IMG/VR virus record: IMGVR_UViG_3300020037_003256
Span: 155,271-219,270 of that record
Source: a virus
Lineage: Duplodnaviria; Caudoviricetes
DNA: 64,000 bases
Direction: 5' to 3' (one strand)
Made by a program: the position numbers and the translations under genes. Shown piece after piece: positions 1 to 64,000 of this stretch. The notes beneath the pieces are model-generated. The model had not been told where the DNA came from. It saw only the letters and a program-made list of their open reading frames with translations, and did not search any database. Each line of letters opens with the position of its first letter. Positions within the stretch are counted from its first letter, which is position 1.

Positions 1-385
1 TCTCTCGCAGCTCTTCCGGTACAACCTTTCCTTTCTTAACCGTAGAGTCCGCTAAAACATTACCGTCCAGTTGGTTTAGGAAGTCCCTAAAGTTCTCTCG
101 AATAGCCAAGCAGTTTTGGTTGAAACAAGTAGCAACGAACAATATAGGACGACCCAAAGCGTCTCGCTTTCCGAAGCGATGGTTCACGTACAGACGGTAT
201 CGCGTGTCTCGGCAGTAAGGGCAACAGACCTGGTAATACTCTCCTGTATGTTGAATCGCTAGCATTGGCTGATCGTCGAGATCTTGCACAGCCCGACTTA
301 TCATAGCCTCGCCTTGGTTAGATACCTTGACGTGGCCAAAGCTTGCGCCGAGTCGCCGAAAAAGCGACTGATTTAGAACGTTCAT
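1..385 (-). CDS. DNA primase, N-terminal zinc-binding part (runs off window)
   Basis: Manual translation from ATG 385: MNVLNQSLFRRLG...GEYYQVCCPYCRDTRYRLYVNH...TCFNQNC. CPxC..H..C zinc-binding pattern; directly follows the DnaB-like helicase. Confidence 0.7.
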   Translation of the reverse strand, partial: MNVLNQSLFRRLGASFGHVKVSNQGEAMISRAVQDLDDQPMLAIQHTGEYYQVCCPYCRDTRYRLYVNHRFGKRDALGRPILFVATCFNQNCLAIRENFRDFLNQLDGNVLADSTVKKGKVVPEELRE

Positions 386-395
386 AAAACCTCAA

Positions 396-2084
396 CTAAA
401 TTGAGTCTGCAGGCTCTAGCAGTCCTGAAAACGTGGAAGGTTTAGATGAACCTGTCGGCATAGACTTTGTCGAGTTCATTTCGTCTTTAGATATGATAAT
501 TCGACGACCCGGCTCTATGCCGTGCGTCTTAGAGCAGTCGATCAGGCGAGAAAATTCACCGTGTACCCGGATGATACGATGAGCCGTTGGCGGTTCGCGT
601 CGATGCTTCGTGGCCTCCCAAACGCACATTAGGTTCTCATCCGTCTTACCCGATACTACGCAAAAGTTCGCGTACTTACCTAGACTCTTAGACCCTTCTG
701 CGTCGGAGTGGTGCAGTTTAGCTGTAGGGCTCTTATTCTGCATGGCCCCAGCAAACTGGTGCATAAGACCTACGGGACACCGTAAATAGTTTCCAATATC
801 TTCGACCGCAATACGTGGCATGTTAGTCAGGATCTTACGCTGCACACTTTCGTCCATCTCGCCCATCCGGTCGACAAGCCCGGAAAGGTGATCTACCCAG
901 ATCATAATGGGATAGAGCATTGGTTTCTTGCGGAAGATACCACGAACGACGTTTGCCAGTTCAGCCATACCACCTGTACCGATCTTGTACGGGTTATCCT
1001 CGGCGTTCGTGCAATCGATGAGTAGCAGATGTTTATTTGCTACAGTCATCACTTCTTTTACACGCTTCCGCTCGTTCTTCCACGAAAACCCTTCTTTGTC
1101 CGTGGCTAGTTTATCTTTGAACTCTTCTAGCTCGTATTTGGTTGACGCCTTAGCCCCAGGATGGCTGCTGTCGTCCAGATCTTTCAGCGACGTCATTTCC
1201 CGTAACTTCTTCCACGGAACACGAGCAAGATTAGCCATTAACCGGTTACGGTATTCGGCTTTGTCTGACTCCGTGAAGCACAGAACCACAACAGGAATTA
1301 GCGGTTCGTTCTTCGCGTTACGCCGAGACTTTCCAGTTACGTAAATTTGCGCCGCATGAAGAATCAACTCTGCGGTACTATCGCACGCGGTAACGGTCTT
1401 ACACGAACCGTACGGAGCCATGAACAGCAAACACTCCCCTGGCATTAGACCGCCACCCGTTAAGGCATCAAGAGCCGAAACGCCAGTTGTAGTAATTTGA
1501 TTGTCTTTGCGTTCGTCCCAGCCCTCAGGAAAAGGAACGCCTAAATCGATTTCAGTGATGCTACGTGTAAGATCCAGCTTTTTCTGCGCTGTACCCAGTA
1601 GCTCATTGATATTGGTCGGAAGCGTGCCGTCTGCTTGTAACTTTTCAGCAAGTTCTTCCGTTATGAGTTCTTCTAATACTTCCTTACACGTGTCTACGGC
1701 CACACGCATAACGTTTTTGTTTTTGCTGATCTTCTTTCCGTGCGAAACGTCGTCCCAGGCAAAGTCCAAGAAACGATCCAGCTCTTCTCGTTCTCCGTCT
1801 GTTGTTAACTTGTCGTTCGCCGTGACTGCCTCGTGCAGTAGGCTTTCCAGTTGTGTCTTACTTGGAAGCTCACTGTATTTCTTGTGAAACTTCCGCACTT
1901 CTCGCCATAGCAGAGCATAATGCTCACCCATGGCTTTACGGCAATCCGTCACTTTAAACATTTCTGCGACTGTACTGAACGCATCGCGGTTCCGTATGAA
2001 TACGGCTAGCATTTCCTCCTTCTTAGCACTTCCGATCGGAACGCGACGTTCTGCCTCGTTATTTTTACTTTGACCCTGTGGCAT
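396..2084 (-). CDS. Replicative DnaB/RecA-fold (SF4-like) DNA helicase
   Basis: ITTTGVSALDALTGGGLMPGE, Walker A APYGSCKT, WVDHL Walker B-like, HQF motif, KHRR arginine finger. Confidence 0.8.
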   Translation of the reverse strand: MPQGQSKNNEAERRVPIGSAKKEEMLAVFIRNRDAFSTVAEMFKVTDCRKAMGEHYALLWREVRKFHKKYSELPSKTQLESLLHEAVTANDKLTTDGEREELDRFLDFAWDDVSHGKKISKNKNVMRVAVDTCKEVLEELITEELAEKLQADGTLPTNINELLGTAQKKLDLTRSITEIDLGVPFPEGWDERKDNQITTTGVSALDALTGGGLMPGECLLFMAPYGSCKTVTACDSTAELILHAAQIYVTGKSRRNAKNEPLIPVVVLCFTESDKAEYRNRLMANLARVPWKKLREMTSLKDLDDSSHPGAKASTKYELEEFKDKLATDKEGFSWKNERKRVKEVMTVANKHLLLIDCTNAEDNPYKIGTGGMAELANVVRGIFRKKPMLYPIMIWVDHLSGLVDRMGEMDESVQRKILTNMPRIAVEDIGNYLRCPVGLMHQFAGAMQNKSPTAKLHHSDAEGSKSLGKYANFCVVSGKTDENLMCVWEATKHRREPPTAHRIIRVHGEFSRLIDCSKTHGIEPGRRIIISKDEMNSTKSMPTGSSKPSTFSGLLEPADSI

Positions 2085-2094
2085 TAGTCACCTC

Positions 2095-2895
2095 TCAACT
2101 TTTACGTTCTGCCCAAAACTTCGCAAGAAGTATCGGATACAACGCTTTGCTTTGTTTCGAGAATCCCGGAGGAAGTACCGCTTTCCAGTGCCGTCTATAG
2201 AATCGGCGAGAAGACTCAAACTGCATAACGGCTTCAGGCAACAATCTGCGAGCAAGCCTACTGACATTACGTGTACCACCCGCCGAAGCAAGGCAGTAAC
2301 GAAACAACGGACTGAGCCCCAAAGCTGCACCATCGGCTATTACGTAGATCTGCGCAAATTCCTCCGAGTCTTCGTACACCATCTTTCGCACAGAGTAGTG
2401 TCGAGAAGCAATGTCTTTCTCGATTGACAGCTCTAACGCTACTTCTGCGTCTCGCTTCCCCTGTAGCTCATTCCACTTCGCAAAGTAAACATCACCTAGG
2501 AGTTGTGCAGGCTCAGGTGCACGCAAACGCTCCAATTTCAATAGCTTGAAACACTGCCGCACATACTCTTCTGGGTTTATCTTACGCGCCTCGCACCAGT
2601 CTACGATTCGTTGCCACACAGACGTCTTGGCTTTAACCACGGTAGTTTCAGCAGATTCGATCCCGTCGATATAAACGGCACCTCTGCCGTCATACGACCG
2701 CGGCGGCACATACGTGACCAACTTGCCTACCTTCAGTGTTTCCCACCTCCCTCGCTCTTGCATGTAGATTGTTTTAACCCGCCACGCCTTGATCGATTGA
2801 ACATCGACCTCGTTAGTTTCCGGTACAGGCACGCGTTCCGCGTTTGCCGGTACGAACCCTGTTGGCCTGGTTTTAGGACATAGCTTCTTCTTCAT
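2095..2895 (-). CDS. Hypothetical protein in replication module
   Basis: ORF between two helicases; start moved to ATG 2895, which has GGAG 6 nt upstream. Confidence 0.6.
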   Translation of the reverse strand: MKKKLCPKTRPTGFVPANAERVPVPETNEVDVQSIKAWRVKTIYMQERGRWETLKVGKLVTYVPPRSYDGRGAVYIDGIESAETTVVKAKTSVWQRIVDWCEARKINPEEYVRQCFKLLKLERLRAPEPAQLLGDVYFAKWNELQGKRDAEVALELSIEKDIASRHYSVRKMVYEDSEEFAQIYVIADGAALGLSPLFRYCLASAGGTRNVSRLARRLLPEAVMQFESSRRFYRRHWKAVLPPGFSKQSKALYPILLAKFWAERKS

Positions 2896-2908
2896 TGGAA
2901 GCTCCATT

Positions 2909-4456
2909 TCAACTTCTATGTCTTCGCGATCTCTTTTCCGGGAATTTTTGTACCCATTTATTTTTAGCATAATTCCTGCCACGTCCATTTGCTTTTCTGT
3001 GGGACGGTGGGTCGAACTGGTCCAGATAATCATGAACACGCCCCACAAACTTTTCTTTAGCTCCTTTTGCTATATCCTCTGCCTTTTTCTTGCGGCTGTT
3101 ACGCCCAGGTATCTGCGTGTCGTTGATAGACGAGCCGCCGCCATCACCACGAATCAGCACTTCTAGGTGTCGGAAGTCTACACCAACGTTCCACACCGTA
3201 TTTGCAATCACTTTCTTATCCAGCCCTTTGGTGAACCGTCTGGCGCGCTTGTCTAGCTTCTCCCGCGTCATATCGACCCACTGGTCCGGGAAGTCACGAC
3301 GAAACTTCGCCAGGGCTTTCTCTGATAGGCTCTGACCGGAATACGCTACTTTGTACTCCGGCAAAAGCTTAGCTAAATGCAGTACATGTTCAATCGTCTC
3401 TACCGTTATTAAGACTTGTGTGTCCGGTCCGTACTTTCTTGCGTCGGCTGCGATTAAAGAGTTGCGGTATTCGTTGGTCCAAATAGCCAGACGCTTTCGT
3501 TCCGTGTTGTCCGTAACGCCACTGGCTGGGTTATGATCCATAATGACGTCGGTCCAATGTACTTCGATTGGAACAACGATTCCGTGTTCAACGCCTTCCT
3601 CGTAAGACACACGTACGCGGATTGGTCCAAATATCGCTAAGCCGCGTAGGTCCTTATTGTCCAAACGCTGATCCCACGACGCAGAGAAGGCCCACATACG
3701 CGCATGCTCATACCTCGCGAGACCCTCAGCAAACTTATCGGCACAGGCCTCGTGCCCTTCATCCACAAACACGAAATCCGCATTAGGCCTTCCGTAGTGA
3801 ATACTGTCCGCGGACAAGCACATGACCCGCTTGCCAAGTATTTTCTTGCCGCCACCGACTATACCGACAGACGGCAGATTCATAGCCAGTTCGGGGTACA
3901 GGCGAGTATGCAAGATTGGAATTCGTTTGGTGACTACGTCGATAGTTGCTGTAGGGAACAGCATAGCCGCAAGCATGATTTGAGTACCCTTACCCCAACC
4001 CGTGTGGCAATCAATTCGCCCGTTGGGATAATCCACCATCGCCTGTAATGCTTCTTTCTGCTTATAGCGATACTTGAACCCGTCTTTCACAAGTTCGTCT
4101 AACCGGGACCAGTCCGGTTTATAAACCGTATTCAGCCGGTGTTTGTGTTGTAATTTTTCCGCCTTAGTTGCCCAGCGGACTTTTACTTCGTAACCACGGC
4201 TCTCCAGTTTCTCTTTTATCAACTCACAAAAACCGAAGGACGTAGCTACCCGTTCCTTGTGGTCATTACCGTAGCATTCCCACTCCACCAACTCCTGCGT
4301 AGGTAAGTTCAACTTGACACGCCGTGCCCGTTCATACCCGCGATAGAACACACGCTCAGAATACGTCAAATGCGGTGTAATGGTATCTCGGACACGGTCT
4401 GTCGTCGGAGAGACGACAATACGATTCCCAGACCGCAGTAGCTGTATCTGCTCCAT
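2909..4456 (-). CDS. Superfamily 2 DNA helicase (UvsW/Res-like)
   Basis: YKQ Q-motif, HTGWGKGT, DEGH, SAS, GVDF and QIPGRNSR motifs. Confidence 0.85.
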   Translation of the reverse strand: MEQIQLLRSGNRIVVSPTTDRVRDTITPHLTYSERVFYRGYERARRVKLNLPTQELVEWECYGNDHKERVATSFGFCELIKEKLESRGYEVKVRWATKAEKLQHKHRLNTVYKPDWSRLDELVKDGFKYRYKQKEALQAMVDYPNGRIDCHTGWGKGTQIMLAAMLFPTATIDVVTKRIPILHTRLYPELAMNLPSVGIVGGGKKILGKRVMCLSADSIHYGRPNADFVFVDEGHEACADKFAEGLARYEHARMWAFSASWDQRLDNKDLRGLAIFGPIRVRVSYEEGVEHGIVVPIEVHWTDVIMDHNPASGVTDNTERKRLAIWTNEYRNSLIAADARKYGPDTQVLITVETIEHVLHLAKLLPEYKVAYSGQSLSEKALAKFRRDFPDQWVDMTREKLDKRARRFTKGLDKKVIANTVWNVGVDFRHLEVLIRGDGGGSSINDTQIPGRNSRKKKAEDIAKGAKEKFVGRVHDYLDQFDPPSHRKANGRGRNYAKNKWVQKFPEKRSRRHRS

Positions 4457-4482
4457 GAGTGCTCCTATTTTCAGGCTATCGC

Positions 4483-4971
4483 TTAGTCAGCACATGCGTT
4501 CGGATTACGGCGTGGCCGTATGCTGACTACATCGAAATGTCCGTATTCTATTGGCTTTGCCGGACTCAGTCCGCGATACTGTCCGGCAATTCGCATAAGC
4601 TCCCAAAAGGCGTCGTCAGATATGTTTTCCGGAACTACGCAGTTCAGTCCGATGATGTGTCCAGGTGGAAAGGCTTCATGCAGTACAAACCGTTGCTTTC
4701 GTGTGCCCGCTACTGCGTAATACCGGCGATACCAACTACCCGCAGGCACAACGCCATCTACAGCAACATCCCAATGTATCGCTTTAACCGTGTCTTGATG
4801 TCGTCCAAGAAGTTGTGCAGCGAACCGCAAGTTAGACAGATGCCATGTCGGGAGAAACATAATCGTGCCAGTGGTTGGGTTCCTCGCGAACTCAAAACGA
4901 CCCGTCTTCTGTACTTTCACGTTGCCTAGCGAATGCTTCGTAAACTGAATCCGTACCGTCAGTTCTCGCAC
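4483..4971 (-). CDS. Putative RAMP/Cas7-like fold protein
   Basis: GTG start with GAGGGG SD. N-terminal strand ELTVRIQFTKHSLG; C-terminal HEAFPPG...AGQYRGLSPAKPIEYGHFDV resembles the RAMP G-rich loop. Confidence 0.5.
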   Translation of the reverse strand: MRELTVRIQFTKHSLGNVKVQKTGRFEFARNPTTGTIMFLPTWHLSNLRFAAQLLGRHQDTVKAIHWDVAVDGVVPAGSWYRRYYAVAGTRKQRFVLHEAFPPGHIIGLNCVVPENISDDAFWELMRIAGQYRGLSPAKPIEYGHFDVVSIRPRRNPNACAD

Positions 4972-4972
4972 G

Positions 4973-5878
4973 TCATAACCCCTCAATGTGTTGTTTAAAA
5001 GCTTGCGAGACAGTTTCGTCCCTGAAAAACCGCAGCGCATCGAACGTCACTTCTGGGTGGTAAGGTTGCACAGTCTGTAACCAGACGCGAACGATCAAAT
5101 CAACGAAGGCCTTCGTGCCTTTCAGCAAGGCCTTCTCTGTGGGCAAATTACGAACATACTCTGCCAAGAAGTCTCCCGGGGCGTCTGACCCGAAATCCAG
5201 TTTGTCGTTATACCAGGTATGTACGGCATTACAGGCGGCTTCGTACCGGTATCCTGGCCGACTTCCGGTCACCATTGCGGCCATATTCTCTTCCGTGAGG
5301 CCCAGACGTCGATACAGCCTTCCAAACCGATCGCACCGACTTTCGTGCAGGTACCAACGCGGGTCGATTATATCGCGTATTAGGCTGCAAAGCTTAGTAA
5401 CCTCTAACGAGTTTACAAATGTGCTTGGTTTCCAAACCGGATGGTAGTGCACAACCGCTCGGTCTTTGTGTGGGGTGTAAAGCATTACATAGCTGACGTA
5501 ATCCGAATTCCGCATAGCATGTGCGCGACCGTATAAGCGTCCCGTATCTGTAACACTCCACGTAGCATCCAGTACGGCTTCAGGATCGTCTAAGTCAGAC
5601 ACGATCCGTGGGCTGTACACAAGCAACTGCGTACCTTTAAGTCGCTTTTGCACCACTTTCAGCTCGAACAACCGCACAAGTAGTTCTGCGTTTGCGGGAG
5701 TACCGACAACACGGATTACCTGTACGGAGTCTAGTTCCTGTAACATGCGTTTATTCAGCAACAAACGTGTTGGAGGTAAACGCGTGTCGTACCTCAGCGA
5801 ATCTGCACCGAACCATACGGTACCGGCAGGTCCCGTATGTAGGCGAATAACTAGGTCTGTGCAGCTGGCCAAGTTCAC
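4973..5878 (-). CDS. Hypothetical protein with degenerate IS110 C-terminal (Transposase_20/Nop-like) segment
   Basis: HPVWKPSTFVNSLEVTKLCSLIRDIIDPRWY...RLYRRLGLT parallels the IS110 pattern IPGIG...LLAEIGDxxRF...LxAYxGL. No SSG catalytic loop. Confidence 0.4.
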   Translation of the reverse strand: MNLASCTDLVIRLHTGPAGTVWFGADSLRYDTRLPPTRLLLNKRMLQELDSVQVIRVVGTPANAELLVRLFELKVVQKRLKGTQLLVYSPRIVSDLDDPEAVLDATWSVTDTGRLYGRAHAMRNSDYVSYVMLYTPHKDRAVVHYHPVWKPSTFVNSLEVTKLCSLIRDIIDPRWYLHESRCDRFGRLYRRLGLTEENMAAMVTGSRPGYRYEAACNAVHTWYNDKLDFGSDAPGDFLAEYVRNLPTEKALLKGTKAFVDLIVRVWLQTVQPYHPEVTFDALRFFRDETVSQAFKQHIEGL

Positions 5879-5879
5879 G

Positions 5880-8021
5880 TTAGCCTCCTAGATCGATTAC
5901 CTGGTCAAACGCGTTTCTTAGGTCCGAATCGTGTGTGACCATAATCAACTGCCGGTTGTCTCGCACTTTAGCGGTCATAGCGGATAAAGCATCACGAAGC
6001 ATTTTACGGTTGTCGCTGTCTAAATTGGCTGTAGGCTCGTCGAGCACAAGCATACCTAACTCCCCACTCCACAGCGAGGCCACTGAGGCCCAAAAAGCAA
6101 CGGATAGCACGACACGCTGCCCTGTGCTTAAGCGATTAGCCGATTGCGGGGGTTCGCCCGGTTTGGAGACTATAAAGGACAAATCCTCACCGACTTCGAC
6201 CGAAAAAGGATCGCCGAAGAAACCCAGATGCTCGTTAATATCTCCTTCCATTCGCAGCATGTTGCTATGGGCCACGCGTCTTGGTAAACAAGCACGATGT
6301 AGTACTTCTCGAGCGCGTTCTATAATCTTAACCATTTGCCGAATCTTTTTTGTGCGACGTAGTTGTTCTTTCAGTCGCTTGAGATCCGCCTTGTTCTTGT
6401 CAATACACCGCTGAACGCCAGAGATTTTACCTTCCAAAGTGTTCACCGCGGCTGTTGCGTTTTCGTGCTCGCTCAAACGCCTGCGGGCCTTCTCTAATTT
6501 CTCCGGATCTACCGTACACGTCGCAATCGTTTCGGTTACCTCCTTCAATTGCTGTTCCAGTTGTTTGTGTTCTGTAAGTGCCACGGCTTCCGTTTTGGAA
6601 AGCTCTACAGCGCGTTTTCTCTTGGCGTCCACTTCTCGCTGCAAAGCCTGATACGCCTGAAACCATTCTTGCAGCTCGTCTTTATCTTTCTTCGGTTGCT
6701 CTACGACTTCCAGACGAGCTAGCTCTTTCGCGACCGCTTGCGTACATGCGGTATATTCTTGCTGGGCTCTTTCGTACGCTTCCAAATCTGCGTAATAGGT
6801 CTCTATGGTTTTGACTTTATCTGCCAGTCGCTTTATCTCGCCTGGAAGTGACGCGACTTGCGTTTGCAACGTCTCTAAGTAGTCCGTAAGCAGATCTACA
6901 GGAGTACGGCATGTCGGACATTCGACCGTGCCACTAGCTTGCAACGTCTCCAGCGTCTTGGTCGCGTTTGCAAGTTCGATCTCTGCTTTCGCTAGACGTT
7001 TTCTACCGATCGCTAGCTTTTCTGTGTCTTCCGGCTGCACCGGTTTCACTCTTGTTGTCAGATCGGCAGACAATTCAGCTAGCTCGTCTTCTAGCTGCTT
7101 CTTGCGCTTTATGTATGTCGCGTAATCTTTGCATTGCGTGAGCTGCTTTCGCCGTGTTTCTACGCGTTCCTCCTTTTTGTTCAAAGCAGTTAACGCCGCG
7201 TCAAACGCATTAGTGGCTTCAGCGGAGTCGTGACTTACCTTGCGTAAAGCATTTGCCGCTGCGGCTACTTGTGCTTCAAGTTGCGTACGTTTATTCTCCG
7301 CTTCACTGCGTTTTAAGTCTGCAGCAATAAGTTCGCTGTACTTTACACGGAACTTATCGTTACACAGCTTAGCTGCCGCTTCTTCTTTCTGCTTCTCCAG
7401 CTCCGCTAGTTCTTCAGTAAAAGCGGTCAACTCGGTAGACAACGTATCTGAGTTATCCACTACCTCTGCGTGTACTTCTCGATCTTTATTTAGGTAGTCC
7501 CCTAGTTGCACCCACAGCTCTTCGCAGATTTCTGTTCGACACAGAACTTGGTATGCCTTTGCTTTAGCACTAGGTATAGCCGAGATGAAATCGTAGATCT
7601 TGTCGTGTTCTTTAAACACGTAGAGATCCAGCATCTTTGCATCTACACCCAACCGGTTATTCAGTTCTTCTTGAATCTTATTTGCGTCTGTTAACCGCAC
7701 GTCGTTAACAGACAGCACGTTACCTGGTTTTGCTTTCGTGGGTTTAAAATTCCTGGTGATGTTTAAGACCTGACCGTTGTGGCAAACCTGCCCTTCGATA
7801 TAAGACTCGCTCCTATCTCCAGCCGTGTTGCGAACGATATCGGCTTTGAGTTCGCCGAATCTTTTAAAATCATTGGTGAGTAGCCCGTACATGAGATTTA
7901 TGAGCGTACTCTTACCTGCGCCGTTCTTACCGAAGACGCCTACGGACCCACGTTGTAGCTGCAAAGACAAGTCGCTAAACGGACCAACATTAACGGCCCT
8001 AAACTGTGAGATATACATCAC
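5880..8021 (-). CDS. sbcC: SbcC/Rad50-like SMC ATPase
   Basis: GKNGAGKST Walker A, coiled coils, CPTC zinc hook, LSTGQ signature, LDEPT Walker B, VTH. Confidence 0.92.
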   Translation of the reverse strand: MMYISQFRAVNVGPFSDLSLQLQRGSVGVFGKNGAGKSTLINLMYGLLTNDFKRFGELKADIVRNTAGDRSESYIEGQVCHNGQVLNITRNFKPTKAKPGNVLSVNDVRLTDANKIQEELNNRLGVDAKMLDLYVFKEHDKIYDFISAIPSAKAKAYQVLCRTEICEELWVQLGDYLNKDREVHAEVVDNSDTLSTELTAFTEELAELEKQKEEAAAKLCNDKFRVKYSELIAADLKRSEAENKRTQLEAQVAAAANALRKVSHDSAEATNAFDAALTALNKKEERVETRRKQLTQCKDYATYIKRKKQLEDELAELSADLTTRVKPVQPEDTEKLAIGRKRLAKAEIELANATKTLETLQASGTVECPTCRTPVDLLTDYLETLQTQVASLPGEIKRLADKVKTIETYYADLEAYERAQQEYTACTQAVAKELARLEVVEQPKKDKDELQEWFQAYQALQREVDAKRKRAVELSKTEAVALTEHKQLEQQLKEVTETIATCTVDPEKLEKARRRLSEHENATAAVNTLEGKISGVQRCIDKNKADLKRLKEQLRRTKKIRQMVKIIERAREVLHRACLPRRVAHSNMLRMEGDINEHLGFFGDPFSVEVGEDLSFIVSKPGEPPQSANRLSTGQRVVLSVAFWASVASLWSGELGMLVLDEPTANLDSDNRKMLRDALSAMTAKVRDNRQLIMVTHDSDLRNAFDQVIDLGG

Positions 8022-9124
8022 TGCTCTCCAAGAAATTCGCTACGCCATTTCGCGAATTCCACTTCTGGGTTGTTTGTCTGCAGTAAACGCGATACCAAGT
8101 CGTATGCTTGTGGCTCTTCCTCCTTGTTCAGTTCTTCCGGCAGTACCGACAATGGCGTTACTGCGTCTTGTTTACTTCGCTTCGCAGCAGCATAAGCTTT
8201 TACTTTTTCTTCGTTAGGTATCGCCTTGAAATGCAGGATACTGCGGGACTCTGCTATACGCCGAACCCGTCTGACCACGTCAGCCAGCTTCGCATGAAAA
8301 CTCACGCGTAAACGTGGTTTGTGCAGTGCTTGCGGTAGTTCGAGCTCGTTGGCTGCCTTCTCCGCTGCCGCCAACGTGTTTGACAGCTTAGATACGAACT
8401 CATTGACTTCCGCTTCCTGCGTTAACAATGAAGAATCAATCATCAGACGGGACTTTAATTTGTGCTTCGTAAAAGTACCGTCTGAATGGAACATCGCGTA
8501 ATGGTGTGAATCTGGCTCGGTAATATCCTGCTGCGTCGTCGCACCAGTACTCAACACAGCCATTAAGTTACCACCGGCATTTTTATGCGGTTCAAGTTTC
8601 CACGCATGTAAATCACCGGTCTGCATAAACTTGATATGTGCGGGCACCTGGGCAAAGCTTCCTTGCGGAGCGGCCCGTTCTCCCATCCAGTTGGACCAAA
8701 CTTGGTGCGCAACCAGAAACCTTACTTTCTCGGGTATCGCGTCCAGTTCTTGCTGCAACTTAGCGAACGGTTGCCAGTCCAACCCGTAAAAATGAAACCC
8801 ACCGTAGGTAACTATCTTCTTGTGGATATGCGTTGCATGATTGTGTGCACTTAACCACGGTGGGTCGTCGAAGTCATGCTGCCCCTGCGTATATAGGACA
8901 GCAACACCAGCTTCGGCGCATCGCTCAATTTGCTGGCATAAAAACGATATGGTTCTGGAACGGTTAGATTGTTTATCCAGCAAATCGCCAGCCAGCATAA
9001 CGTAATCGACAGCGTTATCTAGCGCTGCATCAATGAGCTGTACAAAAGCGTATTCTTCGTCCGGTTGTTTATTGCTCAAATGCGTATCGGACGCATGCAA
9101 ACCTAGCGGTCGTATTGTAGGCAT
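8018..9124 (-). CDS. sbcD: SbcD/Mre11-like metallophosphoesterase nuclease
   Basis: SDTHL, AGDLLD, GQHD, AHQ and GDLH motifs; overlaps sbcC by 4 bp. Confidence 0.88.
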   Translation of the reverse strand: MPTIRPLGLHASDTHLSNKQPDEEYAFVQLIDAALDNAVDYVMLAGDLLDKQSNRSRTISFLCQQIERCAEAGVAVLYTQGQHDFDDPPWLSAHNHATHIHKKIVTYGGFHFYGLDWQPFAKLQQELDAIPEKVRFLVAHQVWSNWMGERAAPQGSFAQVPAHIKFMQTGDLHAWKLEPHKNAGGNLMAVLSTGATTQQDITEPDSHHYAMFHSDGTFTKHKLKSRLMIDSSLLTQEAEVNEFVSKLSNTLAAAEKAANELELPQALHKPRLRVSFHAKLADVVRRVRRIAESRSILHFKAIPNEEKVKAYAAAKRSKQDAVTPLSVLPEELNKEEEPQAYDLVSRLLQTNNPEVEFAKWRSEFLGEQ

Positions 9125-9146
9125 TCTAAAATCCGTTTTTTAGAAT
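9123..9146 (-). promoter_or_regulatory. Conserved 24-bp dyad motif, copy 1
   Basis: attctaaaatccgttttttagaat; abuts the sbcD ATG and is preceded by a GC hairpin (9146-9171). Confidence 0.75.
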
Positions 9147-9189
9147 GGAGGTAGCGTTTTAGCCACCTCCACTGAAACTACGTTTCATA

Positions 9190-9432
9190 CTACGGTATGT
9201 CTTTCATCAAATGCCGGATCGCTCCGTGCAGCTGCTCCGTAGAAGCGGTTCGTGGAGAATAAGCGTTTTCTCCTTGTTTACAATCTCGGCAGCGAGCTAC
9301 ACGTAGCTTATCCGGGCTTACAAATAACCAGCAGCACTTAATGCACTGCCGAATACCGGGTTTTGCGGGTTCTACTCCCATGGCCAGCACCTCCTTGTGC
9401 GGCCATAATTTTGCCTTACACGTCTCCGACAT
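9190..9432 (-). CDS. Small zinc-finger protein
   Basis: CIKC...CRDC. Confidence 0.55.
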   Translation of the reverse strand: MSETCKAKLWPHKEVLAMGVEPAKPGIRQCIKCCWLFVSPDKLRVARCRDCKQGENAYSPRTASTEQLHGAIRHLMKDIP

Positions 9433-9441
9433 ACAAGACTA

Positions 9442-10011
9442 TTACGCGGAATGTTCTGCGGTTAAGTCTGCTTTTTGCTCCCTCGCTTTCAACATCGCCT
9501 CTCGTATCCATTCCCATACTTCCATAGCCTGCCCATCCCATTGTGCGATAAGTGCACCCGCAGCGTACAACTTGCTACGGGCCTCATCATTCACAAAGTT
9601 GTGGAATGTCTTTATGTCAAATGTAATGCGATTGCACGCAAGCTCCACAAACAACAGCTTTATAGCTGAGGCACAATCCACGTCCATCGGTATGGGTGGA
9701 TTAGTCGGCGTATATCTTGCAAGAAGCAGAAAAGCCAATCCCTGCAACATCTGTTTTACTTCGGGCGGTATTGCTTTTGCCGGTACCCTTTTCGGGTTTA
9801 GCGACTCCGCGAAATCGCTTTGTAAACACCAGTAAGTACTGAAAACAAGCCAGTACTTATAAGGTTGAACTTCTGGCTTATCCGGTTCGTACCAGAATTC
9901 ACCGTTCGACACTAAACGAACAATTTGCTTGCCTTCAGGGTCTGTCACCAGAATAGCTTCTGCCTGTAGCTCTTTCGCGTCTGGTTTACCCTCGGGAGAC
10001 GGGTGCCACAT
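9442..10011 (-). CDS. Hypothetical protein, paralogue of 10013..10822
   Basis: Shares W...P...SNG..WY and VDC..A.K.L.VEL segments with its neighbour. Confidence 0.7.
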   Translation of the reverse strand: MWHPSPEGKPDAKELQAEAILVTDPEGKQIVRLVSNGEFWYEPDKPEVQPYKYWLVFSTYWCLQSDFAESLNPKRVPAKAIPPEVKQMLQGLAFLLLARYTPTNPPIPMDVDCASAIKLLFVELACNRITFDIKTFHNFVNDEARSKLYAAGALIAQWDGQAMEVWEWIREAMLKAREQKADLTAEHSA

Positions 10012-10012
10012 A

Positions 10013-10822
10013 TTAAGACTCCTGTAGCTGTGATTTGACCACGTGCATCATTTGGGTGATGACGTCTGGATCCGGTCCCTGCCACTTGGCCACGAACATG
10101 TTCGCGACGTGTAGAGTCGAAAACGAGTCTGTTCCTGTAATAACCACGTTTACGTGGAACTTTACCCCTAACCGTTTCAGCTCTACAATCAGTGTTTTTA
10201 CAGCTGCAGTACAGTCCACGGTAACGTTTGATTTTTTACCGACGAACCCAGACGCGTTAAGCACGGCAGACAAGCCACGAACTAGTTGCTTGGTTTCTGC
10301 AGACGTCGTTTCTTTAGGAAGCCCATCGTCAAAGGAGTCTAAGAAATCTTCGTACCTGCACCAGTACGCGTCAGCCGCGCTAAGCGTGAGTGAGCTTAAC
10401 GCGCCGTGCGTGCCGTACCAACCAGTTCCGTTTGACTTGAACTTCGTCGGTTCTCCACCTTTATCGAAAGTTACGTATATGGTCTCTGCAGTCATCTCTT
10501 TTGGATCTGGATAATGCTGAGCTATTTTGTGCCATATTTTGTAATGCATCTTATGTTTTCCTTGTTCTGGTTTCGCTACTTCCGGCGTTGTTTTAGGCGT
10601 TATTTTAGTCGCACCCGGTAACGCCCGCGTAAACACGTCTTTTCGACACCAATGGGTGTAATCTCTAAGTTTGACCGGCCCAATGCCCTCGTCGCCAAGG
10701 TAGTACCAAGCGGTTCCGTTTGACGTAACTTCACGGATGGAGCCACCGGCTTTAACCACGTAGAGCGTCACGTCCGGTCGCTCGGACGCGTACGGGTATG
10801 CTGCATCAATACTCTGCCACAT
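10013..10822 (-). CDS. Hypothetical protein with internally duplicated N-terminal domain
   Basis: Two W...YP...SNGT.WY...WCR units. Confidence 0.7.
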   Translation of the reverse strand: MWQSIDAAYPYASERPDVTLYVVKAGGSIREVTSNGTAWYYLGDEGIGPVKLRDYTHWCRKDVFTRALPGATKITPKTTPEVAKPEQGKHKMHYKIWHKIAQHYPDPKEMTAETIYVTFDKGGEPTKFKSNGTGWYGTHGALSSLTLSAADAYWCRYEDFLDSFDDGLPKETTSAETKQLVRGLSAVLNASGFVGKKSNVTVDCTAAVKTLIVELKRLGVKFHVNVVITGTDSFSTLHVANMFVAKWQGPDPDVITQMMHVVKSQLQES

Positions 10823-10826
10823 CTGC

Positions 10827-11150
10827 TTATCTCCTACAGCCTAGATAGTAACGACCTAACTCCGTAAGTCTGCAAGACCCACTCACCAGACCAATTCGGC
10901 GAAGCACCAAAGCTGCTCTGCGGTAATCCGAATCTCCGTACGGCGGATAACACGCATAAGAATCGCGATAAGCCATCATGGTATGGTAACCAACCGTATT
11001 TTCAGGCGGTTTCTTCGACGCATCCTTCAACACGCTCTCGTACCGATGTCCGATATCGGGCAGCTTGTGCCCGTTATCCTTTATGTGCCTATTGCGGTGA
11101 TGTCGCTCAATTAATTCTCTATCCCGCCTACATTGTGCTTTAGTTTTCAT
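10827..11150 (-). CDS. Hypothetical protein
   Basis: ORF from MKTKAQCRR; coupled to upstream gene. Confidence 0.55.
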   Translation of the reverse strand: MKTKAQCRRDRELIERHHRNRHIKDNGHKLPDIGHRYESVLKDASKKPPENTVGYHTMMAYRDSYACYPPYGDSDYRRAALVLRRIGLVSGSCRLTELGRYYLGCRR

Positions 11151-11622
11151 TCCTATGTACCCTAGGATCGTATTCCGACAACGGCACGACGAGCACAGGA
11201 GCAAACACCGTACAGTTCTTTTCTTCGGTATGATCGAAAACGCGGTAGGCACCGACACCGGCCTTAGCTACCTCCGCCTCGACTCGTTTTGTTGCCGCGT
11301 CCGTAAGATGGCTGGCACCTGTTTGCCAGTTCATACGTACGCCTACTTTGAACTGCTTCACAGGCTTATCGATTGTTACCTCGAAGCGGTCAGCCGTTAG
11401 AATATGTTCCTTCGGCTTTTCCGTAAAACGCCAACCCGGGCTAGCGTGTGGTTTACCGTCTTCTGTAAGAGCCGGCGTGTAATGCGGCTCCCAGCAAGCA
11501 CCAAGTTCTGCGGATTCCCATCTAAGTACGCCACCACGCGTAAGTAACCAATCTAAGATCTTGGCAGCACACGCGGCTGTGATTTGTATCTTGGTCGGAT
11601 TAATCTGTGTCGACGTCGCCAT
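11140..11622 (-). CDS. Hypothetical protein
   Basis: 160-aa ORF in packed operon. Confidence 0.65.
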   Translation of the reverse strand: MATSTQINPTKIQITAACAAKILDWLLTRGGVLRWESAELGACWEPHYTPALTEDGKPHASPGWRFTEKPKEHILTADRFEVTIDKPVKQFKVGVRMNWQTGASHLTDAATKRVEAEVAKAGVGAYRVFDHTEEKNCTVFAPVLVVPLSEYDPRVHRNEN

Positions 11623-11623
11623 A

Positions 11624-11971
11624 TCACGTTCCTTTGTTTACCTCGCACCCGTCTGGCAGCGTTAACCACGCAGGTTTGGGGGCACCACAAACCACTAACT
11701 CAAAAGAGCAGCCGCACTCAGCTACATGCGCCTTAAGCCTCAAAGCTACAGCGGGCCAGCATGCTTTGCATAGATCTTGAATCCGACGAAACTTACCGCA
11801 CACGTACTCGCCATGCGAAAAGATGGATTCCCCTGGCTCTAACTTCGTCTTACACGCCGAACACGATTTACGTCCGCCACGTTCCACACTACGGAACCAT
11901 TCTCGGTGAATACGTGGTTTAGTACGGTTCTTTGTCCGGGTAGCCGGTGATTTCGTCTCTGATGTTTTCAA
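11624..11971 (-). CDS. Cys-rich hypothetical protein
   Basis: CSAC...CKAC. Confidence 0.6.
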   Translation of the reverse strand: MKTSETKSPATRTKNRTKPRIHREWFRSVERGGRKSCSACKTKLEPGESIFSHGEYVCGKFRRIQDLCKACWPAVALRLKAHVAECGCSFELVVCGAPKPAWLTLPDGCEVNKGT

Positions 11972-12230
11972 CGGAGTCTTCTCCCAGGAAAGTCGGATTC
12001 ATGTCAGCTTGGATTTTCTTAGCCGTGGACTCCCCGATTGGGAACAAGGTGATGAGGCAGTCGTCAAGCAGTCGACTGTCAAGTACTACGCAGTACTCCA
12101 GCTTAATACGTACCGATCCATCGGCCTGTAACCACGCCGCACCCACCTGGCCTCGTTGCCCTGTTGCTCTGTCTAGTACGCACAAACGGTGAGTAGGTAC
12201 TGTCGTGTTTCGTGATTTCTGACGGGCCAT
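11919..12230 (-). CDS. Hypothetical protein (possible small OB/ssDNA-binding type)
   Basis: GQVGAAW...GSVRIKL pattern with acidic tail. Confidence 0.5.
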   Translation of the reverse strand: MARQKSRNTTVPTHRLCVLDRATGQRGQVGAAWLQADGSVRIKLEYCVVLDSRLLDDCLITLFPIGESTAKKIQADMNPTFLGEDSVENIRDEITGYPDKEPY

Positions 12231-12231
12231 C

Positions 12232-12525
12232 TTACGTCCTTTCTAGGAGTTCTAACTCCAAATGATCTACCAATTGAAGTAGTTCTTCGCTTGTCTGCGA
12301 GTACTCGAACCAAAGGCTGGATCCGAACTTGCACTTATAGGATTTTTGTTGCACACGTCCGGCTTCAAAAGTAAGTGTCCGGATCTGGTCGAGTACCCAC
12401 TGTCTGCGGTACTTTGTTTTGTACCCTAGTTCTAGGCGTTTGGTGCCGATGTACTTCAACGCCAACTGCTTCAGCTCGCGATTGTGTTCCGCTTGCTGTT
12501 CCCTTGCAGCGTTTACTTTTTTCAT
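12232..12525 (-). CDS. Hypothetical protein
   Basis: ORF in packed operon. Confidence 0.6.
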   Translation of the reverse strand: MKKVNAAREQQAEHNRELKQLALKYIGTKRLELGYKTKYRRQWVLDQIRTLTFEAGRVQQKSYKCKFGSSLWFEYSQTSEELLQLVDHLELELLERT

Positions 12526-12532
12526 ACCGTCC

Positions 12533-13111
12533 TCAGTGTTCTTGATGCGTTTCCGCGAATTTTACTTCCTCTTCAAGGGTGTAACACGGGTACCCGGGAG
12601 TACCCTCTAAACCGTCTAAGCTGTCTGATATGGGCGGATGCGGTTTTCCACAGTGATCTTCGAACAAGTCGAATAGGTCTTGTTTAGTTTGCGTCCAATG
12701 CGCAAACCTGTCCGCAAAGGCGAACGGATAAGCCATGCGTCTTCTGCGGTCTTTGCGGATGTAGTACCGCCCTAGATTTATCGATTCTCGGTTGTAGCTG
12801 AACACGTCGCAATCCGCCGACATATCGTCTAATACGTCATTCAGCATTGCGTTAAATCCGACCCAATCGAGCCCCTCTAGAAATGTTGCTCGTTTGATTC
12901 GCCTTGGTATTCCTAGGGCCTGGCATGGTCCCGGGTGTGCCCCGCAATAGCTTTTCTTTGTCCGTACACGTACGTAACTTACTTTGAGCCCGGGGCGATA
13001 CCGTACTCTTCCAGTTTCGAGTACCGCCGAGAATCTGCTCTTTTCTATGGTTTCTTTAACCCGGTACGTAATCATCTCCAGCGACGCATTGTCGCTTGGT
13101 AATAACCACAT
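12533..13111 (-). CDS. Hypothetical protein
   Basis: ORF with GGAGG SD. Confidence 0.65.
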   Translation of the reverse strand: MWLLPSDNASLEMITYRVKETIEKSRFSAVLETGRVRYRPGLKVSYVRVRTKKSYCGAHPGPCQALGIPRRIKRATFLEGLDWVGFNAMLNDVLDDMSADCDVFSYNRESINLGRYYIRKDRRRRMAYPFAFADRFAHWTQTKQDLFDLFEDHCGKPHPPISDSLDGLEGTPGYPCYTLEEEVKFAETHQEH

Positions 13112-13123
13112 AAACCCTCCTAG

Positions 13124-14161
13124 TCATTTATCGATATCTAGCATGCACATGTAGTTTTCCCCGGAAAAGCCGAACGGGGCGTGTGATTCAAGAATTGCCA
13201 GCATTAACCCATCTGCCGAAAATGCCACCCTTGCTGCGCGAATGTCATACGTAGTGATTACGCTAATATCGTTTATGTTGTCGGGATTCAAAGCCAGCAA
13301 CGCAAGCTCTAGTGTGTACGCACGTAAACCATGTTTCACGTACGCGACAGCCATAATTTTGCCATCTTCAGACACGTCGATATCTACAATCTCGGCTTCG
13401 CGGGGTATTGGAAGAAGCGTATCACTCATCTTCTGATACAAATCGATACCGTTGGGACACAACCCGCTTTTGTGTAGCCGGTAATAGCCACAACCGTACA
13501 ACAACCTATCGAACTGCCCTACCATGTCCGCTGCGTCGTCGAAATATAGACACGTAGTGTACAGATTACCGTCACGACACAACTTGCTAATCGCGGTGTT
13601 AATTGAGGAGTATCCGGCGTATGGAAACCTCCGCGTAATATGCTTATGTTTAGCTCGCAGTATCGGCGATAATCCTTGAAACGTGTCATCACCAAGGCTA
13701 ACGTACAGCCCATTACGTTTACCTTTATGAAGAGTAACACCACACGGCGGATTGTAGTTCAAGGTAACAAGCTGATACGCACTACCGCCGCTAGTCAGCC
13801 CGATACCTGAACAGGCACCGACAATACGTTCTCCAACGGTAGGTATTAAGAAATAATTGGCAAACGTGCTCGAATGCTCGTCATCCAGGCACTCAGTAAT
13901 TCTTGTCATTCTCGCGATACCACAGCCGAAATTAAGAATACGGTTATCTGCCCTCTCAGCCCGCGACGTTACAAACCAATCAACAGCTTTATCCGTGTCG
14001 CGTAGTACTCCAAGTTTGCGAGTGACCCGATTTATGTGTGAGCTGTTTTGGTTTATTTTGTGATTCACGTAGCCACGATAGAACAGAATAAAATCATCGT
14101 CGTAGCGTATACCCAGATCGTCTCTGTATAGCGACGGCAGGGCTATTGGTATTTTTCGCAT
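13124..14161 (-). CDS. Hypothetical protein, C-terminal beta-propeller-like strands
   Basis: DIDVSEDGKIMAV and VAFSADGLMLA (WD40-like); GGAG SD. Confidence 0.6.
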   Translation of the reverse strand: MRKIPIALPSLYRDDLGIRYDDDFILFYRGYVNHKINQNSSHINRVTRKLGVLRDTDKAVDWFVTSRAERADNRILNFGCGIARMTRITECLDDEHSSTFANYFLIPTVGERIVGACSGIGLTSGGSAYQLVTLNYNPPCGVTLHKGKRNGLYVSLGDDTFQGLSPILRAKHKHITRRFPYAGYSSINTAISKLCRDGNLYTTCLYFDDAADMVGQFDRLLYGCGYYRLHKSGLCPNGIDLYQKMSDTLLPIPREAEIVDIDVSEDGKIMAVAYVKHGLRAYTLELALLALNPDNINDISVITTYDIRAARVAFSADGLMLAILESHAPFGFSGENYMCMLDIDK

Positions 14162-14179
14162 AGTGCTCCAATAAAGACC

Positions 14180-14569
14180 CTAGACTAACCCCGGGTCTTT
14201 CGTTTTGTTTTTGTCTACAGAGTAGCCCAGCTGGCTAAGCGCTTCATTCCAGCAAGCCGCTTGCCAAGCCTTACTTGGCGTTTTATTCTTCTTTGCTTCT
14301 TCTAGAAACAACCCTAAGATTCGCACGCGTCTGTTGAGCCGCGTCGAAATGACGCGGCACAGCGTACGGTAGGCTTCTCGAAATTCCTTAGGTTCTAGTG
14401 TCGTAAGATTTGGGGCGAAAACGTGCTCCAACCATTCTTCCAAATCCCTACGCCCATCCGCTGTTGAATAGTTCCAGACAATATCTCGAGCGCTGAGTAT
14501 AGGGACAGCTTCTGGCCAACCCTCTTGCGACGTATCGTCGCTATCAGGCTGCTTCCGTGTTCGGCTCAT
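14180..14569 (-). CDS. Hypothetical protein
   Basis: ORF from MSRTRKQ. Confidence 0.6.
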   Translation of the reverse strand: MSRTRKQPDSDDTSQEGWPEAVPILSARDIVWNYSTADGRRDLEEWLEHVFAPNLTTLEPKEFREAYRTLCRVISTRLNRRVRILGLFLEEAKKNKTPSKAWQAACWNEALSQLGYSVDKNKTKDPGLV

Positions 14570-15029
14570 GTTTTTCCGGCTCCATAAGCTCACGCAACGC
14601 AGTTATGACGCCATCAACCGTTTTCTGGCAGTCTTCCAGATCTGTGCGATTTCTGAACTCGCGTTGTTCGTGTGTCGCAAATCCTTTGTTAATCAATACA
14701 GCAGAAGACGCAAGGAGGATTACACGCTGGCGTACGCAGTAGCCGATGGCCCAATCATCTTCATATGAGCGTACAAGATGATCCCACCGTTCACGCACTT
14801 TACGCATAAACAGCAAGTGACTGAACAGAACACAAACAGGTAACGACGTGTAGGCTCGTCGCTCCGGGAGTTGCTGTACTTCTGGAATCAGCGGAGAACC
14901 AACAGCGTTGTTGTGCCTATCTCGGTGCGTATTGACCCAAGACGTCAGACGTTCCAGCGCTGCGTATAATCCTTCCGGCGTTGTACCTTCGGTGGGGTAC
15001 GGCGGACTTGCTAGTAATGTAATAGCCAA
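14544..15029 (-). CDS. Hypothetical protein
   Basis: TTG start with AAGGAG SD. Confidence 0.6.
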   Translation of the reverse strand: MAITLLASPPYPTEGTTPEGLYAALERLTSWVNTHRDRHNNAVGSPLIPEVQQLPERRAYTSLPVCVLFSHLLFMRKVRERWDHLVRSYEDDWAIGYCVRQRVILLASSAVLINKGFATHEQREFRNRTDLEDCQKTVDGVITALRELMEPEKHEPNTEAA

Positions 15030-15040
15030 GACGATCTCCT

Positions 15041-16009
15041 TTATCTGGGTTTAGGTATAGTGCCATGCGGCAGCTTGTAGGCAGAAGTGGCACGAAAGTT
15101 GCGCAAAGCTAAAATTACTTCGGAGCAAATAACAGGGTCGCCGCGCAGCATCCAAAGTGGATAGCGAACAGCCAAAGAGAATGCTTCACACAACCCTTGC
15201 TTACTGGCTTCCGCCAAGGCACAACGAACGAAGTGGCGGCGTATCCGTTCGCCTTCTGGTCGCGTGTTACGGTATTCTTTCACAAGGGATTCTGGTGAAT
15301 CTTTCTTAACCATAAGCACGCCGTACCGCGTTAGGCAGACGTGCGTACACTCGTGATCTACAGAAACGTCAAAACCAACATAACCGTATTCCGCTTTAAA
15401 ACCGTCAAACTCGACTTTACGACTGGACGACACCCAGTTCTTAAGCACAAACCGAACGTGTGTCGCTACTGTTCCTACGTTGAACGGTAATCCAGGCTTC
15501 ACGAAGGCCTGCTTTCTTCGAAACCAGACAAGCTTCAGGTCTTTCCTAAGTAGCTCCAGTTGTTTTTTGTTTCGGGTCACGGGCAACCCCTGTTCCTCTT
15601 CCCACAACTGCTGGCCTTGCATGTACGGGCCACTCGTTCCGTAAAGCACGGTTTCCATTCTGCGAAAAGGATCCAATACCCGCTGTCTGGCAAAGCAAAA
15701 CGGGCAAAACAGTGCACGACCACAGGTTCGAGTCTGGTCAGTTGTGTAAACGCCGAACGGCGGACAGTTCTTCAAAAACAACACTTGCGTGCCGCAGGTT
15801 AGTCCGGGACATGTACGCGTCGAATACAAAGCGTCGCAACGTGCTCGCCACTGCGTACGCAAAGTCCCGAATGCTGCGGGAATATCTTCCAACTGCCGCT
15901 GGGTGTCACGACCGAATACTGGGACGAACACGGATACTCTCGAAGCCTGGTGCCTATACGCGTTACATACTTTAAAAACGGCGAAGTCTCGCAGTTTTTT
16001 CGTGGTCAT
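15041..16009 (-). CDS. Zinc-binding protein, possibly a degenerate HUH/Rep-like protein
   Basis: CPG..C...CGRALFCPFC cluster, HECTHV and AVRYP. Confidence 0.45.
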   Translation of the reverse strand: MTTKKLRDFAVFKVCNAYRHQASRVSVFVPVFGRDTQRQLEDIPAAFGTLRTQWRARCDALYSTRTCPGLTCGTQVLFLKNCPPFGVYTTDQTRTCGRALFCPFCFARQRVLDPFRRMETVLYGTSGPYMQGQQLWEEEQGLPVTRNKKQLELLRKDLKLVWFRRKQAFVKPGLPFNVGTVATHVRFVLKNWVSSSRKVEFDGFKAEYGYVGFDVSVDHECTHVCLTRYGVLMVKKDSPESLVKEYRNTRPEGERIRRHFVRCALAEASKQGLCEAFSLAVRYPLWMLRGDPVICSEVILALRNFRATSAYKLPHGTIPKPR

Positions 16010-16040
16010 TGCGTGTCCCGGAAAAACGACGTTTGTTAGT

Positions 16041-16071
16041 ATTATTAGGACAAAATTTTTGTCCTAATAAT
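16041..16071. repeat. Perfect 15-bp inverted repeat in AT-rich intergenic region
   Basis: attattaggacaaaa-t-ttttgtcctaataat. Confidence 0.9.
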
Positions 16072-16121
16072 CAATAAAGATAAATAAAAACACTGCTTAC
16101 GCAGGTTTTTAAAACAAGAAG

Positions 16122-16526
16122 TTACTCGTAGGGTCCTGCAGGTATTTCAGCACCGAAAGGTGGTATGTTGGTACCGTGTGCGCCTTGATAGTAATGACTA
16201 CACTTCACCGAACAAAAGCAAAGCGGTAAATGTTCTGCAGTTTCGTTGGCTTGCTTAAAAGCTTCTACTGCGTCTACTGCTTTGTACTGTTTCTGACAGT
16301 GCTGACACAAGAACTGGGTTGTTGGTGTGATTTGCATACCGTATTTGCTCAGATATAAGGGTTCTAATTCCGAACCGATTCCGATAAGTGGTTTTTCTTT
16401 TGTGCGTGATACGCTCCAACTTTGCCAATCCGTTTTGTTGTCTGTCACAAACGCGAACATATCGGCAAAATCATCAAAGCACCTATTACCGCTGATGCCG
16501 GCAATCCGGTACGACACCATAAACAT
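16122..16526 (-). CDS. Hypothetical protein with TRASH/MYM-like Cys cluster
   Basis: CQHC...CFCSVKC; GGAGG SD. Confidence 0.6.
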   Translation of the reverse strand: MFMVSYRIAGISGNRCFDDFADMFAFVTDNKTDWQSWSVSRTKEKPLIGIGSELEPLYLSKYGMQITPTTQFLCQHCQKQYKAVDAVEAFKQANETAEHLPLCFCSVKCSHYYQGAHGTNIPPFGAEIPAGPYE

Positions 16527-16545
16527 AGGTGCCTCCGAGGTTCTG

Positions 16546-16569
16546 ATTTTAAAAAACGTTTTTTAGAAT
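16546..16569 (-). promoter_or_regulatory. Conserved 24-bp dyad motif, copy 2
   Basis: attttaaaaaacgttttttagaat, directly after the alpha-CTD gene stop. Confidence 0.75.
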
Positions 16570-16904
16570 TACGATTTGCGTCTCGACCTGGTCGTTCTTT
16601 TCCAGGCCGCTGGTGGTTCTAACCCTAGCTTACGAACTGCGTTTTCAACTTCGGACAAGGTCTTGTCGCCGAAATTCTTCATACGCATAAGCGTCTCATG
16701 TGTTTGCTTCATGAGATCTTCTACTAAAAGTACACTGTGCTCTTCTAGCGTATTAATTACACGCACAGGTAACTTTAGATCTGCGATCGGCGTTTTGTAC
16801 TTCTGCGACAGTACGTATTCTGCACGTTGCTCGTCTGACCACGAAGACATGTTCGGCTCAGAGTTCCGAACATGTCGTCTGTACCGTCTGTTTTCTGGAG
16901 GCAC
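16569..16904 (-). CDS. Stand-alone RNA polymerase alpha subunit C-terminal domain protein
   Basis: TPIADLKLPVRVINTLEEHSVLLVEDLMKQTHETLMRMKNFGDKTLSEV matches the alpha-CTD consensus (IxELxLSVRxxNxL...NFGxKSLxEI). Confidence 0.85.
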   Translation of the reverse strand: MPPENRRYRRHVRNSEPNMSSWSDEQRAEYVLSQKYKTPIADLKLPVRVINTLEEHSVLLVEDLMKQTHETLMRMKNFGDKTLSEVENAVRKLGLEPPAAWKRTTRSRRKS

Positions 16905-16915
16905 AACGGTCTCCG

Positions 16916-17698
16916 CTATTTGACAAATGGTAACGTAAGCCCCGTTTGATCTTGGTATTTAGCGTTCTTCTTTTGGCTATACGCTCGCTCCGGGCGTCCT
17001 ACCATAAGCTGAAACTGTGCCTGTGCTATTCCTTGCCAAGCAAAAATCTCGACCGGGTTCGGTGTTGAATTTGAGATCTCTACCGTAACTGTACCACGCC
17101 ACCCCGGTTCAAATGGCGTGAAGTTTGTAATGATACCGCACCTTGCATAGGTGCTTTTGCCGAGACACAGGCAGTTGATGTTGCGAGGAATCTCTAAACG
17201 TTCCACTGTTTCCGCCAACGCAAACGAATTTGGCGGAATGAAAATCGACTCAGCTGTTGCGCCGTTGCCAATCTCTTCACAACGCAGTCTTGACTTGATA
17301 CTGCCTTGTTCCACGCCGCAGCCGTAACAAGTTCCACCCGTCCGAGACCATTTGTGCCCACTGAGGTCCCGCGTTATGAACGCATCTTCTGGTATGTTCT
17401 TCGGAGATACTACACCGGTATGCACGTTGGTAAATATCTTGAATAACCCGCTGACCCGAACATCGTAACCGCAGCTAGACAGGCCATAGCTTACTGTCGA
17501 TGCCGGACACTCATCGTAGTCGAAGAACCCGTCAATTGTTACGAATTGTCGGATTGCCCAATCTGGCAACACGGAGCCTATCACGGGCGGTGCCCCGTCC
17601 TTAGATCGCGCAGGCAGGAACTCCTTGCTTATGCCGAAGTCAATGAGCTGGTTAATGTCGATACTTTCGATACCAACACCACCTGGTTTACGTGCCAT
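16916..17698 (-). CDS. dcd: dCTP deaminase
   Basis: SYGLSSCGYDVR, IPPNSFAL, GKSTYARCG, TPFEPGWRG, EISN and KYQDQ; start set at MARKPGG. Confidence 0.93.
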   Translation of the reverse strand: MARKPGGVGIESIDINQLIDFGISKEFLPARSKDGAPPVIGSVLPDWAIRQFVTIDGFFDYDECPASTVSYGLSSCGYDVRVSGLFKIFTNVHTGVVSPKNIPEDAFITRDLSGHKWSRTGGTCYGCGVEQGSIKSRLRCEEIGNGATAESIFIPPNSFALAETVERLEIPRNINCLCLGKSTYARCGIITNFTPFEPGWRGTVTVEISNSTPNPVEIFAWQGIAQAQFQLMVGRPERAYSQKKNAKYQDQTGLTLPFVK

Positions 17699-18170
17699 CT
17701 GTTTTCCTCTCCCTATCCCGTGTGAACGTATAGAAATCTTGTCCGTCCCAGTCTTTGATGCGTGGGGCCTGTGGATCAAAAGAGAATCCGCAGGCAACTA
17801 ACAACTGCTGTGCGGCTAAATTTCGTTCTGGTATATTTGCTTTAAACGCCTTAGTCGGGTTTAGCCGTAAAACCGAGTTAAGCATAAAGCTACCCCAACC
17901 TTTACGTCGGTACTCTGGCGCAACGACAATACGATACACAAATCCTTCTGTCCTTTTCATTGCGCACATTATAGCTCCACAGACTTTATCTTTGCCTGGA
18001 AACCTAACGTCATCTCCGTGATCTATAAGGACTTTTGCCGACATCGCCGCCAGCATTTCTTTCATAAGGATACGCGTCCAGTCATCACCCGGACAACAAG
18101 CGCTTAGAAGCGATAATAGTGATTCTGTGTGTGGCTTGGTATGCCATTGTAATCGAATAGGGTACGGCAT
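17688..18170 (-). CDS. GNAT (RimI-like) acetyltransferase
   Basis: IVVAPEYRRKGWGS acetyl-CoA motif; NLAAQQLLVACGF. Confidence 0.85.
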   Translation of the reverse strand: MPYPIRLQWHTKPHTESLLSLLSACCPGDDWTRILMKEMLAAMSAKVLIDHGDDVRFPGKDKVCGAIMCAMKRTEGFVYRIVVAPEYRRKGWGSFMLNSVLRLNPTKAFKANIPERNLAAQQLLVACGFSFDPQAPRIKDWDGQDFYTFTRDRERKTDGT

Positions 18171-18191
18171 TACTTGATAGATACCTGACTC

Positions 18192-18821
18192 CTAGGCGTT
18201 AATTTCGTAAACAGATCGCGTTTCCTTAATTGCCGAAACTAAGGTGTCTGTTTGGTCTTTGTATATCCGTCTAGCCAGCTTTGATAGTTGGTCTGCGTAC
18301 TTATTTAAAGCGCAGCCCTCGCCGTCTGTGTGTCCGCGTACGTGGTGCCAATGCAACACAAAACCATGACGTGCGTAAATATCCATCATGGCCCATAGGC
18401 CTGCATTCTTTCGCATAGTACGACTGGTACTGCTACCAGTAAGACGACAGTAATCGGAATCGGTGATTATGTGGACCTGGAAAGCTCTTACGGGAGCATC
18501 ATGTTTTTCACGTCGCTCGATCTCTCGGCTACTTAACCATTCCAAAGGTTGAATGTAGGCCATGATTTCCGCGATGTTTACCGTTCCGTGGTTCATGCTG
18601 CCTATATGGATCAACCGCTCCATGGTCTCGCGTTCTATGCTGACGCAGGCCCAACCGGCTTCCCGCTTCCAGGTCGATCCTGACCCGTCGCCGATCAGTA
18701 ATATATCCCAGTTTTTAATCGCTAAACGATCTAATAACTCGTTCAGCGATTCTTTCTCCAGCGCTTCCATCTCCAGCTTTTTCGGCTGGGAGCTGGGCTT
18801 TGGCTTTTTCGAGTTTTTCAT
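18192..18821 (-). CDS. rnhA: Ribonuclease HI-like protein
   Basis: GDGSG, TVNIAEIMA, ITDSDY, HVRGH and NKYADQL catalytic motifs. Confidence 0.85.
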   Translation of the reverse strand: MKNSKKPKPSSQPKKLEMEALEKESLNELLDRLAIKNWDILLIGDGSGSTWKREAGWACVSIERETMERLIHIGSMNHGTVNIAEIMAYIQPLEWLSSREIERREKHDAPVRAFQVHIITDSDYCRLTGSSTSRTMRKNAGLWAMMDIYARHGFVLHWHHVRGHTDGEGCALNKYADQLSKLARRIYKDQTDTLVSAIKETRSVYEINA

Positions 18822-19149
18822 TTGCGTCTAATAGGTCCTTATAAAGTCCTGTCAGATCTGATTGTAACTTCAGGGCCAGCTCCATTCCTCGCCCCAGCTG
18901 TATGTCTAGCAGTCTAAGCGTTTGGTAGACGCTTCCAACTATTCCATCCGGTGTAGTCACTGGGCCATCTGGGCCTACCCATAATCCGTGGTTGATCTCT
19001 GCTTCATTCAATTTACCGTTCCAGCAGATAGCCACGGAGACAGCTTTGACTTCGGGATGATGGAGGAACACGTCACGACATGCCTCTTGTAGTCTATTGC
19101 AGACAGCCAAGTCAAATGTTGTCTGGTTTTGGGTCGTCGGTTGGTCCAT
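18715..19149 (-). CDS. Hypothetical protein
   Basis: ORF from MDQPTT. Confidence 0.55.
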   Translation of the reverse strand: MDQPTTQNQTTFDLAVCNRLQEACRDVFLHHPEVKAVSVAICWNGKLNEAEINHGLWVGPDGPVTTPDGIVGSVYQTLRLLDIQLGRGMELALKLQSDLTGLYKDLLDANEKLEKAKAQLPAEKAGDGSAGERIAERVIRSFSD

Positions 19150-19582
19150 ATTTTCTCTCGTCAAAAGGTAAAACGTCTGGGTCTGCGTGACTCTCACTCG
19201 CATTATCAACTACGGGGGTCCAGTCCACCCTGTCTTCTTTAGGCGTACGACAATACGCGTAAGCTAGATCGTTACCCAAGTTTGCCAGCCTGGAGACGGC
19301 TAGGCCTGTAACGAATAACTTGACACCTATCCCAATCAGAACGAACGGCCACAGGTAGATGTTATCTGTGTACGTTGGCACCGGCGCGAAGACGACGCAT
19401 GACACAATAACACCCACCGAAACGGATAAGCAAAACGGGCACTTCAACAAATAGCCGAACCAGTTATCTAGTAGATCAGCTTTAGCACGAAACGTAGCCA
19501 TGATATAAGAGTGTCGCCAGATCTCCACGCTTTGCCACGTCGCGGCCACTGCAATAACCAACTCGACCAATGCTGAACTCAT
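19112..19582 (-). CDS. DUF1360-like membrane protein
   Basis: GYLLKCPFCLSV motif with hydrophobic helices. Confidence 0.65.
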   Translation of the reverse strand: MSSALVELVIAVAATWQSVEIWRHSYIMATFRAKADLLDNWFGYLLKCPFCLSVSVGVIVSCVVFAPVPTYTDNIYLWPFVLIGIGVKLFVTGLAVSRLANLGNDLAYAYCRTPKEDRVDWTPVVDNASESHADPDVLPFDERKYGPTDDPKPDNI

Positions 19583-19585
19583 GTC

Positions 19586-19909
19586 TTATGTCTCCTTCGG
19601 CACGATAGCGTAGCCTTCGTAGCGGCAAAGCCAATCCACCGAACAACCCCAAGATAATTTATGTAACGCGATAAAGCACTCATCATGCGTGCCTTCTATG
19701 TTAATTGGTTTACCATCGCGTAAGACCTGGAACTTTTTAGGTGCGGGTTTAGGTACTAACCAGTACGTTGGTCCGCTTTTAGACCGGACAAGATAGTCTT
19801 CTAAGCGATACAACTGGCGAGCGTTTTCACGTGCATCGCACACAACATGCACGCTAGGTTCCGTACCTATCGTCACGCCCACGCTATCTGCCCATTCCTT
19901 AAGTGTCAT
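19586..19909 (-). CDS. Hypothetical protein
   Basis: ORF from MTLKEWAD; ATGA overlap. Confidence 0.6.
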   Translation of the reverse strand: MTLKEWADSVGVTIGTEPSVHVVCDARENARQLYRLEDYLVRSKSGPTYWLVPKPAPKKFQVLRDGKPINIEGTHDECFIALHKLSWGCSVDWLCRYEGYAIVPKET

Positions 19910-20067
19910 CTTTTTCCACGCCTCTTCTGATCTGTCTGGGTGGGCATGAACGGACCCAACCAGGCACCTACGAGCACAGGGACCAGCGGCCAAATAGACC
20001 CGACGACGAAGCAAGCAACTACGCTTGCAAGGAAAATAGTGCCCAACACGCCTTGCATGTTTCTCAT
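19906..20067 (-). CDS. Small membrane protein
   Basis: Hydrophobic ORF with basic C-terminus; ATGA overlap. Confidence 0.5.
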   Translation of the reverse strand: MRNMQGVLGTIFLASVVACFVVGSIWPLVPVLVGAWLGPFMPTQTDQKRRGKR

Positions 20068-20300
20068 GTATCGTCCTGTGTAGACATAGGCCACGGACGC
20101 GAAAGACCACGATCTGGGCTAGGTGATCCTTCGAGCTGCCGCAGCACGAGTTGTGATGGATTAGCTGGCGATTTGAGCGGAATGCTGTGCACCAGAAGTG
20201 CACTCACGTCTAAACGTGGACTAGGCCGAACAGGTTCATCTACCATACCATGTCGACGCATAAATACGGTAGGATTTCGTGAAAGGACAATGTTTACCAC
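20064..20300 (-). CDS. Hypothetical protein
   Basis: ORF fills the gap in the operon. Confidence 0.45.
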   Translation of the reverse strand: MVNIVLSRNPTVFMRRHGMVDEPVRPSPRLDVSALLVHSIPLKSPANPSQLVLRQLEGSPSPDRGLSRPWPMSTQDDT

Positions 20301-20303
20301 GAC

Positions 20304-20564
20304 TCACCTCAATAGTTGTACGTGTGGCGGACACGGTACATATTCGATATCGTTTTCGCTAGCCCCGATATGCTGGGTTATCGCCCACTTAGCCGCAGCG
20401 GTCCTTTCTTCAAGCGACCAGCTACGGACAGCCTGTTCGATGGCTGTGAGGTTTATTTCCAGCGAATTACCAGGTACTTTACAAACGTCCGTTAGCAACA
20501 GCAAATCCACTACGCGGTCTACGTAGTTACCTGCAGCTACAACGAGTTCATCTAAACTTACCAT
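20304..20564 (-). CDS. Hypothetical protein
   Basis: ORF from MVSLDEL, divergent from terminase. Confidence 0.5.
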   Translation of the reverse strand: MVSLDELVVAAGNYVDRVVDLLLLTDVCKVPGNSLEINLTAIEQAVRSWSLEERTAAAKWAITQHIGASENDIEYVPCPPHVQLLR

Positions 20565-20595
20565 AATAACCCCTATATGAGCCACGGAAGGTAAA

Positions 20596-22551
20596 ATGGC
20601 AAAAGCACCAAAAGGAATTGACCCCCACGACGACGATGCGAAGCAGGCGTTTACAGCGGAGTTGAAACAAACCGTACTGCAACGCGCACAGGGTCTGCAG
20701 AAAAACTTACCGAAGCTATCCGGGTTCGAAGATCCGGCTACGCGTGAGTTAATTATGACACAACGGGCCATGCGGCAATCTCGCATGGCTACGCTAAAAC
20801 CGTTATTACCGCTATTGCTGCGGTTAAAAGGACAACCGTATACGCTGCATAACTATTTTCCGTTTGAGCCGTTTTTCCGTACACGAATGCCAAAAACGGT
20901 TCTACTGAAGACTGGCCGTCAGGTGTCAAAGTCAACATCGCTAGCAGCCCAGGGCGTAGTGTTCTCTAACTCCATTCCGTTCTTCTCTACTCTATACGTC
21001 ACACCGTTGTTCGAAATGATCCGGCGATTTAGCCACAACTACGTTCGGCAGTTCTTAGAAGAATCGCCTGTCCGGAAGTTGTTTCTTGGCTCCAGCACCA
21101 TGAATAGCGTGCTGCAACGGACTTTCTTAAACGGGTCTGCTATGTATTTCTCGTACGCCTTCCTTGACGCGGAACGTACCCGCGGTATTCCAGCAGATAA
21201 AAACGTGATCGACGAAGTGCAGGATATGAACTACGACTTCCTGCAGATTATCCACGAAACACTTTCAGGTTCCCCATACGCGCTTAAACAGTACGCAGGT
21301 ACGCCTAAATCATTGGACAATACCATTGAGAAGCTTTGGCAGGATAGCTCTCAAGCCGAGTGGGTAATTCGCTGCCTACATGGCGAATGCGGACACTGGA
21401 ACGTCCCGTCAACCGAACACGATCTCATGGACATGATTGGGCCGGTACGTTCTGATATTTCCGAAAAAAACCCTGGTGTGGTTTGCGCTAAGTGCCGTAA
21501 ACCGTTAAACCCGCGTAGCGGTCGTTGGGTCCATCGGCACCCGGCACGTCGCTGGAGTCAAGTAGGCTATCACGTCCCGCAAATCATCATGCCCATGCAC
21601 TACGCATCACGCGAAAAATGGGCGACGTTGGTAGGTAAACATGAAGGACAATTCAGCACAACGCCTACTACGTTTTTGAACGAAGTGTGCGGTGAAAGCT
21701 GTGACGCAGGTTCTAAACTCGTAACCGTTACCGAAATCAAAGCAGCATGTGTATTGCCTTGGCGATGCAAGCTAGAAGCAGCCAAACCTCACCTCAAACG
21801 CTACACACGACGCATACTAGCAATCGACTGGGGTGGCGGTGGTGGTACTATCAACAAAGCAGGGTCAAAGAGCGGGGATCAGAAACGAGAGCGTACAAGT
21901 TTCACGACGTATGCCGTACTGGGTATGCTGCCAGACGGCAAAATAGATACGATCTGGGGCTTTCGCTCACTTCGCACCCACGACTGGGAATACGAAGCCG
22001 CATTAGCCATTGAGATAATGGGGGAACTGAAATGCTCGCACATAGCCCACGACTACAACGGCGCTGGAGCTGGTAGACTGATCTTCCTCTATCAGGCCGG
22101 AATCCCCGCTGCGAACATTATCAACATTCGCTACCAGGGCTTCGGACATAACATTATGAACTTCCACGAAGCGACAGACGATCACCCGGTTGATTGGTAC
22201 GCTTTGGATAAATCTCGATCATTGGTGACTATGTGTATGTGTATCAAATACGGGATGCTCCGTTTCTTCGAGTACGATTACGTTTCTGCAGACCAACCTG
22301 GTCTACTTGAAGACTTTCTAGCTTTGATTGAAGAAAAAACAGAAAGTCGTCTTGGCTCGGATGCTTACGTGATTACACGTAACCCAAACAAACCAGACGA
22401 CTTCGCTCAAGCGGTTAACATCGGCGTATGCACTTTGTGGCAGATGACCGGACGATGGCCGAACATTGCGGAAGCGGCCAAGTTTAAGATCTCAGAAAGC
22501 GCTATACGCCATATCAGCCCAATGCGAAAAGTAGACTGGGACGATATCTAG
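20596..22551 (+). CDS. terL: Terminase large subunit (GpA-like)
   Basis: KTGRQVSKST Walker A, VIDEVQD Walker B, GTPKS motif III, zinc cluster C..C...CAKC, IDWGGG nuclease domain, PDDFAQA. Confidence 0.88.
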   Translation: MAKAPKGIDPHDDDAKQAFTAELKQTVLQRAQGLQKNLPKLSGFEDPATRELIMTQRAMRQSRMATLKPLLPLLLRLKGQPYTLHNYFPFEPFFRTRMPKTVLLKTGRQVSKSTSLAAQGVVFSNSIPFFSTLYVTPLFEMIRRFSHNYVRQFLEESPVRKLFLGSSTMNSVLQRTFLNGSAMYFSYAFLDAERTRGIPADKNVIDEVQDMNYDFLQIIHETLSGSPYALKQYAGTPKSLDNTIEKLWQDSSQAEWVIRCLHGECGHWNVPSTEHDLMDMIGPVRSDISEKNPGVVCAKCRKPLNPRSGRWVHRHPARRWSQVGYHVPQIIMPMHYASREKWATLVGKHEGQFSTTPTTFLNEVCGESCDAGSKLVTVTEIKAACVLPWRCKLEAAKPHLKRYTRRILAIDWGGGGGTINKAGSKSGDQKRERTSFTTYAVLGMLPDGKIDTIWGFRSLRTHDWEYEAALAIEIMGELKCSHIAHDYNGAGAGRLIFLYQAGIPAANIINIRYQGFGHNIMNFHEATDDHPVDWYALDKSRSLVTMCMCIKYGMLRFFEYDYVSADQPGLLEDFLALIEEKTESRLGSDAYVITRNPNKPDDFAQAVNIGVCTLWQMTGRWPNIAEAAKFKISESAIRHISPMRKVDWDDI

Positions 22552-22562
22552 TAGACCCGGAT

Positions 22563-23228
22563 CTACTCTTTTGGTTTCTTGCCGATGAACTCTTCCCACA
22601 GTTCAATTACGGCGAGTTTAAAGTCACCAAATAGCATTCCGGTCCCTTCCTTCTGATACCAGTCTTGGTACTGTGTGTAGAAGTCGTACTGTTGGCAGAA
22701 CTCGGGAATCTCAAGTAAGGCGTCGTGAAATACGCCTGCTTGTGCTTCCCGTTCTTGTTGCGTCGCGGCGAACATCTGACGGAAGAACCCGATCGCATTT
22801 TGTCGGCTGTCCGTGTTACACGGTATCACAATTGTGGGCAACGCAAGCTTAGCCCATCCGTTCAGCTTAACGGTAAATCCGTCTGCTTTCTCCAAAGAGT
22901 TTACCCAACGCGCCGTAATCGACCAAGGGGTATGTGGGATTTCGATAGGCAGCAACCATGTGTGCGTAAAGAACTCGCGACAATCCGTATACACAATTGG
23001 CGGTGCCGGTGATTCTGAGTTTTCCTCGTCGTCTCCTGTCTCCGCTTCTGGTTTTTCCTGCGGCACAAGCTGTACGCTGATAGTATCTGCACCCGTACTA
23101 GTCACCTTGACCTCCTGGCTCTGAATTCGCAGGGTCACGGTGTCTTCTTTTTCGGTCAGAATCTTGAAAGCCAGACCAGTGTAATGCGACCAGGTACTCA
23201 GGTTATCGACAGCTTCTTTCATATTCAT
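22563..23228 (-). CDS. Hypothetical protein
   Basis: 221-aa ORF with SD. Confidence 0.65.
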   Translation of the reverse strand: MNMKEAVDNLSTWSHYTGLAFKILTEKEDTVTLRIQSQEVKVTSTGADTISVQLVPQEKPEAETGDDEENSESPAPPIVYTDCREFFTHTWLLPIEIPHTPWSITARWVNSLEKADGFTVKLNGWAKLALPTIVIPCNTDSRQNAIGFFRQMFAATQQEREAQAGVFHDALLEIPEFCQQYDFYTQYQDWYQKEGTGMLFGDFKLAVIELWEEFIGKKPKE

Positions 23229-24007
23229 TTCGTGTCTCCTTCAGAGAATTCTTTAATTAGTTCGCGTATCTTACGCTGTGCGTTTTTGCGCAAGCTGGTT
23301 TCTAGTTTCTTGGCAAGGTACGCAGCAATTCTGACTTGATCGGCTCGCAACTGCATTTGCCCAATAGCGTCCGTACGCTGTGGGCTTTCCATAAACTGTT
23401 TGTACAAATTATCGGAGCTTTGTTCCGCCCAGGACGTAAAGCTGTCCAAAGGCAAGATACCTTCTTCCCACGGTAGCAACGAAAAACTTTTCGCGGCCAC
23501 GGTAAGCATCTCGAACAGTATCTTCCACGCATCCCATACATGCTCAGGGAAGAACAGCTTACCCGTATTGACTTGCATGCCCGACTCCGCAAACAAGTCT
23601 GTCTTACCTGCCGCGTTAGGTCGAACACCAACAAAACCCGCAAAACGTACGGTGTACGGCGAGTCTTCTTCTGGCGTATCTGTATCTTCGTCCATATGGC
23701 TGTTAGTAGTAACGACGATACCGTTTAGATTGGCGTAAGCAGACCAACGTGTGCCGTCGCACCCGCCATGATAAGCGAACCCGTTTTCGGCCTTGGTGAT
23801 GATCTTCTTGAAGATCGCCATTACGTCTTGTTCGCTATACCCGGCATCGCTAGCGTATTTTCGAACCTTTGCAGCCATTTCTTTGCGTGTTTCGTCGGGA
23901 CGACAGGCACGCATTGCGTTTGCCAACAACTCACAGCCGCGGGCACGTTCTGTCACGCAAATCACGTCGAGCAGCACTTGATTACGCCGCATTAACGAGA
24001 TGTCCAT
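23225..24007 (-). CDS. Hypothetical protein
   Basis: 260-aa ORF with AGGAG SD. Confidence 0.65.
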   Translation of the reverse strand: MDISLMRRNQVLLDVICVTERARGCELLANAMRACRPDETRKEMAAKVRKYASDAGYSEQDVMAIFKKIITKAENGFAYHGGCDGTRWSAYANLNGIVVTTNSHMDEDTDTPEEDSPYTVRFAGFVGVRPNAAGKTDLFAESGMQVNTGKLFFPEHVWDAWKILFEMLTVAAKSFSLLPWEEGILPLDSFTSWAEQSSDNLYKQFMESPQRTDAIGQMQLRADQVRIAAYLAKKLETSLRKNAQRKIRELIKEFSEGDTK

Positions 24008-24015
24008 AGGAACTC

Positions 24016-24228
24016 CTAGGTTACTTCAAACTCTACCTTTTGCACCCGGGCCGCGCTGATCGCGTCGACTAACAACGTGTGCAGCCTTTCGAATTCTTTC
24101 TCGCTAGGCTCTGGCGGTTGCCCAAAGAACAATTCTCGAACCTCGGAACAGTTCGACAACGCAAACGAGACAGTTCTGCGAAGACTTTCCAAATCTTGCA
24201 CAGAAACGTTAAACGTAGTTTTGGACAT
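24016..24228 (-). CDS. Hypothetical protein
   Basis: Start MSKTTF with GGAG SD, after a terminator. Confidence 0.55.
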   Translation of the reverse strand: MSKTTFNVSVQDLESLRRTVSFALSNCSEVRELFFGQPPEPSEKEFERLHTLLVDAISAARVQKVEFEVT

Positions 24229-24240
24229 TACAATCTCCAT

Positions 24241-24279
24241 AAATAAAAATACCCCAAGCAAGTCATATTGCTTGGGGTA
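24241..24279 (-). terminator. Intrinsic terminator
   Basis: 12-bp stem taccccaagcaa/ttgcttggggta followed by TTTTTATTT. Confidence 0.8.
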
Positions 24280-24294
24280 CACGCCAGGAACAAT

Positions 24295-25917
24295 TCAACG
24301 CGACTTAGCAGCTTCTAAATCCGCCATCGTTTTAGCGAAGTTTATAATCTGTCTATGCCAGGCAGGCTCGACTACAAGCTTGGCCCCAGGACGCTTGGCA
24401 ACTAGGACCATTTCCAAAGCCTCTGAAAACGATTCAGCAAAGTCTCGGATGCTCGTTTCGAACGGAATTGTAGTACCTTCGTAGATAAGCCTACAACGAT
24501 AATAGGGCACCTTATCATCTACACCACGTAACTTCTTCATAAACGTGGAATCTATGCGTAACAACGCGTTTAACACCATATGCGGTTCTTGTCTCGCTTT
24601 AGCTCCCCACGTTTTGTTATCCAACTCCGAGAGCGTGCAATCGCTCATAGTTATTGACGGTACAGGTGCCTTCTCTTCGGCGGCTAACCTTGCGAAACGG
24701 CCACCAACGGACTGCAGCGTGTCTGTGGATACGCCGTACGCACGCAAACTAAGTATCAGATCTTCTATTACTCCGTCTTCTTGCGTCTGGTTTGCCCACC
24801 GCCGCAGATACTCTTTCCAGGGCATAGCGCGTTTAATCACACGCTGGATGATTGTTCGCGGCTCTGCGTTTCGTACGAAATGGTCAATACGGCTCTGCGA
24901 CATATCTGCAAGTGGTGTAATACTTAGCTCACCGTTACTGGTTATGGCCTGATACGCAAGTGACGGTGTAAGCCGCCAACCCCATAGAACTGGCGTACGG
25001 TTTTCGATAGAAGCCCATGCGTTTTCGGTTAAGTACCCTAACTCGTCTAGGTAGGATACCAAGGGCAGCGCGTTTCGGGATGTTGCGAAATGACGTATAT
25101 GCAAACGCAAAGCAAACATCACGTCACTAACAACTACAAGCTTTCTGTCGAACATACCGTACGAATGTTCTACGGCCCAGTAGCACCCAAGACCGCCTTC
25201 CTTGCCGCCGTTACGTGTCGACGGTATCGTAGCCTTAAATCTACGGTCTTTCTCGGTAGCGTGCCGGCCTACAAACAGGAAACCACAAATACGTCCGGGT
25301 AGATCGTGGTGTGGAGTTACTAGGACCGTGGACCATTTGCCGCCTGTAAATATCCGGGAGCTAGAAACGGCACGATTTCCAATAACAGAACTAGGCGAGA
25401 ACGTACGCTCGATACCCACCTGCGTATACGCGCCTAGCATATTGCCTGGACCGTCTTTCCAGCGTTCTCGCGACATTTGCGAGGCCAAGCGAAACTTTTC
25501 ACGGTATATAGTTAACAACGGATCTGGCTGTGTTATGTAGAAATCCTGCGATTTACGCCACAACTCTCTGACCTTTTCCCGTTTCGCCGGGTGACCCTTT
25601 ATGTACCTAGCAACTTTGGTAGCCGTTATCTCTGAAGCCTTTAAGGGAAACCCGCGTTTTACAAGACGCCGGATTGCAACAGGTACCGTAACGTTCCAGG
25701 CCGTAGCCACGAGTTCCACCATGTCCCCCGTCTTATGGCAATCAAAACAGTAGTGCCAACTGCCACCAGAGATGGTATCCTTGTAAATTGTCAGTTTAGA
25801 ACCGTTGCAAAGCGGACAACGTACACGAGCAGGCAATATACGACTCGTAGTCGGAACACCTACGGCGTTTAATACTTCCGTCCAAGGGCAGTGGACATTT
25901 AGAGTTCGGAGTAACAT
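24295..25917 (-). CDS. Primase-like protein with N-terminal CHC2-type zinc finger
   Basis: RCPLC...WHYCFDCHKTGDMVEL...AIRRL; no clear TOPRIM DxD. Confidence 0.6.
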   Translation of the reverse strand: MLLRTLNVHCPWTEVLNAVGVPTTSRILPARVRCPLCNGSKLTIYKDTISGGSWHYCFDCHKTGDMVELVATAWNVTVPVAIRRLVKRGFPLKASEITATKVARYIKGHPAKREKVRELWRKSQDFYITQPDPLLTIYREKFRLASQMSRERWKDGPGNMLGAYTQVGIERTFSPSSVIGNRAVSSSRIFTGGKWSTVLVTPHHDLPGRICGFLFVGRHATEKDRRFKATIPSTRNGGKEGGLGCYWAVEHSYGMFDRKLVVVSDVMFALRLHIRHFATSRNALPLVSYLDELGYLTENAWASIENRTPVLWGWRLTPSLAYQAITSNGELSITPLADMSQSRIDHFVRNAEPRTIIQRVIKRAMPWKEYLRRWANQTQEDGVIEDLILSLRAYGVSTDTLQSVGGRFARLAAEEKAPVPSITMSDCTLSELDNKTWGAKARQEPHMVLNALLRIDSTFMKKLRGVDDKVPYYRCRLIYEGTTIPFETSIRDFAESFSEALEMVLVAKRPGAKLVVEPAWHRQIINFAKTMADLEAAKSR

Positions 25918-27144
25918 ATGACTTCCATGGACCACATTTCGGACGTACAGAACGGTGGACGCGAACTCTACCGTTTCTCTACGATGTACACGTTTCCCGA
26001 TTTCGTTAAATCCGCGGAAACTGCTGTTAGTTTGGCCGTTCCACCAGGCACGCCGCTAAGCGCATGTGCCGATCCGGTGCGTAAGCAGTTTTGGTGCCAC
26101 ACCAAAGCGGCGTGCTGGTTAAGCCACCTTTACTTCCACGAGAAGAAAGCTGAGTTCCATCCAAAAGAGCGGCAAAGAATCGCAGAACGTTTGGCCTCTT
26201 ACGCCGCACAGTGGAAGATCAAGGACGCATGCGACGCCATTGTCGCTCGCTGGCAGCAGTTGCACAAGTCCGCAGAGGATAATTTACCTGACTCGACTTT
26301 TGCCTACGTGTGGGTAGGCGAAGACGGTACCAAGGTCCGGCAGTATCCTTTACGGTCCGCTGGGGAGGTCAAAGCTGCCGCAGAGTGGTTGCACCAGTAC
26401 CGAGATGATATTCCTTACAAAACCAGAAATACCATAGCGGTTAAGATTTTGGAAAAAGCTGCGTCATTTGGGGCTAATATCAAACCGCACGCAGAGTTTC
26501 TGGAAAAGCAAGCAGGCCATGGCGTATGTGATCCTGACGCCGTGGTTAGCCTAATTCGTAACCGTGCTCTATTGGTTCCACCTGACGCTGGTGTTCAGTA
26601 TGACGCCGAAGGACGACCTAGCGGCGGCTTACGCGAACACTTCATGAAGATGGCTTCTACGGTCAAAGACACAGCACGGATCGCTTTGCAGCCCGATATG
26701 TTAGTGAAACTGGCTTCGACACTAGACCAGCTTGACCGCAATTTGGGGCTTGTAGGGAAATACACGGAAAGCATTCCACGTCCGGAAGACGTGATCTTCA
26801 GTGCTACTTTTAACAAGACGGCATCCGAGTTGGCTCGACACGTAGCTACTACTTCCGGCAAGTATTACGAAAAAGCTGCTTTCAAGAATCTGTCTCTTTC
26901 GGATATTGGGTCCTTGCTGGGGGACGAGTTTGTGGATCGGGTCAAGGGTCCGCTGGGCACGATTGACCCGGAAAAGATGGCGGAAGAGGTGTCTACATTG
27001 CCGCGACCTGATGCTGAATTACTAGACGGATTACTAAGCGAGAATGGCATTGTCCCGGCTATGCGGAAAGCAGCATCCGCCAAGCAAGGACTGACTACGC
27101 AACAGATGGAACAGATCGCAGCGCAATATGCGGGAGTACGTTAA
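25918..27144 (+). CDS. KxA-motif-rich protein, probably virion/head associated
   Basis: 408-aa ORF with GGAG SD and many K-x-A-[S/E/G/A] motifs. Confidence 0.6.
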   Translation: MTSMDHISDVQNGGRELYRFSTMYTFPDFVKSAETAVSLAVPPGTPLSACADPVRKQFWCHTKAACWLSHLYFHEKKAEFHPKERQRIAERLASYAAQWKIKDACDAIVARWQQLHKSAEDNLPDSTFAYVWVGEDGTKVRQYPLRSAGEVKAAAEWLHQYRDDIPYKTRNTIAVKILEKAASFGANIKPHAEFLEKQAGHGVCDPDAVVSLIRNRALLVPPDAGVQYDAEGRPSGGLREHFMKMASTVKDTARIALQPDMLVKLASTLDQLDRNLGLVGKYTESIPRPEDVIFSATFNKTASELARHVATTSGKYYEKAAFKNLSLSDIGSLLGDEFVDRVKGPLGTIDPEKMAEEVSTLPRPDAELLDGLLSENGIVPAMRKAASAKQGLTTQQMEQIAAQYAGVR

Positions 27145-27503
27145 ATTACGTGCGAGGTGTCCAACACTTCGCTGTCTACTGTCTTCAGCAATTGTTCTAG
27201 GGCTTCGTACACTTTACCCTTTCGTGTGCGGAGCCCTTCTTTTACTTCTTTAACCACGTCAGCCATCTTTTTCTTGCTGTTCATTTTCCAATCATTTGCA
27301 AGAACCACACGGCTTCTCGGACTTGCAAATACAAGAACGCGGCGAAAGGCTACATCGCCAACACGATCTGTTGTTGCGGTTTGCAATGTAACTACCGGTC
27401 CCTTGTCTTTCTTCTCGTAGTCCAGGCTGACACTGACTATGTCGTGCGGTGTTTTGGCCACAGTGAATGGTTTTACCTGTAAGTCTACATGAAGTACGGA
27501 CAT
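27141..27503 (-). CDS. Hypothetical protein
   Basis: AAGGAG SD. Confidence 0.6.
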   Translation of the reverse strand: MSVLHVDLQVKPFTVAKTPHDIVSVSLDYEKKDKGPVVTLQTATTDRVGDVAFRRVLVFASPRSRVVLANDWKMNSKKKMADVVKEVKEGLRTRKGKVYEALEQLLKTVDSEVLDTSHVI

Positions 27504-27515
27504 AGTTGCTCCTTG

Positions 27516-27707
27516 TTAAATACCTATACGATTTTTGAACATCTGCATTGCCCGATCGCTGCTGCCGATTATGCGGCAGAAGTGCGTCGGCATGTTTCGC
27601 TTCACACGATCACGTATGTATTTCTGGCACTGATACCGCGTACCTTCTACGAGTACGTGGACCTTGTTAGAGATCGAAATAGATACCACCAAATGCGTTG
27701 ATTTCAT
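27516..27707 (-). CDS. Hypothetical protein
   Basis: 63-aa ORF in operon. Confidence 0.5.
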   Translation of the reverse strand: MKSTHLVVSISISNKVHVLVEGTRYQCQKYIRDRVKRNMPTHFCRIIGSSDRAMQMFKNRIGI

Positions 27708-27716
27708 TGTGGTGAA

Positions 27717-28193
27717 CTACCCCGCGTCTATGGCATTAGGAAGTGTGAGGCGTATTCTCCGTTCCTCTTTCCACGGGAGATTCATACCGGTTCTGAGATG
27801 GAACACAAGACAACCACGCTTCATATGCGCTTCAGGGTCCTGACATATGAAGTCTTCCACTGCGACTACGGCCTGCGGTGCATTATCTGCTGGAACAACG
27901 GATTTGACATCGAAATCTGTTTCCAGCGATGCTCCGTGGCTGGTTTCTACGTACGTCTTTTCTACATAAGTTATAATGACATAAGCAGGAGACAGTATGC
28001 TGCTCTGCAGTAGTGCAATGTCGTCCTTAGGTAGACTCGGATCGTTAGCCTTATATTTGTCGATAATGACGCGCATTCTGGCCAACAAGTTACACGTACG
28101 TCGCATAACATCAACCTGAAGCTCCCGCGGTTTGATCTCTGCAATCAGCTTATTCAGGTTATTAAGCTTTCGTTCGTACTCTGTGATATTCAC
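27717..28193 (-). CDS. Hypothetical protein, paralogue of 28196..28738
   Basis: Shared C-terminus GCLV..L.(T/S)G....WKE.R.I. Confidence 0.65.
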   Translation of the reverse strand: MNITEYERKLNNLNKLIAEIKPRELQVDVMRRTCNLLARMRVIIDKYKANDPSLPKDDIALLQSSILSPAYVIITYVEKTYVETSHGASLETDFDVKSVVPADNAPQAVVAVEDFICQDPEAHMKRGCLVFHLRTGMNLPWKEERRIRLTLPNAIDAG

Positions 28194-28195
28194 GG

Positions 28196-28738
28196 TTATT
28201 CCTCGTTATTAGTCGTGTTCTGCATCTCTATGAAACGTACCTCTTTCCATGCGATTGATTTGCCGCTAAGCAAAGAAACGACCAGGCACCCATGTGAGTA
28301 ACCAGGCTCCCAGGATCTGCATATGTGCTTCGTGACGAGCGCTTTAGCGATGTCAAAGGTTTCCGCGGACATTTGGAAAAAGTCCGGGTTTACGTGTATG
28401 ACCTCTTCATCCGCGTGGTTATAGCTTCGGAGGAATGGGAGCACAATAAAACGTCCGGACAGGATACTGCTCCAGAGAGGTTCGATCCCTGTCACTATAC
28501 CTTGCTCTAACGTTCGAATCATTTCTTCGAGCGGCTGTAGGAACATGTCGAGGTAACGCCGCATGGGCTGTTCTAGCACGTACGGTAACCCGTCTATGTA
28601 CTTTTCAAGCTTCGTCTTCTTGTCTCGATATTGTTTGGCGACATGTGCGAAACGCATAGCAGTCTCCTTGGATGCACCAAATGGATAGGTAAACGAAGAA
28701 ACGGCACTGATACGCGACCAGTGCCGTTTACGCGTCAC
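28196..28738 (-). CDS. Hypothetical protein, paralogue of 27717..28193
   Basis: GCLVVSLLSGKSIAWKEVRFI. Confidence 0.65.
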   Translation of the reverse strand: MTRKRHWSRISAVSSFTYPFGASKETAMRFAHVAKQYRDKKTKLEKYIDGLPYVLEQPMRRYLDMFLQPLEEMIRTLEQGIVTGIEPLWSSILSGRFIVLPFLRSYNHADEEVIHVNPDFFQMSAETFDIAKALVTKHICRSWEPGYSHGCLVVSLLSGKSIAWKEVRFIEMQNTTNNEE

Positions 28739-28751
28739 AGTAAGTTAAACG

Positions 28752-29657
28752 TTACAGCCGTTCCAGTATGTCAGCGTACTCTGCGGTCATGCCCATTAGT
28801 GTTGGTAACAAGTGTAGGCGATTTGCTTTGATCCACGAGAGTGCGTTCTCGACGTCAATTTCGCACCCGAAGCCCATCTCCTTTTCGGTGCTGTTGACGT
28901 ACGATCGTACGTATCCAAGCGTGCTGGTTACGCCCGGTTTCTTCCCGTCGAAGAACTTCGCCACGTTGTCCGACATGACTTCGTGTTTGAATCCTTCGTC
29001 AGCAAGTTGAAGAATGTCTTCATCGCTTGCTTGTGCAAACCAATCCTGGCATTCAAATGACGAACACGTGTGGTGATCGTCCGAACGGACCATTGCAGCA
29101 ATAGGCTGGAATACCGTTGGGCGCTTCACTTCTTCTGTCGCAGGTACAGCTAACGTTTCCGCTTGCGGTACTTCGATGTTCGCCGGCGCGGTAGTCGTAC
29201 TTGGCGGTACTACCACTTCCGTTGGCACCGATAACGTTTCGGGTTGGTTTTTCGGTGCCTCACCTTCTCGCTGCAATTTGGCTTTCACGGCAACTGTGAC
29301 TTGCTTGTCTTTCGAAGTCGCCAAGCGAAAAGCAACAGTCGCCAGTGTGTAACCTGGGGGGCATACAGCGGCAGCTGCATCACTAGCAATCCGCTTAGGC
29401 GGACAGTCGCTGTGCAGTAGATCGATAAAGTCGTAGGTCATGAAGAACTCGACCTGCAGACTACGGCGAGCCAAAGTAGCCAGTTTCTTTTCTGTCATTT
29501 TTCCGTTGGGCTTTAAGGTAACCGGTCCCTCTGGTACCACGGGCGTAGCGGTTTGCGTTACTGGTGGTGTTGTCGTATCCGGTGTCTTCACTTTAGGTTC
29601 TTTCTTGCTGATCTTTTTGTCGGTCTTCTTGCTGATTGCTTTTTTGCTCTTCGCCAT
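28752..29657 (-). CDS. Hypothetical protein with Lys-rich N-terminus
   Basis: MAKSKKAISKKTDKKISKK; Pro/Thr-rich linkers. Confidence 0.65.
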   Translation of the reverse strand: MAKSKKAISKKTDKKISKKEPKVKTPDTTTPPVTQTATPVVPEGPVTLKPNGKMTEKKLATLARRSLQVEFFMTYDFIDLLHSDCPPKRIASDAAAAVCPPGYTLATVAFRLATSKDKQVTVAVKAKLQREGEAPKNQPETLSVPTEVVVPPSTTTAPANIEVPQAETLAVPATEEVKRPTVFQPIAAMVRSDDHHTCSSFECQDWFAQASDEDILQLADEGFKHEVMSDNVAKFFDGKKPGVTSTLGYVRSYVNSTEKEMGFGCEIDVENALSWIKANRLHLLPTLMGMTAEYADILERL

Positions 29658-29964
29658 TTTCACATTCCTTGAACAAATTAATAACGAGGTTACGGGATCG
29701 TAGCTCACGTAATGCTGCGATACCAAACAAACGATTGCCTAACGCTACAACTTTGCGCTCGAGCGCACTGTCGCACAGGAATTCCAAAACAGCTAACGCC
29801 AGTTTAAATTCCGTTGCGTACGGACTTCTTGCTGCAGCGTGCGTAAGTTGCACAACTGCGGCAAGAGGCGAACGTATGTATCCGCTTTTAATGTCCGCCT
29901 CGACGCCGTCTACAAGCTTGGCAATCTCTTCGACCAACAAACCTTGCCGCTCTTGTTCTTCCAT
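29593..29964 (-). CDS. Hypothetical protein
   Basis: ATG immediately follows dyad motif copy 3. Confidence 0.55.
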   Translation of the reverse strand: MEEQERQGLLVEEIAKLVDGVEADIKSGYIRSPLAAVVQLTHAAARSPYATEFKLALAVLEFLCDSALERKVVALGNRLFGIAALRELRSRNLVINLFKECENGEEQKSNQQEDRQKDQQERT

Positions 29965-29986
29965 TTTAAAAACCGTTTTTTAGAAT
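29963..29986 (-). promoter_or_regulatory. Conserved 24-bp dyad motif, copy 3
   Basis: attttaaaaaccgttttttagaat; contains the upstream stop and abuts the downstream ATG. Confidence 0.75.
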
Positions 29987-30102
29987 TCGTTGAGCGGGTT
30001 CGGATTCTCTCCAATAGCTGCATTTTCTAGCTCTTCTGCCACTGTCTGCAGAAGAGCTAGTTGTGCCTCCAAATCGTCTTCAGGCTCAACAGGTGGGTCC
30101 AT
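29980..30102 (-). CDS. Small acidic protein (40 aa, not in ORF track)
   Basis: MDPPVEPEDDLEAQLALLQTVAEELENAAIGENPNPLNEF; TAATG coupling to upstream gene. Confidence 0.5.
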   Translation of the reverse strand: MDPPVEPEDDLEAQLALLQTVAEELENAAIGENPNPLNEF

Positions 30103-30377
30103 TAGGTTATTTCCAGATCACCGTTCTCCCGCACCTTGATATTGCATACAGAAGGGCAGGTACGTTTACCGTCAGACCACAACACGTGCAGGCGACAACT
30201 AGCAGTGTCGCCTGCCTGCGTAAACGACGTAGCTACTACTTTTCCGGCTAGCGTAGCTACGTTGGACTCTGCTTTACCGTAAACACGTTTGCCGCAATAG
30301 CGATTATCTGCCACAGCTTGCGCTGCTAGTCTCGCAAACATGTCCTTGCGATTCTTGTTGTTCTTGTACATGCACAC
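30102..30377 (-). CDS. Hypothetical protein
   Basis: ORF in operon. Confidence 0.55.
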   Translation of the reverse strand: MCMYKNNKNRKDMFARLAAQAVADNRYCGKRVYGKAESNVATLAGKVVATSFTQAGDTASCRLHVLWSDGKRTCPSVCNIKVRENGDLEIT

Positions 30378-30669
30378 CCTCCAACAACCAGTTCTGTTCT
30401 ATGAACTTTACTTCCGCAGCGACGGCGTCTGCGTAGTTATCGAACGTACTGGTTAGACAAACCGCAAGGTCGGCGTTACTGCTAATGTCCGCAAGTAACG
30501 ACATATCCACGTAGAACTGTCCCGTTCTAGGACCTTCAGTAATAACTTCAACACGACTTGCCCTACGTGGTAGCATGCCTGACTTACGCAATTGCGGACC
30601 GGCTGTATCTTGCCAGATTGCTCTGACCGTGCCGTCCTTGCGATAAACTTTGAAGATCCTGGCCTTCAT
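30304..30669 (-). CDS. Small protein of the Planctomycete-type AAA/DUF1257/DUF2997 cassette
   Basis: DGTVRAIW...RRASRVE...FYVDMS...F....DAVAAEVKFIEQNWL, recognised from that cassette. Confidence 0.6.
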   Translation of the reverse strand: MKARIFKVYRKDGTVRAIWQDTAGPQLRKSGMLPRRASRVEVITEGPRTGQFYVDMSLLADISSNADLAVCLTSTFDNYADAVAAEVKFIEQNWLLEGVHVQEQQESQGHVCETSSASCGR

Positions 30670-32075
30670 ACTTTACCCATTAATGATGGTTTAATACACC
30701 TACGTCGCTTATGCGTATCCTTCACTGTGGCAACTTGGTCTTCCAACGACGCTACCACATCCACGATTACCTTGGATACGGCTGCTTTTGCTTCTTCGTC
30801 AGATTTCAACGTCGACACTAACAGCTGTGCCGCTTTGCTGGTCGAAGCGTACGTGTTGACTTTCTTTGCGGCCAACAAGCTATCCAACAGCGGCGAGAAG
30901 GCCTCTACCATTTGCTCGCCGTAAACGCCCAGCATCTTCGCCTTCTTGTCTCGAAATGCTGTCAGCTGCGTTACGATGTTTTCCACAACGCTTGGATAGA
31001 TCTTTTTCTTTTCCGCTGTGGTTTGTGGACGAAAATCCGAATTAAACTTGTTTTCGGGTACAGGGCCTATCCATTTCGATATGCTGGTGTTGTCGTCGCC
31101 TTTGTACCGAATGAGTGCCTTAACGGCTCCGGCTGGAATAGTATTGTCGTTCTCGCTAGTGACACGCTTGATGATCTCGCCTTCGTACATTTCACCAAAC
31201 GGACCCTTCGCAGAGGGGTAGACTTTGACACGGTTTGAAAGCTCGCCCAGAAACGTCATCATCTGGTCCGTAAGCTCATTAACCGCGTACGTCATCGCCG
31301 TCTCCACCGTACCAGACAATCCAGCATCAATCCGCTGGATAGCCCGCTCCTGCAGCAATGCAGGTAGTTTTTCCGATACGTGATACTCACTGAAGCTAAT
31401 CACGTATACCGGTTTTTCGTTCTCGTAGCGTATCGACCCGTCCGGATTACGTTCCTTCGCTACACCTACGACAAGATTCAAATCCTTCGGGTAGACCGAC
31501 TCGTCCCACGCTTCTCCTGCGTTCTCTTTGTCCATTTGCATTACAGACGGTACGGGACGATCGTCTGCGTCGTAAGTCGTTTCGCGCATAGCCACCTGTA
31601 GACGCTCCACACAGAGATCAATCTGCTGAGCTTTAGCTACGAATAACGAGTAGAACTCAGGAATGTCTTTGTCCCAGATCAGACGCTTGCCGCCTTCGAT
31701 CGTTACCTTGTCAGAGTCTCCCGTTTTTACCTCAGCCGCGCGAACAATGGTCCAGGTGTCCCGCAGCTGTTCTAGTTCTCTGATTACTTGATTCAGTTCT
31801 TTGACTGTTGGATGTTCTGACGTGAACATGCTCCAAGATGCTCGAACACCGCGTTGCTTCCCAGACACGCTAGCGGCAACGCGCTCGCTTAACTTCCCCT
31901 TAATTTTGCGGCTCTTCGGCAGACCATGAACCGTGAAGCTCATTTCCATGGTTCGACCGCGAAGAAGCTCGATAACCTCCTGGTGTTGAGTTTCGGAAAC
32001 CGGGTTGATTGCCTTATTGGTTTTATTGGCAATCGCTTTTAAGTTTGTAACTATAGTGCTCATTTTTATCCACAT
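30666..32075 (-). CDS. DUF3150-like protein
   Basis: MSFTVHG...HPTVK...GKRLI...GEAWDESVYP pattern; follows the AAA gene. Confidence 0.55.
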   Translation of the reverse strand: MWIKMSTIVTNLKAIANKTNKAINPVSETQHQEVIELLRGRTMEMSFTVHGLPKSRKIKGKLSERVAASVSGKQRGVRASWSMFTSEHPTVKELNQVIRELEQLRDTWTIVRAAEVKTGDSDKVTIEGGKRLIWDKDIPEFYSLFVAKAQQIDLCVERLQVAMRETTYDADDRPVPSVMQMDKENAGEAWDESVYPKDLNLVVGVAKERNPDGSIRYENEKPVYVISFSEYHVSEKLPALLQERAIQRIDAGLSGTVETAMTYAVNELTDQMMTFLGELSNRVKVYPSAKGPFGEMYEGEIIKRVTSENDNTIPAGAVKALIRYKGDDNTSISKWIGPVPENKFNSDFRPQTTAEKKKIYPSVVENIVTQLTAFRDKKAKMLGVYGEQMVEAFSPLLDSLLAAKKVNTYASTSKAAQLLVSTLKSDEEAKAAVSKVIVDVVASLEDQVATVKDTHKRRRCIKPSLMGKV

Positions 32076-32083
32076 CCTATGCG

Positions 32084-32117
32084 CAACAAAAGAGGACCTA
32101 GAATTACCCAGGTCCTC
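32084..32117 (-). terminator. Intrinsic terminator
   Basis: gaggacctgg/ctaggtcctc stem followed by TTTTGTT. Confidence 0.7.
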
Positions 32118-32134
32118 AGTAACAGCGTATGAGC

Positions 32135-34096
32135 CTAGTCAGCCTTTCTGACTTTCCTACGAGGTTTCTTAAATACACGTACCGTATTTCCGGTCTGCGT
32201 ATCTTCGGTATTTACGGCATCTCGACGATACAACTCACCCGTCTCGGCGTCTAACGCCGCTTCTTCTGCCCAATCTTCCAGGTGCAAGATTACATTTGCA
32301 GCAGATACGCTAACTGGACGTATACGCATTTGCGTCTTAGTTAACGGTTCTCCCAGTATCCGAGACAACCGGCAACACGCACGTATTTCTGCCGGAGACC
32401 AACCGTCATCCGCGACCAGCGATATCATATCTGCAACGGCACTACTTACTTCTTGGATTTGGGTCATCCATTGCTGCCGTTCGTCTACGTCAGCGATACA
32501 CATAAGCGACAAGGTAAACTTATTAGCCCAATCCTCTACGTTTACTTTTTTGGCCTTTCGCAATGCGTGAAGTACAGTCTCTACGTCTGTTGAGATATGT
32601 CCCGGAAACCTTTCCATACTTCCGTTCAGTTTTACTTCTTCCGGAAAGAATTTCTTCCCGTACAGCCGCCACAGGGCTGCACGCTGCACAGGTCCCGGCA
32701 GCTTCACATAGAATACACCGTCAACACGTTCAGCACGAAAGAACGCTTCGTGCATTCTCCGAACGTCGTTTGCTGTAAACATCCAAAAGATTAACTCTTG
32801 GATGTCGTTCATAGCCGTAAGGAAGCTGCCTTCCATACGGGCACCGACGCCAGAGTCTCCACCGCTATTACGCGACTGCGGCATCACCTTCTCAACTTCG
32901 TCCACGACCGCTACACACGGAGAGTGTGCACGTAACAAATCAAAGCCTCGCCTGGTTCGAGCCTCGGATTCACCGACGTACTGTCCCATCCAGTTACCTG
33001 GGTTTACAAGCAAGATCGGAAGACCTAACTCGTTACCTGCCGCTTTAGCGATCAATGACTTCCCCGTACCCGGAGGTCCGCAAGCCAGTAAACCTTTCGC
33101 ACGTACATCCGGATCGCTCGCGTCGTACTCGCTTGGAGTTAACAGCTTAAGGATGTACTCTTTCATACCGTCCAGTCCGGCAACATCCTTGAAACTTTCT
33201 TTACCTTGATACAAGGTAACCAGGCCTTCCTTGTTCAAGATCTTGGACTTCTCGTTCCAGACGTATGCAGGGTCAACTGTCTTGTGTTGGACCATACTTG
33301 AAGCAAAGACACCTTCGGCCTGTAATCGCGTCAGGCCGCGAGCAAATCCGCAGATCTTCTTTCGCATTTCTGGCGACAAAAGATCTGTAGCGTTATCTTC
33401 GTCTTCCTCACTCTGATTTGCCGCACAGATGCCCGAAAGAATCTCGTCCAGCTCTTCTTCGTCTGGAAGTTCGTGGACAAGGTGTTTAAACAGCGGCGAG
33501 ACTTCTGGCGGGAGCTTAGTTTCTGCCGTACACAGACCTACGATGAACTTACCCGTATCTGAGTCTTCATCGATGTTGTTAGGTTTATAAAGTGTCTGCT
33601 TTAGCCCGCCCGGACCGTCATAAAGCTTGTGATCGCTCACCTTGTCCGTCGTAATATGCTGCAACACCGCTACGGCCATTTCCCTGTTCCGCTCGAACAG
33701 GTACTGGAAGTTCTTAATAACCAAGACAACGGACAGGACTTCACCCGGAACAGCTGGATCTATCTTCGCCGCTTCATTCCAGAAGTCCATGATACACTGC
33801 AGCGTGTTGGCAGGTCCCTGGGAGTTATTGCCAACTGCGGCAATCAAGTCGGCTGGCCCCTTAATAGGCCCCGGCGCTTTCGCCTCTGTCTTCTTTTCCA
33901 GCAGCATAGAACCGTTCGCAACTGCAAGGGATTGCACGCCAACCAGCGGATCAAATATCCGCAGTTCCCAGCCGTGTTTTTGGCATACGCTTACCAGCGT
34001 ACCCACACAGTCCTGTACTTCGTCGGTGTCGATCCGGATGGCGGCCTCGCCGGCACCAACGGCTACAGCAAACTCTTTACGAAGATTGCGTCGCAT
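32135..34096 (-). CDS. Ycf46-like AAA+ ATPase
   Basis: GLTRLQAE, FKDVAGLDGMK, GPPGTGKSLIAKA, GQYVGESE, VVDEVEK, TAND, R.ERVD and GWSPAEI. Confidence 0.88.
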   Translation of the reverse strand: MRRNLRKEFAVAVGAGEAAIRIDTDEVQDCVGTLVSVCQKHGWELRIFDPLVGVQSLAVANGSMLLEKKTEAKAPGPIKGPADLIAAVGNNSQGPANTLQCIMDFWNEAAKIDPAVPGEVLSVVLVIKNFQYLFERNREMAVAVLQHITTDKVSDHKLYDGPGGLKQTLYKPNNIDEDSDTGKFIVGLCTAETKLPPEVSPLFKHLVHELPDEEELDEILSGICAANQSEEDEDNATDLLSPEMRKKICGFARGLTRLQAEGVFASSMVQHKTVDPAYVWNEKSKILNKEGLVTLYQGKESFKDVAGLDGMKEYILKLLTPSEYDASDPDVRAKGLLACGPPGTGKSLIAKAAGNELGLPILLVNPGNWMGQYVGESEARTRRGFDLLRAHSPCVAVVDEVEKVMPQSRNSGGDSGVGARMEGSFLTAMNDIQELIFWMFTANDVRRMHEAFFRAERVDGVFYVKLPGPVQRAALWRLYGKKFFPEEVKLNGSMERFPGHISTDVETVLHALRKAKKVNVEDWANKFTLSLMCIADVDERQQWMTQIQEVSSAVADMISLVADDGWSPAEIRACCRLSRILGEPLTKTQMRIRPVSVSAANVILHLEDWAEEAALDAETGELYRRDAVNTEDTQTGNTVRVFKKPRRKVRKAD

Positions 34097-34097
34097 A

Positions 34098-34310
34098 TCA
34101 CTCTCCTAGGCGAATAGAGTCGATACGGACGCTTTGGTCACTCGACTCTAATGCCTCAGCGGTTGGGGTCTTTTTGATCTGCCCAGGAATCTCCCGAGCT
34201 TCGTACGGTGCTGTAGCAACGTGGCATGCACCACCGGGGAGGCCTACGACTTTTCTGATTTTCGTTCCGTCTTTTCCGTAAACGGTAACGATTACTGGCT
34301 GTCCTAACAT
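34098..34310 (-). CDS. DUF2997-like protein
   Basis: DGTKIRKVVGLPGGACHVATAPYEA; SD AGGAG; adjacent to the AAA gene. Confidence 0.65.
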   Translation of the reverse strand: MLGQPVIVTVYGKDGTKIRKVVGLPGGACHVATAPYEAREIPGQIKKTPTAEALESSDQSVRIDSIRLGE

Positions 34311-34318
34311 AGGAGCTC

Positions 34319-34807
34319 CTAACCGACAGTTAGCTTGTAGATCGCATATGACGTGAACAGGTGGAACGTATTGTCCACCACGACAATGGACCACGGGGAC
34401 AATGCCCCTGTGGCGAACTTCTTTTGTCCGGCCCGCATCATCCACTTGCGCGCTAAGCCAAACCGATCAATGACCCAGTGCGTTGCAAAACACACTAACA
34501 ACCCTTGCCATGTAACCCACTGCCCGCAAAACATATAGAAGGCCAGAGTGTACAGCAGACAGTGTACGGTACAGGCCAAGTTCCCTACCCACCATTTACG
34601 CTTAATAGCGTCCCACTCGCTTCGCTCTTCCACTGTGCCCGCTGTCGTGTACGTATAAATACCACCCTCGGCGTCAAACGTTATAACATAGGTACACGGT
34701 CTTTCACCGGACGGATACGGATTAGCTTTGTTACTGGCCATCCAGTCGTTCTGTAGCAGATAATCACCGAACAGGTGTGCTATCAAGATAGAGAATCCCG
34801 GGTCCAT
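34319..34807 (-). CDS. DUF3307-like membrane protein
   Basis: AHLFGDYLLQNDWMA..K, HCLLY, THWVID and DNTFH. Confidence 0.75.
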   Translation of the reverse strand: MDPGFSILIAHLFGDYLLQNDWMASNKANPYPSGERPCTYVITFDAEGGIYTYTTAGTVEERSEWDAIKRKWWVGNLACTVHCLLYTLAFYMFCGQWVTWQGLLVCFATHWVIDRFGLARKWMMRAGQKKFATGALSPWSIVVVDNTFHLFTSYAIYKLTVG

Positions 34808-34820
34808 ACTTCTCCTAGTG

Positions 34821-35303
34821 TTAACAAGTACAACGGAAATTAGGTCGTCGCGTTCGGTATACGCCTTGTGGTGCTTTATGCCCGGTTACAGTCTCAAAGT
34901 GCGCCCAAAGTTCTTCACTGTAATCCGAAAAACAAGGCGTATCAAGCGACAGGACGATCTCGCCCTCTCGTAGTACGTTTCCTTCTTCGTCTTCGTCGCC
35001 TACAGCCTCTTCGGTGTGCGCCTTCAAGAACGCTATTAACCGTCCAAGACCAACCTCGCTATCGTTTACCGGGTCCAAAGGCTCCTTTTGAAACAAATAC
35101 GTTTTGAAATCATCATGCTTATCCGCGAAATTTTTTAGCCAACGACACGCTGGTACGTATTTGCGTTGACGCTCTGCTTCTTCGTGCTCTCCATGTTCGT
35201 CTAACCAATCTGCGAAAACCAAACGTGCAGAGTCGTCGTACCACGGCAAGGCGGCGATGGCTCGGATAAACGTTAACCGTTCTTGCTTATACGCATCGCT
35301 CAT
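34821..35303 (-). CDS. TIGR02996 domain protein
   Basis: FIRAIAALPWYDDSARLVFADWLDEHGE. Confidence 0.85.
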   Translation of the reverse strand: MSDAYKQERLTFIRAIAALPWYDDSARLVFADWLDEHGEHEEAERQRKYVPACRWLKNFADKHDDFKTYLFQKEPLDPVNDSEVGLGRLIAFLKAHTEEAVGDEDEEGNVLREGEIVLSLDTPCFSDYSEELWAHFETVTGHKAPQGVYRTRRPNFRCTC

Positions 35304-35320
35304 GCCTAGTTCTCCTGATG

Positions 35321-35800
35321 TTAACAAGAACATCGCAAAGGCGGTGGTTCCTTACGCCAGTCGTTATTCGGTGCCTTCAGTCCTGTGACCACTTCGAAGT
35401 GCGTCCAAAGTTCGTCACTGTAGTCCAACGAGACATAAGGTGTGTCAAACGGCAGGTGTACTGATTTATCGTAATCGTATTTATCATCGTCGTCGTTTCC
35501 GTTTGCTGTACTTTTCGCGTGGGCTGCTAAGTAACACAGCAAACGGTCTATGCCGCTGTTCGGATACTGCAGATTGTGTACAGGTGGTCCTGTAAGTTGT
35601 TCAGAATCGTACCTGTCGTCGAAATCGTCGTATTTGTTTGCAACAGCGCGCAACCATTTCTCGGACGTAAGCCATCGCCGTTGCCGGTCGGCTTCGTCGT
35701 GCTCTCCGTGTTCGTCTAGCCAGTCTGCGAAGACTAACCTTGCGGAATCGTCGTCCCACGGCAGTTCATTGATTGCCCTGAGGAATGCTTCCCTCTCCAT
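35321..35800 (-). CDS. TIGR02996 domain protein (tandem paralogue)
   Basis: FLRAINELPWDDDSARLVFADWLDEHGE. Confidence 0.85.
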   Translation of the reverse strand: MEREAFLRAINELPWDDDSARLVFADWLDEHGEHDEADRQRRWLTSEKWLRAVANKYDDFDDRYDSEQLTGPPVHNLQYPNSGIDRLLCYLAAHAKSTANGNDDDDKYDYDKSVHLPFDTPYVSLDYSDELWTHFEVVTGLKAPNNDWRKEPPPLRCSC

Positions 35801-36143
35801 CTGTCGGTTTCTCCTTTTGGCCAAACCCTTCGGGGAAGGTCAGCTGGAAGCTTGGATGGCTCCAGACGTGGCGTAGGCTCGTAATCGTGTTAGGATATAC
35901 GAACAAAAACACGCGACTACCGCCCAACACAGGTTCTTTCAGAAATGGGTCTATAATACCAATACAGTCTGCCGGGTCCCTAGCCGCGACGATCTTTCTT
36001 TCGCCTTTAATCACGAATCCTACGTGCTGCCCGGGTTGCAGTGGTTCAGCTGCGATGACCGGAACGACTGGAATGTGGATCGCGTCTCGGCGATTTTCAT
36101 CTGCAGGTAGAGTCTTTCCAATTAGGCTAATAACGTCTTGCAT
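35766..36143 (-). CDS. Conserved phage hypothetical protein
   Basis: RDAIHIPV...GIIDPFL...PNTITSLRHVWSHP. Confidence 0.65.
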   Translation of the reverse strand: MQDVISLIGKTLPADENRRDAIHIPVVPVIAAEPLQPGQHVGFVIKGERKIVAARDPADCIGIIDPFLKEPVLGGSRVFLFVYPNTITSLRHVWSHPSFQLTFPEGFGQKEKPTDGEGSIPQGNQ

Positions 36144-36150
36144 AGGTTTC

Positions 36151-36735
36151 CTAACTCATAGCTTGTATACGCTCACCGGACGCGATACTGACCCAAGTCT
36201 GGTCATCGTCGCTTGGTGGGAATAGCATAGGGTAGTTTTTGCTAGCTTGTTTAAGTGTCAGCACTTCCAACGTGTCGCCAACCTGTTTGGCCGCGAGTAT
36301 ATCGCAAGCGATATCGTAGTTACGTTTTAAATCCGGACATAGCATTTTAACGCTACGTTGCTGCTTGTCGTTGAACAGGGGGCTGCCTACGGCTTTATCT
36401 AGCCCGTATCCGCCCATCCAGAAGTCATATACCGGGATCAGGCACCCTGGATTATTTGGATCATCCACCAAACCAATATCGTACGGCTTGGTAGTGATAC
36501 CCAATTTATCGTAATTGATCGGATCGATCTCGAACACGTACTTTGCGTTGTTTCCCAGGTCTCCAGGCTTCATTCCTTTTGGTAAAGGGTAGTCGCCCAT
36601 GTGCCGGTTAAACCAGTGATACGTGTTCCTTTCCACGATGCGACCGCCACAAGCTTGAGCGGCTAAGTTTAATGCTTCCATGTCTGCGAACATGGGCTCA
36701 CCGGCTTTTGTCTCCTGCGTTGCTACGTGACTCAT
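36151..36735 (-). CDS. DUF1257-like protein
   Basis: MSHV start, L..A....G, YDIGL and YDFWMGG; AAGGAG SD. Confidence 0.7.
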   Translation of the reverse strand: MSHVATQETKAGEPMFADMEALNLAAQACGGRIVERNTYHWFNRHMGDYPLPKGMKPGDLGNNAKYVFEIDPINYDKLGITTKPYDIGLVDDPNNPGCLIPVYDFWMGGYGLDKAVGSPLFNDKQQRSVKMLCPDLKRNYDIACDILAAKQVGDTLEVLTLKQASKNYPMLFPPSDDDQTWVSIASGERIQAMS

Positions 36736-36783
36736 ATGCGTACTCCTTAACGTAAACAGGCCGCCCTCGCGGACGGCCATTAA

Positions 36784-37029
36784 TCACTTATCCGGTATAT
36801 CAAGCTTGTTTAAGACAGTGTCTTGTACACCAAGCTTGTCTGCAGTATCGGTCGCGGCGAGCAGTTCTGCGTCTTGCCTTTCTCTTTCACATGCGACGCA
36901 TTCTACATTGCTGCCTTTACGTGTCACATGATTGTGGTTCTCGCAGTACTGCGACTTACAGGTGAGGCACTGCCATAGCTTTCCACCGCAGGAGACCTCA
37001 CCGTAATAACAACGATTAGTCGTCCGCAT
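36784..37029 (-). CDS. Small Cys/His zinc-binding protein
   Basis: C..C..CLTC...C.NH.H...CVAC. Confidence 0.6.
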   Translation of the reverse strand: MRTTNRCYYGEVSCGGKLWQCLTCKSQYCENHNHVTRKGSNVECVACERERQDAELLAATDTADKLGVQDTVLNKLDIPDK

Positions 37030-37534
37030 CCTCGACTTCTCCTAACTCTTCGTCTTCGTCGTCCCAAGGTTCCCCAGCATAGTCGTCATCGTCGTCAGCT
37101 TCAAATTCTTCGTCGTCATCATCATCGTCATCGTCGTCTTCAAATTCATCGTCTTCGTCTTCGTCTTCAAATTCTTCATCGTCTTCATCTTCAAATTCTT
37201 CGTCTTCATCGTCAAATTCTGCGTCGTCATCGTCTTCCTCCTCTTCGCTATCGTCGGGAGTGAATTCGTCTTCTTCTCCTGCGTAAGCGGATAAAAACGC
37301 TTCAGCTGCAGCTGCAGCGCTACCATGGTAAGCTGGCCCTGGTAGGTTAAACTGACTGCCGTTAGCCGCTTCTTCGATGAAGAGACTAAACGCACTTAGG
37401 AGTTTTGGCGTGCTGTTATCGGCCAAGAACTGCAATAGCACAGCACACTTTGTATTTGCATCCCAGCCTAGCTTGTGGGATTTGTCTTGCAAGATAGTTG
37501 CAAAACTGATGGTACCGTCTTTGGCGTTTGGCAT
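37016..37534 (-). CDS. Protein with long poly-acidic C-terminal tail
   Basis: About 85 C-terminal residues mostly D/E, with repeated EEFE units. Confidence 0.7.
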   Translation of the reverse strand: MPNAKDGTISFATILQDKSHKLGWDANTKCAVLLQFLADNSTPKLLSAFSLFIEEAANGSQFNLPGPAYHGSAAAAAEAFLSAYAGEEDEFTPDDSEEEEDDDDAEFDDEDEEFEDEDDEEFEDEDEDDEFEDDDDDDDDDEEFEADDDDDYAGEPWDDEDEELGEVEDADD

Positions 37535-37547
37535 AGCTTGGCCTTCC

Positions 37548-38342
37548 TTATAATACGTGTTCTGGTCCAAATGATTCTTGTTTCTTTCTTTGTTGTAAGA
37601 TCTTATCGATCTGCTTCTCTATCTCCACCGTGCTTCCATGCTGCAGTGGTAAATCGCTAAGTTGCATACGCAGACTCGTAAGTGCGTCTAGCAGCGTATC
37701 TTCTACTTCAGCTGTCTTCGCTTGCTGCGTCTCGTATATCCCCTTAAACATCTCCGGGTCGTCTGCAAAATCATACCGTACTTTCGAGGACAGGTCTCCG
37801 CCTATGGCTATCCTAAGTACGTCAGGAGGTGTCACATAACCTTCGTCCGCTAGCACTGCGCTAATGTAGTGCCTAATCTCGTCCGAGAACGGTTCATCTT
37901 CATCCGGGGGAGACAGCAACAAGGCTTCAGTTATTGCCCACGCACATTCAACTGAATCAGCTTTATCCCACGTACCCGGGTCAAACTCATCGCCGGCTAA
38001 CACATTGGCCAAATGAATAAAGGCCGCAACGTCTTTATAGAAAACATCCGTCGTGAACACCATCACGGCGGCTAAGAGCTTGTCTAGGTTACACTGCGGC
38101 AAACTTACACCGAACTTCTGCCGAATCTCCTGACGAAAAGTACTAGGATGCCAAGCTCCACGCTCCGGCTCGTCAGCGTCGTGCAGGCATTCCATACCAA
38201 ACGTATCGAGAACAATAACCAGGAGCACCGTTCCAAAAGTATCTCGATCGGTGAGTAGTTCGCGTATGCGTTCTGCCGGATTAGGCTTAGCCGGTTTCGC
38301 AGCCGGTTTCGCGGACGGTGGCATGATATTGAGATCCGGCAT
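37548..38342 (-). CDS. Hypothetical phage protein
   Basis: 264-aa ORF. Confidence 0.7.
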   Translation of the reverse strand: MPDLNIMPPSAKPAAKPAKPNPAERIRELLTDRDTFGTVLLVIVLDTFGMECLHDADEPERGAWHPSTFRQEIRQKFGVSLPQCNLDKLLAAVMVFTTDVFYKDVAAFIHLANVLAGDEFDPGTWDKADSVECAWAITEALLLSPPDEDEPFSDEIRHYISAVLADEGYVTPPDVLRIAIGGDLSSKVRYDFADDPEMFKGIYETQQAKTAEVEDTLLDALTSLRMQLSDLPLQHGSTVEIEKQIDKILQQRKKQESFGPEHVL

Positions 38343-38346
38343 AGCT

Positions 38347-38799
38347 CTAATCCTTTTTCAGCTTACGCAACCATTTCCGCTGTCGCAGATGTAGCGAAGT
38401 CACGTCACAGGTTACCAGCAACACAGCAGGTTCTGGTAATTGTGCCACAGATTCGTCCAACAGCATATCGTACCAATCTGTTTGTGTAGACCACCCGACC
38501 CAACGTTGCTCAGCGAATGTTACGAGTAGAACTGGTAAACTTTCCGAAGTTGCGCTTGTAAGCTCTTCCGTGAACTTACGCAACGCCGGATCTAATCTGA
38601 CCAAAATGGACCTTGCCTGAGCATCTGTTACAAAACCCAAGGCTCGCATAAACTCCCAGAGACCAGCTTTCAATACGTTTATTAGACTTATGTTTACGAG
38701 GTGTTCCGGAGTGCGTAAGTCTAATACCGTATGCACCATGACACGAACGTCTTGGCGACTTAGCGTCGGCAAGAGCGTCGCTAGATCGTCAATGTTCAT
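38347..38799 (-). CDS. Hypothetical protein
   Basis: TAATG coupling. Confidence 0.65.
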   Translation of the reverse strand: MNIDDLATLLPTLSRQDVRVMVHTVLDLRTPEHLVNISLINVLKAGLWEFMRALGFVTDAQARSILVRLDPALRKFTEELTSATSESLPVLLVTFAEQRWVGWSTQTDWYDMLLDESVAQLPEPAVLLVTCDVTSLHLRQRKWLRKLKKD

Positions 38800-39137
38800 T
38801 ATCGGATGGGTCGGGTTACGGGGACACTTACGCGATAACGGGCTGGCTGCATAAGCGGGTGTTGCGGGGCCAGTGGTTCGTTATTAGCCCCGCGTACCAT
38901 GTCGATCGGTACGCCTGCACTGTTTACAGGATACGGGCCTACGCGATTACCGTTCAGCAGCGCCGGAGCACAGCCACGCGTAGCTGCATATTGTTGTGCA
39001 AGTTCAATCGTTTCCTTGCTTTCCAGCTCCGTGAAAGCGTCAAGGAATGGAGGGCCACCGCGATCCGATTCTACGATCACCATACCTTTGCCGCAATCCG
39101 AGGAAAAAACGCATTCGTTGTCCACGATTTTCAACAT
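38799..39137 (-). CDS. Hypothetical protein
   Basis: GGAG SD. Confidence 0.65.
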   Translation of the reverse strand: MLKIVDNECVFSSDCGKGMVIVESDRGGPPFLDAFTELESKETIELAQQYAATRGCAPALLNGNRVGPYPVNSAGVPIDMVRGANNEPLAPQHPLMQPARYRVSVPVTRPIR

Positions 39138-39154
39138 ACAATTTGCTCCAATTC

Positions 39155-39178
39155 GTAAAGAAAAACCACGCTATGGCT
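39155..39178 (-). terminator. Terminator-like hairpin ending RNA element A
   Basis: AGCCAU-AGC-GUGGUU followed by UUUCUUUAC. Confidence 0.55.
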
Positions 39179-39204
39179 GAGCTGCTAATCTAAAGAATAG
39201 CGGT

Positions 39205-39352
39205 GCCTTGTGCAATGCGGATTATCACTTGCTTGGTTTACAAGTGAACACCGCACCGCACAAGGCGATACGCAATTAAGGCCTGAGTCGTTTAAGTATG
39301 GCAGCCAACTGTACGGACGACACCACACCGGGTCGGTATACAATTAGCTGCC
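39205..39352 (-). ncRNA. Structured intergenic RNA (two long hairpins; element A)
   Basis: 15-bp stem 39300-39352 and 16+8-bp stem 39205-39266. All irregular pairs are G-U on the minus strand only. Confidence 0.65.
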
Positions 39353-39355
39353 TAA

Positions 39356-39760
39356 CTATTTTGGTTTTCGACTCTTTGACTGTTTGGGTACCTCAGAACG
39401 GTACGGAGCAAGGAACGTAGTTACGACGTCGGTAATAACAGTATCTGGAGATGCTGGGTTGAGCTGTTTGAACATACGTTTCAAATCAACCTCAAATCCG
39501 GCAATTAAGAGCGGCACTATACCCATTGCCGCGTCTTCTTCAGTAATCGAATCAAGTTGCAGCTTTGCTACCCGTATACCTCGGACAGCTGCAGCTACAG
39601 AACGCCGTTTCATGGCATACTGGATCTCGTCCTCGACGGTCCCTACGGCTGTAGCTATGAGTGCGTTTATCGCCGTATCTAGCCTATCACCGCAGTCTTC
39701 AAGCGTTAGCGGATTGACAAATCCGTTAACAACCGGTGCCTGTGTTTCTGCTACTTCCAT
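39356..39760 (-). CDS. Hypothetical protein
   Basis: GGAG SD. Confidence 0.65.
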   Translation of the reverse strand: MEVAETQAPVVNGFVNPLTLEDCGDRLDTAINALIATAVGTVEDEIQYAMKRRSVAAAVRGIRVAKLQLDSITEEDAAMGIVPLLIAGFEVDLKRMFKQLNPASPDTVITDVVTTFLAPYRSEVPKQSKSRKPK

Positions 39761-39769
39761 GGATACTCC

Positions 39770-39793
39770 ATTTTAAAAAACGTTTTTTAGACT
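39770..39793 (-). promoter_or_regulatory. Conserved 24-bp dyad motif, copy 4
   Basis: attttaaaaaacgttttttagact; overlaps the upstream stop. Confidence 0.75.
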
Positions 39794-40590
39794 TCGTCCG
39801 GCACACGCATGGCCCGGTCTATTTGTTGCTGTAGCGACTCTTCTAGCTGTGCCAGGCGATCTTGCGACTTGTCGTAGCTTCGTCGCGCGAGCTTCACAAG
39901 TTGTTTGGCGTCATATCGTAAACGTTTCACATGCAATAACTCTTTCATCAATACCGTTGCTTCGTCTTCGCGTCGTGGGTGATCCATAAGCAAACGATGC
40001 AGTACGTTAATCAGATGTTGCAAAGTTTCTTCTTGCTTGGCTGGATCGATCGGCACCTTGCGCGGTATTACGAAGGCGGCACGTAACATAGTTTGAAAAT
40101 TACCCAGCGCTTTCATAATATGTCGCGAAAAGAAACCTCGCTCTTCCGTGACGTTGAAACGGGGTAGGACCGTAGTAAACGGTCTTCCAACTACGTCGGA
40201 GTCGGGCTCTATGATACCGATTAACCGTATTACCCGAACGCGTACTGCGTCTTCATAAACACGGTAGACATCACTACACACGCACAACGTACTACCCTTC
40301 ATGAATACCCCCCAACCTGTACCGCACCCTGCCGTCAGGTGGTACAGGCCAGGACCATCGAACTGCGGGTCCGTACAGACCTCTGGTGCGGTAACGCCCC
40401 AGTCACGCGACCGAAGCCCGGACATCTGCGTAAGTGTGGCTACGTATACCTCTTTTGGCGAAATCGGATTTACGATTTTTGTGAGATCTATTTTTCCCCA
40501 AGTATGTCCGTATTTGCGGGCCATGGCCTGCGCAATTACGAATGCGGTATAGTTTACGGCGGGATCGAATAGGGTCGTAGTCGTTTGCAT
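39787..40590 (-). CDS. Hypothetical protein
   Basis: 267-aa ORF with GGAG SD. Confidence 0.65.
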   Translation of the reverse strand: MQTTTTLFDPAVNYTAFVIAQAMARKYGHTWGKIDLTKIVNPISPKEVYVATLTQMSGLRSRDWGVTAPEVCTDPQFDGPGLYHLTAGCGTGWGVFMKGSTLCVCSDVYRVYEDAVRVRVIRLIGIIEPDSDVVGRPFTTVLPRFNVTEERGFFSRHIMKALGNFQTMLRAAFVIPRKVPIDPAKQEETLQHLINVLHRLLMDHPRREDEATVLMKELLHVKRLRYDAKQLVKLARRSYDKSQDRLAQLEESLQQQIDRAMRVPDEV

Positions 40591-40619
40591 AGTGTACTCC
40601 AGTATTAGAGATTAACGTG

Positions 40620-42158
40620 TTAAGAGAAGAGATTGTTTACAACAGCGCTCCAGGCCCTTGGTCCTGAAGCGACCGGCATGGGTAACCATTGTGGATGCTT
40701 GAGACTGCTGTATAGACAAGCCGCGGCCAAAGATTTCAGCCAAGGCGTCGGTACCAAGTCGCTGACATTAACCATGTACGGAATGTCGTGTTTTTTCGGA
40801 CCGGTAGTGAAGTAGATGACATTGGAACCCAGCTCAACTTCGAACTGCCCAGAAAGATGCGAGCTTAGAAGCGATCGCATCTTTTCGATCTGCATTCTAA
40901 CAGCTGTGCCACAGAATGCAGGGAACACCGCCGAGACAGGATCTGGTCGTTCTGCGACGGTATCCCACGGACCAAGTAAATGTGCCCGAATAGCTACGTT
41001 AACGAGCAGATCGAGTTGGGCCTCGTTGAAACGCGATACTGGGGTATCGTCCGACAGGCGCTGCTGGTAAAAAGACCGCACGGCGTTTCGCAGTTTCGTT
41101 AAAGTATCGTCTTGTATTTGTACTGCGGCAGTTTTTATAAAGAGATCAAACGCCGCTCCAACTACGCCTTGTGCTTTGGTTTGCTTAGCAAAGTCGCTCT
41201 CTATCTCCTTGCTCGCTTTTTTGCGTGTTTCCCGCTCTGCAATATCTGTGAGTGTGGCCCGCTCATCCATACCGCGGTGAAACACCGGCATAGGTTTATC
41301 TGGTTCGCTTACGGCGTATATACGTCTCGCTGCTCCGAGTACACCGTAGATCTGACACAGTAACTTGCTTGCGTCACCCGCCAAGTGACAAGCAAGGCTA
41401 GCTCTATCGAAACAACCTTCCTGCATATCCATGGTGGAGTCTACGGCCAACATATGTTCCGTGTGGTATAGACGCAACCTAAAATTGTCGGGGTGGTTTC
41501 GCACAAACTCGGCTACTTTATTGTCTAGGTCTTGCACGACGTAATCAACTTCATCCGCGTTAATGTTATAGCGTTTACAGAAACTGCCACCGGTGCTACC
41601 CACGATAAGGTGCCGTAAAACTCTCGATGGCTCGGGGTGTTGTATTTCTCGCTTATCTCCTTGATCTATCATTGCCACGTTGCCTTTACGCATTTTCGCA
41701 GCGACTGCACTGCTCATGCGTATCATGGCGTGCCCTGCGGCAGACACACCACCCAGCTCCGCATTTACGTAACTGTTGTCGTAGGCTTCCACTAAATTAT
41801 CATCAACCATGTAGCACATTGCATCATGGTACAGTTCTGCTGTGGCCCCATGCCCTAACAGGTAAACACAGCTTTGCTGGAATGCGTAGATCGTACCTTT
41901 TCCGTACACAATAGCTCTTGCTCGATTCGCCAGACGTACTACCGCATTACCTTGCACGTACACGGTGCTAGTGCCCGTGGCAATTACGGTAACTCTACCA
42001 CTAGCTTCAACTACACCATTTCCACCTACGTGCACCGTTCCGCCCGTCGCATTGAATATATTGCCTTGCCCCAATACGACCTCTTCACCTGCGGCAATAG
42101 CCGCATCAAGTTCGGTCTGGGAGTACACTATTTTCAAGTCGTCTCGTACGTCATCCAT
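40620..42158 (-). CDS. Protein with N-terminal beta-helix-like repeats
   Basis: About 8-residue V.A.G.(S/A) periodicity over roughly the first 150 aa. Confidence 0.65.
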   Translation of the reverse strand: MDDVRDDLKIVYSQTELDAAIAAGEEVVLGQGNIFNATGGTVHVGGNGVVEASGRVTVIATGTSTVYVQGNAVVRLANRARAIVYGKGTIYAFQQSCVYLLGHGATAELYHDAMCYMVDDNLVEAYDNSYVNAELGGVSAAGHAMIRMSSAVAAKMRKGNVAMIDQGDKREIQHPEPSRVLRHLIVGSTGGSFCKRYNINADEVDYVVQDLDNKVAEFVRNHPDNFRLRLYHTEHMLAVDSTMDMQEGCFDRASLACHLAGDASKLLCQIYGVLGAARRIYAVSEPDKPMPVFHRGMDERATLTDIAERETRKKASKEIESDFAKQTKAQGVVGAAFDLFIKTAAVQIQDDTLTKLRNAVRSFYQQRLSDDTPVSRFNEAQLDLLVNVAIRAHLLGPWDTVAERPDPVSAVFPAFCGTAVRMQIEKMRSLLSSHLSGQFEVELGSNVIYFTTGPKKHDIPYMVNVSDLVPTPWLKSLAAACLYSSLKHPQWLPMPVASGPRAWSAVVNNLFS

Positions 42159-42513
42159 TTCTGTGCTCCTTGCTGATGTCGGATAAGAGGGCGGAAAATG
42201 CAGGATCTATACTTGTCTGCACTAGGACGTAATCGTCTAGGTACAGCTCTTTCGCTTCCGCGATCGCATTTCGCATTGCCTCATCACACTTCTTCACAAT
42301 GACATCAGGCTTATCCCGACGCACGAATGCGAGTAGAAATGTGTTGTGCGAACCAGGACGATCGAACTCAGCTACAGCGTATTCGCTTTTGTATTTTTTG
42401 GCTAAAGCGTTTACTGCTTTACAGTAGACTTCCCGATAACTATGAAGACCGGGAGGAATAGCTTCGCCGTCGCTAAATCCGTACTTGCTCCATAGCTCTG
42501 GCCAGAATTGCAT
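42151..42513 (-). CDS. Hypothetical protein
   Basis: Start reassigned to MQFWPELW (AAGGT SD), downstream of a terminator. Confidence 0.6.
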   Translation of the reverse strand: MQFWPELWSKYGFSDGEAIPPGLHSYREVYCKAVNALAKKYKSEYAVAEFDRPGSHNTFLLAFVRRDKPDVIVKKCDEAMRNAIAEAKELYLDDYVLVQTSIDPAFSALLSDISKEHRNG

Positions 42514-42538
42514 ATAGCACCTTTTAACGGGATAACAT

Positions 42539-42566
42539 GTAAAGAAAAGCACGGTATAACCGTGCT
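42539..42566 (-). terminator. Intrinsic terminator ending RNA element B
   Basis: AGCACGG-TTATA-CCGTGCT followed by TTTCTTTAC. Confidence 0.75.
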
Positions 42567-42586
42567 CAAAAGTTTTAAACACCAAA

Positions 42587-42654
42587 CGCTTTATGCGGTG
42601 CGGATAGTGCTTGGAAGACCCAAGACTACACCGCACCGCATAAAGCGATACGCA
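42587..42654 (-). ncRNA. Structured RNA element B, homologous to element A
   Basis: Perfect 17-bp stem cgctttatgcggtgcgg/ccgcaccgcataaagcg; shares TGCGTATCGC leader and core with 39205-39274. Confidence 0.65.
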
Positions 42655-42657
42655 TTA

Positions 42658-43494
42658 CTACTTAGTCGTGACGTCGATTACTTTGACGTCTTTAAGTTTT
42701 TCAACTTCGACGTGCGTAATTGCGTTACGTATGACAACCGCGGACACCATCAGAGTTATCAAGATCGTCCAGACTGCAAACAAAGCGGCAGATTCCAGCA
42801 TAAAAGCGGAAGCCAAAGACAGTACTAGAATAAATACGGCGCTCATTGCAGTACGTGTTTCCGTCCATAACTCTGCGGTAACGGCTGAAAACAACTTCGT
42901 TTCAATTGCCCGCTTAATTGCAGGCCCGACCATCAGTAAGACCATATAACTACCGGCTAACAGCTGAAGGATCGCCGATGGTTGCATGGAAGTAGTTAAG
43001 GCAAACACCAACGTAAGTATCGCAGGTAAAGCCAGAACCGCACCTAAGGCGATCTTCGATACACGGCCTTTAATCATGTCCGTTGCGTAGGCGGACTTTA
43101 GCAACTCGTTCACGTGATCTTCCGACACAGGCGACACAGGATTAGTAGCCGTTTGGCTCGGTGCGACTGGCGGTACAGGCATAGAGGTTTTGACAGTTTC
43201 CACGAATTTCTCCTTTTCAATTTTTTCTACGAACTTGTTGAACTCTTCCACAATGTATTGTTTTCCGTCAAATTGCGTTGCCAACCATTCCCGGGGCGTA
43301 ACAACATAGCTCGGATCTTGTGACAGCATATGATCCTTGTAGGCGACTTCCCATTGTTCTGCCGTAGCTTCGGCCACTAATGCAATTACCGAACCCTGCT
43401 GTCCGTCTGCACTGAATTTGTAAAGGTACATATCTGGAGCTGCGATGTCGTCTTGGATACCGATTGGGCCATTGTTGATGATGGTAGCGCTCAT
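42658..43494 (-). CDS. Membrane protein
   Basis: Four hydrophobic segments in the C-terminal half. Confidence 0.7.
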   Translation of the reverse strand: MSATIINNGPIGIQDDIAAPDMYLYKFSADGQQGSVIALVAEATAEQWEVAYKDHMLSQDPSYVVTPREWLATQFDGKQYIVEEFNKFVEKIEKEKFVETVKTSMPVPPVAPSQTATNPVSPVSEDHVNELLKSAYATDMIKGRVSKIALGAVLALPAILTLVFALTTSMQPSAILQLLAGSYMVLLMVGPAIKRAIETKLFSAVTAELWTETRTAMSAVFILVLSLASAFMLESAALFAVWTILITLMVSAVVIRNAITHVEVEKLKDVKVIDVTTK

Positions 43495-43554
43495 AGTTTT
43501 CTCTCTTCTTGATTAGTCAGGTTAAGAATCGGATAGTAAACAGGTGTAATTAAA

Positions 43555-43653
43555 TCACTTGGTTTTGCTTGCTTGATACATGGCGATCAAGTTAGCTAGT
43601 TGTTGCTTTAACTGTGTCACGATCGATTCGACGGCGGTCAGGCGGTTTTCCAT
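43555..43653 (-). CDS. Small coiled-coil peptide (32 aa, not in ORF track)
   Basis: MENRLTAVESIVTQLKQQLANLIAMYQASKTK with GGAGG SD. Confidence 0.5.
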   Translation of the reverse strand: MENRLTAVESIVTQLKQQLANLIAMYQASKTK

Positions 43654-43655
43654 GA

Positions 43656-44024
43656 CTACCTCCAAAACTTCTTAAGTCGCCCAAACATTGTCAGATTAGG
43701 CTTATTCTCTGCGTGTTCCACTAGTTCCGGTTGTTTTGGTTGTTCTATTACCGCAACGACACTTTCCGTTGCACGTGATTCTAATTCCGCGACTCTGGCC
43801 ATCATGGCGTTATTCACGATCTTCTGTGCTTCCGGTTCGGTCCAAAAGCATAAGAAGCTTTCGCCTACGGCAGGCGCCCAGGTCGGCTTTGTCGCCCCGG
43901 GGCGTATGAACGTCCGGCATTCTTCGAAAGAATTACAGGTCTTTACGAATTCGGCATATTCACGTGCCGTCTGCATCTGCCAAGCCGTATAAGCATCCCA
44001 ATCAATACGTTCTGCGTGCGTCAT
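43656..44024 (-). CDS. Hypothetical protein
   Basis: Start MTHAERID with GGGAG SD. Confidence 0.6.
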   Translation of the reverse strand: MTHAERIDWDAYTAWQMQTAREYAEFVKTCNSFEECRTFIRPGATKPTWAPAVGESFLCFWTEPEAQKIVNNAMMARVAELESRATESVVAVIEQPKQPELVEHAENKPNLTMFGRLKKFWR

Positions 44025-44062
44025 AACATTCTCCCTACTTGTTTCGTGTTTTAAGGTAATAA

Positions 44063-44431
44063 TCATTTTCCACGCATCCAACTCACTATCTTCCGGAACA
44101 CACCACGACTGCTTTTCTTCTGCTTTTCCGCTTTCACCAGTTTCTCTAAAAGACCTCCACGTTGTTCGAGCAGGTCTTGGCGGTAGTTTGCAGCGCCGGT
44201 CATCGCCGGCAGATTAAGCACGTCCAATCGTTCGATCGTAGCCGTAAGCCGGGCGATCTCGGCTTCGTCGCTATACACATAGACGTTAAACGCAGACCAG
44301 TCGCAGTCTGCCAGTTGATCCAGAAAGAAGTACTTGGAATGTAGGAAAACTAACTCATCCACCTTTTGGCACTTGTCCAGTTCTTTCCTGAAAGCGTCAA
44401 TCAACGATTCGACAGTAATGTCGGTATTCAT
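44063..44431 (-). CDS. Hypothetical protein
   Basis: Start MNTDITV with GGAG SD. Confidence 0.6.
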   Translation of the reverse strand: MNTDITVESLIDAFRKELDKCQKVDELVFLHSKYFFLDQLADCDWSAFNVYVYSDEAEIARLTATIERLDVLNLPAMTGAANYRQDLLEQRGGLLEKLVKAEKQKKSSRGVFRKIVSWMRGK

Positions 44432-44502
44432 AGGAAACTCCAATAAGGCAATAGGCCTAGGACGTAGGGTAATAAAGACTAAAAGCTAGCCTTTAACTCA
44501 TG

Positions 44503-44540
44503 TATTATGACGCGTTTTAGGGGGTTATTTAGGCAAGAAA
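44503..44540 (-). promoter_or_regulatory. Candidate promoter for the small-gene block
   Basis: -10-like CATAAT (cgcgtCATAATac) in the intergenic gap ahead of the block; -35 spacing is non-canonical. Confidence 0.3.
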
Positions 44541-44544
44541 GGGG

Positions 44545-44568
44545 CCTGGTAATAGGCCTATTACCAGG
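44545..44568. repeat. Perfect 24-bp palindrome
   Basis: cctggtaataggcctattaccagg, flanked by gttttagggg direct repeats at 44514 and 44584. Confidence 0.9.
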
Positions 44569-44593
44569 GTGATTTAAAGGGGTGTTTTAGGGG

Positions 44594-44914
44594 TCAAAAG
44601 GTCAATTGTTGGGCCTTATTCCGGCTATCCTTGTAGATGATCCGTACAGACTGGGCATTTAGCATATCTTTCAGCTTCCGCTTCTTGGTGGAGTCCATTG
44701 AAGCCAAAGCCTGCTTTACCTGTTGGTAGGTGCTAGTCCTGGCCTGCCCTGCCCGTCCACAACTACCACACCCAGCCCTTTGAGGTGATTTGGCCAATTT
44801 GGCTATGGGGGCCAATACAGGGAACTCCGCGGTAAAAACAGGGTTAACGGCCAGAGAGGCTAAAAGCCCGTCTTCTAGGACCACCATTGTACGCTTCAAA
44901 GGGGCGTCAGCCAT
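44594..44914 (-). CDS. Hypothetical protein (GCGSCG)
   Basis: 106-aa ORF with AGGAG SD. Confidence 0.65.
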   Translation of the reverse strand: MADAPLKRTMVVLEDGLLASLAVNPVFTAEFPVLAPIAKLAKSPQRAGCGSCGRAGQARTSTYQQVKQALASMDSTKKRKLKDMLNAQSVRIIYKDSRNKAQQLTF

Positions 44915-44923
44915 GTCTATCTC

Positions 44924-45385
44924 CTAGTTAACTGAAAGTGAGCTGCTTTCAGAGTTGGGGGTATCGTCGGGTGTGCCAACCGTCAGCTCGACCACGGGTA
45001 CTAACTGTTCCATACGGTCTAAAATACGAAGCAACAAGGTCACCTCAGTTACAATCAAAGTCCAGGCCTCGTCCGCCTGCTCGACAGCGCGGAAGTCTAG
45101 TTCAACCACGTCAGAACGGAATATCGGATAGGGCGTATTTGAGTTCGGTTCGCCAATAGGGTATTCCGCCATGTCCACGGGACTGGCAACGGTTAGGAAG
45201 TCTGCCGTAGGGGTGTTATTGTGCGGGTCTAGCGGTCGCATGTTGAACAAGAAGACGTGAGGGTCCGCACCGCTGTTATTAGCGTCCCGAGCTTCAACTC
45301 GCAGGCGGAACGCTCCCAGGTACTGGAAATTGACTGCAGTTAGCTGACTTTTTGTTAAGGTTAGCTGGCGACCCATCCGTGGCAC
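44924..45385 (-). CDS. Hypothetical protein, possibly structural
   Basis: 153-aa ORF. Confidence 0.65.
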   Translation of the reverse strand: MPRMGRQLTLTKSQLTAVNFQYLGAFRLRVEARDANNSGADPHVFLFNMRPLDPHNNTPTADFLTVASPVDMAEYPIGEPNSNTPYPIFRSDVVELDFRAVEQADEAWTLIVTEVTLLLRILDRMEQLVPVVELTVGTPDDTPNSESSSLSVN

Positions 45386-45425
45386 CCCCTAGTGAAGATA
45401 CTCCATAATACACCCTGGTAAGGCC

Positions 45426-47414
45426 TTAAGCCCAGGGGAAATCCTCGGAGTAACCGCGGCGAGGTGCATCGCTCCAGGCAATAATGGCCTTTTCAGGCTT
45501 GGGTGAGAAGTTGACTACTTTGTAGCCTGCCTGCGTTACTTGGCAGCCTATGGTAATGTCACCACCGTTGTGGTTTAGGCGGATATCCGGGATATCAGCT
45601 TCTCGCATGACGTGGGTAGCCAGTGCCCAGAAACCACCAGAAGCAAACACAATCTGGCTACCGTTCGTGGCCAGACGTTGTCCGCTTCCTGTGTACAGAT
45701 TACGTCCACGCCACCACGACGCTTGTTTAAACCACTGTTCCCGTAATGCGCCTACACGTTTAACCGTCATCAGGTCGTGATAGTGCCAGGCCCCATACAG
45801 TCTGCCTTGTTGCGGGTGATTCGCTTTTATGGCTTCTGCTAGCTGTACCATCCAATTAGCTTTACGACACCAACTGTCGTCATCGAACCAGCACAGATAC
45901 GGTGTGACAATAGGTAGCTCTTCGTCCCAAAACATCTCTCGCATTGCCGGATATTTACGACGAGATTCTGTATCTACGTAGAGCTTACTGACTAACGGCC
46001 CAAGGCTCTTTGCGTAAGAAAGAACCCGGGCTGATGGCTGATTTAAGGCTATCCGCAGATCGTATCTGTGCCTTGGGCACGTATCTGTTATGGATTGAAT
46101 GCACCGTTCTAGCAGGCCTAGGTTGTCCGCATGGCCCAGAACAAATAACGTGAATTTGCCGCCTATGTACGGATGATCCAGAAGCGCAAAGTCTGGAGTC
46201 TCGTCTACTCGGGGTTCTACCTGTTTCGGAAACACCGTATTCCATTGCTTGTTCCATACGCCTAACTTAGGTGCAGGCCCTAGCGTAGATAAGGGTTTCT
46301 TCTGCGCTGGCTGTGCAGGTGAGGGTGCCGGTTCAGGTTCTGATTCTGGTTCGGTAGGCTGCACGGGTTCTACAACTGGTAACGGATAATGCTTTTTCAC
46401 GGCTCCAATCGGAGGCAGAATTCCCTTTTCGTAATAGTTCATGACGGCCTCAATGACATGCTCGGGTGTTATCATACGCATACATTCAGGAAGGGCCTGC
46501 TGCCCAACCGTTACAGGTCTACGGCATAGTCCATCGGCGTTCGCAGGTAGCGTGTCTGCCACGGTGATTGGAACCGTTTTTGTTCGCCAGCATCCGCGGT
46601 CCAGGTTGCGGATACCGCAATCAAGCAATCCGATCGTGTGAAGATACGTGTGTTCTACTGCTACAGGTTTACATGTCTCGCCGAAAGACGTAGGGAAGAA
46701 GCAGTTCGTATAAGACTCCCACCAAGGGGCTTCGCGTCCACCTGCGATAACAACACACGGTTTATCGTAAACTGCGGCTATGTGCATGGCTGCCGTGATA
46801 CCGCAGATCACACCTTCGGCTCCCGCTATGAGCGAGAACAGCCTACGCTCGCTTCCGCGATCACCTACGAACTGTTCCACGTTATCTAGCCGCGGGTGGA
46901 AATGATTTTTGAAATCTCCGATGGCTTGAATACAGCGAATACCCATCTTTCCTAAAGTAGATACGACGTGTTGCCAGTATGCTGCGGACCAGACCTTAAC
47001 AGTCATATCTAGTTTGCCGCCTGCTACCACAACCCAGTATCGTCCTTCCGGTTTTGTTTGCGATTCTTTCGGTGTAAGGTGAATATCGCCTTTCGGTTCT
47101 GTAACAGGCACACGTATGCCAGTGATCGTCTCGAAACTATGGTGGAACCAACTCAAGAAGTGCTTTCTGAGCCCACCGTTGTTACACTTCGATATACCCC
47201 TTGCGTACTCTACTTCGACTAGTTGTCCTTTGGTGTCAGGAGTAGTCTTTTGGCAGTACGGGTTATTTATCCACGCGACGTTGCTGTAATGCCCGCCGAC
47301 ATGAATATCGTATTGGCCGGGATACGCTCGCTGTATATCGCGTACAAGCGCTGAGAGACATATCGTGTCACCCAATGCCCAGTGGTTATGTAGGATAAGC
47401 GTATGCTTTTTCAT
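45426..47414 (-). CDS. Fused glycosyltransferase (GT9/heptosyltransferase-like plus GT-A/GT2-like)
   Basis: ALGDTICLSALVRDI, K.WS, GITAAMHIAAVYDKPCVVI and CMRMITPEHV; Pro-rich linker; WFDDDSW DxD motif. Confidence 0.82.
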   Translation of the reverse strand: MKKHTLILHNHWALGDTICLSALVRDIQRAYPGQYDIHVGGHYSNVAWINNPYCQKTTPDTKGQLVEVEYARGISKCNNGGLRKHFLSWFHHSFETITGIRVPVTEPKGDIHLTPKESQTKPEGRYWVVVAGGKLDMTVKVWSAAYWQHVVSTLGKMGIRCIQAIGDFKNHFHPRLDNVEQFVGDRGSERRLFSLIAGAEGVICGITAAMHIAAVYDKPCVVIAGGREAPWWESYTNCFFPTSFGETCKPVAVEHTYLHTIGLLDCGIRNLDRGCWRTKTVPITVADTLPANADGLCRRPVTVGQQALPECMRMITPEHVIEAVMNYYEKGILPPIGAVKKHYPLPVVEPVQPTEPESEPEPAPSPAQPAQKKPLSTLGPAPKLGVWNKQWNTVFPKQVEPRVDETPDFALLDHPYIGGKFTLFVLGHADNLGLLERCIQSITDTCPRHRYDLRIALNQPSARVLSYAKSLGPLVSKLYVDTESRRKYPAMREMFWDEELPIVTPYLCWFDDDSWCRKANWMVQLAEAIKANHPQQGRLYGAWHYHDLMTVKRVGALREQWFKQASWWRGRNLYTGSGQRLATNGSQIVFASGGFWALATHVMREADIPDIRLNHNGGDITIGCQVTQAGYKVVNFSPKPEKAIIAWSDAPRRGYSEDFPWA

Positions 47415-47929
47415 AGTTGTACTGCGGCCAGTGTGTGTACCAGTTTGAAGGGTCGCGATAATCGCCAAGTATCAACAGCTGCCTTGACGCCAGGAAAGCC
47501 AACATGACCGTAGTCATGAAACAGCAGTAAGCCGTCTGGTTTAATCAGTGGGGCCACTACGCGGATGTTAGACATAACCGCATCGTACGTATGCTCCCCG
47601 TCAATTAACGCTAAGTCAAAGCTGTGTGGTTGGATTAGCGGGCAGGCAGCTTCTGCCGTTGCCACGATCGTAATCACCTTGTCTTCTACGCCATGAGAGT
47701 ACACGTTCTCGCGAAACGTCGGAAAAGTGTCGCGGTTTCGCGTTACCTCGCAACGGTCGAAAGGATCGATAGCCACGACACGCTTGGCAACCTTGGCCAT
47801 AATAATGGTGCTAAGCCCCTTGAACGATCCAATCTCTACCACATGTTTACCGATAGCTAATCGTTGCAGCTCTTCGCCTTCCAGCGGATGCATCCAACCA
47901 GCTACGTGTTCTGGGAACGTGAATTCCAT
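47411..47929 (-). CDS. Class I SAM methyltransferase (Methyltransf_24-like)
   Basis: VVEIGSFKGLST, IDPF, LIDGEHTY and FHDY...GVKAAV. Confidence 0.88.
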   Translation of the reverse strand: MEFTFPEHVAGWMHPLEGEELQRLAIGKHVVEIGSFKGLSTIIMAKVAKRVVAIDPFDRCEVTRNRDTFPTFRENVYSHGVEDKVITIVATAEAACPLIQPHSFDLALIDGEHTYDAVMSNIRVVAPLIKPDGLLLFHDYGHVGFPGVKAAVDTWRLSRPFKLVHTLAAVQL

Positions 47930-49236
47930 TATATTCTCCTAGGTCCGGGGTAGTAATTAGCGTCATCGTCTTTGAGCGCCATACCGTCCCAAAGTACATA
48001 CGGAATGAAGTTTTGTTTGTGGAAATCGCTCGGATAGTAATTGTAGAGTCGCACGGTCTGGAACCTGCACTTCACATCACCATTCTGATACTTGGCATAC
48101 TCTGCGTCTGTGTAGTACCAAAAGTTATTCGGAGACCAGAAGCTTTTATGGTCCGGGTCCTGATAAGCACCACGCCCGACCTTGCCTTCAAAATCGCTCA
48201 CAGCAGGCGTGTGGGTCAGAAGATAGCCGCCAGGGACCAATCTACTGTATAGCAGATTCATCAAGCGAGTCACTTGGCCGATAGCCACATGCTCTAAAAA
48301 ATCGAAAGCCCTAAAACAGCCAACACTGTTTTCTGGGATTTTATTTTCGAGCACGTCGAATACGTCACCAGAGTAAGGGTCACTGCTAGGTAAACTGCGA
48401 TCGATCGGTCTAAAGCCTGGCGGCGAATTATGTGCTCCACCTAAATCCAACATGGCGAGACCGTTGCGACTACACCACTCTTCGATCAACGGATGAAGAT
48501 ACCGATCGCGAGTGCGTTGGCTGGTGACCGTGATGTTTTGAGCTTGTCTGCCGCTGGTAGTTGCTGCGCTCATCCGGTGCAGATACAGAGGCCTACAGAT
48601 ATGCACAAACCTGACACCTTTCAAATACGTGCGAACGATTAGATCGTGGTCGTCCCCGACTGGCAAAGTTGTATTGTGCCCTCCGGCGACGCGATAGGCT
48701 CCACGTGTCCATGCTCTTACGTGATCTGGTGCGTACAGGATCTCGCACAAGCTTCGTGGTGTGATGTTGTATGCGCGGTTGACGCGGTATGTTCGCCCGT
48801 TGTGTGCCCAGTCGTAATGTTTCCAACCGAATTCTGGCAAGAAAGCCTGACTGACTCCTTCGAAAGTGACGGATACGCTGTCTGAGTATAGAAACGTGAT
48901 TGGCGATTCCTTGCTCAGCGTATCCGCAATAGTGTGTAGGCAGTCTGGGGTGATTAAGTCATCGTGATCGTATTCGACGAATACGTCGCCTGTGCAGTGG
49001 TCACAAGCAAAGCGTTTCAAGGCTCCGATTCCTGTTACGTTGGCCGGAGCCGGCTTGATCCGAACACGCGGGTCATTCGTGGTCAGTTGCTTTACGTAAT
49101 CATGGATTACGTTTGACAGCTCGCCATTAGGGACTACGACCCACTCCCAGCGCTCGTATGTTTGTTGTTTGAGGCACCGCCAAACATCGTCCAGATAGGT
49201 GGGATTGTGCGTCGGTGTGAATACGCTCAGCAGCAT
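47929..49236 (-). CDS. GT2 glycosyltransferase fused to methyltransferase-like domain
   Basis: SVFTPTHN, YDHDD and GDDHDL; C-terminal LDLGG, DFLEH, LVPGG and QDPDHKSFW. Confidence 0.85.
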   Translation of the reverse strand: MLLSVFTPTHNPTYLDDVWRCLKQQTYERWEWVVVPNGELSNVIHDYVKQLTTNDPRVRIKPAPANVTGIGALKRFACDHCTGDVFVEYDHDDLITPDCLHTIADTLSKESPITFLYSDSVSVTFEGVSQAFLPEFGWKHYDWAHNGRTYRVNRAYNITPRSLCEILYAPDHVRAWTRGAYRVAGGHNTTLPVGDDHDLIVRTYLKGVRFVHICRPLYLHRMSAATTSGRQAQNITVTSQRTRDRYLHPLIEEWCSRNGLAMLDLGGAHNSPPGFRPIDRSLPSSDPYSGDVFDVLENKIPENSVGCFRAFDFLEHVAIGQVTRLMNLLYSRLVPGGYLLTHTPAVSDFEGKVGRGAYQDPDHKSFWSPNNFWYYTDAEYAKYQNGDVKCRFQTVRLYNYYPSDFHKQNFIPYVLWDGMALKDDDANYYPGPRRI

Positions 49237-49288
49237 TGTAGAGTTCCAGATAGTAAAGATACGAGACCAGAACTCTACGCGATCTGCT

Positions 49289-52021
49289 TTAATAATTAAA
49301 GTCCTGCTTACCTGCTTCCGTCGTTTCTAGCCAACTAAGCTCAGCGTCTGTCGGGTCACGGTAGCGTGCAGTTTTCCCTAACTCGATGCCGGACACGCGA
49401 ACCACAATCTTGTTGACCTCGTTTAAAGGCGATACCTCGATAACTACATCGCTACCGTCTACATAACCACCAGCAACGGCAGCCCGGTCACAAATGACGG
49501 ACACAACTTCAATAGAACCTGGTTGACACGCTGAGACATAAACACTGTCTAACGGTTTACGTAATTGCGTAACGGTCCCCTTAGCCACGCGATCCGTAAG
49601 CGTTAATTGGTCGTCAACGCGGGAATGCGGCATCGTGACGGGCGAGGCAAATTTATACTCAAACGTTCCTGGTTCCTCTGTGGGAAGTCGCATTACCGTA
49701 GCCACTGGAGCCATCATTAATGGTTGTCCGCCAGGACAGTTAATACAGTCTCCTTGTGGTCCTTGGTATCCCTGATACCCTTGGTACCCCTGATACCCTT
49801 GGTATCCCTGATACCCTTGGTATCCCTGGTATCCCTGATACCCTTGGTATCCCTGATACCCTTGGTATCCCTGATACCCTTGGTATCCCTGGTATCCCTG
49901 GTATCCCTGGTAGCCTTCTCCCTGATAGCCTTGATACCCCTGGTATCCTTGGTAGCCTTCTCCCTGATAGCCTTGATACCCCTGATACCCCTGATACCCC
50001 TGGTAACCACTACCAGAACCAGAACCAGGAGCACCCTGATACCCCTGATACCCCTGATACCCTTGACAACCCACAGGTATGCCGAAAGAAAAATCAAAAG
50101 TCCAGTGTAGACAATCTTCTATCGAAATTGTCACGTTGACGTACGGATCATAGTCGCACGGCAGCGCTTCGGCGTATACAAGTACGTCATCTATAATCGG
50201 AGACGGGCACGGGATAGAAGCAGTTAGCTTCAACTCGTAGTCGCAGTCTGTAAGACTTTTTTCGAAGTAGTATCGGATAAAGCCTTGAACACCGGTGCCC
50301 CAGTAGAAGTACGCGTAAGTCGGTATTTGCGGCACGATGTACGGACACGGAACTTCGGCAAGGATGCGTAATTCGTAATCACAATCCGTTTTAACGAAAT
50401 AGTATCGCAGGTAACCTTGAACACCATTGGCAGTGTAAAAGTAGACGTACGTGGCTACTTGCGGCGTAATGTGCGGACATTGTATATCTGCATCTATGGT
50501 TAATGTCCAAGTGCAGTCACTAGACAACGTGAAGTAGTAACTTAAGTATCCTTGTGTTCCGTTGGCCGTGTAGAAGTAAAGGTATGTGGCGGAAGAAGGC
50601 AACATGGTGGGGCACATTGCCGGAAAGTCCGCGTCGATCACTAACTCGTAATCACAACCAGTTTTTTCAAAGTACCACGAAATGTACGCCTGTCCGCCCG
50701 GCGCAGTATAGAAATATAAAAACTGCGCAACAACCGGCGTGAACGCAGGACAAGGTACATCAAGCGTAATGTCCAGGTCGTACTCACAGCCGCTACCTTT
50801 AACAAAGTAATAGGCTAACGTACCTTGCGTACCTGCGGCAAAACCGACATATACCGTTCTGGACGTGCTAGGCGTCAACGGCGGACACAGATACTCGAAA
50901 TCGATATCCAGGGTCCATTCGCACTCGGAAGCTTTGCTGAAATAAAACGTAAGCTTTGGCGATCCAGTCGTTATCTCTGTCCCTGTGATTACCGTTGACG
51001 AGTCTGGTTTCATGTCGGGACACGGAACCGTAAACTCAATATCCAGAGACAGGTCCCAAGAACAATCTGCACCAGCCGTGAACCCGTACACGACGGTCAA
51101 GTACGTACTTGTGAATGCCGTAGTGGGGTATAGCGGTGTCAGTTGCGGACACGGCGAGTCAAAATCTATATCAAGATCGAAATCGCAGCCTGTTTTCGTG
51201 AATCCAAAAGTCAGCGAACCCTGGCTGCCTGCTGCAAAATTTACGTACTTTGTGGTCGGCGAGATCGGCGTAATGACAGGACACGGTACATCAAGCGTGA
51301 TGTCTAGGGCGTAATCGCACTCAGCACTCTTCGTGAATCCAAAATGCAGCGTACCTGTGTTCGTGCCGCCGCCAGAAAACTCCACAGTGTAGGACGTAGG
51401 CGAGATCGGAGTAATGGTCGGACACGGAAGGTCCAAATCAAGATCGAAGTCCCAATCACAGTCGTTAAGCCGCGAGAATCCGAACGTAAGCGTACCGTCG
51501 CCATATGCAATTGTTTTAGTTGTAGACGACAAGCCAGCTGCCGTAAGCTGCGGGCAATGAAACTCTGCATCTAATGAAAACTCAAAGTCACAACTTCCGG
51601 CTGCGTCTTCTGGGGCCAACGGATCACAAGCGACAGGACTGAAACCATACGTAATCTTGCTAGGACCGCTTGTGAATGGGACATTGCCTTCCAGCGGGTA
51701 GACTGGTAAAGGCTTAGGGCATGGTATGTTAAGCTCCAAGGCCAAATCAAAGTCACAACACACGCCCTGCGTGATCGTGAACACCATGTTAGGTGGGTTA
51801 CACTCGGATGTTCCACCGTAGGTGAATTCACTAGTACCGACCGCTATCTGCGGGCACGGTGGTTCTAGTGGCATGGTTAGTGGTTCGTCTACGCAGTCAG
51901 CGATTTGGTCTGGCGGCTCGCTGATACGCGGATCTACCAGCATGTTTTCACATGGCGGGATCTTCGTCACACTAGCAACGGGACACTTTTCCGGATCAAA
52001 GGCCAAGTTGTCGTTGGACAT
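49289..52021 (-). CDS. Tail/capsid fibre protein with Cys-rich repeats and GYQ collagen-like domain
   Basis: 13 CP...C repeats of about 45 aa, FDFSFGIP.G junction, about 29 GYQ triplets. Confidence 0.75.
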   Translation of the reverse strand: MSNDNLAFDPEKCPVASVTKIPPCENMLVDPRISEPPDQIADCVDEPLTMPLEPPCPQIAVGTSEFTYGGTSECNPPNMVFTITQGVCCDFDLALELNIPCPKPLPVYPLEGNVPFTSGPSKITYGFSPVACDPLAPEDAAGSCDFEFSLDAEFHCPQLTAAGLSSTTKTIAYGDGTLTFGFSRLNDCDWDFDLDLDLPCPTITPISPTSYTVEFSGGGTNTGTLHFGFTKSAECDYALDITLDVPCPVITPISPTTKYVNFAAGSQGSLTFGFTKTGCDFDLDIDFDSPCPQLTPLYPTTAFTSTYLTVVYGFTAGADCSWDLSLDIEFTVPCPDMKPDSSTVITGTEITTGSPKLTFYFSKASECEWTLDIDFEYLCPPLTPSTSRTVYVGFAAGTQGTLAYYFVKGSGCEYDLDITLDVPCPAFTPVVAQFLYFYTAPGGQAYISWYFEKTGCDYELVIDADFPAMCPTMLPSSATYLYFYTANGTQGYLSYYFTLSSDCTWTLTIDADIQCPHITPQVATYVYFYTANGVQGYLRYYFVKTDCDYELRILAEVPCPYIVPQIPTYAYFYWGTGVQGFIRYYFEKSLTDCDYELKLTASIPCPSPIIDDVLVYAEALPCDYDPYVNVTISIEDCLHWTFDFSFGIPVGCQGYQGYQGYQGAPGSGSGSGYQGYQGYQGYQGYQGEGYQGYQGYQGYQGEGYQGYQGYQGYQGYQGYQGYQGYQGYQGYQGYQGYQGYQGYQGYQGYQGYQGPQGDCINCPGGQPLMMAPVATVMRLPTEEPGTFEYKFASPVTMPHSRVDDQLTLTDRVAKGTVTQLRKPLDSVYVSACQPGSIEVVSVICDRAAVAGGYVDGSDVVIEVSPLNEVNKIVVRVSGIELGKTARYRDPTDAELSWLETTEAGKQDFNY
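49752..50066 (-). repeat. 9-bp coding tandem repeat (Gly-Tyr-Gln)
   Basis: Units such as GGGTATCAG/GGATACCAA. Confidence 0.95.
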
Positions 52022-52029
52022 TATGACTC

Positions 52030-52977
52030 CTAGCAGCTTTCCGATCGTGCAGAGATGGAGTCAAAGCACAGCGCCAGACCACTCATGTTCACGTTGATAA
52101 TTACACGGTTGTCCTCGGGACTTCCCGTTATTGTTACGCCTTTACCGGCAATCAGATTAAGCTGAGGACCACCTGCACCGTTGATTGACCGAATCGTTTC
52201 GTTGCATCGCGGACCGCCCTCCAACAACGTACTGTTTTCTGCAGGTGCTTCCCCGTCGTACAGCTCGACAGGCGTACACGGCTCTCCGGCACCATCGCCT
52301 ACAGCAGCACCGATCGTTATCGAGTTATCTGTGCTGCTTTGCCGTACGTTGGCGTTGTAACCCGGCACGAACACGACATCACCAACAACGCAGTTGGATT
52401 TAATATGTATGATATTTGACGTATCTACGATTTCGCCACATCCTAGTGCCGGCTGCACTCGCGTCCGGTCGTCATTAGCTACGGCAAATTTTACCACGAA
52501 GCTTTCAGCCAGATTCTGAATCAAACCGGGTTCTACGACACCCACGCACGCAATTACTCCGTCTGTGGGTAGGGCAGCCGTAAGCGATTCCGCTTTTCCT
52601 GTCGTCAGGAATCCGGACCATAAAGGTTCTTCGCACGCGTACGGTGACGCGGTGCTGCCAGACTCGCTGGACTCAGACAACCCAGATGTACCAGAGTCAA
52701 GGAACTCCACGTAAAAGTCAGGGTCAGTGACGTGGCGAGAGAACGTAAGTGCTAGCCCGTAAAGTTCTGGGGCGTCACTCTGAAAATCAAAGTAGAAATA
52801 CGATGCTTGTCGGCGTACCGCGGCAAGCCAGATACGGTGTACGCCGGTCTTGAACCGTGTCTTAGGTCCGACGATGAACCCAGCATCAACCACTAAGGTG
52901 TTTGGTGGCGAGTTATCGGAAGGCACGAACGGGTAAGCACGATTGCCGTTCTCATTAAAGAATGCTGGACTTGCCAT
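52030..52977 (-). CDS. Putative tail/baseplate structural protein (NxxxxYP family)
   Basis: NENGNRAYPF; IRSING. Confidence 0.65.
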   Translation of the reverse strand: MASPAFFNENGNRAYPFVPSDNSPPNTLVVDAGFIVGPKTRFKTGVHRIWLAAVRRQASYFYFDFQSDAPELYGLALTFSRHVTDPDFYVEFLDSGTSGLSESSESGSTASPYACEEPLWSGFLTTGKAESLTAALPTDGVIACVGVVEPGLIQNLAESFVVKFAVANDDRTRVQPALGCGEIVDTSNIIHIKSNCVVGDVVFVPGYNANVRQSSTDNSITIGAAVGDGAGEPCTPVELYDGEAPAENSTLLEGGPRCNETIRSINGAGGPQLNLIAGKGVTITGSPEDNRVIINVNMSGLALCFDSISARSESC

Positions 52978-52999
52978 TTTAAAAACCGTTTTTTAGATT
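52976..52999 (-). promoter_or_regulatory. Conserved 24-bp dyad motif, copy 5
   Basis: attttaaaaaccgttttttagatt fills the entire gap between stop and ATG. Confidence 0.75.
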
Positions 53000-53822
53000 A
53001 CGCGTCCGTCACAGAACCCACGGCACCAATCTCAATTCCGTCCGCTACGCTAGTAATTCGCAACACAGTATCCGCAGCTAAATCATTAGCCACAGTTACA
53101 ATCACGTTTCCGTCTGCATCCGGTGGTACAACGAAGTCCATATTAGGCCCAATAACGCGAAGCTGTTGCAGAAACTTGGGAGTTTGAAACAGGTTATTAG
53201 GCTGGCATAGGCGTCTACGGAACAGAGGATCACCAACTACATCGATTCGAATCTGTCTGATATCTTGTGTCTGGCATGTGCCCGGGACAGGTACAACCTT
53301 GTCCGAAACACTGAAAACTACACCGTCGTCACCTACCAACCACACGTCACCCACAAACAGCTCTCCCGTATCTAACCGTATTCCTCTTACACCTATCTCC
53401 GGCGTCGGGAACACACAGGAAGCACAGAACTCGGTTTGTTTCGGTTCGAACTCGTGAGTGCCAACACCCCAAGACTGAAATAGCCCAAGACGTCTGCCTT
53501 CGCTTACCAACACGCCCGCGGGTCTTCCGTAGGTGTCGTACAAGCTAACCTGATCTGGCGGATTAATCAGCTCGAACTCGCCCGATGCGAGTTCAGTGTT
53601 TGCTTGTGTGCCGACAAACACTTTGGTTTTTTGAAAACCAACAACTACCTTCGTTATGTACAACCCTGCAGAGTTGCCGATGGGGTACATCGCTGCATCC
53701 AAGAACGTACCTTCGGTCAGTATCCGCCCAGCCCCGTTAACTAAGGTGGCCTCACTAGAAAACGGGTACTTAGTCGGGTCGTTCTGCTTCCGCCATTCTG
53801 GAAACAGTATACGCTCTGCCAT
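52998..53822 (-). CDS. Putative structural protein (NxxxxYP family)
   Basis: EWRKQNDPTKYPF. Confidence 0.65.
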   Translation of the reverse strand: MAERILFPEWRKQNDPTKYPFSSEATLVNGAGRILTEGTFLDAAMYPIGNSAGLYITKVVVGFQKTKVFVGTQANTELASGEFELINPPDQVSLYDTYGRPAGVLVSEGRRLGLFQSWGVGTHEFEPKQTEFCASCVFPTPEIGVRGIRLDTGELFVGDVWLVGDDGVVFSVSDKVVPVPGTCQTQDIRQIRIDVVGDPLFRRRLCQPNNLFQTPKFLQQLRVIGPNMDFVVPPDADGNVIVTVANDLAADTVLRITSVADGIEIGAVGSVTDA

Positions 53823-55525
53823 TAGTCTGTCTCCGCGATGGTGAGATACGCAAATCGGGATATAGCTCGGTTCGTCCCTATGCCAAATTTCCCGGTCGTA
53901 GGTTGGTAGTTAGAGACGTCTACCGCCAAAGTCAGATCTAAGGCACCAACGTCACTGATTGATTCCAGCCTTGCCGTGATGTTCACCGAACCGGCGACGA
54001 GCCCAGGAAGCACAGTTACTGTGATTCTGTACCACTTATCTAGCTGAATACCAGGTACTGCGATGGACGCAGGTGCCACTACCTGAAACGTTGTGCCGTT
54101 AAAACGGAGCAAGCGGAACGTCTGAGTGTTGTAATCGATTTCTGCTGCAAAATACACGTACTGATTTGGCAAAGTCGTATGCGGTCTGTAATTGATTACA
54201 AGCTGTGCATTCTGCTTAGCTCCCAAAGGTCCTTGCAGAAGTTTGACTTCTGTTACGGCCTTGCGGTATGCAGTTGTCGTGTCTACGGCAGTCAAAGCCA
54301 CGTTACGATTCGCGGCTGTGCCAGACTGTTGACTACCGACAGGCAACACTTCTTCGAACGCTGTCGATAAAGACGCCGACGCAGACTCAGACAGTGACAC
54401 AGACACAGGGTACGGTACGAACGTGCTTTCGCACAAATGCGTCGGACTGTCGTCTTCAACGTATTGCCAAAGACCAATGACCGTATCCAAAGAGCTAACG
54501 CCGCCTGTAAAACATTCGACGTAAGGTAGGTCTAAATTGTTAAGGTACGATATACTGTCCATCGGCTCTAAAGGCGGACCTGGTATATCCGGAGGCACCG
54601 GTATATTTGCCGGCGAGTACTCTGTCGGTAGCAGACCATCGCTAGACGGGATCTGTGCTGGAAGGCACGCATCTACCAAACCGAGTTGACACGCAACGGC
54701 GATACCTGGTTTGTCTGTGACCTGCGCTAACTGCGTACACCCACGAAACTCTAAGGTCAGTGTACCGTCACAATCCGGGGCCACCGCATTCACGAACTCA
54801 ATCGGATGCGGACAACCACACGTCTTGGATTCAGGTCGGCCCGAACAAGGGCCTGCAAATTGTTGAAACAGGCTTACTGGCTTATACCCTGTAATGTCAG
54901 ACGCTTGTGTCGGGACAGGGAAACCATCTGCACCTGTGTTATCAGTCAAGCGTACAACAATACAGTCACGTAACGCACCGTTTAGAAATCGTTCTTCTTT
55001 CGCAATAGCCAACGGCTCCGACACACGCAACGTCACTACGCCTGTTAGTTTGTCCGCAGCGTTATCCGCTTTAACGGACTGAACGGGCAATGGACGATAC
55101 GGTCTAGCGGCCCGTTGGGTTAGTCTGCTCTGTAATGGTGTTGTGAATCGGCCTCGGTAATCCGCGGAATCTACCCCAGAACCGAATACGATCCAACCGG
55201 CAACGCCGGGTACCTGCGGTTGCAACGCATAGACACGTCCTACCGCAATCGGCTTCATAACACTAATCACGGCGAGCGGAATGAAACCACCAGGTGTCTC
55301 CAGTGAGTCTGCAGCTTGTATTGTGATAGTAGTCAGTACCGGTGTGTTCGATACCGCGGTTATAAACGCGAAATCCCCTAACGTAGAGGGCCATCGCAAA
55401 CTAATGTCAGAGATCAAATCAGAAGGAAGACGTTTGCCGCTGTCGTCGTCACACGTAGCCGCGTCATCGACCGGGTAGGCCCGTCCTTCGTTCGCGTTGT
55501 ACCAATGACTATTTCTGACCGGCAT
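53822..55525 (-). CDS. Putative structural protein (NxxxxYP family) with C-terminal ConA/LamG-like strands
   Basis: WYNANEGRAYPV; FVNAVAPDCDG; LDKWYRITVTV...GKFGIG. Confidence 0.65.
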   Translation of the reverse strand: MPVRNSHWYNANEGRAYPVDDAATCDDDSGKRLPSDLISDISLRWPSTLGDFAFITAVSNTPVLTTITIQAADSLETPGGFIPLAVISVMKPIAVGRVYALQPQVPGVAGWIVFGSGVDSADYRGRFTTPLQSRLTQRAARPYRPLPVQSVKADNAADKLTGVVTLRVSEPLAIAKEERFLNGALRDCIVVRLTDNTGADGFPVPTQASDITGYKPVSLFQQFAGPCSGRPESKTCGCPHPIEFVNAVAPDCDGTLTLEFRGCTQLAQVTDKPGIAVACQLGLVDACLPAQIPSSDGLLPTEYSPANIPVPPDIPGPPLEPMDSISYLNNLDLPYVECFTGGVSSLDTVIGLWQYVEDDSPTHLCESTFVPYPVSVSLSESASASLSTAFEEVLPVGSQQSGTAANRNVALTAVDTTTAYRKAVTEVKLLQGPLGAKQNAQLVINYRPHTTLPNQYVYFAAEIDYNTQTFRLLRFNGTTFQVVAPASIAVPGIQLDKWYRITVTVLPGLVAGSVNITARLESISDVGALDLTLAVDVSNYQPTTGKFGIGTNRAISRFAYLTIAETD

Positions 55526-55546
55526 TCCGTGTCTCCAGACTTATTA

Positions 55547-56995
55547 CTAGCAGTTGCAGTTAAACTGCGGTTGCCCTGCGTTAAGTGCCGCTATTTTGGT
55601 GTTCAACGCCCGCACCGGAACCGTGTCAACGATCTCAGCTGCCTCCCATATATCAGACAGCCAAGACGGCACTTCGACGTTTGCCATTTCGCACGGATCA
55701 CCAGACTCCGGATTACCGGCAGCATCCGGTATATGCACAGTCATCGTCACTTCCAGCGACTCGTCTGCGGCACAGTCTGTGGTGCAGAATTTAAACTTAG
55801 CCACGGATGAATCCTGGGGATTAGCATAATCGAAGAAGAATCGAGCCACTTGCCTTGCCTGCAGGGGCGGATACCGTTCGTCGCCGTCTGTGTTTGAGCC
55901 GCTTATGTAAGAATCATTGACAGAGCCGCTCGTCCAAGTCACGAGGCTACCGTTCTTGTACCGCTGAAACGTAAATCGAAATTCGATCTGCGTTAAACAG
56001 CACGACGTAAAGTTACAGAAACTACCACCTACGAATGTCTTACATATGAAGTCTGTAGCCAGAATAAGCCTCGCCGGATTGTTAATACGACAATCGCGGC
56101 TAGCATCCCATCTGGATCTGTTCTGCTCGTACGTGTCCCGGACAGTCTCCGCTTTTGCCGCAAGAGCTCTCCAGTTTGCCCATTGTCGCTTCAGCCCTCT
56201 GTACGTGCGAACGAAGTAGTCACATTCGCAGCACGGGTGACAATCACTCGTTGCGCGAAGGGCGTGCTGCGCCTCTTCCGTCGTTAGGCCAGACGCGGCG
56301 TGCACGGCAGTTCTTAGTGAATCCATGTCACCTGTAACCGCCAGTGGTGGGCCTATCCGGAAACACGGATCTACTTCAATTCTAAAGTTACCCGCACAGT
56401 CTGGTCCCTGTTGGTTTATCTTTCTTGCGACGGGTATTAAGTCTTCACAGCCGTCGACCTTGCCCGCCCCGGCACCAGCTACCGCGTCTATATTCAGCTG
56501 CGAGCGAAAACGACCACCGTCCGTAATGTCTGTAGCGATATTCCCAGACATAGCCATGTTGTAACCGGCAGCGAATTGGAAAGCGCCTACAGCTTTAACA
56601 AAACCAACACTGATTGACTTGACTCTGTTCGGTAAACGGTTACACGTCCTAGCATCCAGTACGCCAACACCGCCTGTACCTGTGGCGACTACAGCACGGA
56701 ATACAACGGTTTCAGTGGTCCATTCGTAAACCGTACGCGAACCCCAACTACGACTTATTGCTGCTGCTGTGTTACCGGAAAACACGGTGCCGGCGTTGGC
56801 ATCCGTAATGCTCCAGTCTTCTCCGCTGACTGTAAGCGTGAATGGAAGTTCGAGACTGCAGGTGTCGTCTTCGTACGAGACGTACGCATCTAACACGCTA
56901 CCGGCTAGCGACGTGTTCACTACGAACGGATAGTTCGTACCGCCTGATGGTTGTTGATTTACCGCGGTACGCGCTACAGCATCGTTAGCGTCCAT
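55547..56995 (-). CDS. Putative structural protein (NxxxxYP family)
   Basis: GTNYPF; KINQQGPDCAG; CHPCCEC followed by coiled coil. Confidence 0.65.
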   Translation of the reverse strand: MDANDAVARTAVNQQPSGGTNYPFVVNTSLAGSVLDAYVSYEDDTCSLELPFTLTVSGEDWSITDANAGTVFSGNTAAAISRSWGSRTVYEWTTETVVFRAVVATGTGGVGVLDARTCNRLPNRVKSISVGFVKAVGAFQFAAGYNMAMSGNIATDITDGGRFRSQLNIDAVAGAGAGKVDGCEDLIPVARKINQQGPDCAGNFRIEVDPCFRIGPPLAVTGDMDSLRTAVHAASGLTTEEAQHALRATSDCHPCCECDYFVRTYRGLKRQWANWRALAAKAETVRDTYEQNRSRWDASRDCRINNPARLILATDFICKTFVGGSFCNFTSCCLTQIEFRFTFQRYKNGSLVTWTSGSVNDSYISGSNTDGDERYPPLQARQVARFFFDYANPQDSSVAKFKFCTTDCAADESLEVTMTVHIPDAAGNPESGDPCEMANVEVPSWLSDIWEAAEIVDTVPVRALNTKIAALNAGQPQFNCNC

Positions 56996-57002
56996 GAGGT
57001 CC

Positions 57003-57251
57003 TCAATGCGTTGCTGGATGTACCACGCAGTAGAACGGCGTGTCGAATACTATCTTCTCGCCATCCACGCTTTCCACTTCTGTAACGGGATGGCGAGGAA
57101 CTTGTAGCGTCACAGTTGCGTCGACAGGTATGCCGTTCTCTTTGGCGATCATCACGGTTTCGTACTGGCCATACCGTAAACGTTCTTGACGTCCATCTGC
57201 GTGAATTTTGGTTGCAGTAGTCACTTGTGGAAAGGTTAGCTGCTTACTCAT
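57003..57251 (-). CDS. Hypothetical protein
   Basis: ORF from MSKQLTF. Confidence 0.5.
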   Translation of the reverse strand: MSKQLTFPQVTTATKIHADGRQERLRYGQYETVMIAKENGIPVDATVTLQVPRHPVTEVESVDGEKIVFDTPFYCVVHPATH

Positions 57252-57253
57252 TT

Positions 57254-58213
57254 TTACCCACACTGGATGCAAGATCGGTCATTTAACTTGGCACCGAGCA
57301 CAATTAGATTCATTGTATCCACGGCATTCTGCAGACGGGATACGAAGTTGTCGACGCTGGTCGCTTGTGCCGCAAAGCGTTCTAGATCCGTGGTGATGCG
57401 TTCCAGTTCGACGCAGCCGCAACAAGGCTGAGCGCACACGTCTTTTATCCGGATACCGTTGGGAATAGATTCGATCTGCAGGCAATCGTTACCTACGAAC
57501 GTAAAGTCGCCGCTGTTAGTTGGTGTGACGTTATTGATCCTTGTGATAGGAGTGGAGAGGGCTGAATCCCCTTCACAAACGCAGTCTTGGATCGTCCCTT
57601 CCCCGGAGATGGCACTGAATGTAATAACGGTGTCCTGCCCGGCTTGCACCACCGGAACTATCCGCATGTTGGGGCCGGCCACTAACTCGATATCGCCATA
57701 TAGTGGCACGCTCCGTTGATCGCCACTCACTACCACGATACTGGATACACCACGGATGATAGGACGTACCGCGTCTGGATCTAGTCTAGCTTTGTCGAGC
57801 GTGAACTCCCAAAATCCAGGTGGCTGTTCATCAATGTTCTCCAGTCGCCCGATCACTATCTTACCTACGGTGTCTACGAAATCGTTGATGCCGCCCAAAG
57901 CAAATACTGCGTTTCGTGTAAAACCTTGACGAGGTATCAGGGCAGTAGCGACGTTGACCGTCGTAGACGCATCCGCGGACTGGTAGGCAATTGTTAATCC
58001 GTAACCGCTTGCATACGCAGACACACTTCGTACGAAGAAACCAGCAGGACCTACGTTGAGACCGGCATGAATAGGCAAATCCAGTTCGACAATGAAGTCT
58101 TCCGGAAGTTTAAACAACCCCGTAGTGTCCACAGCTTCAGCGTCGTCTGCTAGCGGGTACCGACGTTGTGCGTTGTGGTTTAGCCACTCTAAGGACCAAT
58201 TACCTACAGGCAT
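57254..58213 (-). CDS. Putative structural protein (NxxxxYP family)
   Basis: EWLNHNAQRRYPL; RINNVTP; CAQPCCGC followed by coiled coil. Confidence 0.65.
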   Translation of the reverse strand: MPVGNWSLEWLNHNAQRRYPLADDAEAVDTTGLFKLPEDFIVELDLPIHAGLNVGPAGFFVRSVSAYASGYGLTIAYQSADASTTVNVATALIPRQGFTRNAVFALGGINDFVDTVGKIVIGRLENIDEQPPGFWEFTLDKARLDPDAVRPIIRGVSSIVVVSGDQRSVPLYGDIELVAGPNMRIVPVVQAGQDTVITFSAISGEGTIQDCVCEGDSALSTPITRINNVTPTNSGDFTFVGNDCLQIESIPNGIRIKDVCAQPCCGCVELERITTDLERFAAQATSVDNFVSRLQNAVDTMNLIVLGAKLNDRSCIQCG

Positions 58214-58215
58214 GG

Positions 58216-58539
58216 CTACACTCCATTCGTTGAGAACTCTTTAACCACGTAGTCAGCCTTCTTAATTTCAGAGGAACATCCGCGGTGGCGTGCCTCGTCC
58301 ACGGATTGTGCGGCCCAGCTTAAAACGTCTCTGCCGCTTGGGCTTCGCCAACCGTTTGTATCCGGTTGAAACGTTGCGATGGTTACGTCCGGTTTACCTT
58401 CCCCGTGCGGGTAAGGTTCTGCGGTAAGCTTCATGTCCATGGCACTGACGGAAGTAAAAGGTCCCAGCACCGTGACGTATGGCTCATCGCTATATGTCAG
58501 TGTGACAAGTAATAGACTAGCGGGGGCGGACTGTCGCAT
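58216..58539 (-). CDS. Hypothetical protein
   Basis: GGAG SD inside palindrome gtactccggagtac. Confidence 0.55.
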   Translation of the reverse strand: MRQSAPASLLLVTLTYSDEPYVTVLGPFTSVSAMDMKLTAEPYPHGEGKPDVTIATFQPDTNGWRSPSGRDVLSWAAQSVDEARHRGCSSEIKKADYVVKEFSTNGV

Positions 58540-58560
58540 AGCTGTACTCCGGAGTACCGC

Positions 58561-58584
58561 ATTTCAAAAAACGTTTTTTAGAAT
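58561..58584 (-). promoter_or_regulatory. Conserved 24-bp dyad motif, copy 6
   Basis: atttcaaaaaacgttttttagaat, directly after a stop codon. Confidence 0.75.
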
Positions 58585-60410
58585 CAAGTAGCACTTGCGA
58601 CGATACCGCACTGTCGCAGCACGCCTACGGCACCCGCGTACCCGTCTGACGCAGATCGCTTGACGGTGAAATACACCGTATCGCCCGGAGACACCGCAAA
58701 CGCAGCGCTTTCTGCCAACACGTACTGATTCGTTCCGGTTAGTGTTGCAACCGTAACGCACGTCAAAGAAGTCTCTGTTCCATCATTTGGTAACGTAAGC
58801 GGAGTACTTAGCCCGTTCGTCGGTGCAGGTACTATCCGATAGCTGAACGTCAGTTGCGGCAGTGTACCAACCGCACGACCAAGAATCACGAATCGCAGTT
58901 TCAGCTCTGGATCAGTTATAGCAAGATCGAATGGTACGTTAATCTTGCCACGGTACTCTCGTAGATCACCGGCGACGAATTCCAAATACATTAAAGGTGG
59001 ATCACCGTAATAGGCTTCCTCAGCACCGTCCAGACGTACGAGCTGTACGTCAAGTTCTTTGGAGTCTGCAGGATCGACAGACACGGCCACCAAACCTTGA
59101 TGCACCGTTCTCGCCACGCTTGCAATGGTTCTCGTAGCCGTAACTGTACCGGATAGGTTTACGTTACTAGATAACGAATACAAGCCTTCGATTACCGGGC
59201 CACGTTTGAATTCGCTTGTGCTGGCGTCAAAGTCCTTCAACGCAAGATAGCCAGTCTGGTCGTTCTTAACCACCAGGTTCAGATCTAGGTCAAGTTCCAG
59301 ATGCCCAGTGCTCGCAGGTAATGTCGGATCACCGTAGCATCGCACCTTTAGGCGAGCATCGCCGCTATGAAGACTTAGCACGACAGCGGAATCTGTTGCG
59401 AAGTTTACCCGAGTGAAATAGAGCCACAGTTCCATTTCCAGATGACGAGGACACTCAGCTCCGATAGAGTCCGAATAAGATTCTGAGTTGCCGCTGTCAT
59501 AGTCTACCGGCCACGGAACGTCACCATAGCAATTAGACATCCACCAGATACCGTTATGGTCAAGTACGGCCAGTCCACCCGTACCTAACGGTACAGTGGT
59601 CCCGCCTACGTCGGCTGACGTACCCTTATTCCAAACTAGTTCGGCGTAGTTGAGCGGTACAGGAGGCCACAGACTGCTAAGACTGCTGTGTGCGGAAAGG
59701 TTGTAACCGAATACAGCACCAGCGGGTGCCTTGCCTCCGAACACAGGATGATCGGCAGGTAGCCAGCCTGGCAGCAAAGCACTTGGGTCGCTGATCTGGT
59801 GCAGTCCGTCAACTGTCGGCTGCGTGTGCGAGCCGGCTGGCTTGCAAGTAAGCCGGAATCGGTGATGCGTATGCCGGTCCAGGTAGTCCACAAACTGCGG
59901 CTGCACAAACACCTTACCGTCTGGCGTCTGTCGAAGCACGGCAACAGATACCGGAGGTTTGCTCCGGGTAAGCTTACCCGGTGTAGCACTAGATAGGTAG
60001 TAAGTCCCGCTTGCTGCAGTTCCGTCTACCGTTGCTTGCGAGATATCGATGGTATCGACACCAAATAACAAAATGTCCGCTAGCGTTGCGTTATGTTTGA
60101 AAGCGACAATGCCCCAGACTTGTGCACTGCTTGACGTGGACACTATGCCGTTTACAGCGTCCGACTCGGCAATTGCAATGGCACGCGTGAACACTTTTGT
60201 GGTCGTGTTCAGATAGACGGCCATGCCGATCTTCACCTCGGCTTCGACCGTTACGCGTCTGGAATAAACGGTGGATCCGACCGCTGCAGCTTGTAGAACG
60301 TCCCAAATATATTTGGTGTTTTGGTCAAGCTGTCGCAGCGGTTTGTTTATAGCCCCAGACTGTACAGGCGCTTGTTCGCCAATGAGCTGTAGGAAATTTT
60401 CGAAACTCAT
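58584..60410 (-). CDS. Putative virion structural protein
   Basis: INKPLRQLDQNT (fibre N-terminus-like) and YYLSSATPGKLT (cement/fibre-like). Confidence 0.6.
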   Translation of the reverse strand: MSFENFLQLIGEQAPVQSGAINKPLRQLDQNTKYIWDVLQAAAVGSTVYSRRVTVEAEVKIGMAVYLNTTTKVFTRAIAIAESDAVNGIVSTSSSAQVWGIVAFKHNATLADILLFGVDTIDISQATVDGTAASGTYYLSSATPGKLTRSKPPVSVAVLRQTPDGKVFVQPQFVDYLDRHTHHRFRLTCKPAGSHTQPTVDGLHQISDPSALLPGWLPADHPVFGGKAPAGAVFGYNLSAHSSLSSLWPPVPLNYAELVWNKGTSADVGGTTVPLGTGGLAVLDHNGIWWMSNCYGDVPWPVDYDSGNSESYSDSIGAECPRHLEMELWLYFTRVNFATDSAVVLSLHSGDARLKVRCYGDPTLPASTGHLELDLDLNLVVKNDQTGYLALKDFDASTSEFKRGPVIEGLYSLSSNVNLSGTVTATRTIASVARTVHQGLVAVSVDPADSKELDVQLVRLDGAEEAYYGDPPLMYLEFVAGDLREYRGKINVPFDLAITDPELKLRFVILGRAVGTLPQLTFSYRIVPAPTNGLSTPLTLPNDGTETSLTCVTVATLTGTNQYVLAESAAFAVSPGDTVYFTVKRSASDGYAGAVGVLRQCGIVASAT

Positions 60411-60437
60411 AGTGTAAGCCTCCTTGCTTACGCCTAA

Positions 60438-61046
60438 TCAGCCTAGGGTGATCCGCCATTCCAGTCCGATTTGAGACGTAGAGAGTTTTGGTTGTTGCGT
60501 TTCTGTCGGGAAGTAGAAGCGGCTCAGCACAATGTCTTGTGTGTGGTCCGTGTCGTCCACGAAAGCTACCAAAGCTCCGCCAATGACCACGGAGTTGTTT
60601 GCGTCAGAGAACGGCTTACCATGTACACCCACAACACCAGAAGTTTGTGCAAAGAACGAAGGCTGGTTCCCTTTTGGGAACTTGAGTGTGTCTGAGCTGT
60701 TCAACGTTGCAGACACAAGCGGTACGCGTAGGTAATCCGAATCCGCGGAGTGAACCAAGCCGCTGTAATAGTCTACGCCGTCGTCCGGGTCCCGCGTAAA
60801 CGTGGGTATATCTGCAGGGTCACCTGGTGATGCTACGTTTACATATTCGAGGTACATTCCGCCAATGCCGTAATTCGTCCCTTTCCGCAGTAACAAGTTC
60901 GCGAAAATGGCACCCCATTCATACAGGAATGCATTGCGTTTGAAATCCGTAGTCGCTGCCCAAACCGGGTCTTGCTTACCTTCAGCAACGCGGTATGCAC
61001 GTACGTGGCCGACTAAGTAGTTGCCTGGAATGATTACATCTCGCAT
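60438..61046 (-). CDS. Putative baseplate/tail-collar protein
   Basis: C-terminal LSRFYF...K.....IGLEWRITL, typical of baseplate/collar proteins; structural context. Confidence 0.5.
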   Translation of the reverse strand: MRDVIIPGNYLVGHVRAYRVAEGKQDPVWAATTDFKRNAFLYEWGAIFANLLLRKGTNYGIGGMYLEYVNVASPGDPADIPTFTRDPDDGVDYYSGLVHSADSDYLRVPLVSATLNSSDTLKFPKGNQPSFFAQTSGVVGVHGKPFSDANNSVVIGGALVAFVDDTDHTQDIVLSRFYFPTETQQPKLSTSQIGLEWRITLG

Positions 61047-61057
61047 TTAATACTACC

Positions 61058-62581
61058 TCACACGCAGTAACCGCCGATCTGAAAAACTCTTACTTCTTCA
61101 GCTACGTACGTCTCTGGAAGTAAGGTTTCCGTAAAAGTACTTCCAAGGAACGTAGCTATGTCTTCCGCATATCCAGCTGTTGTTTCTGTACCCGGACTCA
61201 CCATCGTAACTGATTCAGCGAAGTCTTGCGACACAAACAGCAAACAAAGTGTCTGCGGAGGTACAAGACGTCGCAAGTGTCTCGCTGCGTGCATACCAAT
61301 TGCATCAGGCCCAAACGCTTGTGGTCGTACAACGATAGCGAATGCATTTCCACGGTAGATGTTTTCAATTAAGAATTTGGCCGGATTGATCGTTGCAGGT
61401 AGGTTAACAGCAGTCGGTTGTGTTGCCCGGTTCTCTCGCGTATCTAGACGCATAGCTAGCGTATCGTTACTAGCTACGCCTTGCGTATGTACACTTTCCC
61501 AGAAAGCTTCAATATCTGTGGGCCAGCCACCCAAGGCGAAACTTACTTTAGTGAAGCCGTCAACATCCTCTTCAACCACCAACGGAACTTGCTTATTTTC
61601 GAACACCAGTTCATTTAAGAAGGCGGCAGACAATGTTCCGCCGCCGAGAGAGATCGCCTGGATACTGTCTGGAAGTTGTCCGCAGTTAAAATCGAAAAAG
61701 GTCAGAGCATCTGTCATTGCCTGCCCCGGTATTAACTGCGTCCCCGGCGTAACGGTCACATTCGCAGCACGAGAGAACGCGTAAGCGTTGCTATCGGTAA
61801 TCACCCAACGCCCATGTGCGTCCGAAAGAACGTGCTGTACAGTCTCGTGTGTGACGGCTAAGGGTACGTCGCACACTGCGGACATAAACTGGTCTAGGCA
61901 CTTAGCGGACGTACCGGTCACCAGTCCGTCGAAAACCGCATTAACTAGATCCTTGTACGTGCGACTGGATTTTAGCTTTAGGTCCAAGGCGTATCCGAAC
62001 TGACGATACACGGTGTCCCAATCGTACTCCCCGGCATACACCCACAGATACAATACGCGATCTGTGACTTGCCCAGCCACAAACACTTGGGATATGTGCG
62101 CGTTCGGTAACGTGAATGGGTTCACGCAAAACGCGACTACGCCGTCTTGCAGCGTAAAGTCCGTGCCTCGTGTGAGCGTGAAATCGGCTCGTGTAATTTG
62201 GTTGGATATTACATTCGCAGAGACTAAGCCTGGCGGGGCAGGCCATGCAAACGTTGCGGACGGTAACGGCGTATCAAACTTGAGCCCGTCCGTAAAAGTA
62301 TAGGCACCGTCGAATTTGGGAAGATTAGAGCTGTTCAGCTCTGATTCTTTAAGTGTTAAGAGTGACCAGTTTTCCTTGTGAAATACAGGCACCTTAAACC
62401 GACTGAAAGACGCCAACAGCTCGTAAAGGTCCAACTGTGCCTGAGCTTGTTGCTGAGCTTTAGCGTGTAGTACCGAGGCGACTAGATCCGATCCGGCGTA
62501 GGTCTCCGACCAGAAACTGCCCACAACGGCAAGTAACCGTCTGGCGTCGTCCAATTCCTGCGGCCAAACGAATTGTGCCAT
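61058..62581 (-). CDS. Putative baseplate wedge-like protein
   Basis: Start reassigned to MAQFVW; FGYALD...YKDLVNA and HLRRLVPPQT; structural context. Confidence 0.5.
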   Translation of the reverse strand: MAQFVWPQELDDARRLLAVVGSFWSETYAGSDLVASVLHAKAQQQAQAQLDLYELLASFSRFKVPVFHKENWSLLTLKESELNSSNLPKFDGAYTFTDGLKFDTPLPSATFAWPAPPGLVSANVISNQITRADFTLTRGTDFTLQDGVVAFCVNPFTLPNAHISQVFVAGQVTDRVLYLWVYAGEYDWDTVYRQFGYALDLKLKSSRTYKDLVNAVFDGLVTGTSAKCLDQFMSAVCDVPLAVTHETVQHVLSDAHGRWVITDSNAYAFSRAANVTVTPGTQLIPGQAMTDALTFFDFNCGQLPDSIQAISLGGGTLSAAFLNELVFENKQVPLVVEEDVDGFTKVSFALGGWPTDIEAFWESVHTQGVASNDTLAMRLDTRENRATQPTAVNLPATINPAKFLIENIYRGNAFAIVVRPQAFGPDAIGMHAARHLRRLVPPQTLCLLFVSQDFAESVTMVSPGTETTAGYAEDIATFLGSTFTETLLPETYVAEEVRVFQIGGYCV

Positions 62582-62608
62582 ATTGCTACTTCCGTAAGGG
62601 TCTATGAT

Positions 62609-62634
62609 AAGGCGGGCGTAATTACGCCCGCCTT
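62609..62634. repeat. Perfect 26-bp GC-rich palindrome (hairpin)
   Basis: aaggcgggcgtaattacgcccgcctt. Confidence 0.8.
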
Positions 62635-62659
62635 GTAGCGTCAATAAGGCAGAAGCCTG

Positions 62660-63010
62660 TTAACGCCGGAAACGAATCGTAGTAGTTACTCCGCACCCGT
62701 TAGGCCCGCACACCGATGGCGCTAACGTAGAGAACGGTACGATTCGTGTCGTGTAGCCTGGTACTGTTGTGTACGTCGCAGGCACCGAAGCGTAAATCGG
62801 CGCAGCTTGCACAGTCGGTACAGGCTCTGCAGGTTTTTCGCTTGTTACCGCATTACCTTTTTGAAAGAGTTTCTCCAGCACAGCTACTCGATCTTCCAGT
62901 GCTGTGAGTCGATCATCCACGGTTACTGGGGGTGCTTTTAGCGACTGAGCTGATGCAACACCACCAGTGAACAGTAACACGGACAAGCTGAAAATTAACT
63001 GCTTCATCAT
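62660..63010 (-). CDS. Secreted protein with signal peptide
   Basis: MMKQLIFSLSVLLFTGGVASA|Q; coiled coil; CGPNGC; GGAGG SD. Confidence 0.7.
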   Translation of the reverse strand: MMKQLIFSLSVLLFTGGVASAQSLKAPPVTVDDRLTALEDRVAVLEKLFQKGNAVTSEKPAEPVPTVQAAPIYASVPATYTTVPGYTTRIVPFSTLAPSVCGPNGCGVTTTIRFRR

Positions 63011-63038
63011 CTTCCTCCGAGCAATAGAGTAGGCGAAA

Positions 63039-63968
63039 TTAAGCAACGCTGACGGTCATTGTGCGAATCGCAACAGAACCGTCTGGGACAGCTTTACTGG
63101 GCACAAGAATGCCCTCCCCGTTTTCGGACCAGCTGTCACCCCAGCTGTTCCAAATCCGAATACCAAAACCACCTGTGACATTGTCGCTCATGTCCCACAC
63201 AGCTTCGAACTCTTGAAGCGACACAAGCTTGCCTTCAGTGCTGCGGCAACTTTCAAAGGCTTTGGCTCCGTCCACCAAGTCCATACCGCACACACTATGA
63301 CCCCACCAGTTATAGTCACAGACAACTGGATGGCCAGTAAGCAAACAAGTAACAACTTGCTCCCAAGCAAGTTTACGGTCGTACTGTGCTGCGGCCAGAT
63401 CGATCCAACCCTCATCGACTCGGTGCAGCAACGCATTCTTCCACGTTTCTGCGTTGTCGTATCGTGGGTCAACGGCACGCTGCGGCCAATACTGCGAAGA
63501 CGGAATACCGTACTTCACCATGAAATCCACACCTTGCGCACCCCAACCGCCTTCATCGCGGAACCCTTTAATCTTGCAGGCCCCCGCATAGGCGGAAAGA
63601 TCGACGAATGGTTGATTGTCCCGAGCACGCACAAGTAAGCATGCACTGGTCCCAGAGTGAAACCAACAATACCCACGACCGTTTTGATCCGTAGACGGAA
63701 TACGTTGTCCGTTCTTACCGCGTTTGCGAATGTCGGATAACAAAGCACCGCCTTCTCGCAAAAGTTTCAGGCGAGAAGCCCACTCACTTTGTGGAATAGC
63801 CGTCAGGTCTACGGACCGCATTGCACCTTTGTGGTAGTAGCCCACTGGATGCGTATTGTAATCCCGGGGCACAAGACCGCGACGCGTCTTCGCTCCGTCG
63901 ATCGTTGGCTCGTTCCAGGCTTGTTCGTTCTGGTCCGTTACGATCAAAGCATTACCAAGCATGAACAT
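63039..63968 (-). CDS. Papain-like C1 cysteine peptidase
   Basis: DQNGRGYCW (Gln/Cys), WGHSV (His) and WNSWG (Asn). Confidence 0.88.
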   Translation of the reverse strand: MFMLGNALIVTDQNEQAWNEPTIDGAKTRRGLVPRDYNTHPVGYYHKGAMRSVDLTAIPQSEWASRLKLLREGGALLSDIRKRGKNGQRIPSTDQNGRGYCWFHSGTSACLLVRARDNQPFVDLSAYAGACKIKGFRDEGGWGAQGVDFMVKYGIPSSQYWPQRAVDPRYDNAETWKNALLHRVDEGWIDLAAAQYDRKLAWEQVVTCLLTGHPVVCDYNWWGHSVCGMDLVDGAKAFESCRSTEGKLVSLQEFEAVWDMSDNVTGGFGIRIWNSWGDSWSENGEGILVPSKAVPDGSVAIRTMTVSVA

Positions 63969-64000
63969 GTTACTTCCCCATTACCTTGTTGATAATCGCA

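What the first reader, a model, noticed from the sequence alone, without database searches (positions are those of the whole stretch)
4483..5878. Adjacent Cas7/RAMP-like and IS110/Nop-like genes inside the recombination operon, without a CRISPR array
Seen: two genes separated by 1 bp, between sbcC and an SF2 helicase. The 162-aa protein has the RAMP-like layout: N-terminal strand, F.R...G.I......SNLR, then E.FPPG..., and AG.Y.GLSP....YG.FDV. The 301-aa protein has a segment resembling the IS110 C-terminal region but lacks the catalytic SSG loop and any IS context. Established: RAMPs are CRISPR RNA-binding folds, and the IS110 RNA-binding region is related to the Nop domain used by RNA-guided TIGR-Tas proteins. 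Inference: two domesticated RNA-binding folds beside a nuclease and helicase could form an undescribed RNA-guided or RNA-assisted DNA transaction module. The structured RNAs at 39.2 and 42.6 kb are possible but unproven partners. No repeat array is adjacent.
Basis: inference. Interest (0 to 1): 0.8.

Follow-up and report, generated by a model that had tools for sequence, protein, structure and literature searches.

The report
Guide-less RAMP and Nop-like phage pair
A giant phage has two adjacent genes in its DNA-repair/replication operon whose predicted folds match proteins that normally hold guide RNAs (a mini Cas7/Vipr-type RAMP and a dead-RuvC plus Nop-type protein like TasR/IS110), yet the genome has no guide-RNA array, so they probably bind nucleic acid in a different, undescribed way.

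Summary
Two minus-strand genes, 162 aa (4483-4971) and 301 aa (4973-5878), lie 1 nt apart between an SbcC-like gene and an SF2 helicase.

Both fold guesses hold up.
- **162-aa protein:** a confident single-RRM RAMP. Its top solved-structure matches are Cas7/Csm3/Cmr4-type subunits. Its G-loop is homologous to the phage Vipr RAMPs described in 2026 preprints.
- **301-aa protein:** the only full-length matches are TIGR-TasR and IS110 recombinases. The RuvC site is degenerate, and no catalytic serine is conserved.

It is not a canonical VIPR, TIGR or CRISPR system.
- The 98%-complete 219-kb genome has no GGY/NN, TIGR-like or CRISPR-like array.
- Vipr's guanine-reading Asp is an invariant Pro here.
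- Four related phage contigs carry a separate, true Vipr next to vrRNA arrays, in addition to this RAMP.

The pair sits at a fixed position (SbcD-SbcC-p301-RAMP-helicase) in a large clade of uncultured jumbo phages. The RAMP has been lost repeatedly and almost never occurs without p301.

My best reading (about 45%) is an array-less nucleic-acid-binding accessory complex of the recombination machinery. A cryptic guided system remains possible. I call it a new variant of a known kind. The scan had not noted this family on other DNA.

The parts
4483..4971 (-). Mini-RAMP gene (162 aa, GTG start): a single RRM core with a glycine-rich loop, related to Vipr.
   Evidence: AF2 model has pLDDT 94.6. 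All listed Foldseek PDB hits (100 with E<=0.001) are Cas7/Csm3/Cmr-type RAMP subunits, best 6s6b_I at E 9.5e-7. VIA-align gives Z 11.4 (rmsd 3.0, 151 aligned), and the top 28 are all CRISPR RAMPs. BFVD top hits are viral RAMPs of 194-252 aa. The start is fixed by homologue N-termini.
4528..4587 (-). Coding stretch for the end of helix 2, the G-loop and the start of the last strand (residues 129-148: A-G-Q-Y-R-G-L-S-P-A-K-P...Y-G-H-F-D-V). This is the only part with sequence-level homology to Vipr.
   Evidence: hhalign of A2 against the array-adjacent Viprs (A5): probability 94%, E 1.4e-7, 35 columns. Against SUSP1 Vipr: probability 77%, E 2e-5. The Vipr model's only other hit in 16 related contigs is this region of the module RAMP. 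The PDB profile hit to 36pp_D 'SUSP1 Vipr protein' has E 0.5.
4973..5878 (-). p301 gene (301 aa): a RuvC/YqgF-like N-terminal domain (about residues 9-133, nt 5480-5854) plus a helical Nop/Tnp-like domain (about residues 134-300, nt 4979-5479).
   Evidence: AF2 model has pLDDT 94.8. The only full-length matches are TIGR-TasR 9mty_B (Z 9.8, 224 aligned), IS621 8wt6_C (Z 8.1, 225 aligned) and ISCro4 (Z 7.7). TasH 21kl_A matches residues 132-291 (Z 8.5, rmsd 3.0). Catalytic site is degenerate: the strand-1 Asp is present in 63% of 128 sequences (Gly here), Asn63 in 95% at the spot where I expect the RuvC Glu (placed from secondary structure and my knowledge of RuvC), and no Ser is conserved at 80% or more.
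5880..8021 (-). SbcC/Rad50-like ATPase. Its stop is followed by one base and then the GTG of p301.
   Evidence: Pfam AAA_15, SMC_N and SbcC_Walker_B; PHROG 77 at E 2e-43. Junction read.
8018..9124 (-). SbcD/Mre11-like phosphoesterase. It overlaps the SbcC start by 4 nt.
   Evidence: Pfam Metallophos E 2.7e-8; PHROG 100 (SbcD-like) E 1.5e-5.
2909..4456 (-). SF2 helicase, 26 nt downstream of the RAMP gene, with its own AGGAG ribosome-binding site.
   Evidence: PHROG 16 'DNA helicase' E 2e-27. Weak XPB-like match in PDB sequences. Syntenic in every related locus.
396..3048 (-). Conserved 317-aa ORF of unknown function (2095-3048, start uncertain) and a DnaB-like helicase (396-2084). These are the downstream end of the conserved module.
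   Evidence: PHROG 19 'DnaB-like' E 1e-16. Both are conserved in order in 33-36 of 36 loci. A Pol A gene lies just upstream of the window.

Best explanation
The two genes encode a pair of nucleic-acid-binding proteins recruited into the SbcCD-helicase recombination/replication operon of a large clade of uncultured jumbo phages.

The 162-aa protein is a minimal RAMP, distantly related to the phage Vipr proteins. I infer that it binds a single-stranded nucleic acid (RNA or DNA) along helix 1 and the G-loop. I also infer that it oligomerises on that strand as Cas7 and Vipr do, but without reading a GGY repeat.

The 301-aa protein is a catalytically degenerate RuvC-like domain fused to a Nop/Tnp-type helical domain, the architecture of TasR, IS110 and (dead-RuvC) Nop5. 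I infer that it is the obligatory partner that holds or loads the RAMP and couples it to SbcCD and/or the helicase.

The complex is an accessory, dispensable part of the recombination machinery. It is not a programmable, array-fed interference system.

Shown: the folds, the G-loop homology, the absence of arrays, the loss of catalytic and GGY-reading residues, the fixed synteny, and the loss pattern.

Inferred: nucleic-acid binding, oligomerisation, physical pairing, and the link to SbcCD and the helicase.
For: Folds. The RAMP and RuvC+Nop-type folds are supported as cited under parts.

Link to Vipr.
- G-loop homology to Vipr is found in both directions.
- The most conserved RAMP residues lie at the start of helix 1 (W43, H44, N47) and in the G-loop (G130, G134, S136, P137, P140, G144). 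These are the RNA-binding surfaces of Vipr (doi 10.64898/2026.04.26.720927).

No guide array.
- No GGY/NN, NNNGG or period-5-G tract exceeds chance in the 98%-complete genome. The same scan recovers all four SUSP1 vrRNAs.
- No interspaced array of CRISPR or TIGR type is present, and Rfam finds nothing in the window.
- Seven related genomes that are at least 90% complete have no 5-unit GGY/NN run.
- Full-length Vipr genes occur only in the four contigs that have arrays, alongside this RAMP.

Synteny and coupling.
- p301 comes immediately before the RAMP in 35 of 36 loci, usually 2-60 nt apart.
- The order SbcD-SbcC-p301-RAMP-helicase-p317-DnaB-like is conserved.
- Junctions with 1-nt gaps or overlaps suggest translational coupling.

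Rate and dependence.
- The RAMP is the slowest-evolving protein of the module: in most RAMP-anchored loci it is 47-60% identical (35-42% in the most distant), against 24-42% for SbcC and 33-55% for the helicase in the same loci. This is not typical of conflict genes.
- The RAMP occurs with p301 in 50 of 51 loci, while p301 occurs alone in 18.
Against: - No binding, complex or ligand was shown.
- The RAMP was lost at least six times on the helicase tree and is absent from one 100%-complete relative. It is therefore not a core replisome part, and patchy presence is also what accessory conflict systems show.
- Both folds are hallmarks of guide-RNA effectors.
- TasR and Vipr relatives are typically phage weapons against competing mobile elements.
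- A single non-repetitive guide RNA would escape every scan I ran.
- The p301 structural matches are moderate (Z 8-10, rmsd about 6 A over the full length) and have no sequence-profile support.
- The genome is a linear contig estimated 98% complete, so a small missing piece cannot be excluded.
Confidence: 0.45

Rival explanations
1. A cryptic RNA-guided (or DNA-guided) targeting system. The RAMP polymerises on a guide that is not a recognisable repeat array, for example a single non-repetitive RNA, a processed phage transcript, or guides supplied by another element. p301 binds a handle through its Nop-like domain. The adjacent helicase and SbcCD act as effectors, in the way Cas3 or DinG serve type I and type IV CRISPR systems and helicase or nuclease Vap proteins serve some VIPR types.
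For: - Both folds are used almost exclusively to hold guide RNAs.
- The G-loop is homologous to Vipr.
- VIPR types III-V carry nuclease or helicase accessory genes, and some types use only one vrRNA or degenerate NNNNG repeats (PMC13142463).
- TasR proteins with inactivated RuvC exist (PMC12045711).
- The pair is dispensable and has been lost repeatedly, as accessory conflict systems are.
Against: - No pentanucleotide periodicity, TIGR-like or CRISPR-like array exists in 219 kb, nor any 5-unit GGY/NN run in seven near-complete relatives.
- There is no long non-coding flank: the spacers are 1 nt and 26 nt.
- Vipr's essential D177 is an invariant Pro, and the H17 equivalent varies.
- The RAMP evolves more slowly than its neighbours, and its position in the operon is fixed.
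- Phages with real VIPR loci keep this pair as well.
Confidence: 0.25
2. A fold relic without a nucleic-acid role. The two proteins keep RAMP and RuvC/Nop-like shapes but act as protein-protein adaptors or regulators of SbcCD or the helicase, for example controlling nuclease access to phage DNA ends.
For: - Catalytic and base-reading residues are lost in both proteins.
- p301 always directly follows SbcC, and it often occurs without the RAMP.
- Dead RuvC/YqgF-like domains serve as scaffolds in Spt6/Tex, which are among the N-domain matches.
Against: - The best-conserved RAMP positions are the ones that contact RNA in Vipr and Cas7.
- The G-loop motif is retained across the family at a conservation hard to explain by fold stability alone.
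Confidence: 0.15
3. A counter-weapon. This reading treats the RAMP as guide-less and proposes that it soaks up or hijacks guides made by others (host crRNAs or rival phages' vrRNAs), acting as an anti-CRISPR or anti-VIPR decoy.
For: - Phages that carry vrRNAs without Vipr, and satellites that redirect VIPR, show that such cross-talk exists (doi 10.64898/2026.10.15.759431).
- Some sister phages carry VIPR loci.
Against: - The GGY-reading residues are not kept.
- The gene sits in a translationally coupled replication/recombination operon and is tied to p301.
- Slow evolution is unusual for decoys.
Confidence: 0.07

Closest known systems
Vipr proteins of VIPR systems (Viral Interference Programmable Repeat; PMC13142463; doi 10.64898/2026.04.26.720927)
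   Same: - Phage-encoded, minimal single-RRM RAMP of 160-200 aa, with no cas genes and no CRISPR array.
- Homologous helix-2/G-loop/last-strand motif (A-G-x3-G-[LV]-[SG]-x-[WA]-[KR]-P...F/Y-G-x-F-x-V).
- Followed or preceded by one conserved accessory gene.
- Some VIPR types include helicase or nuclease partners.
   Different: - There is no vrRNA: no GGY/NN or related pentanucleotide tract in the genome.
- The essential G-reading Asp (D177) is an invariant Pro.
- Sequence similarity is limited to about 35 columns, whereas true Viprs in sister phages align full-length to SUSP1 Vipr (E 2e-22).
- There are no long non-coding flanks.
- Its position inside a replication/recombination operon is fixed.
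- It coexists with true Vipr in four contigs.
Cas7-family backbone subunits (Csm3, Cmr4, Csf2, Cas7 domains of Cas7-11/gRAMP)
   Same: RRM core plus G-loop, with Z 9-11.4 over about 150 residues. These are the top matches in the PDB.
   Different: - About half the size, with no second RRM or large insertions.
- No cas neighbours and no array.
- Sequence identity is 6-17%.
TIGR-TasR (PDB 9mty) and TasH Nop domain (21kl)
   Same: N-terminal RuvC-like domain plus C-terminal Nop-type helical domain in about 300 aa. This is the best full-length structural match (Z 9.8), and TasH matches the C-terminal domain at Z 8.5. TasR variants with a dead RuvC are known.
   Different: - No TIGR array is present.
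- No match to the Nop/IS110 Pfam profiles used to mine Tas proteins.
- The RuvC site is degenerate family-wide.
- It is always placed after sbcC.
IS110-family bridge-RNA recombinases (IS621, ISCro4)
   Same: The same two-domain architecture. Full-length matches at Z 7.7-8.1 over about 225 residues.
   Different: - DEDD is not intact and no catalytic Ser is conserved.
- No bridge-RNA locus and no element ends.
- It is vertically inherited at one genomic position.
Nop5/Nop56/58 of box C/D RNPs
   Same: A dead RuvC-like N-domain plus a Nop domain used as an RNA-binding scaffold, as described in PMC12045711. This is a functional analogy for a non-catalytic adaptor.
   Different: No fibrillarin or L7Ae partners were looked for. 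Nop5 did not appear among the listed structural matches.

Membership tests
RAMP superfamily (fold level) | Ferredoxin/RRM-like core | tested here: met
   AF2 pLDDT 94.6. All listed Foldseek hits (100 with E<=0.001) and the top 28 VIA-align hits (Z 7.2-11.4) are CRISPR RAMP subunits.
RAMP superfamily (fold level) | Glycine-rich loop before the last strand | tested here: met
   G130, G134 and G144 are invariant in 115 sequences. The region aligns to the Vipr G-loop.
RAMP superfamily (fold level) | Thumb hairpin | tested here: inconclusive
   The model has strands at 80-86 and 93-101 between core strands. No residue-level superposition was available.
CRISPR-Cas Cas7 | Association with a CRISPR array and other cas genes | tested here: not met
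   No interspaced repeats in 219 kb. The neighbours are SbcCD and helicases.
VIPR (Vipr) | vrRNA with 9-16 GGY/NN (or NNNGG/YNNNG/NNNNG) pentanucleotide repeats in the locus | tested here: not met
   Nothing above chance in the window or the genome. The same scan finds the four SUSP1 vrRNAs and the arrays in L011.
VIPR (Vipr) | Full-length sequence homology to Vipr | tested here: inconclusive
   Only 35-36 columns (the G-loop) align: probability 94% and 77%. True Viprs of sister phages give probability 99.5%, E 2e-22 over 184 columns. Solved Vipr structures did not appear among the fold-search matches, so no structural comparison was made.
VIPR (Vipr) | GGY-reading residues (H17, R138, D177, W178, R179 of SUSP1 Vipr) | tested here: not met
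   D177 aligns to the invariant P137. W178 aligns to Ala here (Trp in many relatives). R179 aligns to K139. The H17 equivalent is variable. R138 was not alignable.
VIPR (Vipr) | Long non-coding flanks and a two-gene vipr-vap locus | tested here: not met
   Spacers are 1 nt and 26 nt, and the genes are embedded in a seven-gene operon. p301 could be viewed as a vap analogue.
IS110 transposase | RuvC-like domain plus Tnp/Nop-like domain | tested here: met
   IS621 Z 8.1 (225 aligned) and ISCro4 Z 7.7 (227 aligned).
IS110 transposase | Intact DEDD and catalytic Ser | tested here: not met
   The strand-1 Asp is present in 63% (Gly in this protein). Asn63 (95%) sits where I expect the Glu (placed from secondary structure). 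No Ser is conserved at 80% or more in the C-terminal domain.
IS110 transposase | Pfam PF01548/PF02371 match and mobile-element context | tested here: not met
   No Pfam hit for this protein. One of 128 relatives hits Transposase_20 at E 0.028. Synteny is fixed in about 100 loci.
TIGR-Tas (TasR) | Nop domain with an N-terminal RuvC | tested here: met
   9mty_B Z 9.8, 224 aligned, residues 9-296. 21kl_A Z 8.5 for residues 132-291. This is structural evidence only, with no profile hit to PDB sequences.
TIGR-Tas (TasR) | Adjacent TIGR array (two alternating 8-12-nt repeats with 9-nt spacers, 5-15 units) | tested here: not met
   No 8-mer recurs four or more times at constant 20-80-nt spacing in the genome. 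TRF finds nothing of that period near the locus.

The most novel reading that the evidence does not exclude
The RAMP-p301 pair is a third, array-less kind of phage nucleic-acid-guided machine. It would combine a RAMP filament with a Nop-type handle binder and use SbcCD and the helicase as effectors, with guides taken from transcripts or replication intermediates. Alternatively, it is a surviving example of what RAMP and RuvC-Nop proteins did in phage DNA replication/recombination before they were turned into VIPR, CRISPR, TIGR and IS110 guide systems.
Probability: 0.2. Interest if true: 0.9.

Novelty: new variant of a known kind. Interest (0 to 1): 0.72.

Why it matters
RAMP and Nop/RuvC-type proteins are the protein chassis of CRISPR class 1, VIPR, TIGR-Tas, IS110 bridge recombinases and box C/D RNPs. 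Here the two chassis sit side by side in hundreds of jumbo-phage lineages, inside the SbcCD-helicase operon, with no guide array and with the base-reading and catalytic residues gone.

That gives a concrete and abundant test case for two questions:
- What do these folds do when they are not programmable?
- Did guide-RNA systems grow out of phage replication/recombination proteins, or did this clade domesticate a weapon?

It also marks a Vipr-related family that array-based VIPR searches would not report as a system.

Tried and rejected
- **Family libraries.** Pfam and PHROGs on both proteins gave nothing. Pfam on all 128 and 115 family members gave noise only.
- **Phage GenBank collection.** DNA and protein searches gave no match.
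- **PDB sequence profiles.** No hit for p301. For the RAMP, only a weak hit to SUSP1 Vipr, which led to the VIPR papers.
- **Foldseek PDB for p301.** No hit at E<=0.001. The top Cas1 rows have TM 0.12-0.17 and I rejected them.
- **ESM Atlas.** Nothing for p301. For the RAMP, only unnamed viral clusters.
- **Fused forms.** None found for the RAMP.
- **vrRNA search.** The exact GGYNN, GG-period-5 and single-G period-5 scans of the genome were all at chance level. One 10/12 hit inside the p301 coding region is within the shuffle expectation.
- **TIGR/CRISPR-like arrays.** None.
- **Hairpins at 39.2 and 42.6 kb as partners.** Rejected, because the GGTGCGGTG words are base-paired stem halves.
- **ORFs next to the L011 array.** The 176-aa and 225-aa ORFs after the array are not RAMP-like. 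The Vipr is the ORF before the array.
- **p301-to-helicase gaps in RAMP-less relatives as ncRNA.** Two of three folded gaps show no excess structure (z -1.4, +0.2) and one is modest (z -2.7). All three contain TTGAC...TAGAAT promoter-like sites.
- **Archaeal Mre11-Rad50 partner nuclease NurA as a model for p301.** Considered, but NurA is not among the structural matches listed, so the idea is not supported.
- **RAMP as the missing SSB.** No PF00436 SSB is present in the genome, but the RAMP is absent from a complete relative. I keep this only as a loose idea.
Full report
**What is there.**

All genes in this part of the window are on the minus strand. The 301-aa ORF (5878->4973, GTG start) ends with TGA. 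One base later the 162-aa ORF begins with GTG (4971->4483). The SbcC->p301 junction has the same form: TAA, one base, GTG.

The longer 185-aa reading of the small gene is wrong. 23 homologues start M-R-E-L-T-V-R exactly at the GTG.

Upstream lie an SbcD-like phosphoesterase and an SbcC-like ATPase. Downstream lie an SF2 helicase, a conserved 317-aa ORF and a DnaB-like helicase. A Pol A gene sits just before the window.

The window is the last 64 kb of a 219,270-bp linear virus contig estimated 98% complete.

**The small protein is a RAMP.**

It has no Pfam or PHROG match, but it has 119 homologue clusters at 46-74% identity, all unnamed. An alignment of 115 sequences gave an AlphaFold2 model with pLDDT 94.6.

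- Foldseek against the PDB gave 100 hits at E<=0.001. All those listed are Cas7-type subunits of type III, IV and VII CRISPR effector complexes (best 6s6b_I, E 9.5e-7).
- The Foldseek-independent VIA-align search gave Z 11.4 (rmsd 3.0 A, 151 of 162 residues aligned). Its top 28 entries are all CRISPR RAMPs.
- In the viral predicted-structure library the top hits are viral RAMPs of 194-252 aa.

**Link to VIPR.**

A profile of the family gave a weak hit (E 0.5) to PDB chain 36pp_D, 'SUSP1 Vipr protein'. This led me to three 2026 preprints.

As described there, VIPR systems are phage loci with three parts (PMC13142463):
- a minimal RAMP (Vipr);
- an accessory gene (vap);
- vrRNAs made of 9-16 GGY/NN pentanucleotide repeats plus a 3' tail.

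Vipr forms a filament on the vrRNA. H17, R138, D177, W178 and R179 read the GGY bases, and D177 and R138 are essential (doi 10.64898/2026.04.26.720927).

I located the SUSP1 locus in the phage collection. My GGYNN scan recovers its four vrRNAs, one upstream and three downstream as published.

**This genome has no vrRNA or other array.**

- The same scan finds one chance-level 4-unit run in the window and four in the whole genome.
- Relaxed scans (GG at period 5; any G at period 5, 10 of 12 units) are at or below the shuffle expectation.
- No 8-mer recurs four or more times at constant 20-80-nt spacing, so there is no CRISPR-like or TIGR-like array.
- Rfam finds nothing in the window.
- The hairpins at 39.2 and 42.6 kb contain GGTGCGGTG only as base-paired stem halves. 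This agrees with the earlier follow-up that read them as hairpin-plus-terminator elements.

**Sister phages separate this RAMP from true Vipr.**

Among 36 related contigs, four (L011, L004, L022, L026) carry large vrRNA-like array clusters 7-32 kb from the RAMP gene.

- Each cluster is flanked by a second RAMP gene of 224-279 aa.
- These four proteins align full-length to SUSP1 Vipr (hhalign probability 99.5%, E 2e-22).
- A model built from them finds full-length matches only in those four contigs. In 16 other contigs its only hit (E 1e-5 to 1e-3) is the G-loop region of the module RAMP.
- In the other direction, the module-RAMP profile ranks the four Viprs first among all ORFs near the arrays. 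It aligns to them with probability 94% (E 1.4e-7), but over only 35 columns: helix 2, G-loop and last strand.
- In that stretch Vipr's G-V-G-D177-W-R-P corresponds to G-L-S-P137-(W/A)-K-P here, with the Pro invariant.
- None of seven relatives that are at least 90% complete has a 5-unit GGY/NN run, and this genome has no second RAMP.

Conclusion: this is a Vipr-related but distinct RAMP family that does not use GGY/NN vrRNAs.

**The 301-aa protein.**

A word-indexed search found two relatives. A full HMM search with a three-sequence profile found 844 clusters with E<=0.001. A 128-sequence alignment gave a model with pLDDT 94.8.

- Foldseek found nothing convincing.
- VIA-align found one clear pattern. 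The only full-length matches are TIGR-TasR (9mty_B, Z 9.8, 224 residues aligned), IS621 (Z 8.1, 225) and ISCro4 (Z 7.7, 227).
- TasH's Nop domain matches residues 132-291 (Z 8.5, rmsd 3.0).
- All other matches cover only the N-terminal RNase H-like domain: Spt6/Tex YqgF, RuvX, RuvC, poxvirus resolvase, TnpB/Cas12 RuvC.

The catalytic site is degenerate.
- The strand-1 Asp is present in 63% of sequences and is Gly here.
- Asn63 (95%) sits where I expect the RuvC glutamate. I placed this from the model's secondary structure and my knowledge of RuvC, not from a superposition.
- No Ser is conserved at 80% or more in the C-terminal domain.
- The invariant residues (H146-P147, D172-P-R-W175, W222, W266) lie in the helical domain.
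- This holds whether or not a RAMP gene follows.

There is no sequence-profile support, so the relation to IS110 and Tas rests on structure alone. The Tas mining of PMC12045711 used Pfam/COG profiles that this family does not hit. That paper does not mention RAMP, Cas7 or SbcC partners.

**Distribution.**

In the 36 RAMP-anchored loci:
- The order SbcD-SbcC-p301-RAMP-helicase-p317-DnaB-like is conserved.
- p301 comes immediately before the RAMP in 35 of 36, mostly 2-60 nt apart.
- The RAMP is the best-conserved protein of the module.

In 80 helicase-anchored loci with 30-55% helicase identity:
- The RAMP is present in 51 and p301 in 68.
- After collapsing near-duplicates there are 62 groups: 36 with both, 15 with p301 only, 1 with the RAMP only, and 10 with neither (three of these are cut by contig ends).
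- On a quick maximum-likelihood helicase tree, RAMP-less lineages are nested inside RAMP-bearing clades. At least six changes are forced by well-supported branches, and a p301-only phage is sister to this window's clade.
- A 100%-complete relative has no RAMP anywhere.

So the RAMP is dispensable and has been lost repeatedly. It almost never occurs without p301, which suggests it works through p301.

**Interpretation.**

The evidence shows six things:
- the two folds;
- homology to Vipr restricted to the G-loop;
- loss of the base-reading and catalytic residues;
- absence of any known guide array;
- a fixed, apparently translationally coupled position between SbcC and a helicase;
- slow evolution combined with repeated loss.

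My most likely reading (about 0.45) is an array-less nucleic-acid-binding accessory complex of the recombination/replication machinery. In it, RAMP protomers bind a single strand through helix 1 and the G-loop, and p301 acts as a non-catalytic RuvC/Nop-type adaptor.

A cryptic guided system with a non-repetitive guide, using the helicase and SbcCD as effectors, remains a serious rival (about 0.25). Dispensability and the pedigree of both folds favour it. The missing guide, the missing reading residues, the lack of non-coding flanks and the slow evolution count against it. Pure protein-adaptor and decoy readings are less likely.

**Limits.**

- No Vipr structure appeared among the fold-search matches, so Vipr was compared by sequence only.
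- The tree is the quick search, not the finished careful one.
- I could not determine whether the VIPR authors' 667 systems include this family. Their text says all seven types have vrRNAs, which this one lacks.

Noticed in passing
L038:4472-6152; L039:2851-5979; L040:3213-5421; L041:3978-5793 (minus strand as fetched): Four related jumbo-phage contigs carry apparent VIPR loci. Each has a full-length Vipr homologue (224-279 aa, hhalign E 2e-22 to SUSP1 Vipr) next to clusters of 5-15 GGY/NN tracts of up to 12 units. All tracts are on the gene strand. L039 and L040 also share a 174-180-aa gene between the Vipr and the arrays, which is a possible vap.
   Followed up: partly
L090:6554-6814, L098:6632-6814, L101:6717-6904: In relatives that lack the RAMP gene, the 180-260-nt gap between p301 and the helicase holds a conserved TTGAC-N17-TAGAAT promoter-like site rather than a structured RNA (fold z-scores -2.7, +0.2, -1.4).
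   Followed up: partly
window 4969-4975 and 5876-5882: Both junctions (SbcC->p301 and p301->RAMP) have the same form: stop codon, one C, GTG start. SbcD/SbcC overlap by 4 nt. This suggests a translationally coupled SbcD-SbcC-p301-RAMP unit.
   Followed up: no
G000:C1:150494-152366 (about 3-5 kb before the window start): The Pol A match is split. A strong match sits in a 1031-aa open frame, and a second weak piece downstream has one in-frame TAG. This could be a split polymerase, an insertion or chance.
   Followed up: no
L010:5849-8492 and L115:6511-7143: These are exceptions to the pairing. In L010 the RAMP directly follows SbcC with no p301. In L115 a divergent RAMP precedes the helicase with no p301 or SbcC in the 6.5 kb upstream.
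   Followed up: partly
whole genome G000: There is no PF00436-type SSB, and only a weak RecA-like match at 146.5 kb, in a 98%-complete 219-kb phage genome.
   Followed up: no
window 4483-4971 compared with loci L002-L036: In most RAMP-anchored loci the RAMP is 47-60% identical between phages, while SbcC (24-42%) and, in most loci, the helicase (33-55%) are less conserved. It is the slowest-evolving gene of the module, yet it is repeatedly lost.
   Followed up: partly

Follow-up and report, generated by a model that had tools for sequence, protein, structure and literature searches.

The DNA analyzed here (the window) comprises the final 64 kb of a 219,270-bp jumbo phage genome from IMG/VR (G000). 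This genome has a GC content of 50.4%, in line with the roughly 50% estimated from the window beforehand, a coding share of 93 to 97%, about 97% of its genes on one strand, and an SD sequence at 83 to 87% of its genes. The clade is uncultured and is represented by wastewater and aquatic samples, with the nearest relatives by head protein showing 65 to 70% identity. A megablast search of GenBank phages with 12 kb of G000 gave no match, and a protein-pattern search with SbcC did not find a close relative. Comparisons were made with the related phages G003, G004, G005, and G007 and the metagenome contigs L156, L159, and L160. The following features of the window are relevant.

8018 to 9124, minus strand: gene for an SbcD/Mre11-like phosphoesterase, the first gene after motif copy 1
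9123 to 9146, minus strand: motif copy 1, with the center variant CGGA; its last bases are the ATG of the SbcD/Mre11-like gene
9147 to 9170, minus strand: GC-rich hairpin adjoining copy 1 on the 5' side, with no T-run after the hairpin
16546 to 16569, minus strand: motif copy 2, with a perfect core, 3 nt past a stop codon and 23 nt ahead of an SD-led 134-aa gene
29593 to 29964, minus strand: 123-aa ORF that starts at the ATG of copy 3, without a homologue in G004 or G005
29963 to 29986, minus strand: motif copy 3, with a CGG center; its own ATG starts the 123-aa ORF without an SD
39770 to 39793, minus strand: motif copy 4, with a perfect core; its own TAA stops the 267-aa upstream gene, and an SD-led start lies 13 nt downstream
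52030 to 52977, minus strand: 315-aa gene upstream of the collagen-like fiber gene, starting in copy 5
52976 to 52999, minus strand: motif copy 5, with a CGG center, 2 nt past a stop codon; its own ATG starts the 315-aa gene
58561 to 58584, minus strand: motif copy 6, 3 nt past the stop codon of a 608-aa gene, with an SD-led start 25 nt downstream

The original prediction had placed six copies of a dyad motif at 9123, 16546, 29963, 39770, 52976, and 58561. All six were recovered as 16-bp core matches with 0 to 2 mismatches, at window positions 9127, 16550, 29967, 39774, 52980, and 58565, against a chance expectation for the window of 0.46 core matches on average; six matches were reached in none of 100 dinucleotide shuffles. 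The relation to neighboring genes was likewise as claimed. On the minus strand, a stop codon lies just before or overlaps the motif in five of the six copies. Stop codon and motif are separated by 3 nt for the copies at 16550 and 58565 and by 2 nt for that at 52980; the copy at 39774, and probably also the one at 29967, supplies the stop codon through its own TAA. For the copy at 9127, the nearest ORF ends 47 nt before, and the 45-nt window upstream of this copy folds at -19.2 kcal/mol. Five copies terminate in AATG, and at 9124, 29964, and 52977 this ATG is the start of the ORF, which leaves no space for an SD. The N terminus of the 315-aa protein is conserved from the motif's Met in two relatives.

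Across the whole genome, the motif is a 24-bp A/T-rich dyad, ATTCTAAAAAACGTTTTTTAGAAT, with near-perfect two-fold symmetry over its 24 bp, and conservation among the copies ends at the dyad edges. The proposed genome-wide scan returned 23 copies in G000, about 18 of them intergenic, while a reversed control pattern gave 0 matches in this genome. The dyad is the sole strongly enriched non-SD word of G000 intergenic DNA, and most copies lie 2 to 48 nt ahead of the next start codon. Four or five copies sit within genes, and four intragenic copies use open frames. No copy adjoins the single tRNA(CUA). An exact scan of IMG/VR with the motif's 20-mer found nothing, and one with the 16-mer found 72 single chance matches in AT-rich contigs.

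The two arms are not equivalent. On the coding strand the 5' arm is strict (perfect in 17 of 23 copies), whereas the 3' arm is looser (perfect in 6 of 23) and reads as a T-run followed by two purines; the discordant copies number 13 versus 2 (exact McNemar P = 0.007, counted by hand). A purine directly follows the T-run in 23 of 23 copies, although which purine varies, and all three variants with a CGG center point in one direction. The directional bias across the genome is therefore real, but the earlier statement that the copies always share one orientation has only limited meaning, given a palindromic core and a genome with nearly all genes on one strand. The spacing of the copies is more even than a random choice of junctions would give, both in G000 (coefficient of variation [CV], 0.50; P = 4e-4) and in its relatives G005 (P = 1e-4) and G004 (P = 0.01). 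The 45 nt upstream of the motif are also more structured than other gene ends (P = 2e-7 in G000 and P = 9e-6 in G005).

Diverged and less symmetric versions, consisting of an A-tract, a short GC core, and a T-tract, occur in G004, in G005, and in the three metagenome contigs. Often, a hairpin or textbook terminator lies directly 5' of these versions and an SD-less start codon directly 3'. G004 has 8 copies, 7 of them on the coding strand, and G005 has about 18 to 29, several of which touch classical hairpin-plus-T-run terminators. Orthologous junctions with the motif include those ahead of the 315-aa gene (G000, G004, and G005), SbcD, and the C-terminal part of the polymerase subunit beta' (beta'-C), as well as at least five others. 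The start of the 315-aa gene is adjoined by a motif-like element in G004, G005, L156, L159, and L160, and in motif-less relatives an SD takes the place of the motif at this junction. For the SbcD orthologue of G005, the motif lies 7 nt upstream. Genes that follow the motif show no enrichment of lineage-specific ones (8 of 18, compared with 48% across the genome). The repeated words of G004 and G007 proved to be coding tandem repeats.

A multisubunit RNA polymerase is encoded in the phage genome. The beta subunit matches Rpb2_6 (E = 1e-50), and beta' is split in two, with the catalytic Rpb1_2 domain in beta'-N (E = 4e-21) and an Rpb1_5 match in beta'-C (E = 3e-20). In G000 coordinates, beta lies at 54169 to 57372, beta'-N at 52126 to 53883, and beta'-C at 46105 to 50448. 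A 251-aa sigma-like protein encoded at G000 4417 to 5172 matches the SigA, RpoD, RpoS, and FliA structures in PDB over regions 2.x to 4.2 when a 28-sequence profile is used (E = 7e-8); this profile search alone matched, as Sigma70_r2 and single-sequence searches of Pfam and PDB and by tblastn gave nothing. A search of the phage for a T7-like RNAP (PF00940) gave no match, with an uninformative control. To our knowledge, phage multisubunit polymerases have been studied almost solely in the sigma-less phiKZ/AR9 group. Among cultured phages, Salmonella phage Arash is the closest by beta (32% identity), and its virions contain beta, beta', and sigma (PMC10585845).

The possession of its own multisubunit RNA polymerase together with a conserved AT-rich motif upstream of operons, in coding orientation, places G000 beside the RNAP-encoding jumbo phages. 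According to a review, each of these has an AT-rich phage-specific motif upstream of its operons that can be found bioinformatically, and in every case with profiled transcripts this motif is the early promoter consensus (PMC7598289). Such motifs differ from phage to phage. Unlike the G000 dyad, they are about 10 nt long, centered near -10, and devoid of dyad symmetry, and the polymerases concerned come as two sets, with beta/beta' in four or five pieces and without a sigma-70-family factor. G000 instead has one polymerase set, a recognizable sigma, and a 24-bp dyad with copies before structural as well as replication genes. This spread over modules, which the original prediction had considered odd for a temporal promoter class, fits a single polymerase set.

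We infer from these genomic data, with a probability of roughly one half, that the 24-bp dyad is a promoter for the phage-encoded RNA polymerase, composed of beta, split beta', and the divergent sigma-70-family factor. Established are the anatomy and placement of the motif, the fact that orthologous junctions conserve it, and the existence of the polymerase and sigma genes; its status as a promoter, the enzyme that would read it, and the presumed transcription start all follow by interpretation. Four options had originally been offered, namely, an operator, a phage-specific promoter giving leaderless mRNAs, an RNA-processing site, and a parS/matS-like site. We favor the promoter, with leaderless or near-leaderless mRNAs, because beta, beta', and sigma are all phage encoded, because no intergenic word other than the dyad is strongly conserved and the dyad recurs in diverged form at orthologous junctions, and because hairpins or terminators precede it and SD-less starts follow it; the other three options are weakened.

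In this promoter, the strict upstream arm and the center (TCTAAAAAACG) would form the recognition part, and the T-run would be the segment that melts easily. Transcription would start at the two variable purines right after the T-run, giving a pyrimidine at -1 and a purine at +1. Each copy would open one transcription unit of roughly 5 to 20 kb, with the previous unit closed by the upstream hairpin or terminator. Typical leaders would be 13 to 50 nt long and carry an SD, whereas a motif in which AAT is followed by G would yield a leader of only about 3 nt and hence a near-leaderless mRNA. The hairpin or terminator ahead of the motif is a terminator-then-promoter layout. It is reminiscent of the PeSL (promoter-early stem-loop) cassettes of T4-type phages, in which a promoter-type signal comes after a stem-loop at block boundaries, in some cases beside lineage-specific genes. 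PeSL promoters are host sigma-70 early promoters, however, and order and sequence differ from those in G000, where lineage-specific genes are not concentrated behind the motif. In four possible wastewater RNA-Seq runs, available as low-coverage Logan contigs, fragments of 150 to 500 nt at a depth of 2 to 14 showed no ends or joints at the motif; we count these neither way.

Several features argue against a promoter. The motif does not fit the known -35/-10 geometry: a canonical sigma-70 layout, with a -10 hexamer 5 to 8 nt ahead of the start and a -35 element some 17 bp farther upstream, is not seen, and nothing is conserved beyond the 24 bp. Its single TAnAAT-like hexamer adjoins the ATG in three genes with genuine N termini; if this hexamer served as the -10 element, transcription would begin within the gene. 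The sigma orthologue, including its region 4.2 helix, is retained in G003 and G007, but the motif is missing from both, and promoters of the TTAAT..CATAAT type found in G003 are absent from G000. The intragenic copies in G000 are a further difficulty. Dyad symmetry is unusual for promoters, and it recurs across lineages, in G000 and L159, with a palindromic center in L156 and L160. In G005 the central 5 nt are found in both orientations, and a truly inverted copy occurs at one junction, common to G000 and G005. The promoter model leaves the two-fold symmetry unaccounted for; it may stem from a dimeric regulator that acts in addition or from some structural constraint.

This symmetry is the reason why an operator, although weakened, stays alive. 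The sites might bind a dimeric phage or host regulator, overlapping weak promoters or acting as a roadblock at unit boundaries, and a global repressor or activator would time about 20 units. Besides the near-perfect dyad in G000, the recurrence of symmetric A-tract/T-tract arms in G004, G005, L156, L159, and L160 and the center that flips in G005, together with the conserved inverted copy, would suit such a protein. Dispersal over junctions is familiar from P1 C1 operators, KorB OB sites, and L5 stoperators. Like the C1 operators and the stoperators of cluster A mycobacteriophages (L5 gp71), the G000 sites are short, number in the tens, occupy tiny intergenic gaps in all modules, and often touch a stop or start codon. 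Those sites are asymmetric, 13 to 17 bp long, and found in temperate phages for which the repressor is known, whereas the G000 element is dyadic and no tyrosine integrase was detected in this genome. The KorB OB sites of plasmid RK2, about a dozen identical sites recognized by a ParB-family protein, are likewise palindromes distributed around a replicon in the vicinity of promoters, and the composition of their arms is of the TTTAG/CTAAA type. Their arms come in the opposite order, however, the distance to the promoter is variable in RK2, and a search of G000 for a ParB_N domain (PF02195) gave no match, while control genomes matched.

The operator also has to contend with a center that is the most invariant part of the motif, where operators usually tolerate change, with directional arms, and with the lack of a candidate repressor or other binder in our searches. 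One enzyme, the Methyltransf_24 protein of the fiber module, was considered as a binder and rejected; its gene is the only one common to G000 and G003 yet absent from G004, G005, and G007. Moreover, no further promoter element is conserved beside the sites, so the operator site would itself have to contain the promoter. Overall, we consider an operator unlikely.

The hairpins and stop codons around the motif could also be read at the RNA level. The motif would then be cut by a sequence-specific endoribonuclease, with upstream hairpins that would protect the new 3' ends and an AUG that would be left near the 5' end, or would serve as an A/U-rich element for translation initiation or reinitiation on a polycistronic mRNA. 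Consistent with this, the two G005 subclasses have identical coding-strand arms, hairpins lie just 5' of the motif, SD-less AUGs lie 0 to 9 nt downstream with an SD present where the motif is missing, and stop codons 2 to 3 nt upstream make termination followed by reinitiation possible. The motif itself, however, does not behave as an RNase III-type or other structured processing site with a helix and covariation. Its own hairpin is weak, at -0.9 to -8.2 kcal/mol (-1.6 and -3.5 in two copies of the window, -0.9 in the G005 version), and often folds no more stably than shuffled sequence; covariation is absent, since what is conserved in the arms is their sequence. For an RNA loop, a center that also occurs as its reverse complement would be meaningless, and an ordinary SD follows most copies, so that a translation enhancer would be unnecessary there. 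The classical terminators directly upstream in G005 imply scant read-through RNA to process. We therefore regard an RNA-level element as doubtful. A link to VIPR/RAMP was rejected, since the vrRNAs are GGY/NN tandem repeats unrelated to the motif.

Conceivably, the motif could itself end transcription, as a terminator or pause site at which the phage polymerase would respond, without any hairpin, to a specific sequence or to oligo-T; it would work in both directions because each strand has a T-run. The T6 run on each strand, the copies 2 to 3 nt past stop codons, and the even spacing would agree with this, and precedents exist in archaeal RNAP and Pol III, which terminate at oligo-T, and in the class II signals of T7. 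By itself, the motif does not form an intrinsic terminator, that is, a stable GC-rich hairpin followed by a U-run. Genuine hairpin terminators immediately upstream of many copies would make it redundant, genes with their ATG inside the motif would be left without a promoter, and the strict 5' arm would have no role. No copy follows plus-strand genes, and hence none is seen at a convergent gene end. A terminator thus seems very improbable.

The even spacing is also compatible with a role in DNA organization. A matS-, parS-, or SlmA-like site for genome organization, replication, or packaging might be intergenic only through its stop codons in 2/3 frames, and the dyad symmetry, the significantly even spacing in G000, G005, and G004, and the four intragenic copies in open frames are compatible with this. 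G003 carries an unrelated, evenly spaced 18-bp palindrome that is mostly intragenic (18 of 25 copies within genes). As a functional equivalent of the G000 motif we rejected this palindrome, given its intragenic location and a mean distance to G000 sites of 3.0 kb, versus about 3.0 kb expected. The motif junctions are conserved, but the G003 sites are not their positional equivalents. The directional arms, the short and fixed distance to start codons, and the dependence of SD-less genes on the motif also speak against a DNA-level site. With no ParB_N protein found and the sites tightly coupled to start codons, we give this option very little weight.

The dyad may be a new kind of transcription "punctuation" for a sigma-containing phage RNAP, recognized through its A-tract/T-tract two-fold geometry, either as extruded or premelted DNA or with a dimeric factor, and also setting evenly sized units and near-leaderless mRNAs; this idea is speculative and we hold it only loosely. 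The early promoters of the coliphage N4 virion RNAP offer a parallel, as they are built on inverted repeats and the G000 polymerase, too, is probably virion delivered. The N4 enzyme is a single-subunit polymerase, however, and reads a hairpin (5- to 7-bp stem, 3-nt loop) that is extruded when the DNA is supercoiled, while the G000 enzyme is multisubunit and the arms of its motif are A/T homopolymer tracts. In G005, arms keep their coding-strand orientation in both center subclasses, and the two center classes may sort with early and structural modules, with a P value of about 0.03 from a post hoc test by hand.

In summary, as judged from the genomes, this clade combines beta, split beta', and a true sigma-70 relative with a single, sharply defined candidate promoter. 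This candidate can be traced, as it diverges, across relatives at the same junctions and so offers material for testing how DNA is read by a minimal, divergent sigma. Should the promoter reading be wrong, the even spacing and symmetry suggest a DNA-level function of another kind. If it is confirmed, the motif and its enzyme would constitute a compact orthogonal promoter/polymerase pair, and the phage would provide a further case of conserved near-leaderless expression in an otherwise strongly SD-reliant phage.

All six motif copies predicted in the window are present where they had been placed, and the 16-bp core, with up to three mismatches allowed, matches at six places in the window only; dinucleotide shuffles gave a mean of 0.46 core matches, and 0 of 100 reached six. 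The whole virus record (G000; 219,270 bp, of which the window covers 155,271-219,270; estimated completeness 98%, GC content 50.4%, about 252 of 258 genes on the minus strand) has 23 copies with up to three mismatches, and a reversed control pattern had no match genome-wide. Rather than falling at random inside genes, the outcome set against the original prediction, about 18 of the 23 copies are intergenic, although the genome is 93 to 97% coding; because genes were called with a simple codon-usage caller, for which small-gene starts are approximate, the status of a few copies is approximate as well. Typically the core begins 2 to 3 nt after the preceding stop, or the TAA within the motif serves as that stop, and the next start follows 2 to 48 nt after the motif. 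Four copies lie within ORFs (genome 7226, 36208, 64600, and 91593), where the motif frames used are stop-free, and a fifth, weak copy at 44595 is a coding look-alike kept as protein sequence in the relative G005. The copies at 64600 and 91593, in unrelated genes, share both reading frame (…ASLKNVF…) and a 5' flank, GCGAGTC, a likeness for which promoters inside the genes or a short insertion common to both could account.

The features to which we refer are as follows.

Window 8018..9124, minus strand: SbcD/Mre11-like phosphoesterase gene (SbcD)
Window 9123..9146, minus strand: motif copy 1
Window 47411-47929, minus strand: gene in the tail-fibre region whose 172-aa product is a Methyltransf_24 protein; alone among G000 genes, it has a BLASTP homologue in the relative G003 and lacks one in G004, G005, and G007
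Window 52030..52977, minus strand: 315-aa gene, upstream of a collagen-like fibre gene
Genome 4417-5172: 251-aa sigma-70-family gene, separate, among structural genes
Genome 46105-57372, outside the window: single cluster of RNA polymerase genes for beta, beta'-N (catalytic domain), and beta'-C (loci L079, L138, L140, and L139 cover cluster and sigma gene)

Near-identical DNA to window 50000-59900 occurs in aquatic and wastewater metagenome runs of several studies (sampled-word shares, 0.2 to 0.56), so the phage recurs in such habitats.

An exact 20-mer of the motif occurs in no other IMG/VR contig. Relatives were sought via a conserved head-module protein, and four, a small set, were fetched whole. 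G004 (183 kb, 66% GC) carries eight copies of CTAAAAAACGGATTTT, seven on the coding strand, and G005 (235 kb, 62% GC) carries about 12 copies of CTAAAAGCCANTTTTGAGAA and 5 to 10 of CTAAAAAGTGGATTTTGA, the well-matched ones nearly all intergenic; the motif is absent from G003 and G007. The two G005 classes have identical coding-strand arms and centres that are mutually reverse complementary (GCCA versus GTGG; loci L105-L116), and they may represent two temporal classes. Most GTGG copies occur in structural modules and most GCCA copies elsewhere (Fisher test by hand, post hoc, P of about 0.03). Orthologous junctions carry the motif in spite of this drift: before beta'-C (G000, G004, and G005), before SbcD (G000 and G005), and at five or more others. 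One junction has an inverted copy in both G000 (59867) and G005 (64782).

At the 315-aa junction the motif is present in G000, G004, and G005, with ATG 0 to 4 nt later and a Shine-Dalgarno (SD) sequence in none of the three. Scanning metagenomes with the 315-aa protein as the query gave seven more junctions: L156 and L160 have CTAAATTCCGGATTTTG 5 nt upstream of the start, in L159 the palindrome CAAAAACTGTTTTTG lies 15 nt upstream (8 nt with its GGAG flank counted), and L154, L157, and L158 lack the motif and have an SD instead. Judged from these sequences, members of the family consist of an A-tract and a T-tract on either side of a short core that contains GC, followed by a purine; the element tends to be a dyad in several lineages and is most symmetric in G000. 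The claim that three window copies supply the gene start themselves, without an SD, holds: the motif's AAT followed by G is the start codon, which makes an SD impossible there, and an SD-like tetramer accompanies 83% of G000 genes. We take the start of the 315-aa gene to be real because the protein is conserved from the motif-derived Met in two relatives.

Such starts bear on whether the motif is an RNA-level processing or translation site, a reading that we consider distinctly unlikely. The RNA hairpin of the motif itself is weak: the consensus reaches -5.8 kcal/mol, two window copies reach -1.6 and -3.5 kcal/mol, not better than shuffles, and the G005 type reaches -0.9 kcal/mol. The structure lies upstream, where the 45 nt before the motif fold more stably than other gene ends both in G000 (mean, -11.2 versus -6.5 kcal/mol; P = 2e-7) and in G005 (-15.7 versus -10.1 kcal/mol; P = 9e-6), and windows downstream do not exceed random ones in structure. 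A hairpin of -19 kcal/mol lies 0 nt upstream of window copy 1, and in several G005 copies (e.g., 76188, 94022, 154840, and 64782) a textbook hairpin and T-run terminator touches the 5' side. That the motif, close behind stop codons, is itself a hairpin-less terminator seems very improbable beside these layouts. At genome 23880-23915 (locus L001), a perfect 36-bp palindrome is centred on a motif copy; downstream (about 23800-23830) come a hairpin and T10 terminator and then AGCTATCA, and about ten G003 terminators likewise finish with a T-run and AGCTATCA.

The intervals between motif copies are more regular than those between randomly picked gene junctions in G000 (CV, 0.50; P = 4e-4), G005 (P = 1e-4), and G004 (P = 0.01). 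Even so regular an array is, we believe, hardly likely to consist of genome-organisation sites; neither a ParB_N protein nor a tyrosine integrase was found in G000. G003 (190 kb; loci L095-L104) has an unrelated 18-bp palindrome, AGTGGAGACGTCTCCACT, in 25 evenly spaced copies (CV, 0.50; P = 6e-4; e.g., L096:14174-14191), and two partial relatives have 13 to 14 copies each. Eighteen of the 25 lie inside genes, the palindrome has a stop codon in no frame, and its positions are not equivalent to the G000 motif sites. G003 also has a sigma-70-like promoter (TTAATYCA, about 12 nt, GCGTCATAAT) in seven to eight copies within two short regions (74.5-76.3 kb and 106.6-109.4 kb; loci L098 and L100), several after a palindrome copy and terminator; G000, G004, G005, and G007 lack promoters of this type.

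Alignment of the 23 G000 copies on the coding strand delimits a 24-bp dyad, ATTCTAAAAAACGTTTTTTAGAAT, with conservation ending sharply at both edges. No bases are conserved outside it, so there is no separate -35-like box. Every one of the 23 copies has A at the first position and 21 have T at the mirror position, and both bases 3' of the T-run are always purines, A and G being roughly equal. An operator of a dimeric regulator is an unlikely reading of this dyad; its symmetry is incomplete, the 5' arm (tcTA) being perfect in 17 copies versus 6 for the 3' arm (TAga), with 13 versus 2 discordant pairs (exact McNemar test, hand count, P = 0.007).

The phage encodes a transcription machinery of its own. 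Pfam Sigma70_r3 is found in many homologues of the 251-aa protein, and a profile built from 28 sequences hits sigma factors of solved structure across regions 2.x to 4.2 (E value, 7e-8); single-sequence searches gave no sigma match. Only one beta gene was found in G000, and within the polymerase cluster a motif copy (50483) directly precedes beta'-C, as it does in G004 and G005. Among cultured phages, the one nearest by beta is Salmonella phage Arash (32% identity), whose virions are described as holding beta, beta', and sigma (PMC10585845). Arash (OQ632216.1; loci L142-L151) has 18 copies of a 12-nt extended -10-like motif, TGGTATAAGTAA, every one of them coding-strand, with starts 15 to 52 nt downstream where visible in the listed flanks; it is probably the main promoter class of Arash, and passages of the genome paper retrieved by text search for promoter, terminator, or repeat do not mention it (PMC10585845). 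Jumbo phages that encode RNA polymerase are each reported to carry, ahead of early operons, an AT-rich motif specific to the phage, and this motif proved to be the early promoter consensus wherever transcripts were profiled (PMC7598289). The intergenic DNA of G000 yielded no candidate promoter word besides the motif.

We therefore favor a promoter, at a probability of about 0.5. This would explain the placement of the copies and the terminator-then-motif layout, conservation at orthologous junctions despite sequence drift, the strict upstream and relaxed downstream arms with invariant purine positions after the T-run, the SD-less genes that depend on the motif, and the fact that the phage has a sigma and a polymerase but only this one candidate promoter word in its intergenic DNA. 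It leaves unexplained the symmetry, the flipped G005 centres, the conserved inverted copy, and the absence of the motif from G003 and G007 though sigma is kept, and these points hold the estimate at that level.

In conclusion, the literature searched gave no description of transcription signals for this phage group. Phage-specific AT-rich promoters are already known for phage-encoded multisubunit polymerases; what is new is a candidate of this kind that takes the form of a 24-bp dyad, belongs to a clade with a sigma, and combines evenly spaced copies with near-leaderless starts that are conserved.

What the first reader, a model, noticed from the sequence alone, without database searches (positions are those of the whole stretch)
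39155..42654. Two dispersed copies of a covarying hairpin-plus-terminator RNA element
Seen in sequence (minus strand): A = TGCGTATCGCCTTGTGCGGTGCGGTGTTCACTTGTAAACCAAGCAAGTGATAATCCGCATTGCACAAGGC (39274-39205). B = TGCGTATCGCTTTATGCGGTGCGGTGTAGTCTTGGGTCTTCCAAGCACTATCCGCACCGCATAAAGCG (42654-42587). Both have the same leader and a 16-17 bp basal stem. Differences between them preserve pairing: C-G vs U-A, G-C vs A-U, and two G-U vs G-C. Both keep CTTG and CCAAGCA in a variable apical part, then a 20-26 nt linker and a terminator ending TTTTCTTTAC. Both are intergenic and precede a gene. This is selection on RNA structure, and I cannot match it to a family I know. Inference: either a new small-RNA family (fixed scaffold, variable apex) or a cis-acting attenuation/antitermination element, analogous to put/nut sites, controlling read-through into early genes.
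Basis: partly seen in the sequence, partly recalled or inferred. Interest (0 to 1): 0.85.

Follow-up and report, generated by a model that had tools for sequence, protein, structure and literature searches.

The report
Phage long hairpin before signature terminator
A family of uncultured giant phages that carry their own RNA polymerase ends many transcripts with a shared stop-signal sequence, and at one fixed gene junction always places a long double-stranded RNA hairpin in front of it; this genome has that junction twice, and the hairpin is probably a processing or protecting structure, possibly a small RNA in its own right.

Summary
A and B are real, have no Rfam match and are the only two copies in this 219-kb phage, which encodes its own RNA polymerase and a sigma-like protein. 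B is a recent duplicate of A. A is the ancestral element: 18 related phages have a long, mostly bulged hairpin at the same junction, 17 directly before the same 112-aa gene. In the closest clade 9 of 14 pairs change on both sides; G-U outnumbers A-C 25:11. The U-rich tail is a separate family-wide signal: 25 coding-strand hits in six genomes, 22 intergenic, and all 14 copies of a conserved phage promoter are followed by one within 5.4 kb. Best reading: a sequence-marked terminator of the phage's transcription units, preceded here by an RNase III-type processing or 3'-protecting stem. A put/nut-like switch is not supported. A trans-acting RNA stays open, because in at least one relative promoter, hairpin and tail enclose about 200 nt without an ORF. 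Nothing was tested on RNA. The scan had not noted this element on other DNA, only analogous unrelated families.

The parts
39205..39266 (-). Copy A long hairpin: 16-bp basal stem, asymmetric internal loop, apical stem-loop; the orthologous, ancestral copy
   Evidence: orthologues
39267..39275 (-). Short conserved spacer ('leader') between the upstream stop codon and stem A
   Evidence: stem starts 6-14 nt after a stop codon
39187..39215 (-). Candidate sigma70-type promoter for the 112-aa gene: -35-like hexamer in the 3' arm (39215-39210), 17 nt, TAnnnT at 39192-39187 (inferred)
   Evidence: TAnnnT at this place in A and 9 relatives, not in B
39166..39204 (-). Linker of conserved length (38-42 nt to the U-tract) with only a weak hairpin in A
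39149..39165 (-). Family-wide terminator tail of A (U-tract, then UUA, S, and a CYAUC-like end)
42587..42647 (-). Copy B long hairpin, 17-bp basal stem; recent duplicate of A
42648..42657 (-). Second stop codon and spacer between the 278-aa gene and stem B
42547..42567 (-). Canonical intrinsic-terminator hairpin of B (9 pairs)
42539..42548 (-). Tail of B, only the 5' part of the family motif (PWM 12.4 versus 23.0 for A)
44502..44532 (-). Conserved phage promoter-like motif (CTAAAT, 17 nt, CATAAT) heading the unit; 4 copies in the genome
42658..43494 (-). 278-aa gene with hydrophobic stretches, upstream of B; no family match
39787..42513 (-). Lineage-specific block of three genes (120, 512, 267 aa) between B and the 134-aa gene; no homologue in the related loci
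39356..39760 (-). 134-aa gene upstream of A, with a conserved -1 frame extension that ends at 39276
39300..39352 (-). Third hairpin, 4 nt after the 0-frame stop of the 134-aa gene; likely frameshift stimulator, inside the -1 frame
38799..39137 (-). Conserved 112-aa gene of unknown function downstream of A (131 relatives)

Best explanation
The element has two layers. (1) The U-rich tail is a sequence-marked terminator that ends the units started at the phage's own promoter class, probably read by the phage-encoded RNA polymerase. Its distribution is shown; termination and the polymerase are inferred. (2) At one junction, ahead of the operon that starts with the 112-aa gene, a long bulged double-stranded stem sits about 40 nt before the tail. 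It acts on the RNA, most likely as a host RNase III-type processing site or as a 3'-protecting stem, so that the upstream message is cut or stabilised and uncoupled from the downstream operon. The stem and its strand preference are shown; the nuclease role is inferred. The downstream operon probably has its own sigma70-type promoter overlapping the junction (inferred). Copy B is a recent duplicate of A that closes the 278-aa gene ahead of an acquired three-gene block; it has a strong terminator hairpin and has lost the -10-like box.
For: Tail: 25 coding-strand versus 7 opposite-strand hits in six genomes, 22 of 25 outside ORFs where about 11% is expected, reversed-pattern control 2 hits. Most lie 55-110 nt after a stop codon; median hairpin directly before them -16.7 kcal/mol, 14 of 25 at -16.7 or stronger. 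All 14 promoter-motif sites in four genomes have a tail within 0.2-5.4 kb (about 1e-9 for the 9 sites not used to find the loci, ignoring shared ancestry). RNA polymerase subunits in G000 and 4 of 5 relatives, weak sigma matches in G000. Stem: 14 of 20 junction regions reach a helix score found in 1.25% of random windows; G-U 25 versus A-C 11, p=0.014; 9 of 14 pairs double-sided, 0/500 shuffles. Size and shape resemble T7 R1.1, 60 nt with an asymmetric internal loop between early genes (PMC6121014). No phage RNase III. A tail-bearing cassette is repeated four times in G002 and twice in L010.
Against: No RNA end has been mapped. The hairpin next to the U-tract is weak in A and several orthologues and missing in G005. 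One good tail in G000 lies inside a 385-aa ORF. The most conserved pairs beside the internal loop are G-C/C-G, which can block E. coli RNase III at some positions (PMC1540722). ORF-less promoter-hairpin-tail units are not needed by an mRNA-protection model. Motif and promoter models were partly trained on these same genomes, and the phages are related, so the p-values overstate independence.
Confidence: 0.5

Rival explanations
1. The long hairpin is the product: a small double-stranded RNA made from the phage promoter, directly or released from a 3' UTR, that works in trans, for example as a decoy for a host dsRNA-binding nuclease or defence sensor.
For: In L022 (G004) a full promoter match, hairpins and tail enclose 207 nt with no ORF of 20 codons; L019 (170 nt) and L015 (191 nt) look alike, with imperfect promoter matches and only short ORFs lacking an SD. 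The stem persists while the upstream genes are replaced, and its sequence is free across the family.
Against: No dedicated promoter directly before A or B; both start 6-14 nt after a stop codon. ORF-less leaders with RNase III sites are also known (T7 R0.3, lambda N leader; own knowledge). The fixed 38-42 nt distance to the tail fits a cis role.
Confidence: 0.22
2. A put/nut-like antiterminator or attenuator: the stem modifies the polymerase, or switches pairing, to control read-through into the 112-aa operon; the tail could be a boxA-like site.
For: The stem precedes a weak terminator at fixed distance and starts within ribosome reach of a stop codon. The tail resembles boxA in being pyrimidine-rich and ending in UUA.
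Against: Alternative pairing of the 3' arm with the pre-U-tract segment is no better than shuffles (permutation p=0.06; each sequence p at least 0.1). Loops are not conserved. The tail follows ordinary terminator hairpins at gene ends genome-wide and lacks the G-C at boxA positions 2-3 (boxA 12-mer in PMC3177189).
Confidence: 0.12
3. The tail is a DNA promoter element or activator box (like a -35 or the T4 MotA box), and the hairpins before it are ordinary terminators.
For: In six sites (L004, L012, L013, L021, L023, L031) a TAnnnT lies exactly 17 nt after the hexamer in the tail (read).
Against: Over 25 genomic sites the TAnnnT spacing is scattered, at most 4 at one distance. In A's clade the start codon follows within 20-28 nt, leaving no room. 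The tail abuts hairpins exactly where a U-tract belongs.
Confidence: 0.1
4. A DNA-level palindrome (cruciform, origin or recombination site) whose arms are homogenised by template switching, which mimics covariation.
For: The opposite strand also folds well (z -4 to -12); 11 A-C mismatches are tolerated; B is a duplicate near an inserted block.
Against: G-U excess on the coding strand; the covariance model scores every homologue far higher on the coding strand; B and A do not flank the insert, as the 134-aa gene lies between and is ancestral; no joint skipping from B to A in four runs (contigs only).
Confidence: 0.06

Closest known systems
Conserved 26-nt termination motif of Thermus phage P23-45 pre-early region (PMC10770324)
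   Same: A phage with its own multisubunit-type polymerase has a conserved sequence motif at transcript ends, paired with its own promoter class.
   Different: There the ends were mapped by ONT-cappable-seq and cluster at one genome end; here the sites are predicted, dispersed, combine a free hairpin with a fixed tail, and no sequence likeness was tested.
T7 early-region RNase III sites, e.g. R1.1 (PMC6121014, PMC3643576, PMC1540722)
   Same: About 60 nt, long stem with an asymmetric internal loop, intergenic, in a phage without its own RNase III.
   Different: Here the stem sits about 40 nt before a terminator tail, occurs at one junction, is G-C rich beside the loop, and cleavage is untested.
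Intrinsic (class I) terminators and T7 class II sequence-dependent terminators (PMC9157156)
   Same: Hairpin plus U-tract at gene ends; a sequence word that may add pausing.
   Different: The fixed word follows the U-tract and is unrelated to the class II word; natural hairpin-plus-word hybrids are family-wide here.
HK022 put and lambda nut / rrn boxA (PMC3177189; put from own knowledge)
   Same: Stem-loop upstream of a terminator; pyrimidine-rich word.
   Different: No conserved loop or two-hairpin put fold, position at the end of the unit, tail lacks boxA's conserved G-C.

Membership tests
Any Rfam 15 family | Score at or above gathering threshold | tested here: not met
   0 hits in window and 11 homologous loci; only sub-threshold miRNA-like hairpin matches, E 0.2 or worse
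Intrinsic terminator | G-C rich hairpin directly before a U-tract | tested here: inconclusive
   Met for B and for most genome-wide tails; weak for A and its clade
Intrinsic terminator | Located after stop codons on the coding strand | tested here: met
   22 of 25 coding-strand tails intergenic
Intrinsic terminator | RNA 3' ends map in the U-tract | not testable with these tools
   No RNA holder listed; contigs cannot show ends
Phage-polymerase terminator (P23-45 type) | Phage encodes its own RNA polymerase | tested here: met
   Rpb1/Rpb2 domains in G000 and in 4 of 5 relatives
Phage-polymerase terminator (P23-45 type) | Motif co-distributed with a phage promoter class | tested here: met
   14 of 14 promoter-motif sites followed by a tail within 5.4 kb; the promoter itself is predicted
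Phage-polymerase terminator (P23-45 type) | Termination by the phage enzyme depends on the motif | not testable with these tools
   Needs in vitro transcription
RNase III processing site (T7 R1.1 type) | Intergenic stem of more than one helical turn with tolerated bulges or an internal loop | tested here: met
   16-17 bp basal stem plus apical stem in A and B; long stems in relatives
RNase III processing site (T7 R1.1 type) | Permissive proximal and distal box pairs | tested here: inconclusive
   Cut site unknown; conserved G-C/C-G pairs beside the loop could be antideterminants by E. coli rules
RNase III processing site (T7 R1.1 type) | Cleavage by RNase III | not testable with these tools
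   Needs enzyme assay or 5'-end mapping
put/nut antiterminator or attenuator | Conserved loop or bulge sequence for protein or polymerase contact | tested here: not met
   Apical and loop sequences differ among orthologues
put/nut antiterminator or attenuator | Conserved mutually exclusive pairing with the terminator | tested here: not met
put/nut antiterminator or attenuator | Placed shortly behind the promoter | tested here: not met
   B 2.0 kb and A 5.4 kb from the promoter motif; close only in L015, L019, L022
Trans-acting small RNA gene | Own promoter and terminator without an ORF between | tested here: inconclusive
   Not met for A and B; met for L022, roughly for L019 and L015

The most novel reading that the evidence does not exclude
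These phages make a dedicated long double-stranded RNA of free sequence from their own promoter-terminator pair, as a stand-alone 170-210 nt transcript in some members and as a processed 3' UTR in others, and use it in trans as a decoy for a host dsRNA nuclease or sensor, as adenovirus uses VA RNA.
Probability: 0.2. Interest if true: 0.85.

Novelty: new variant of a known kind. Interest (0 to 1): 0.5.

Why it matters
It gives a matched promoter and terminator signature for an unstudied family of 200-235 kb phages with their own polymerase, probably of Planctomycetes, and so a first map of their transcription units and ready templates for asking how a stripped-down multisubunit polymerase terminates. 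A natural terminator with a fixed word after the U-tract has few precedents. The long stem kept in 19 lineages with free sequence points to a structure-only function worth one simple RNase III assay.

Tried and rejected
Rfam at gathering and E-value thresholds: nothing. Exact DNA pattern in IMG/VR: 0. Single-protein locus searches failed until alignments were used. No cultured phage relative by tblastn. Pfam, PHROGs, NCBIfam and ESM Atlas gave no function for the flanking genes. Further copies in the own genome: none by BLAST or covariance model; the model does not reach distant relatives. No RNA holder listed, and the RNA-labelled runs were contigs, one flagged as probably DNA, so expression was not tested. 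Switch pairing rejected. Amber read-through by the phage's CUA tRNA rejected: B has a double stop and A follows TAA. CsrB-like sponge rejected: no GGA loops in the folds. Cassette travelling with the 120-aa gene rejected: its one relative overlaps the preceding gene. Paper searches found no description of this phage family or element.
Full report
Observation. Copies A (39274-39205) and B (42654-42587) are present on the minus strand as described. A has a 16-bp basal stem with two G-U pairs and B a perfect 17-bp stem; both fold far better than shuffles (z -10.0 and -12.1). Rfam has no match. BLAST, motif scans and a covariance model built from orthologues find only these two copies in the genome. 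B has a canonical terminator hairpin; A does not pass the scan.

Setting. The window is the last 64 kb of a 219,270-nt virus record with about 94% of called genes on one strand. It encodes beta and beta-prime-like polymerase subunits and a protein with weak sigma-70 matches. Two TIGR02996 proteins lie downstream of A; this domain is typical of Planctomycetes (own knowledge), so the host is inferred, not shown. No RNase III domain was found in this or four related genomes.

Orthologues. The 112-aa gene after A has 131 relatives. I obtained the upstream DNA of 18 distinct related phages. Each has one or more long hairpins followed by a pyrimidine tract ending in UUA; in the most distant one (G005) this lies one gene further upstream. 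With a strand-symmetric helix finder, 14 of 20 regions (including A and B) score 12 or more, against 1.25% of random windows; the rest are bulged stems scoring 9-11.5. Mismatches inside the helices are 25 G-U, 11 A-C and 11 other (p=0.014 for G-U over A-C), which favours a structure on the coding strand. In the closest clade the element is alignable: 90.6% of cells pair, 9 of 14 pairs change on both sides, and neither shuffles nor slid registers come close (relatedness inflates such counts). The apex is not conserved. The stem starts 6-14 nt after a stop codon and ends 38-42 nt before the U-tract.

Origin of B. Close relatives have the order 278-aa-like gene, 134-aa gene, element, 112-aa gene. 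Here three genes without homologues in those loci are inserted, and B sits in front of them. B's 5' arm matches A at 14 of 16 positions and orthologues at 8-11, so B is a recent duplicate in this lineage. L001 and L027 have an unrelated hairpin plus pyrimidine tract at B's position. Duplication of tail-bearing cassettes also occurred in L010 and four times in G002.

The tail is a separate, genome-wide signal. A weight matrix from the orthologous tails ranks A first in G000 and picks further minus-strand sites at 127944, 72911 and 23827, each intergenic and preceded by two hairpins, and one inside an ORF at 60841. In six genomes a pattern with one mismatch gives 25 coding-strand hits, 22 outside ORFs where about 11% is expected, 7 on the other strand, and 2 for the reversed pattern. 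Most lie 55-110 nt after a stop codon directly behind a G-C rich hairpin. A conserved promoter-like motif, two hexamers 17 nt apart, occurs four times in G000 and upstream of this junction in most relatives. All 14 sites found in four genomes are on the coding strand and have a tail 0.2-5.4 kb downstream, although tails number only 2-6 per genome. For the nine sites not used to find the loci the chance is about 1e-9 if they were independent, which they are not fully. The simplest reading is one promoter class and one terminator class of the phage's own polymerase. P23-45 is a precedent: seven mapped termination sites share a 26-nt motif attributed to its virion polymerase (PMC10770324).

Embedded promoter. 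In A and nine relatives a TAnnnT hexamer lies in the linker at a nearly fixed place, with positions 1, 2 and 6 invariant and 3-5 free, as in a sigma70 -10 box; in A a good -35-like hexamer lies 17 nt upstream in the 3' arm. B lacks it. In several distant relatives a TAnnnT lies instead 17 nt after the tail. I infer that the 112-aa operon has its own promoter overlapping the junction; a transcript starting there would lack the 5' side of the weak hairpin and pass the U-tract. This is unproven.

What the long stem does. Shown: it is conserved as structure, prefers the coding strand and keeps its distance to the tail. Not shown: its partner. Its size, its asymmetric internal loop and its place between genes match T7 R1.1 (PMC6121014), so host RNase III processing, or protection of the upstream message's 3' end, is my first choice; E. 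coli box rules give no clear verdict (PMC1540722). A switch is unlikely, since the 3' arm pairs with the pre-U-tract segment no better than shuffles do. A trans-acting RNA cannot be excluded: in G004 promoter, hairpins and tail enclose 207 nt without an ORF, and L019 and L015 look similar with weaker promoter matches. No RNA data could be brought to bear.

A by-product explains the third hairpin. The 134-aa gene and six homologues all have an open, conserved -1 frame of about 25 residues at their end; six have a canonical slippery heptamer in the right frame, three of them the lambda G/GT heptamer (PMC3296357). In this genome the site is non-canonical, and the 39352-39300 hairpin begins 4 nt after the 0-frame stop. 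The -1 frame ends at the stop just before A.

Verdict. A real, undescribed, structure-conserved element of a whole phage family, best read as a new variant of known parts: a sequence-marked terminator plus an RNase III-type stem. Interest 0.5; 0.85 if the hairpin proves to be a trans-acting RNA (probability about 0.2).

Noticed in passing
window 39370-39276 (-); L001, L014, L017, L024, L025, L027: Conserved probable -1 programmed frameshift at the end of the 134-aa gene, adding about 25 conserved residues; canonical slippery heptamers in six homologues, stimulator-like hairpin at 39352-39300 here.
   Followed up: partly
window 44532-44502 (-); G000 129604, 73195, 24584 (-): Four near-identical copies of a promoter-like motif (two hexamers 17 nt apart), conserved in relatives; candidate target of the phage sigma factor.
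   Followed up: partly
window 9127, 16550, 29967, 39774, 52980, 58565; about 21 sites genome-wide: A/T-tract palindrome of about 16 bp dispersed every 4-22 kb, often between a stop and a start codon; one copy directly precedes the 134-aa gene. Similar palindromes seen in L021 and L029.
   Followed up: no
window 16041-16071; G000 61095-61125 and 141524-141554: Three copies of an AT-rich repeat of more than 60 nt containing a perfect 14-bp inverted repeat, each upstream of a gene; origin- or promoter-like.
   Followed up: no
G000 89121-89193 (-): Single tRNA with CUA anticodon; TAG is still used as a stop in 46 of 183 long ORFs, so no genome-wide recoding.
   Followed up: partly
G000 60841 (-), L093: A strong tail motif with an upstream hairpin lies about 220 nt inside a 385-aa ORF that follows the AT-rich repeat; possible premature terminator.
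   Followed up: no
G002 (oriented) 72825, 74102, 74980, 75779: Four repeats of one hairpin-plus-tail cassette at successive gene junctions, suggesting cassette-like gene shuffling.
   Followed up: no
L013 and L021, junction before the 112-aa gene: The tail is predicted to be paired inside a hairpin in these two relatives, unlike elsewhere.
   Followed up: no
window 34821-35824 (-): Two adjacent paralogous TIGR02996-domain genes, pointing to a Planctomycete host.
   Followed up: partly
window 37016-37570 (-) and 49730-50075: A protein with a long acidic Asp/Glu tract, and a 9-nt tandem repeat array inside the 910-aa ORF.
   Followed up: no
G000 73205-74011 (-): Caspase-domain (Peptidase_C14) gene just upstream of one promoter motif.
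   Followed up: no
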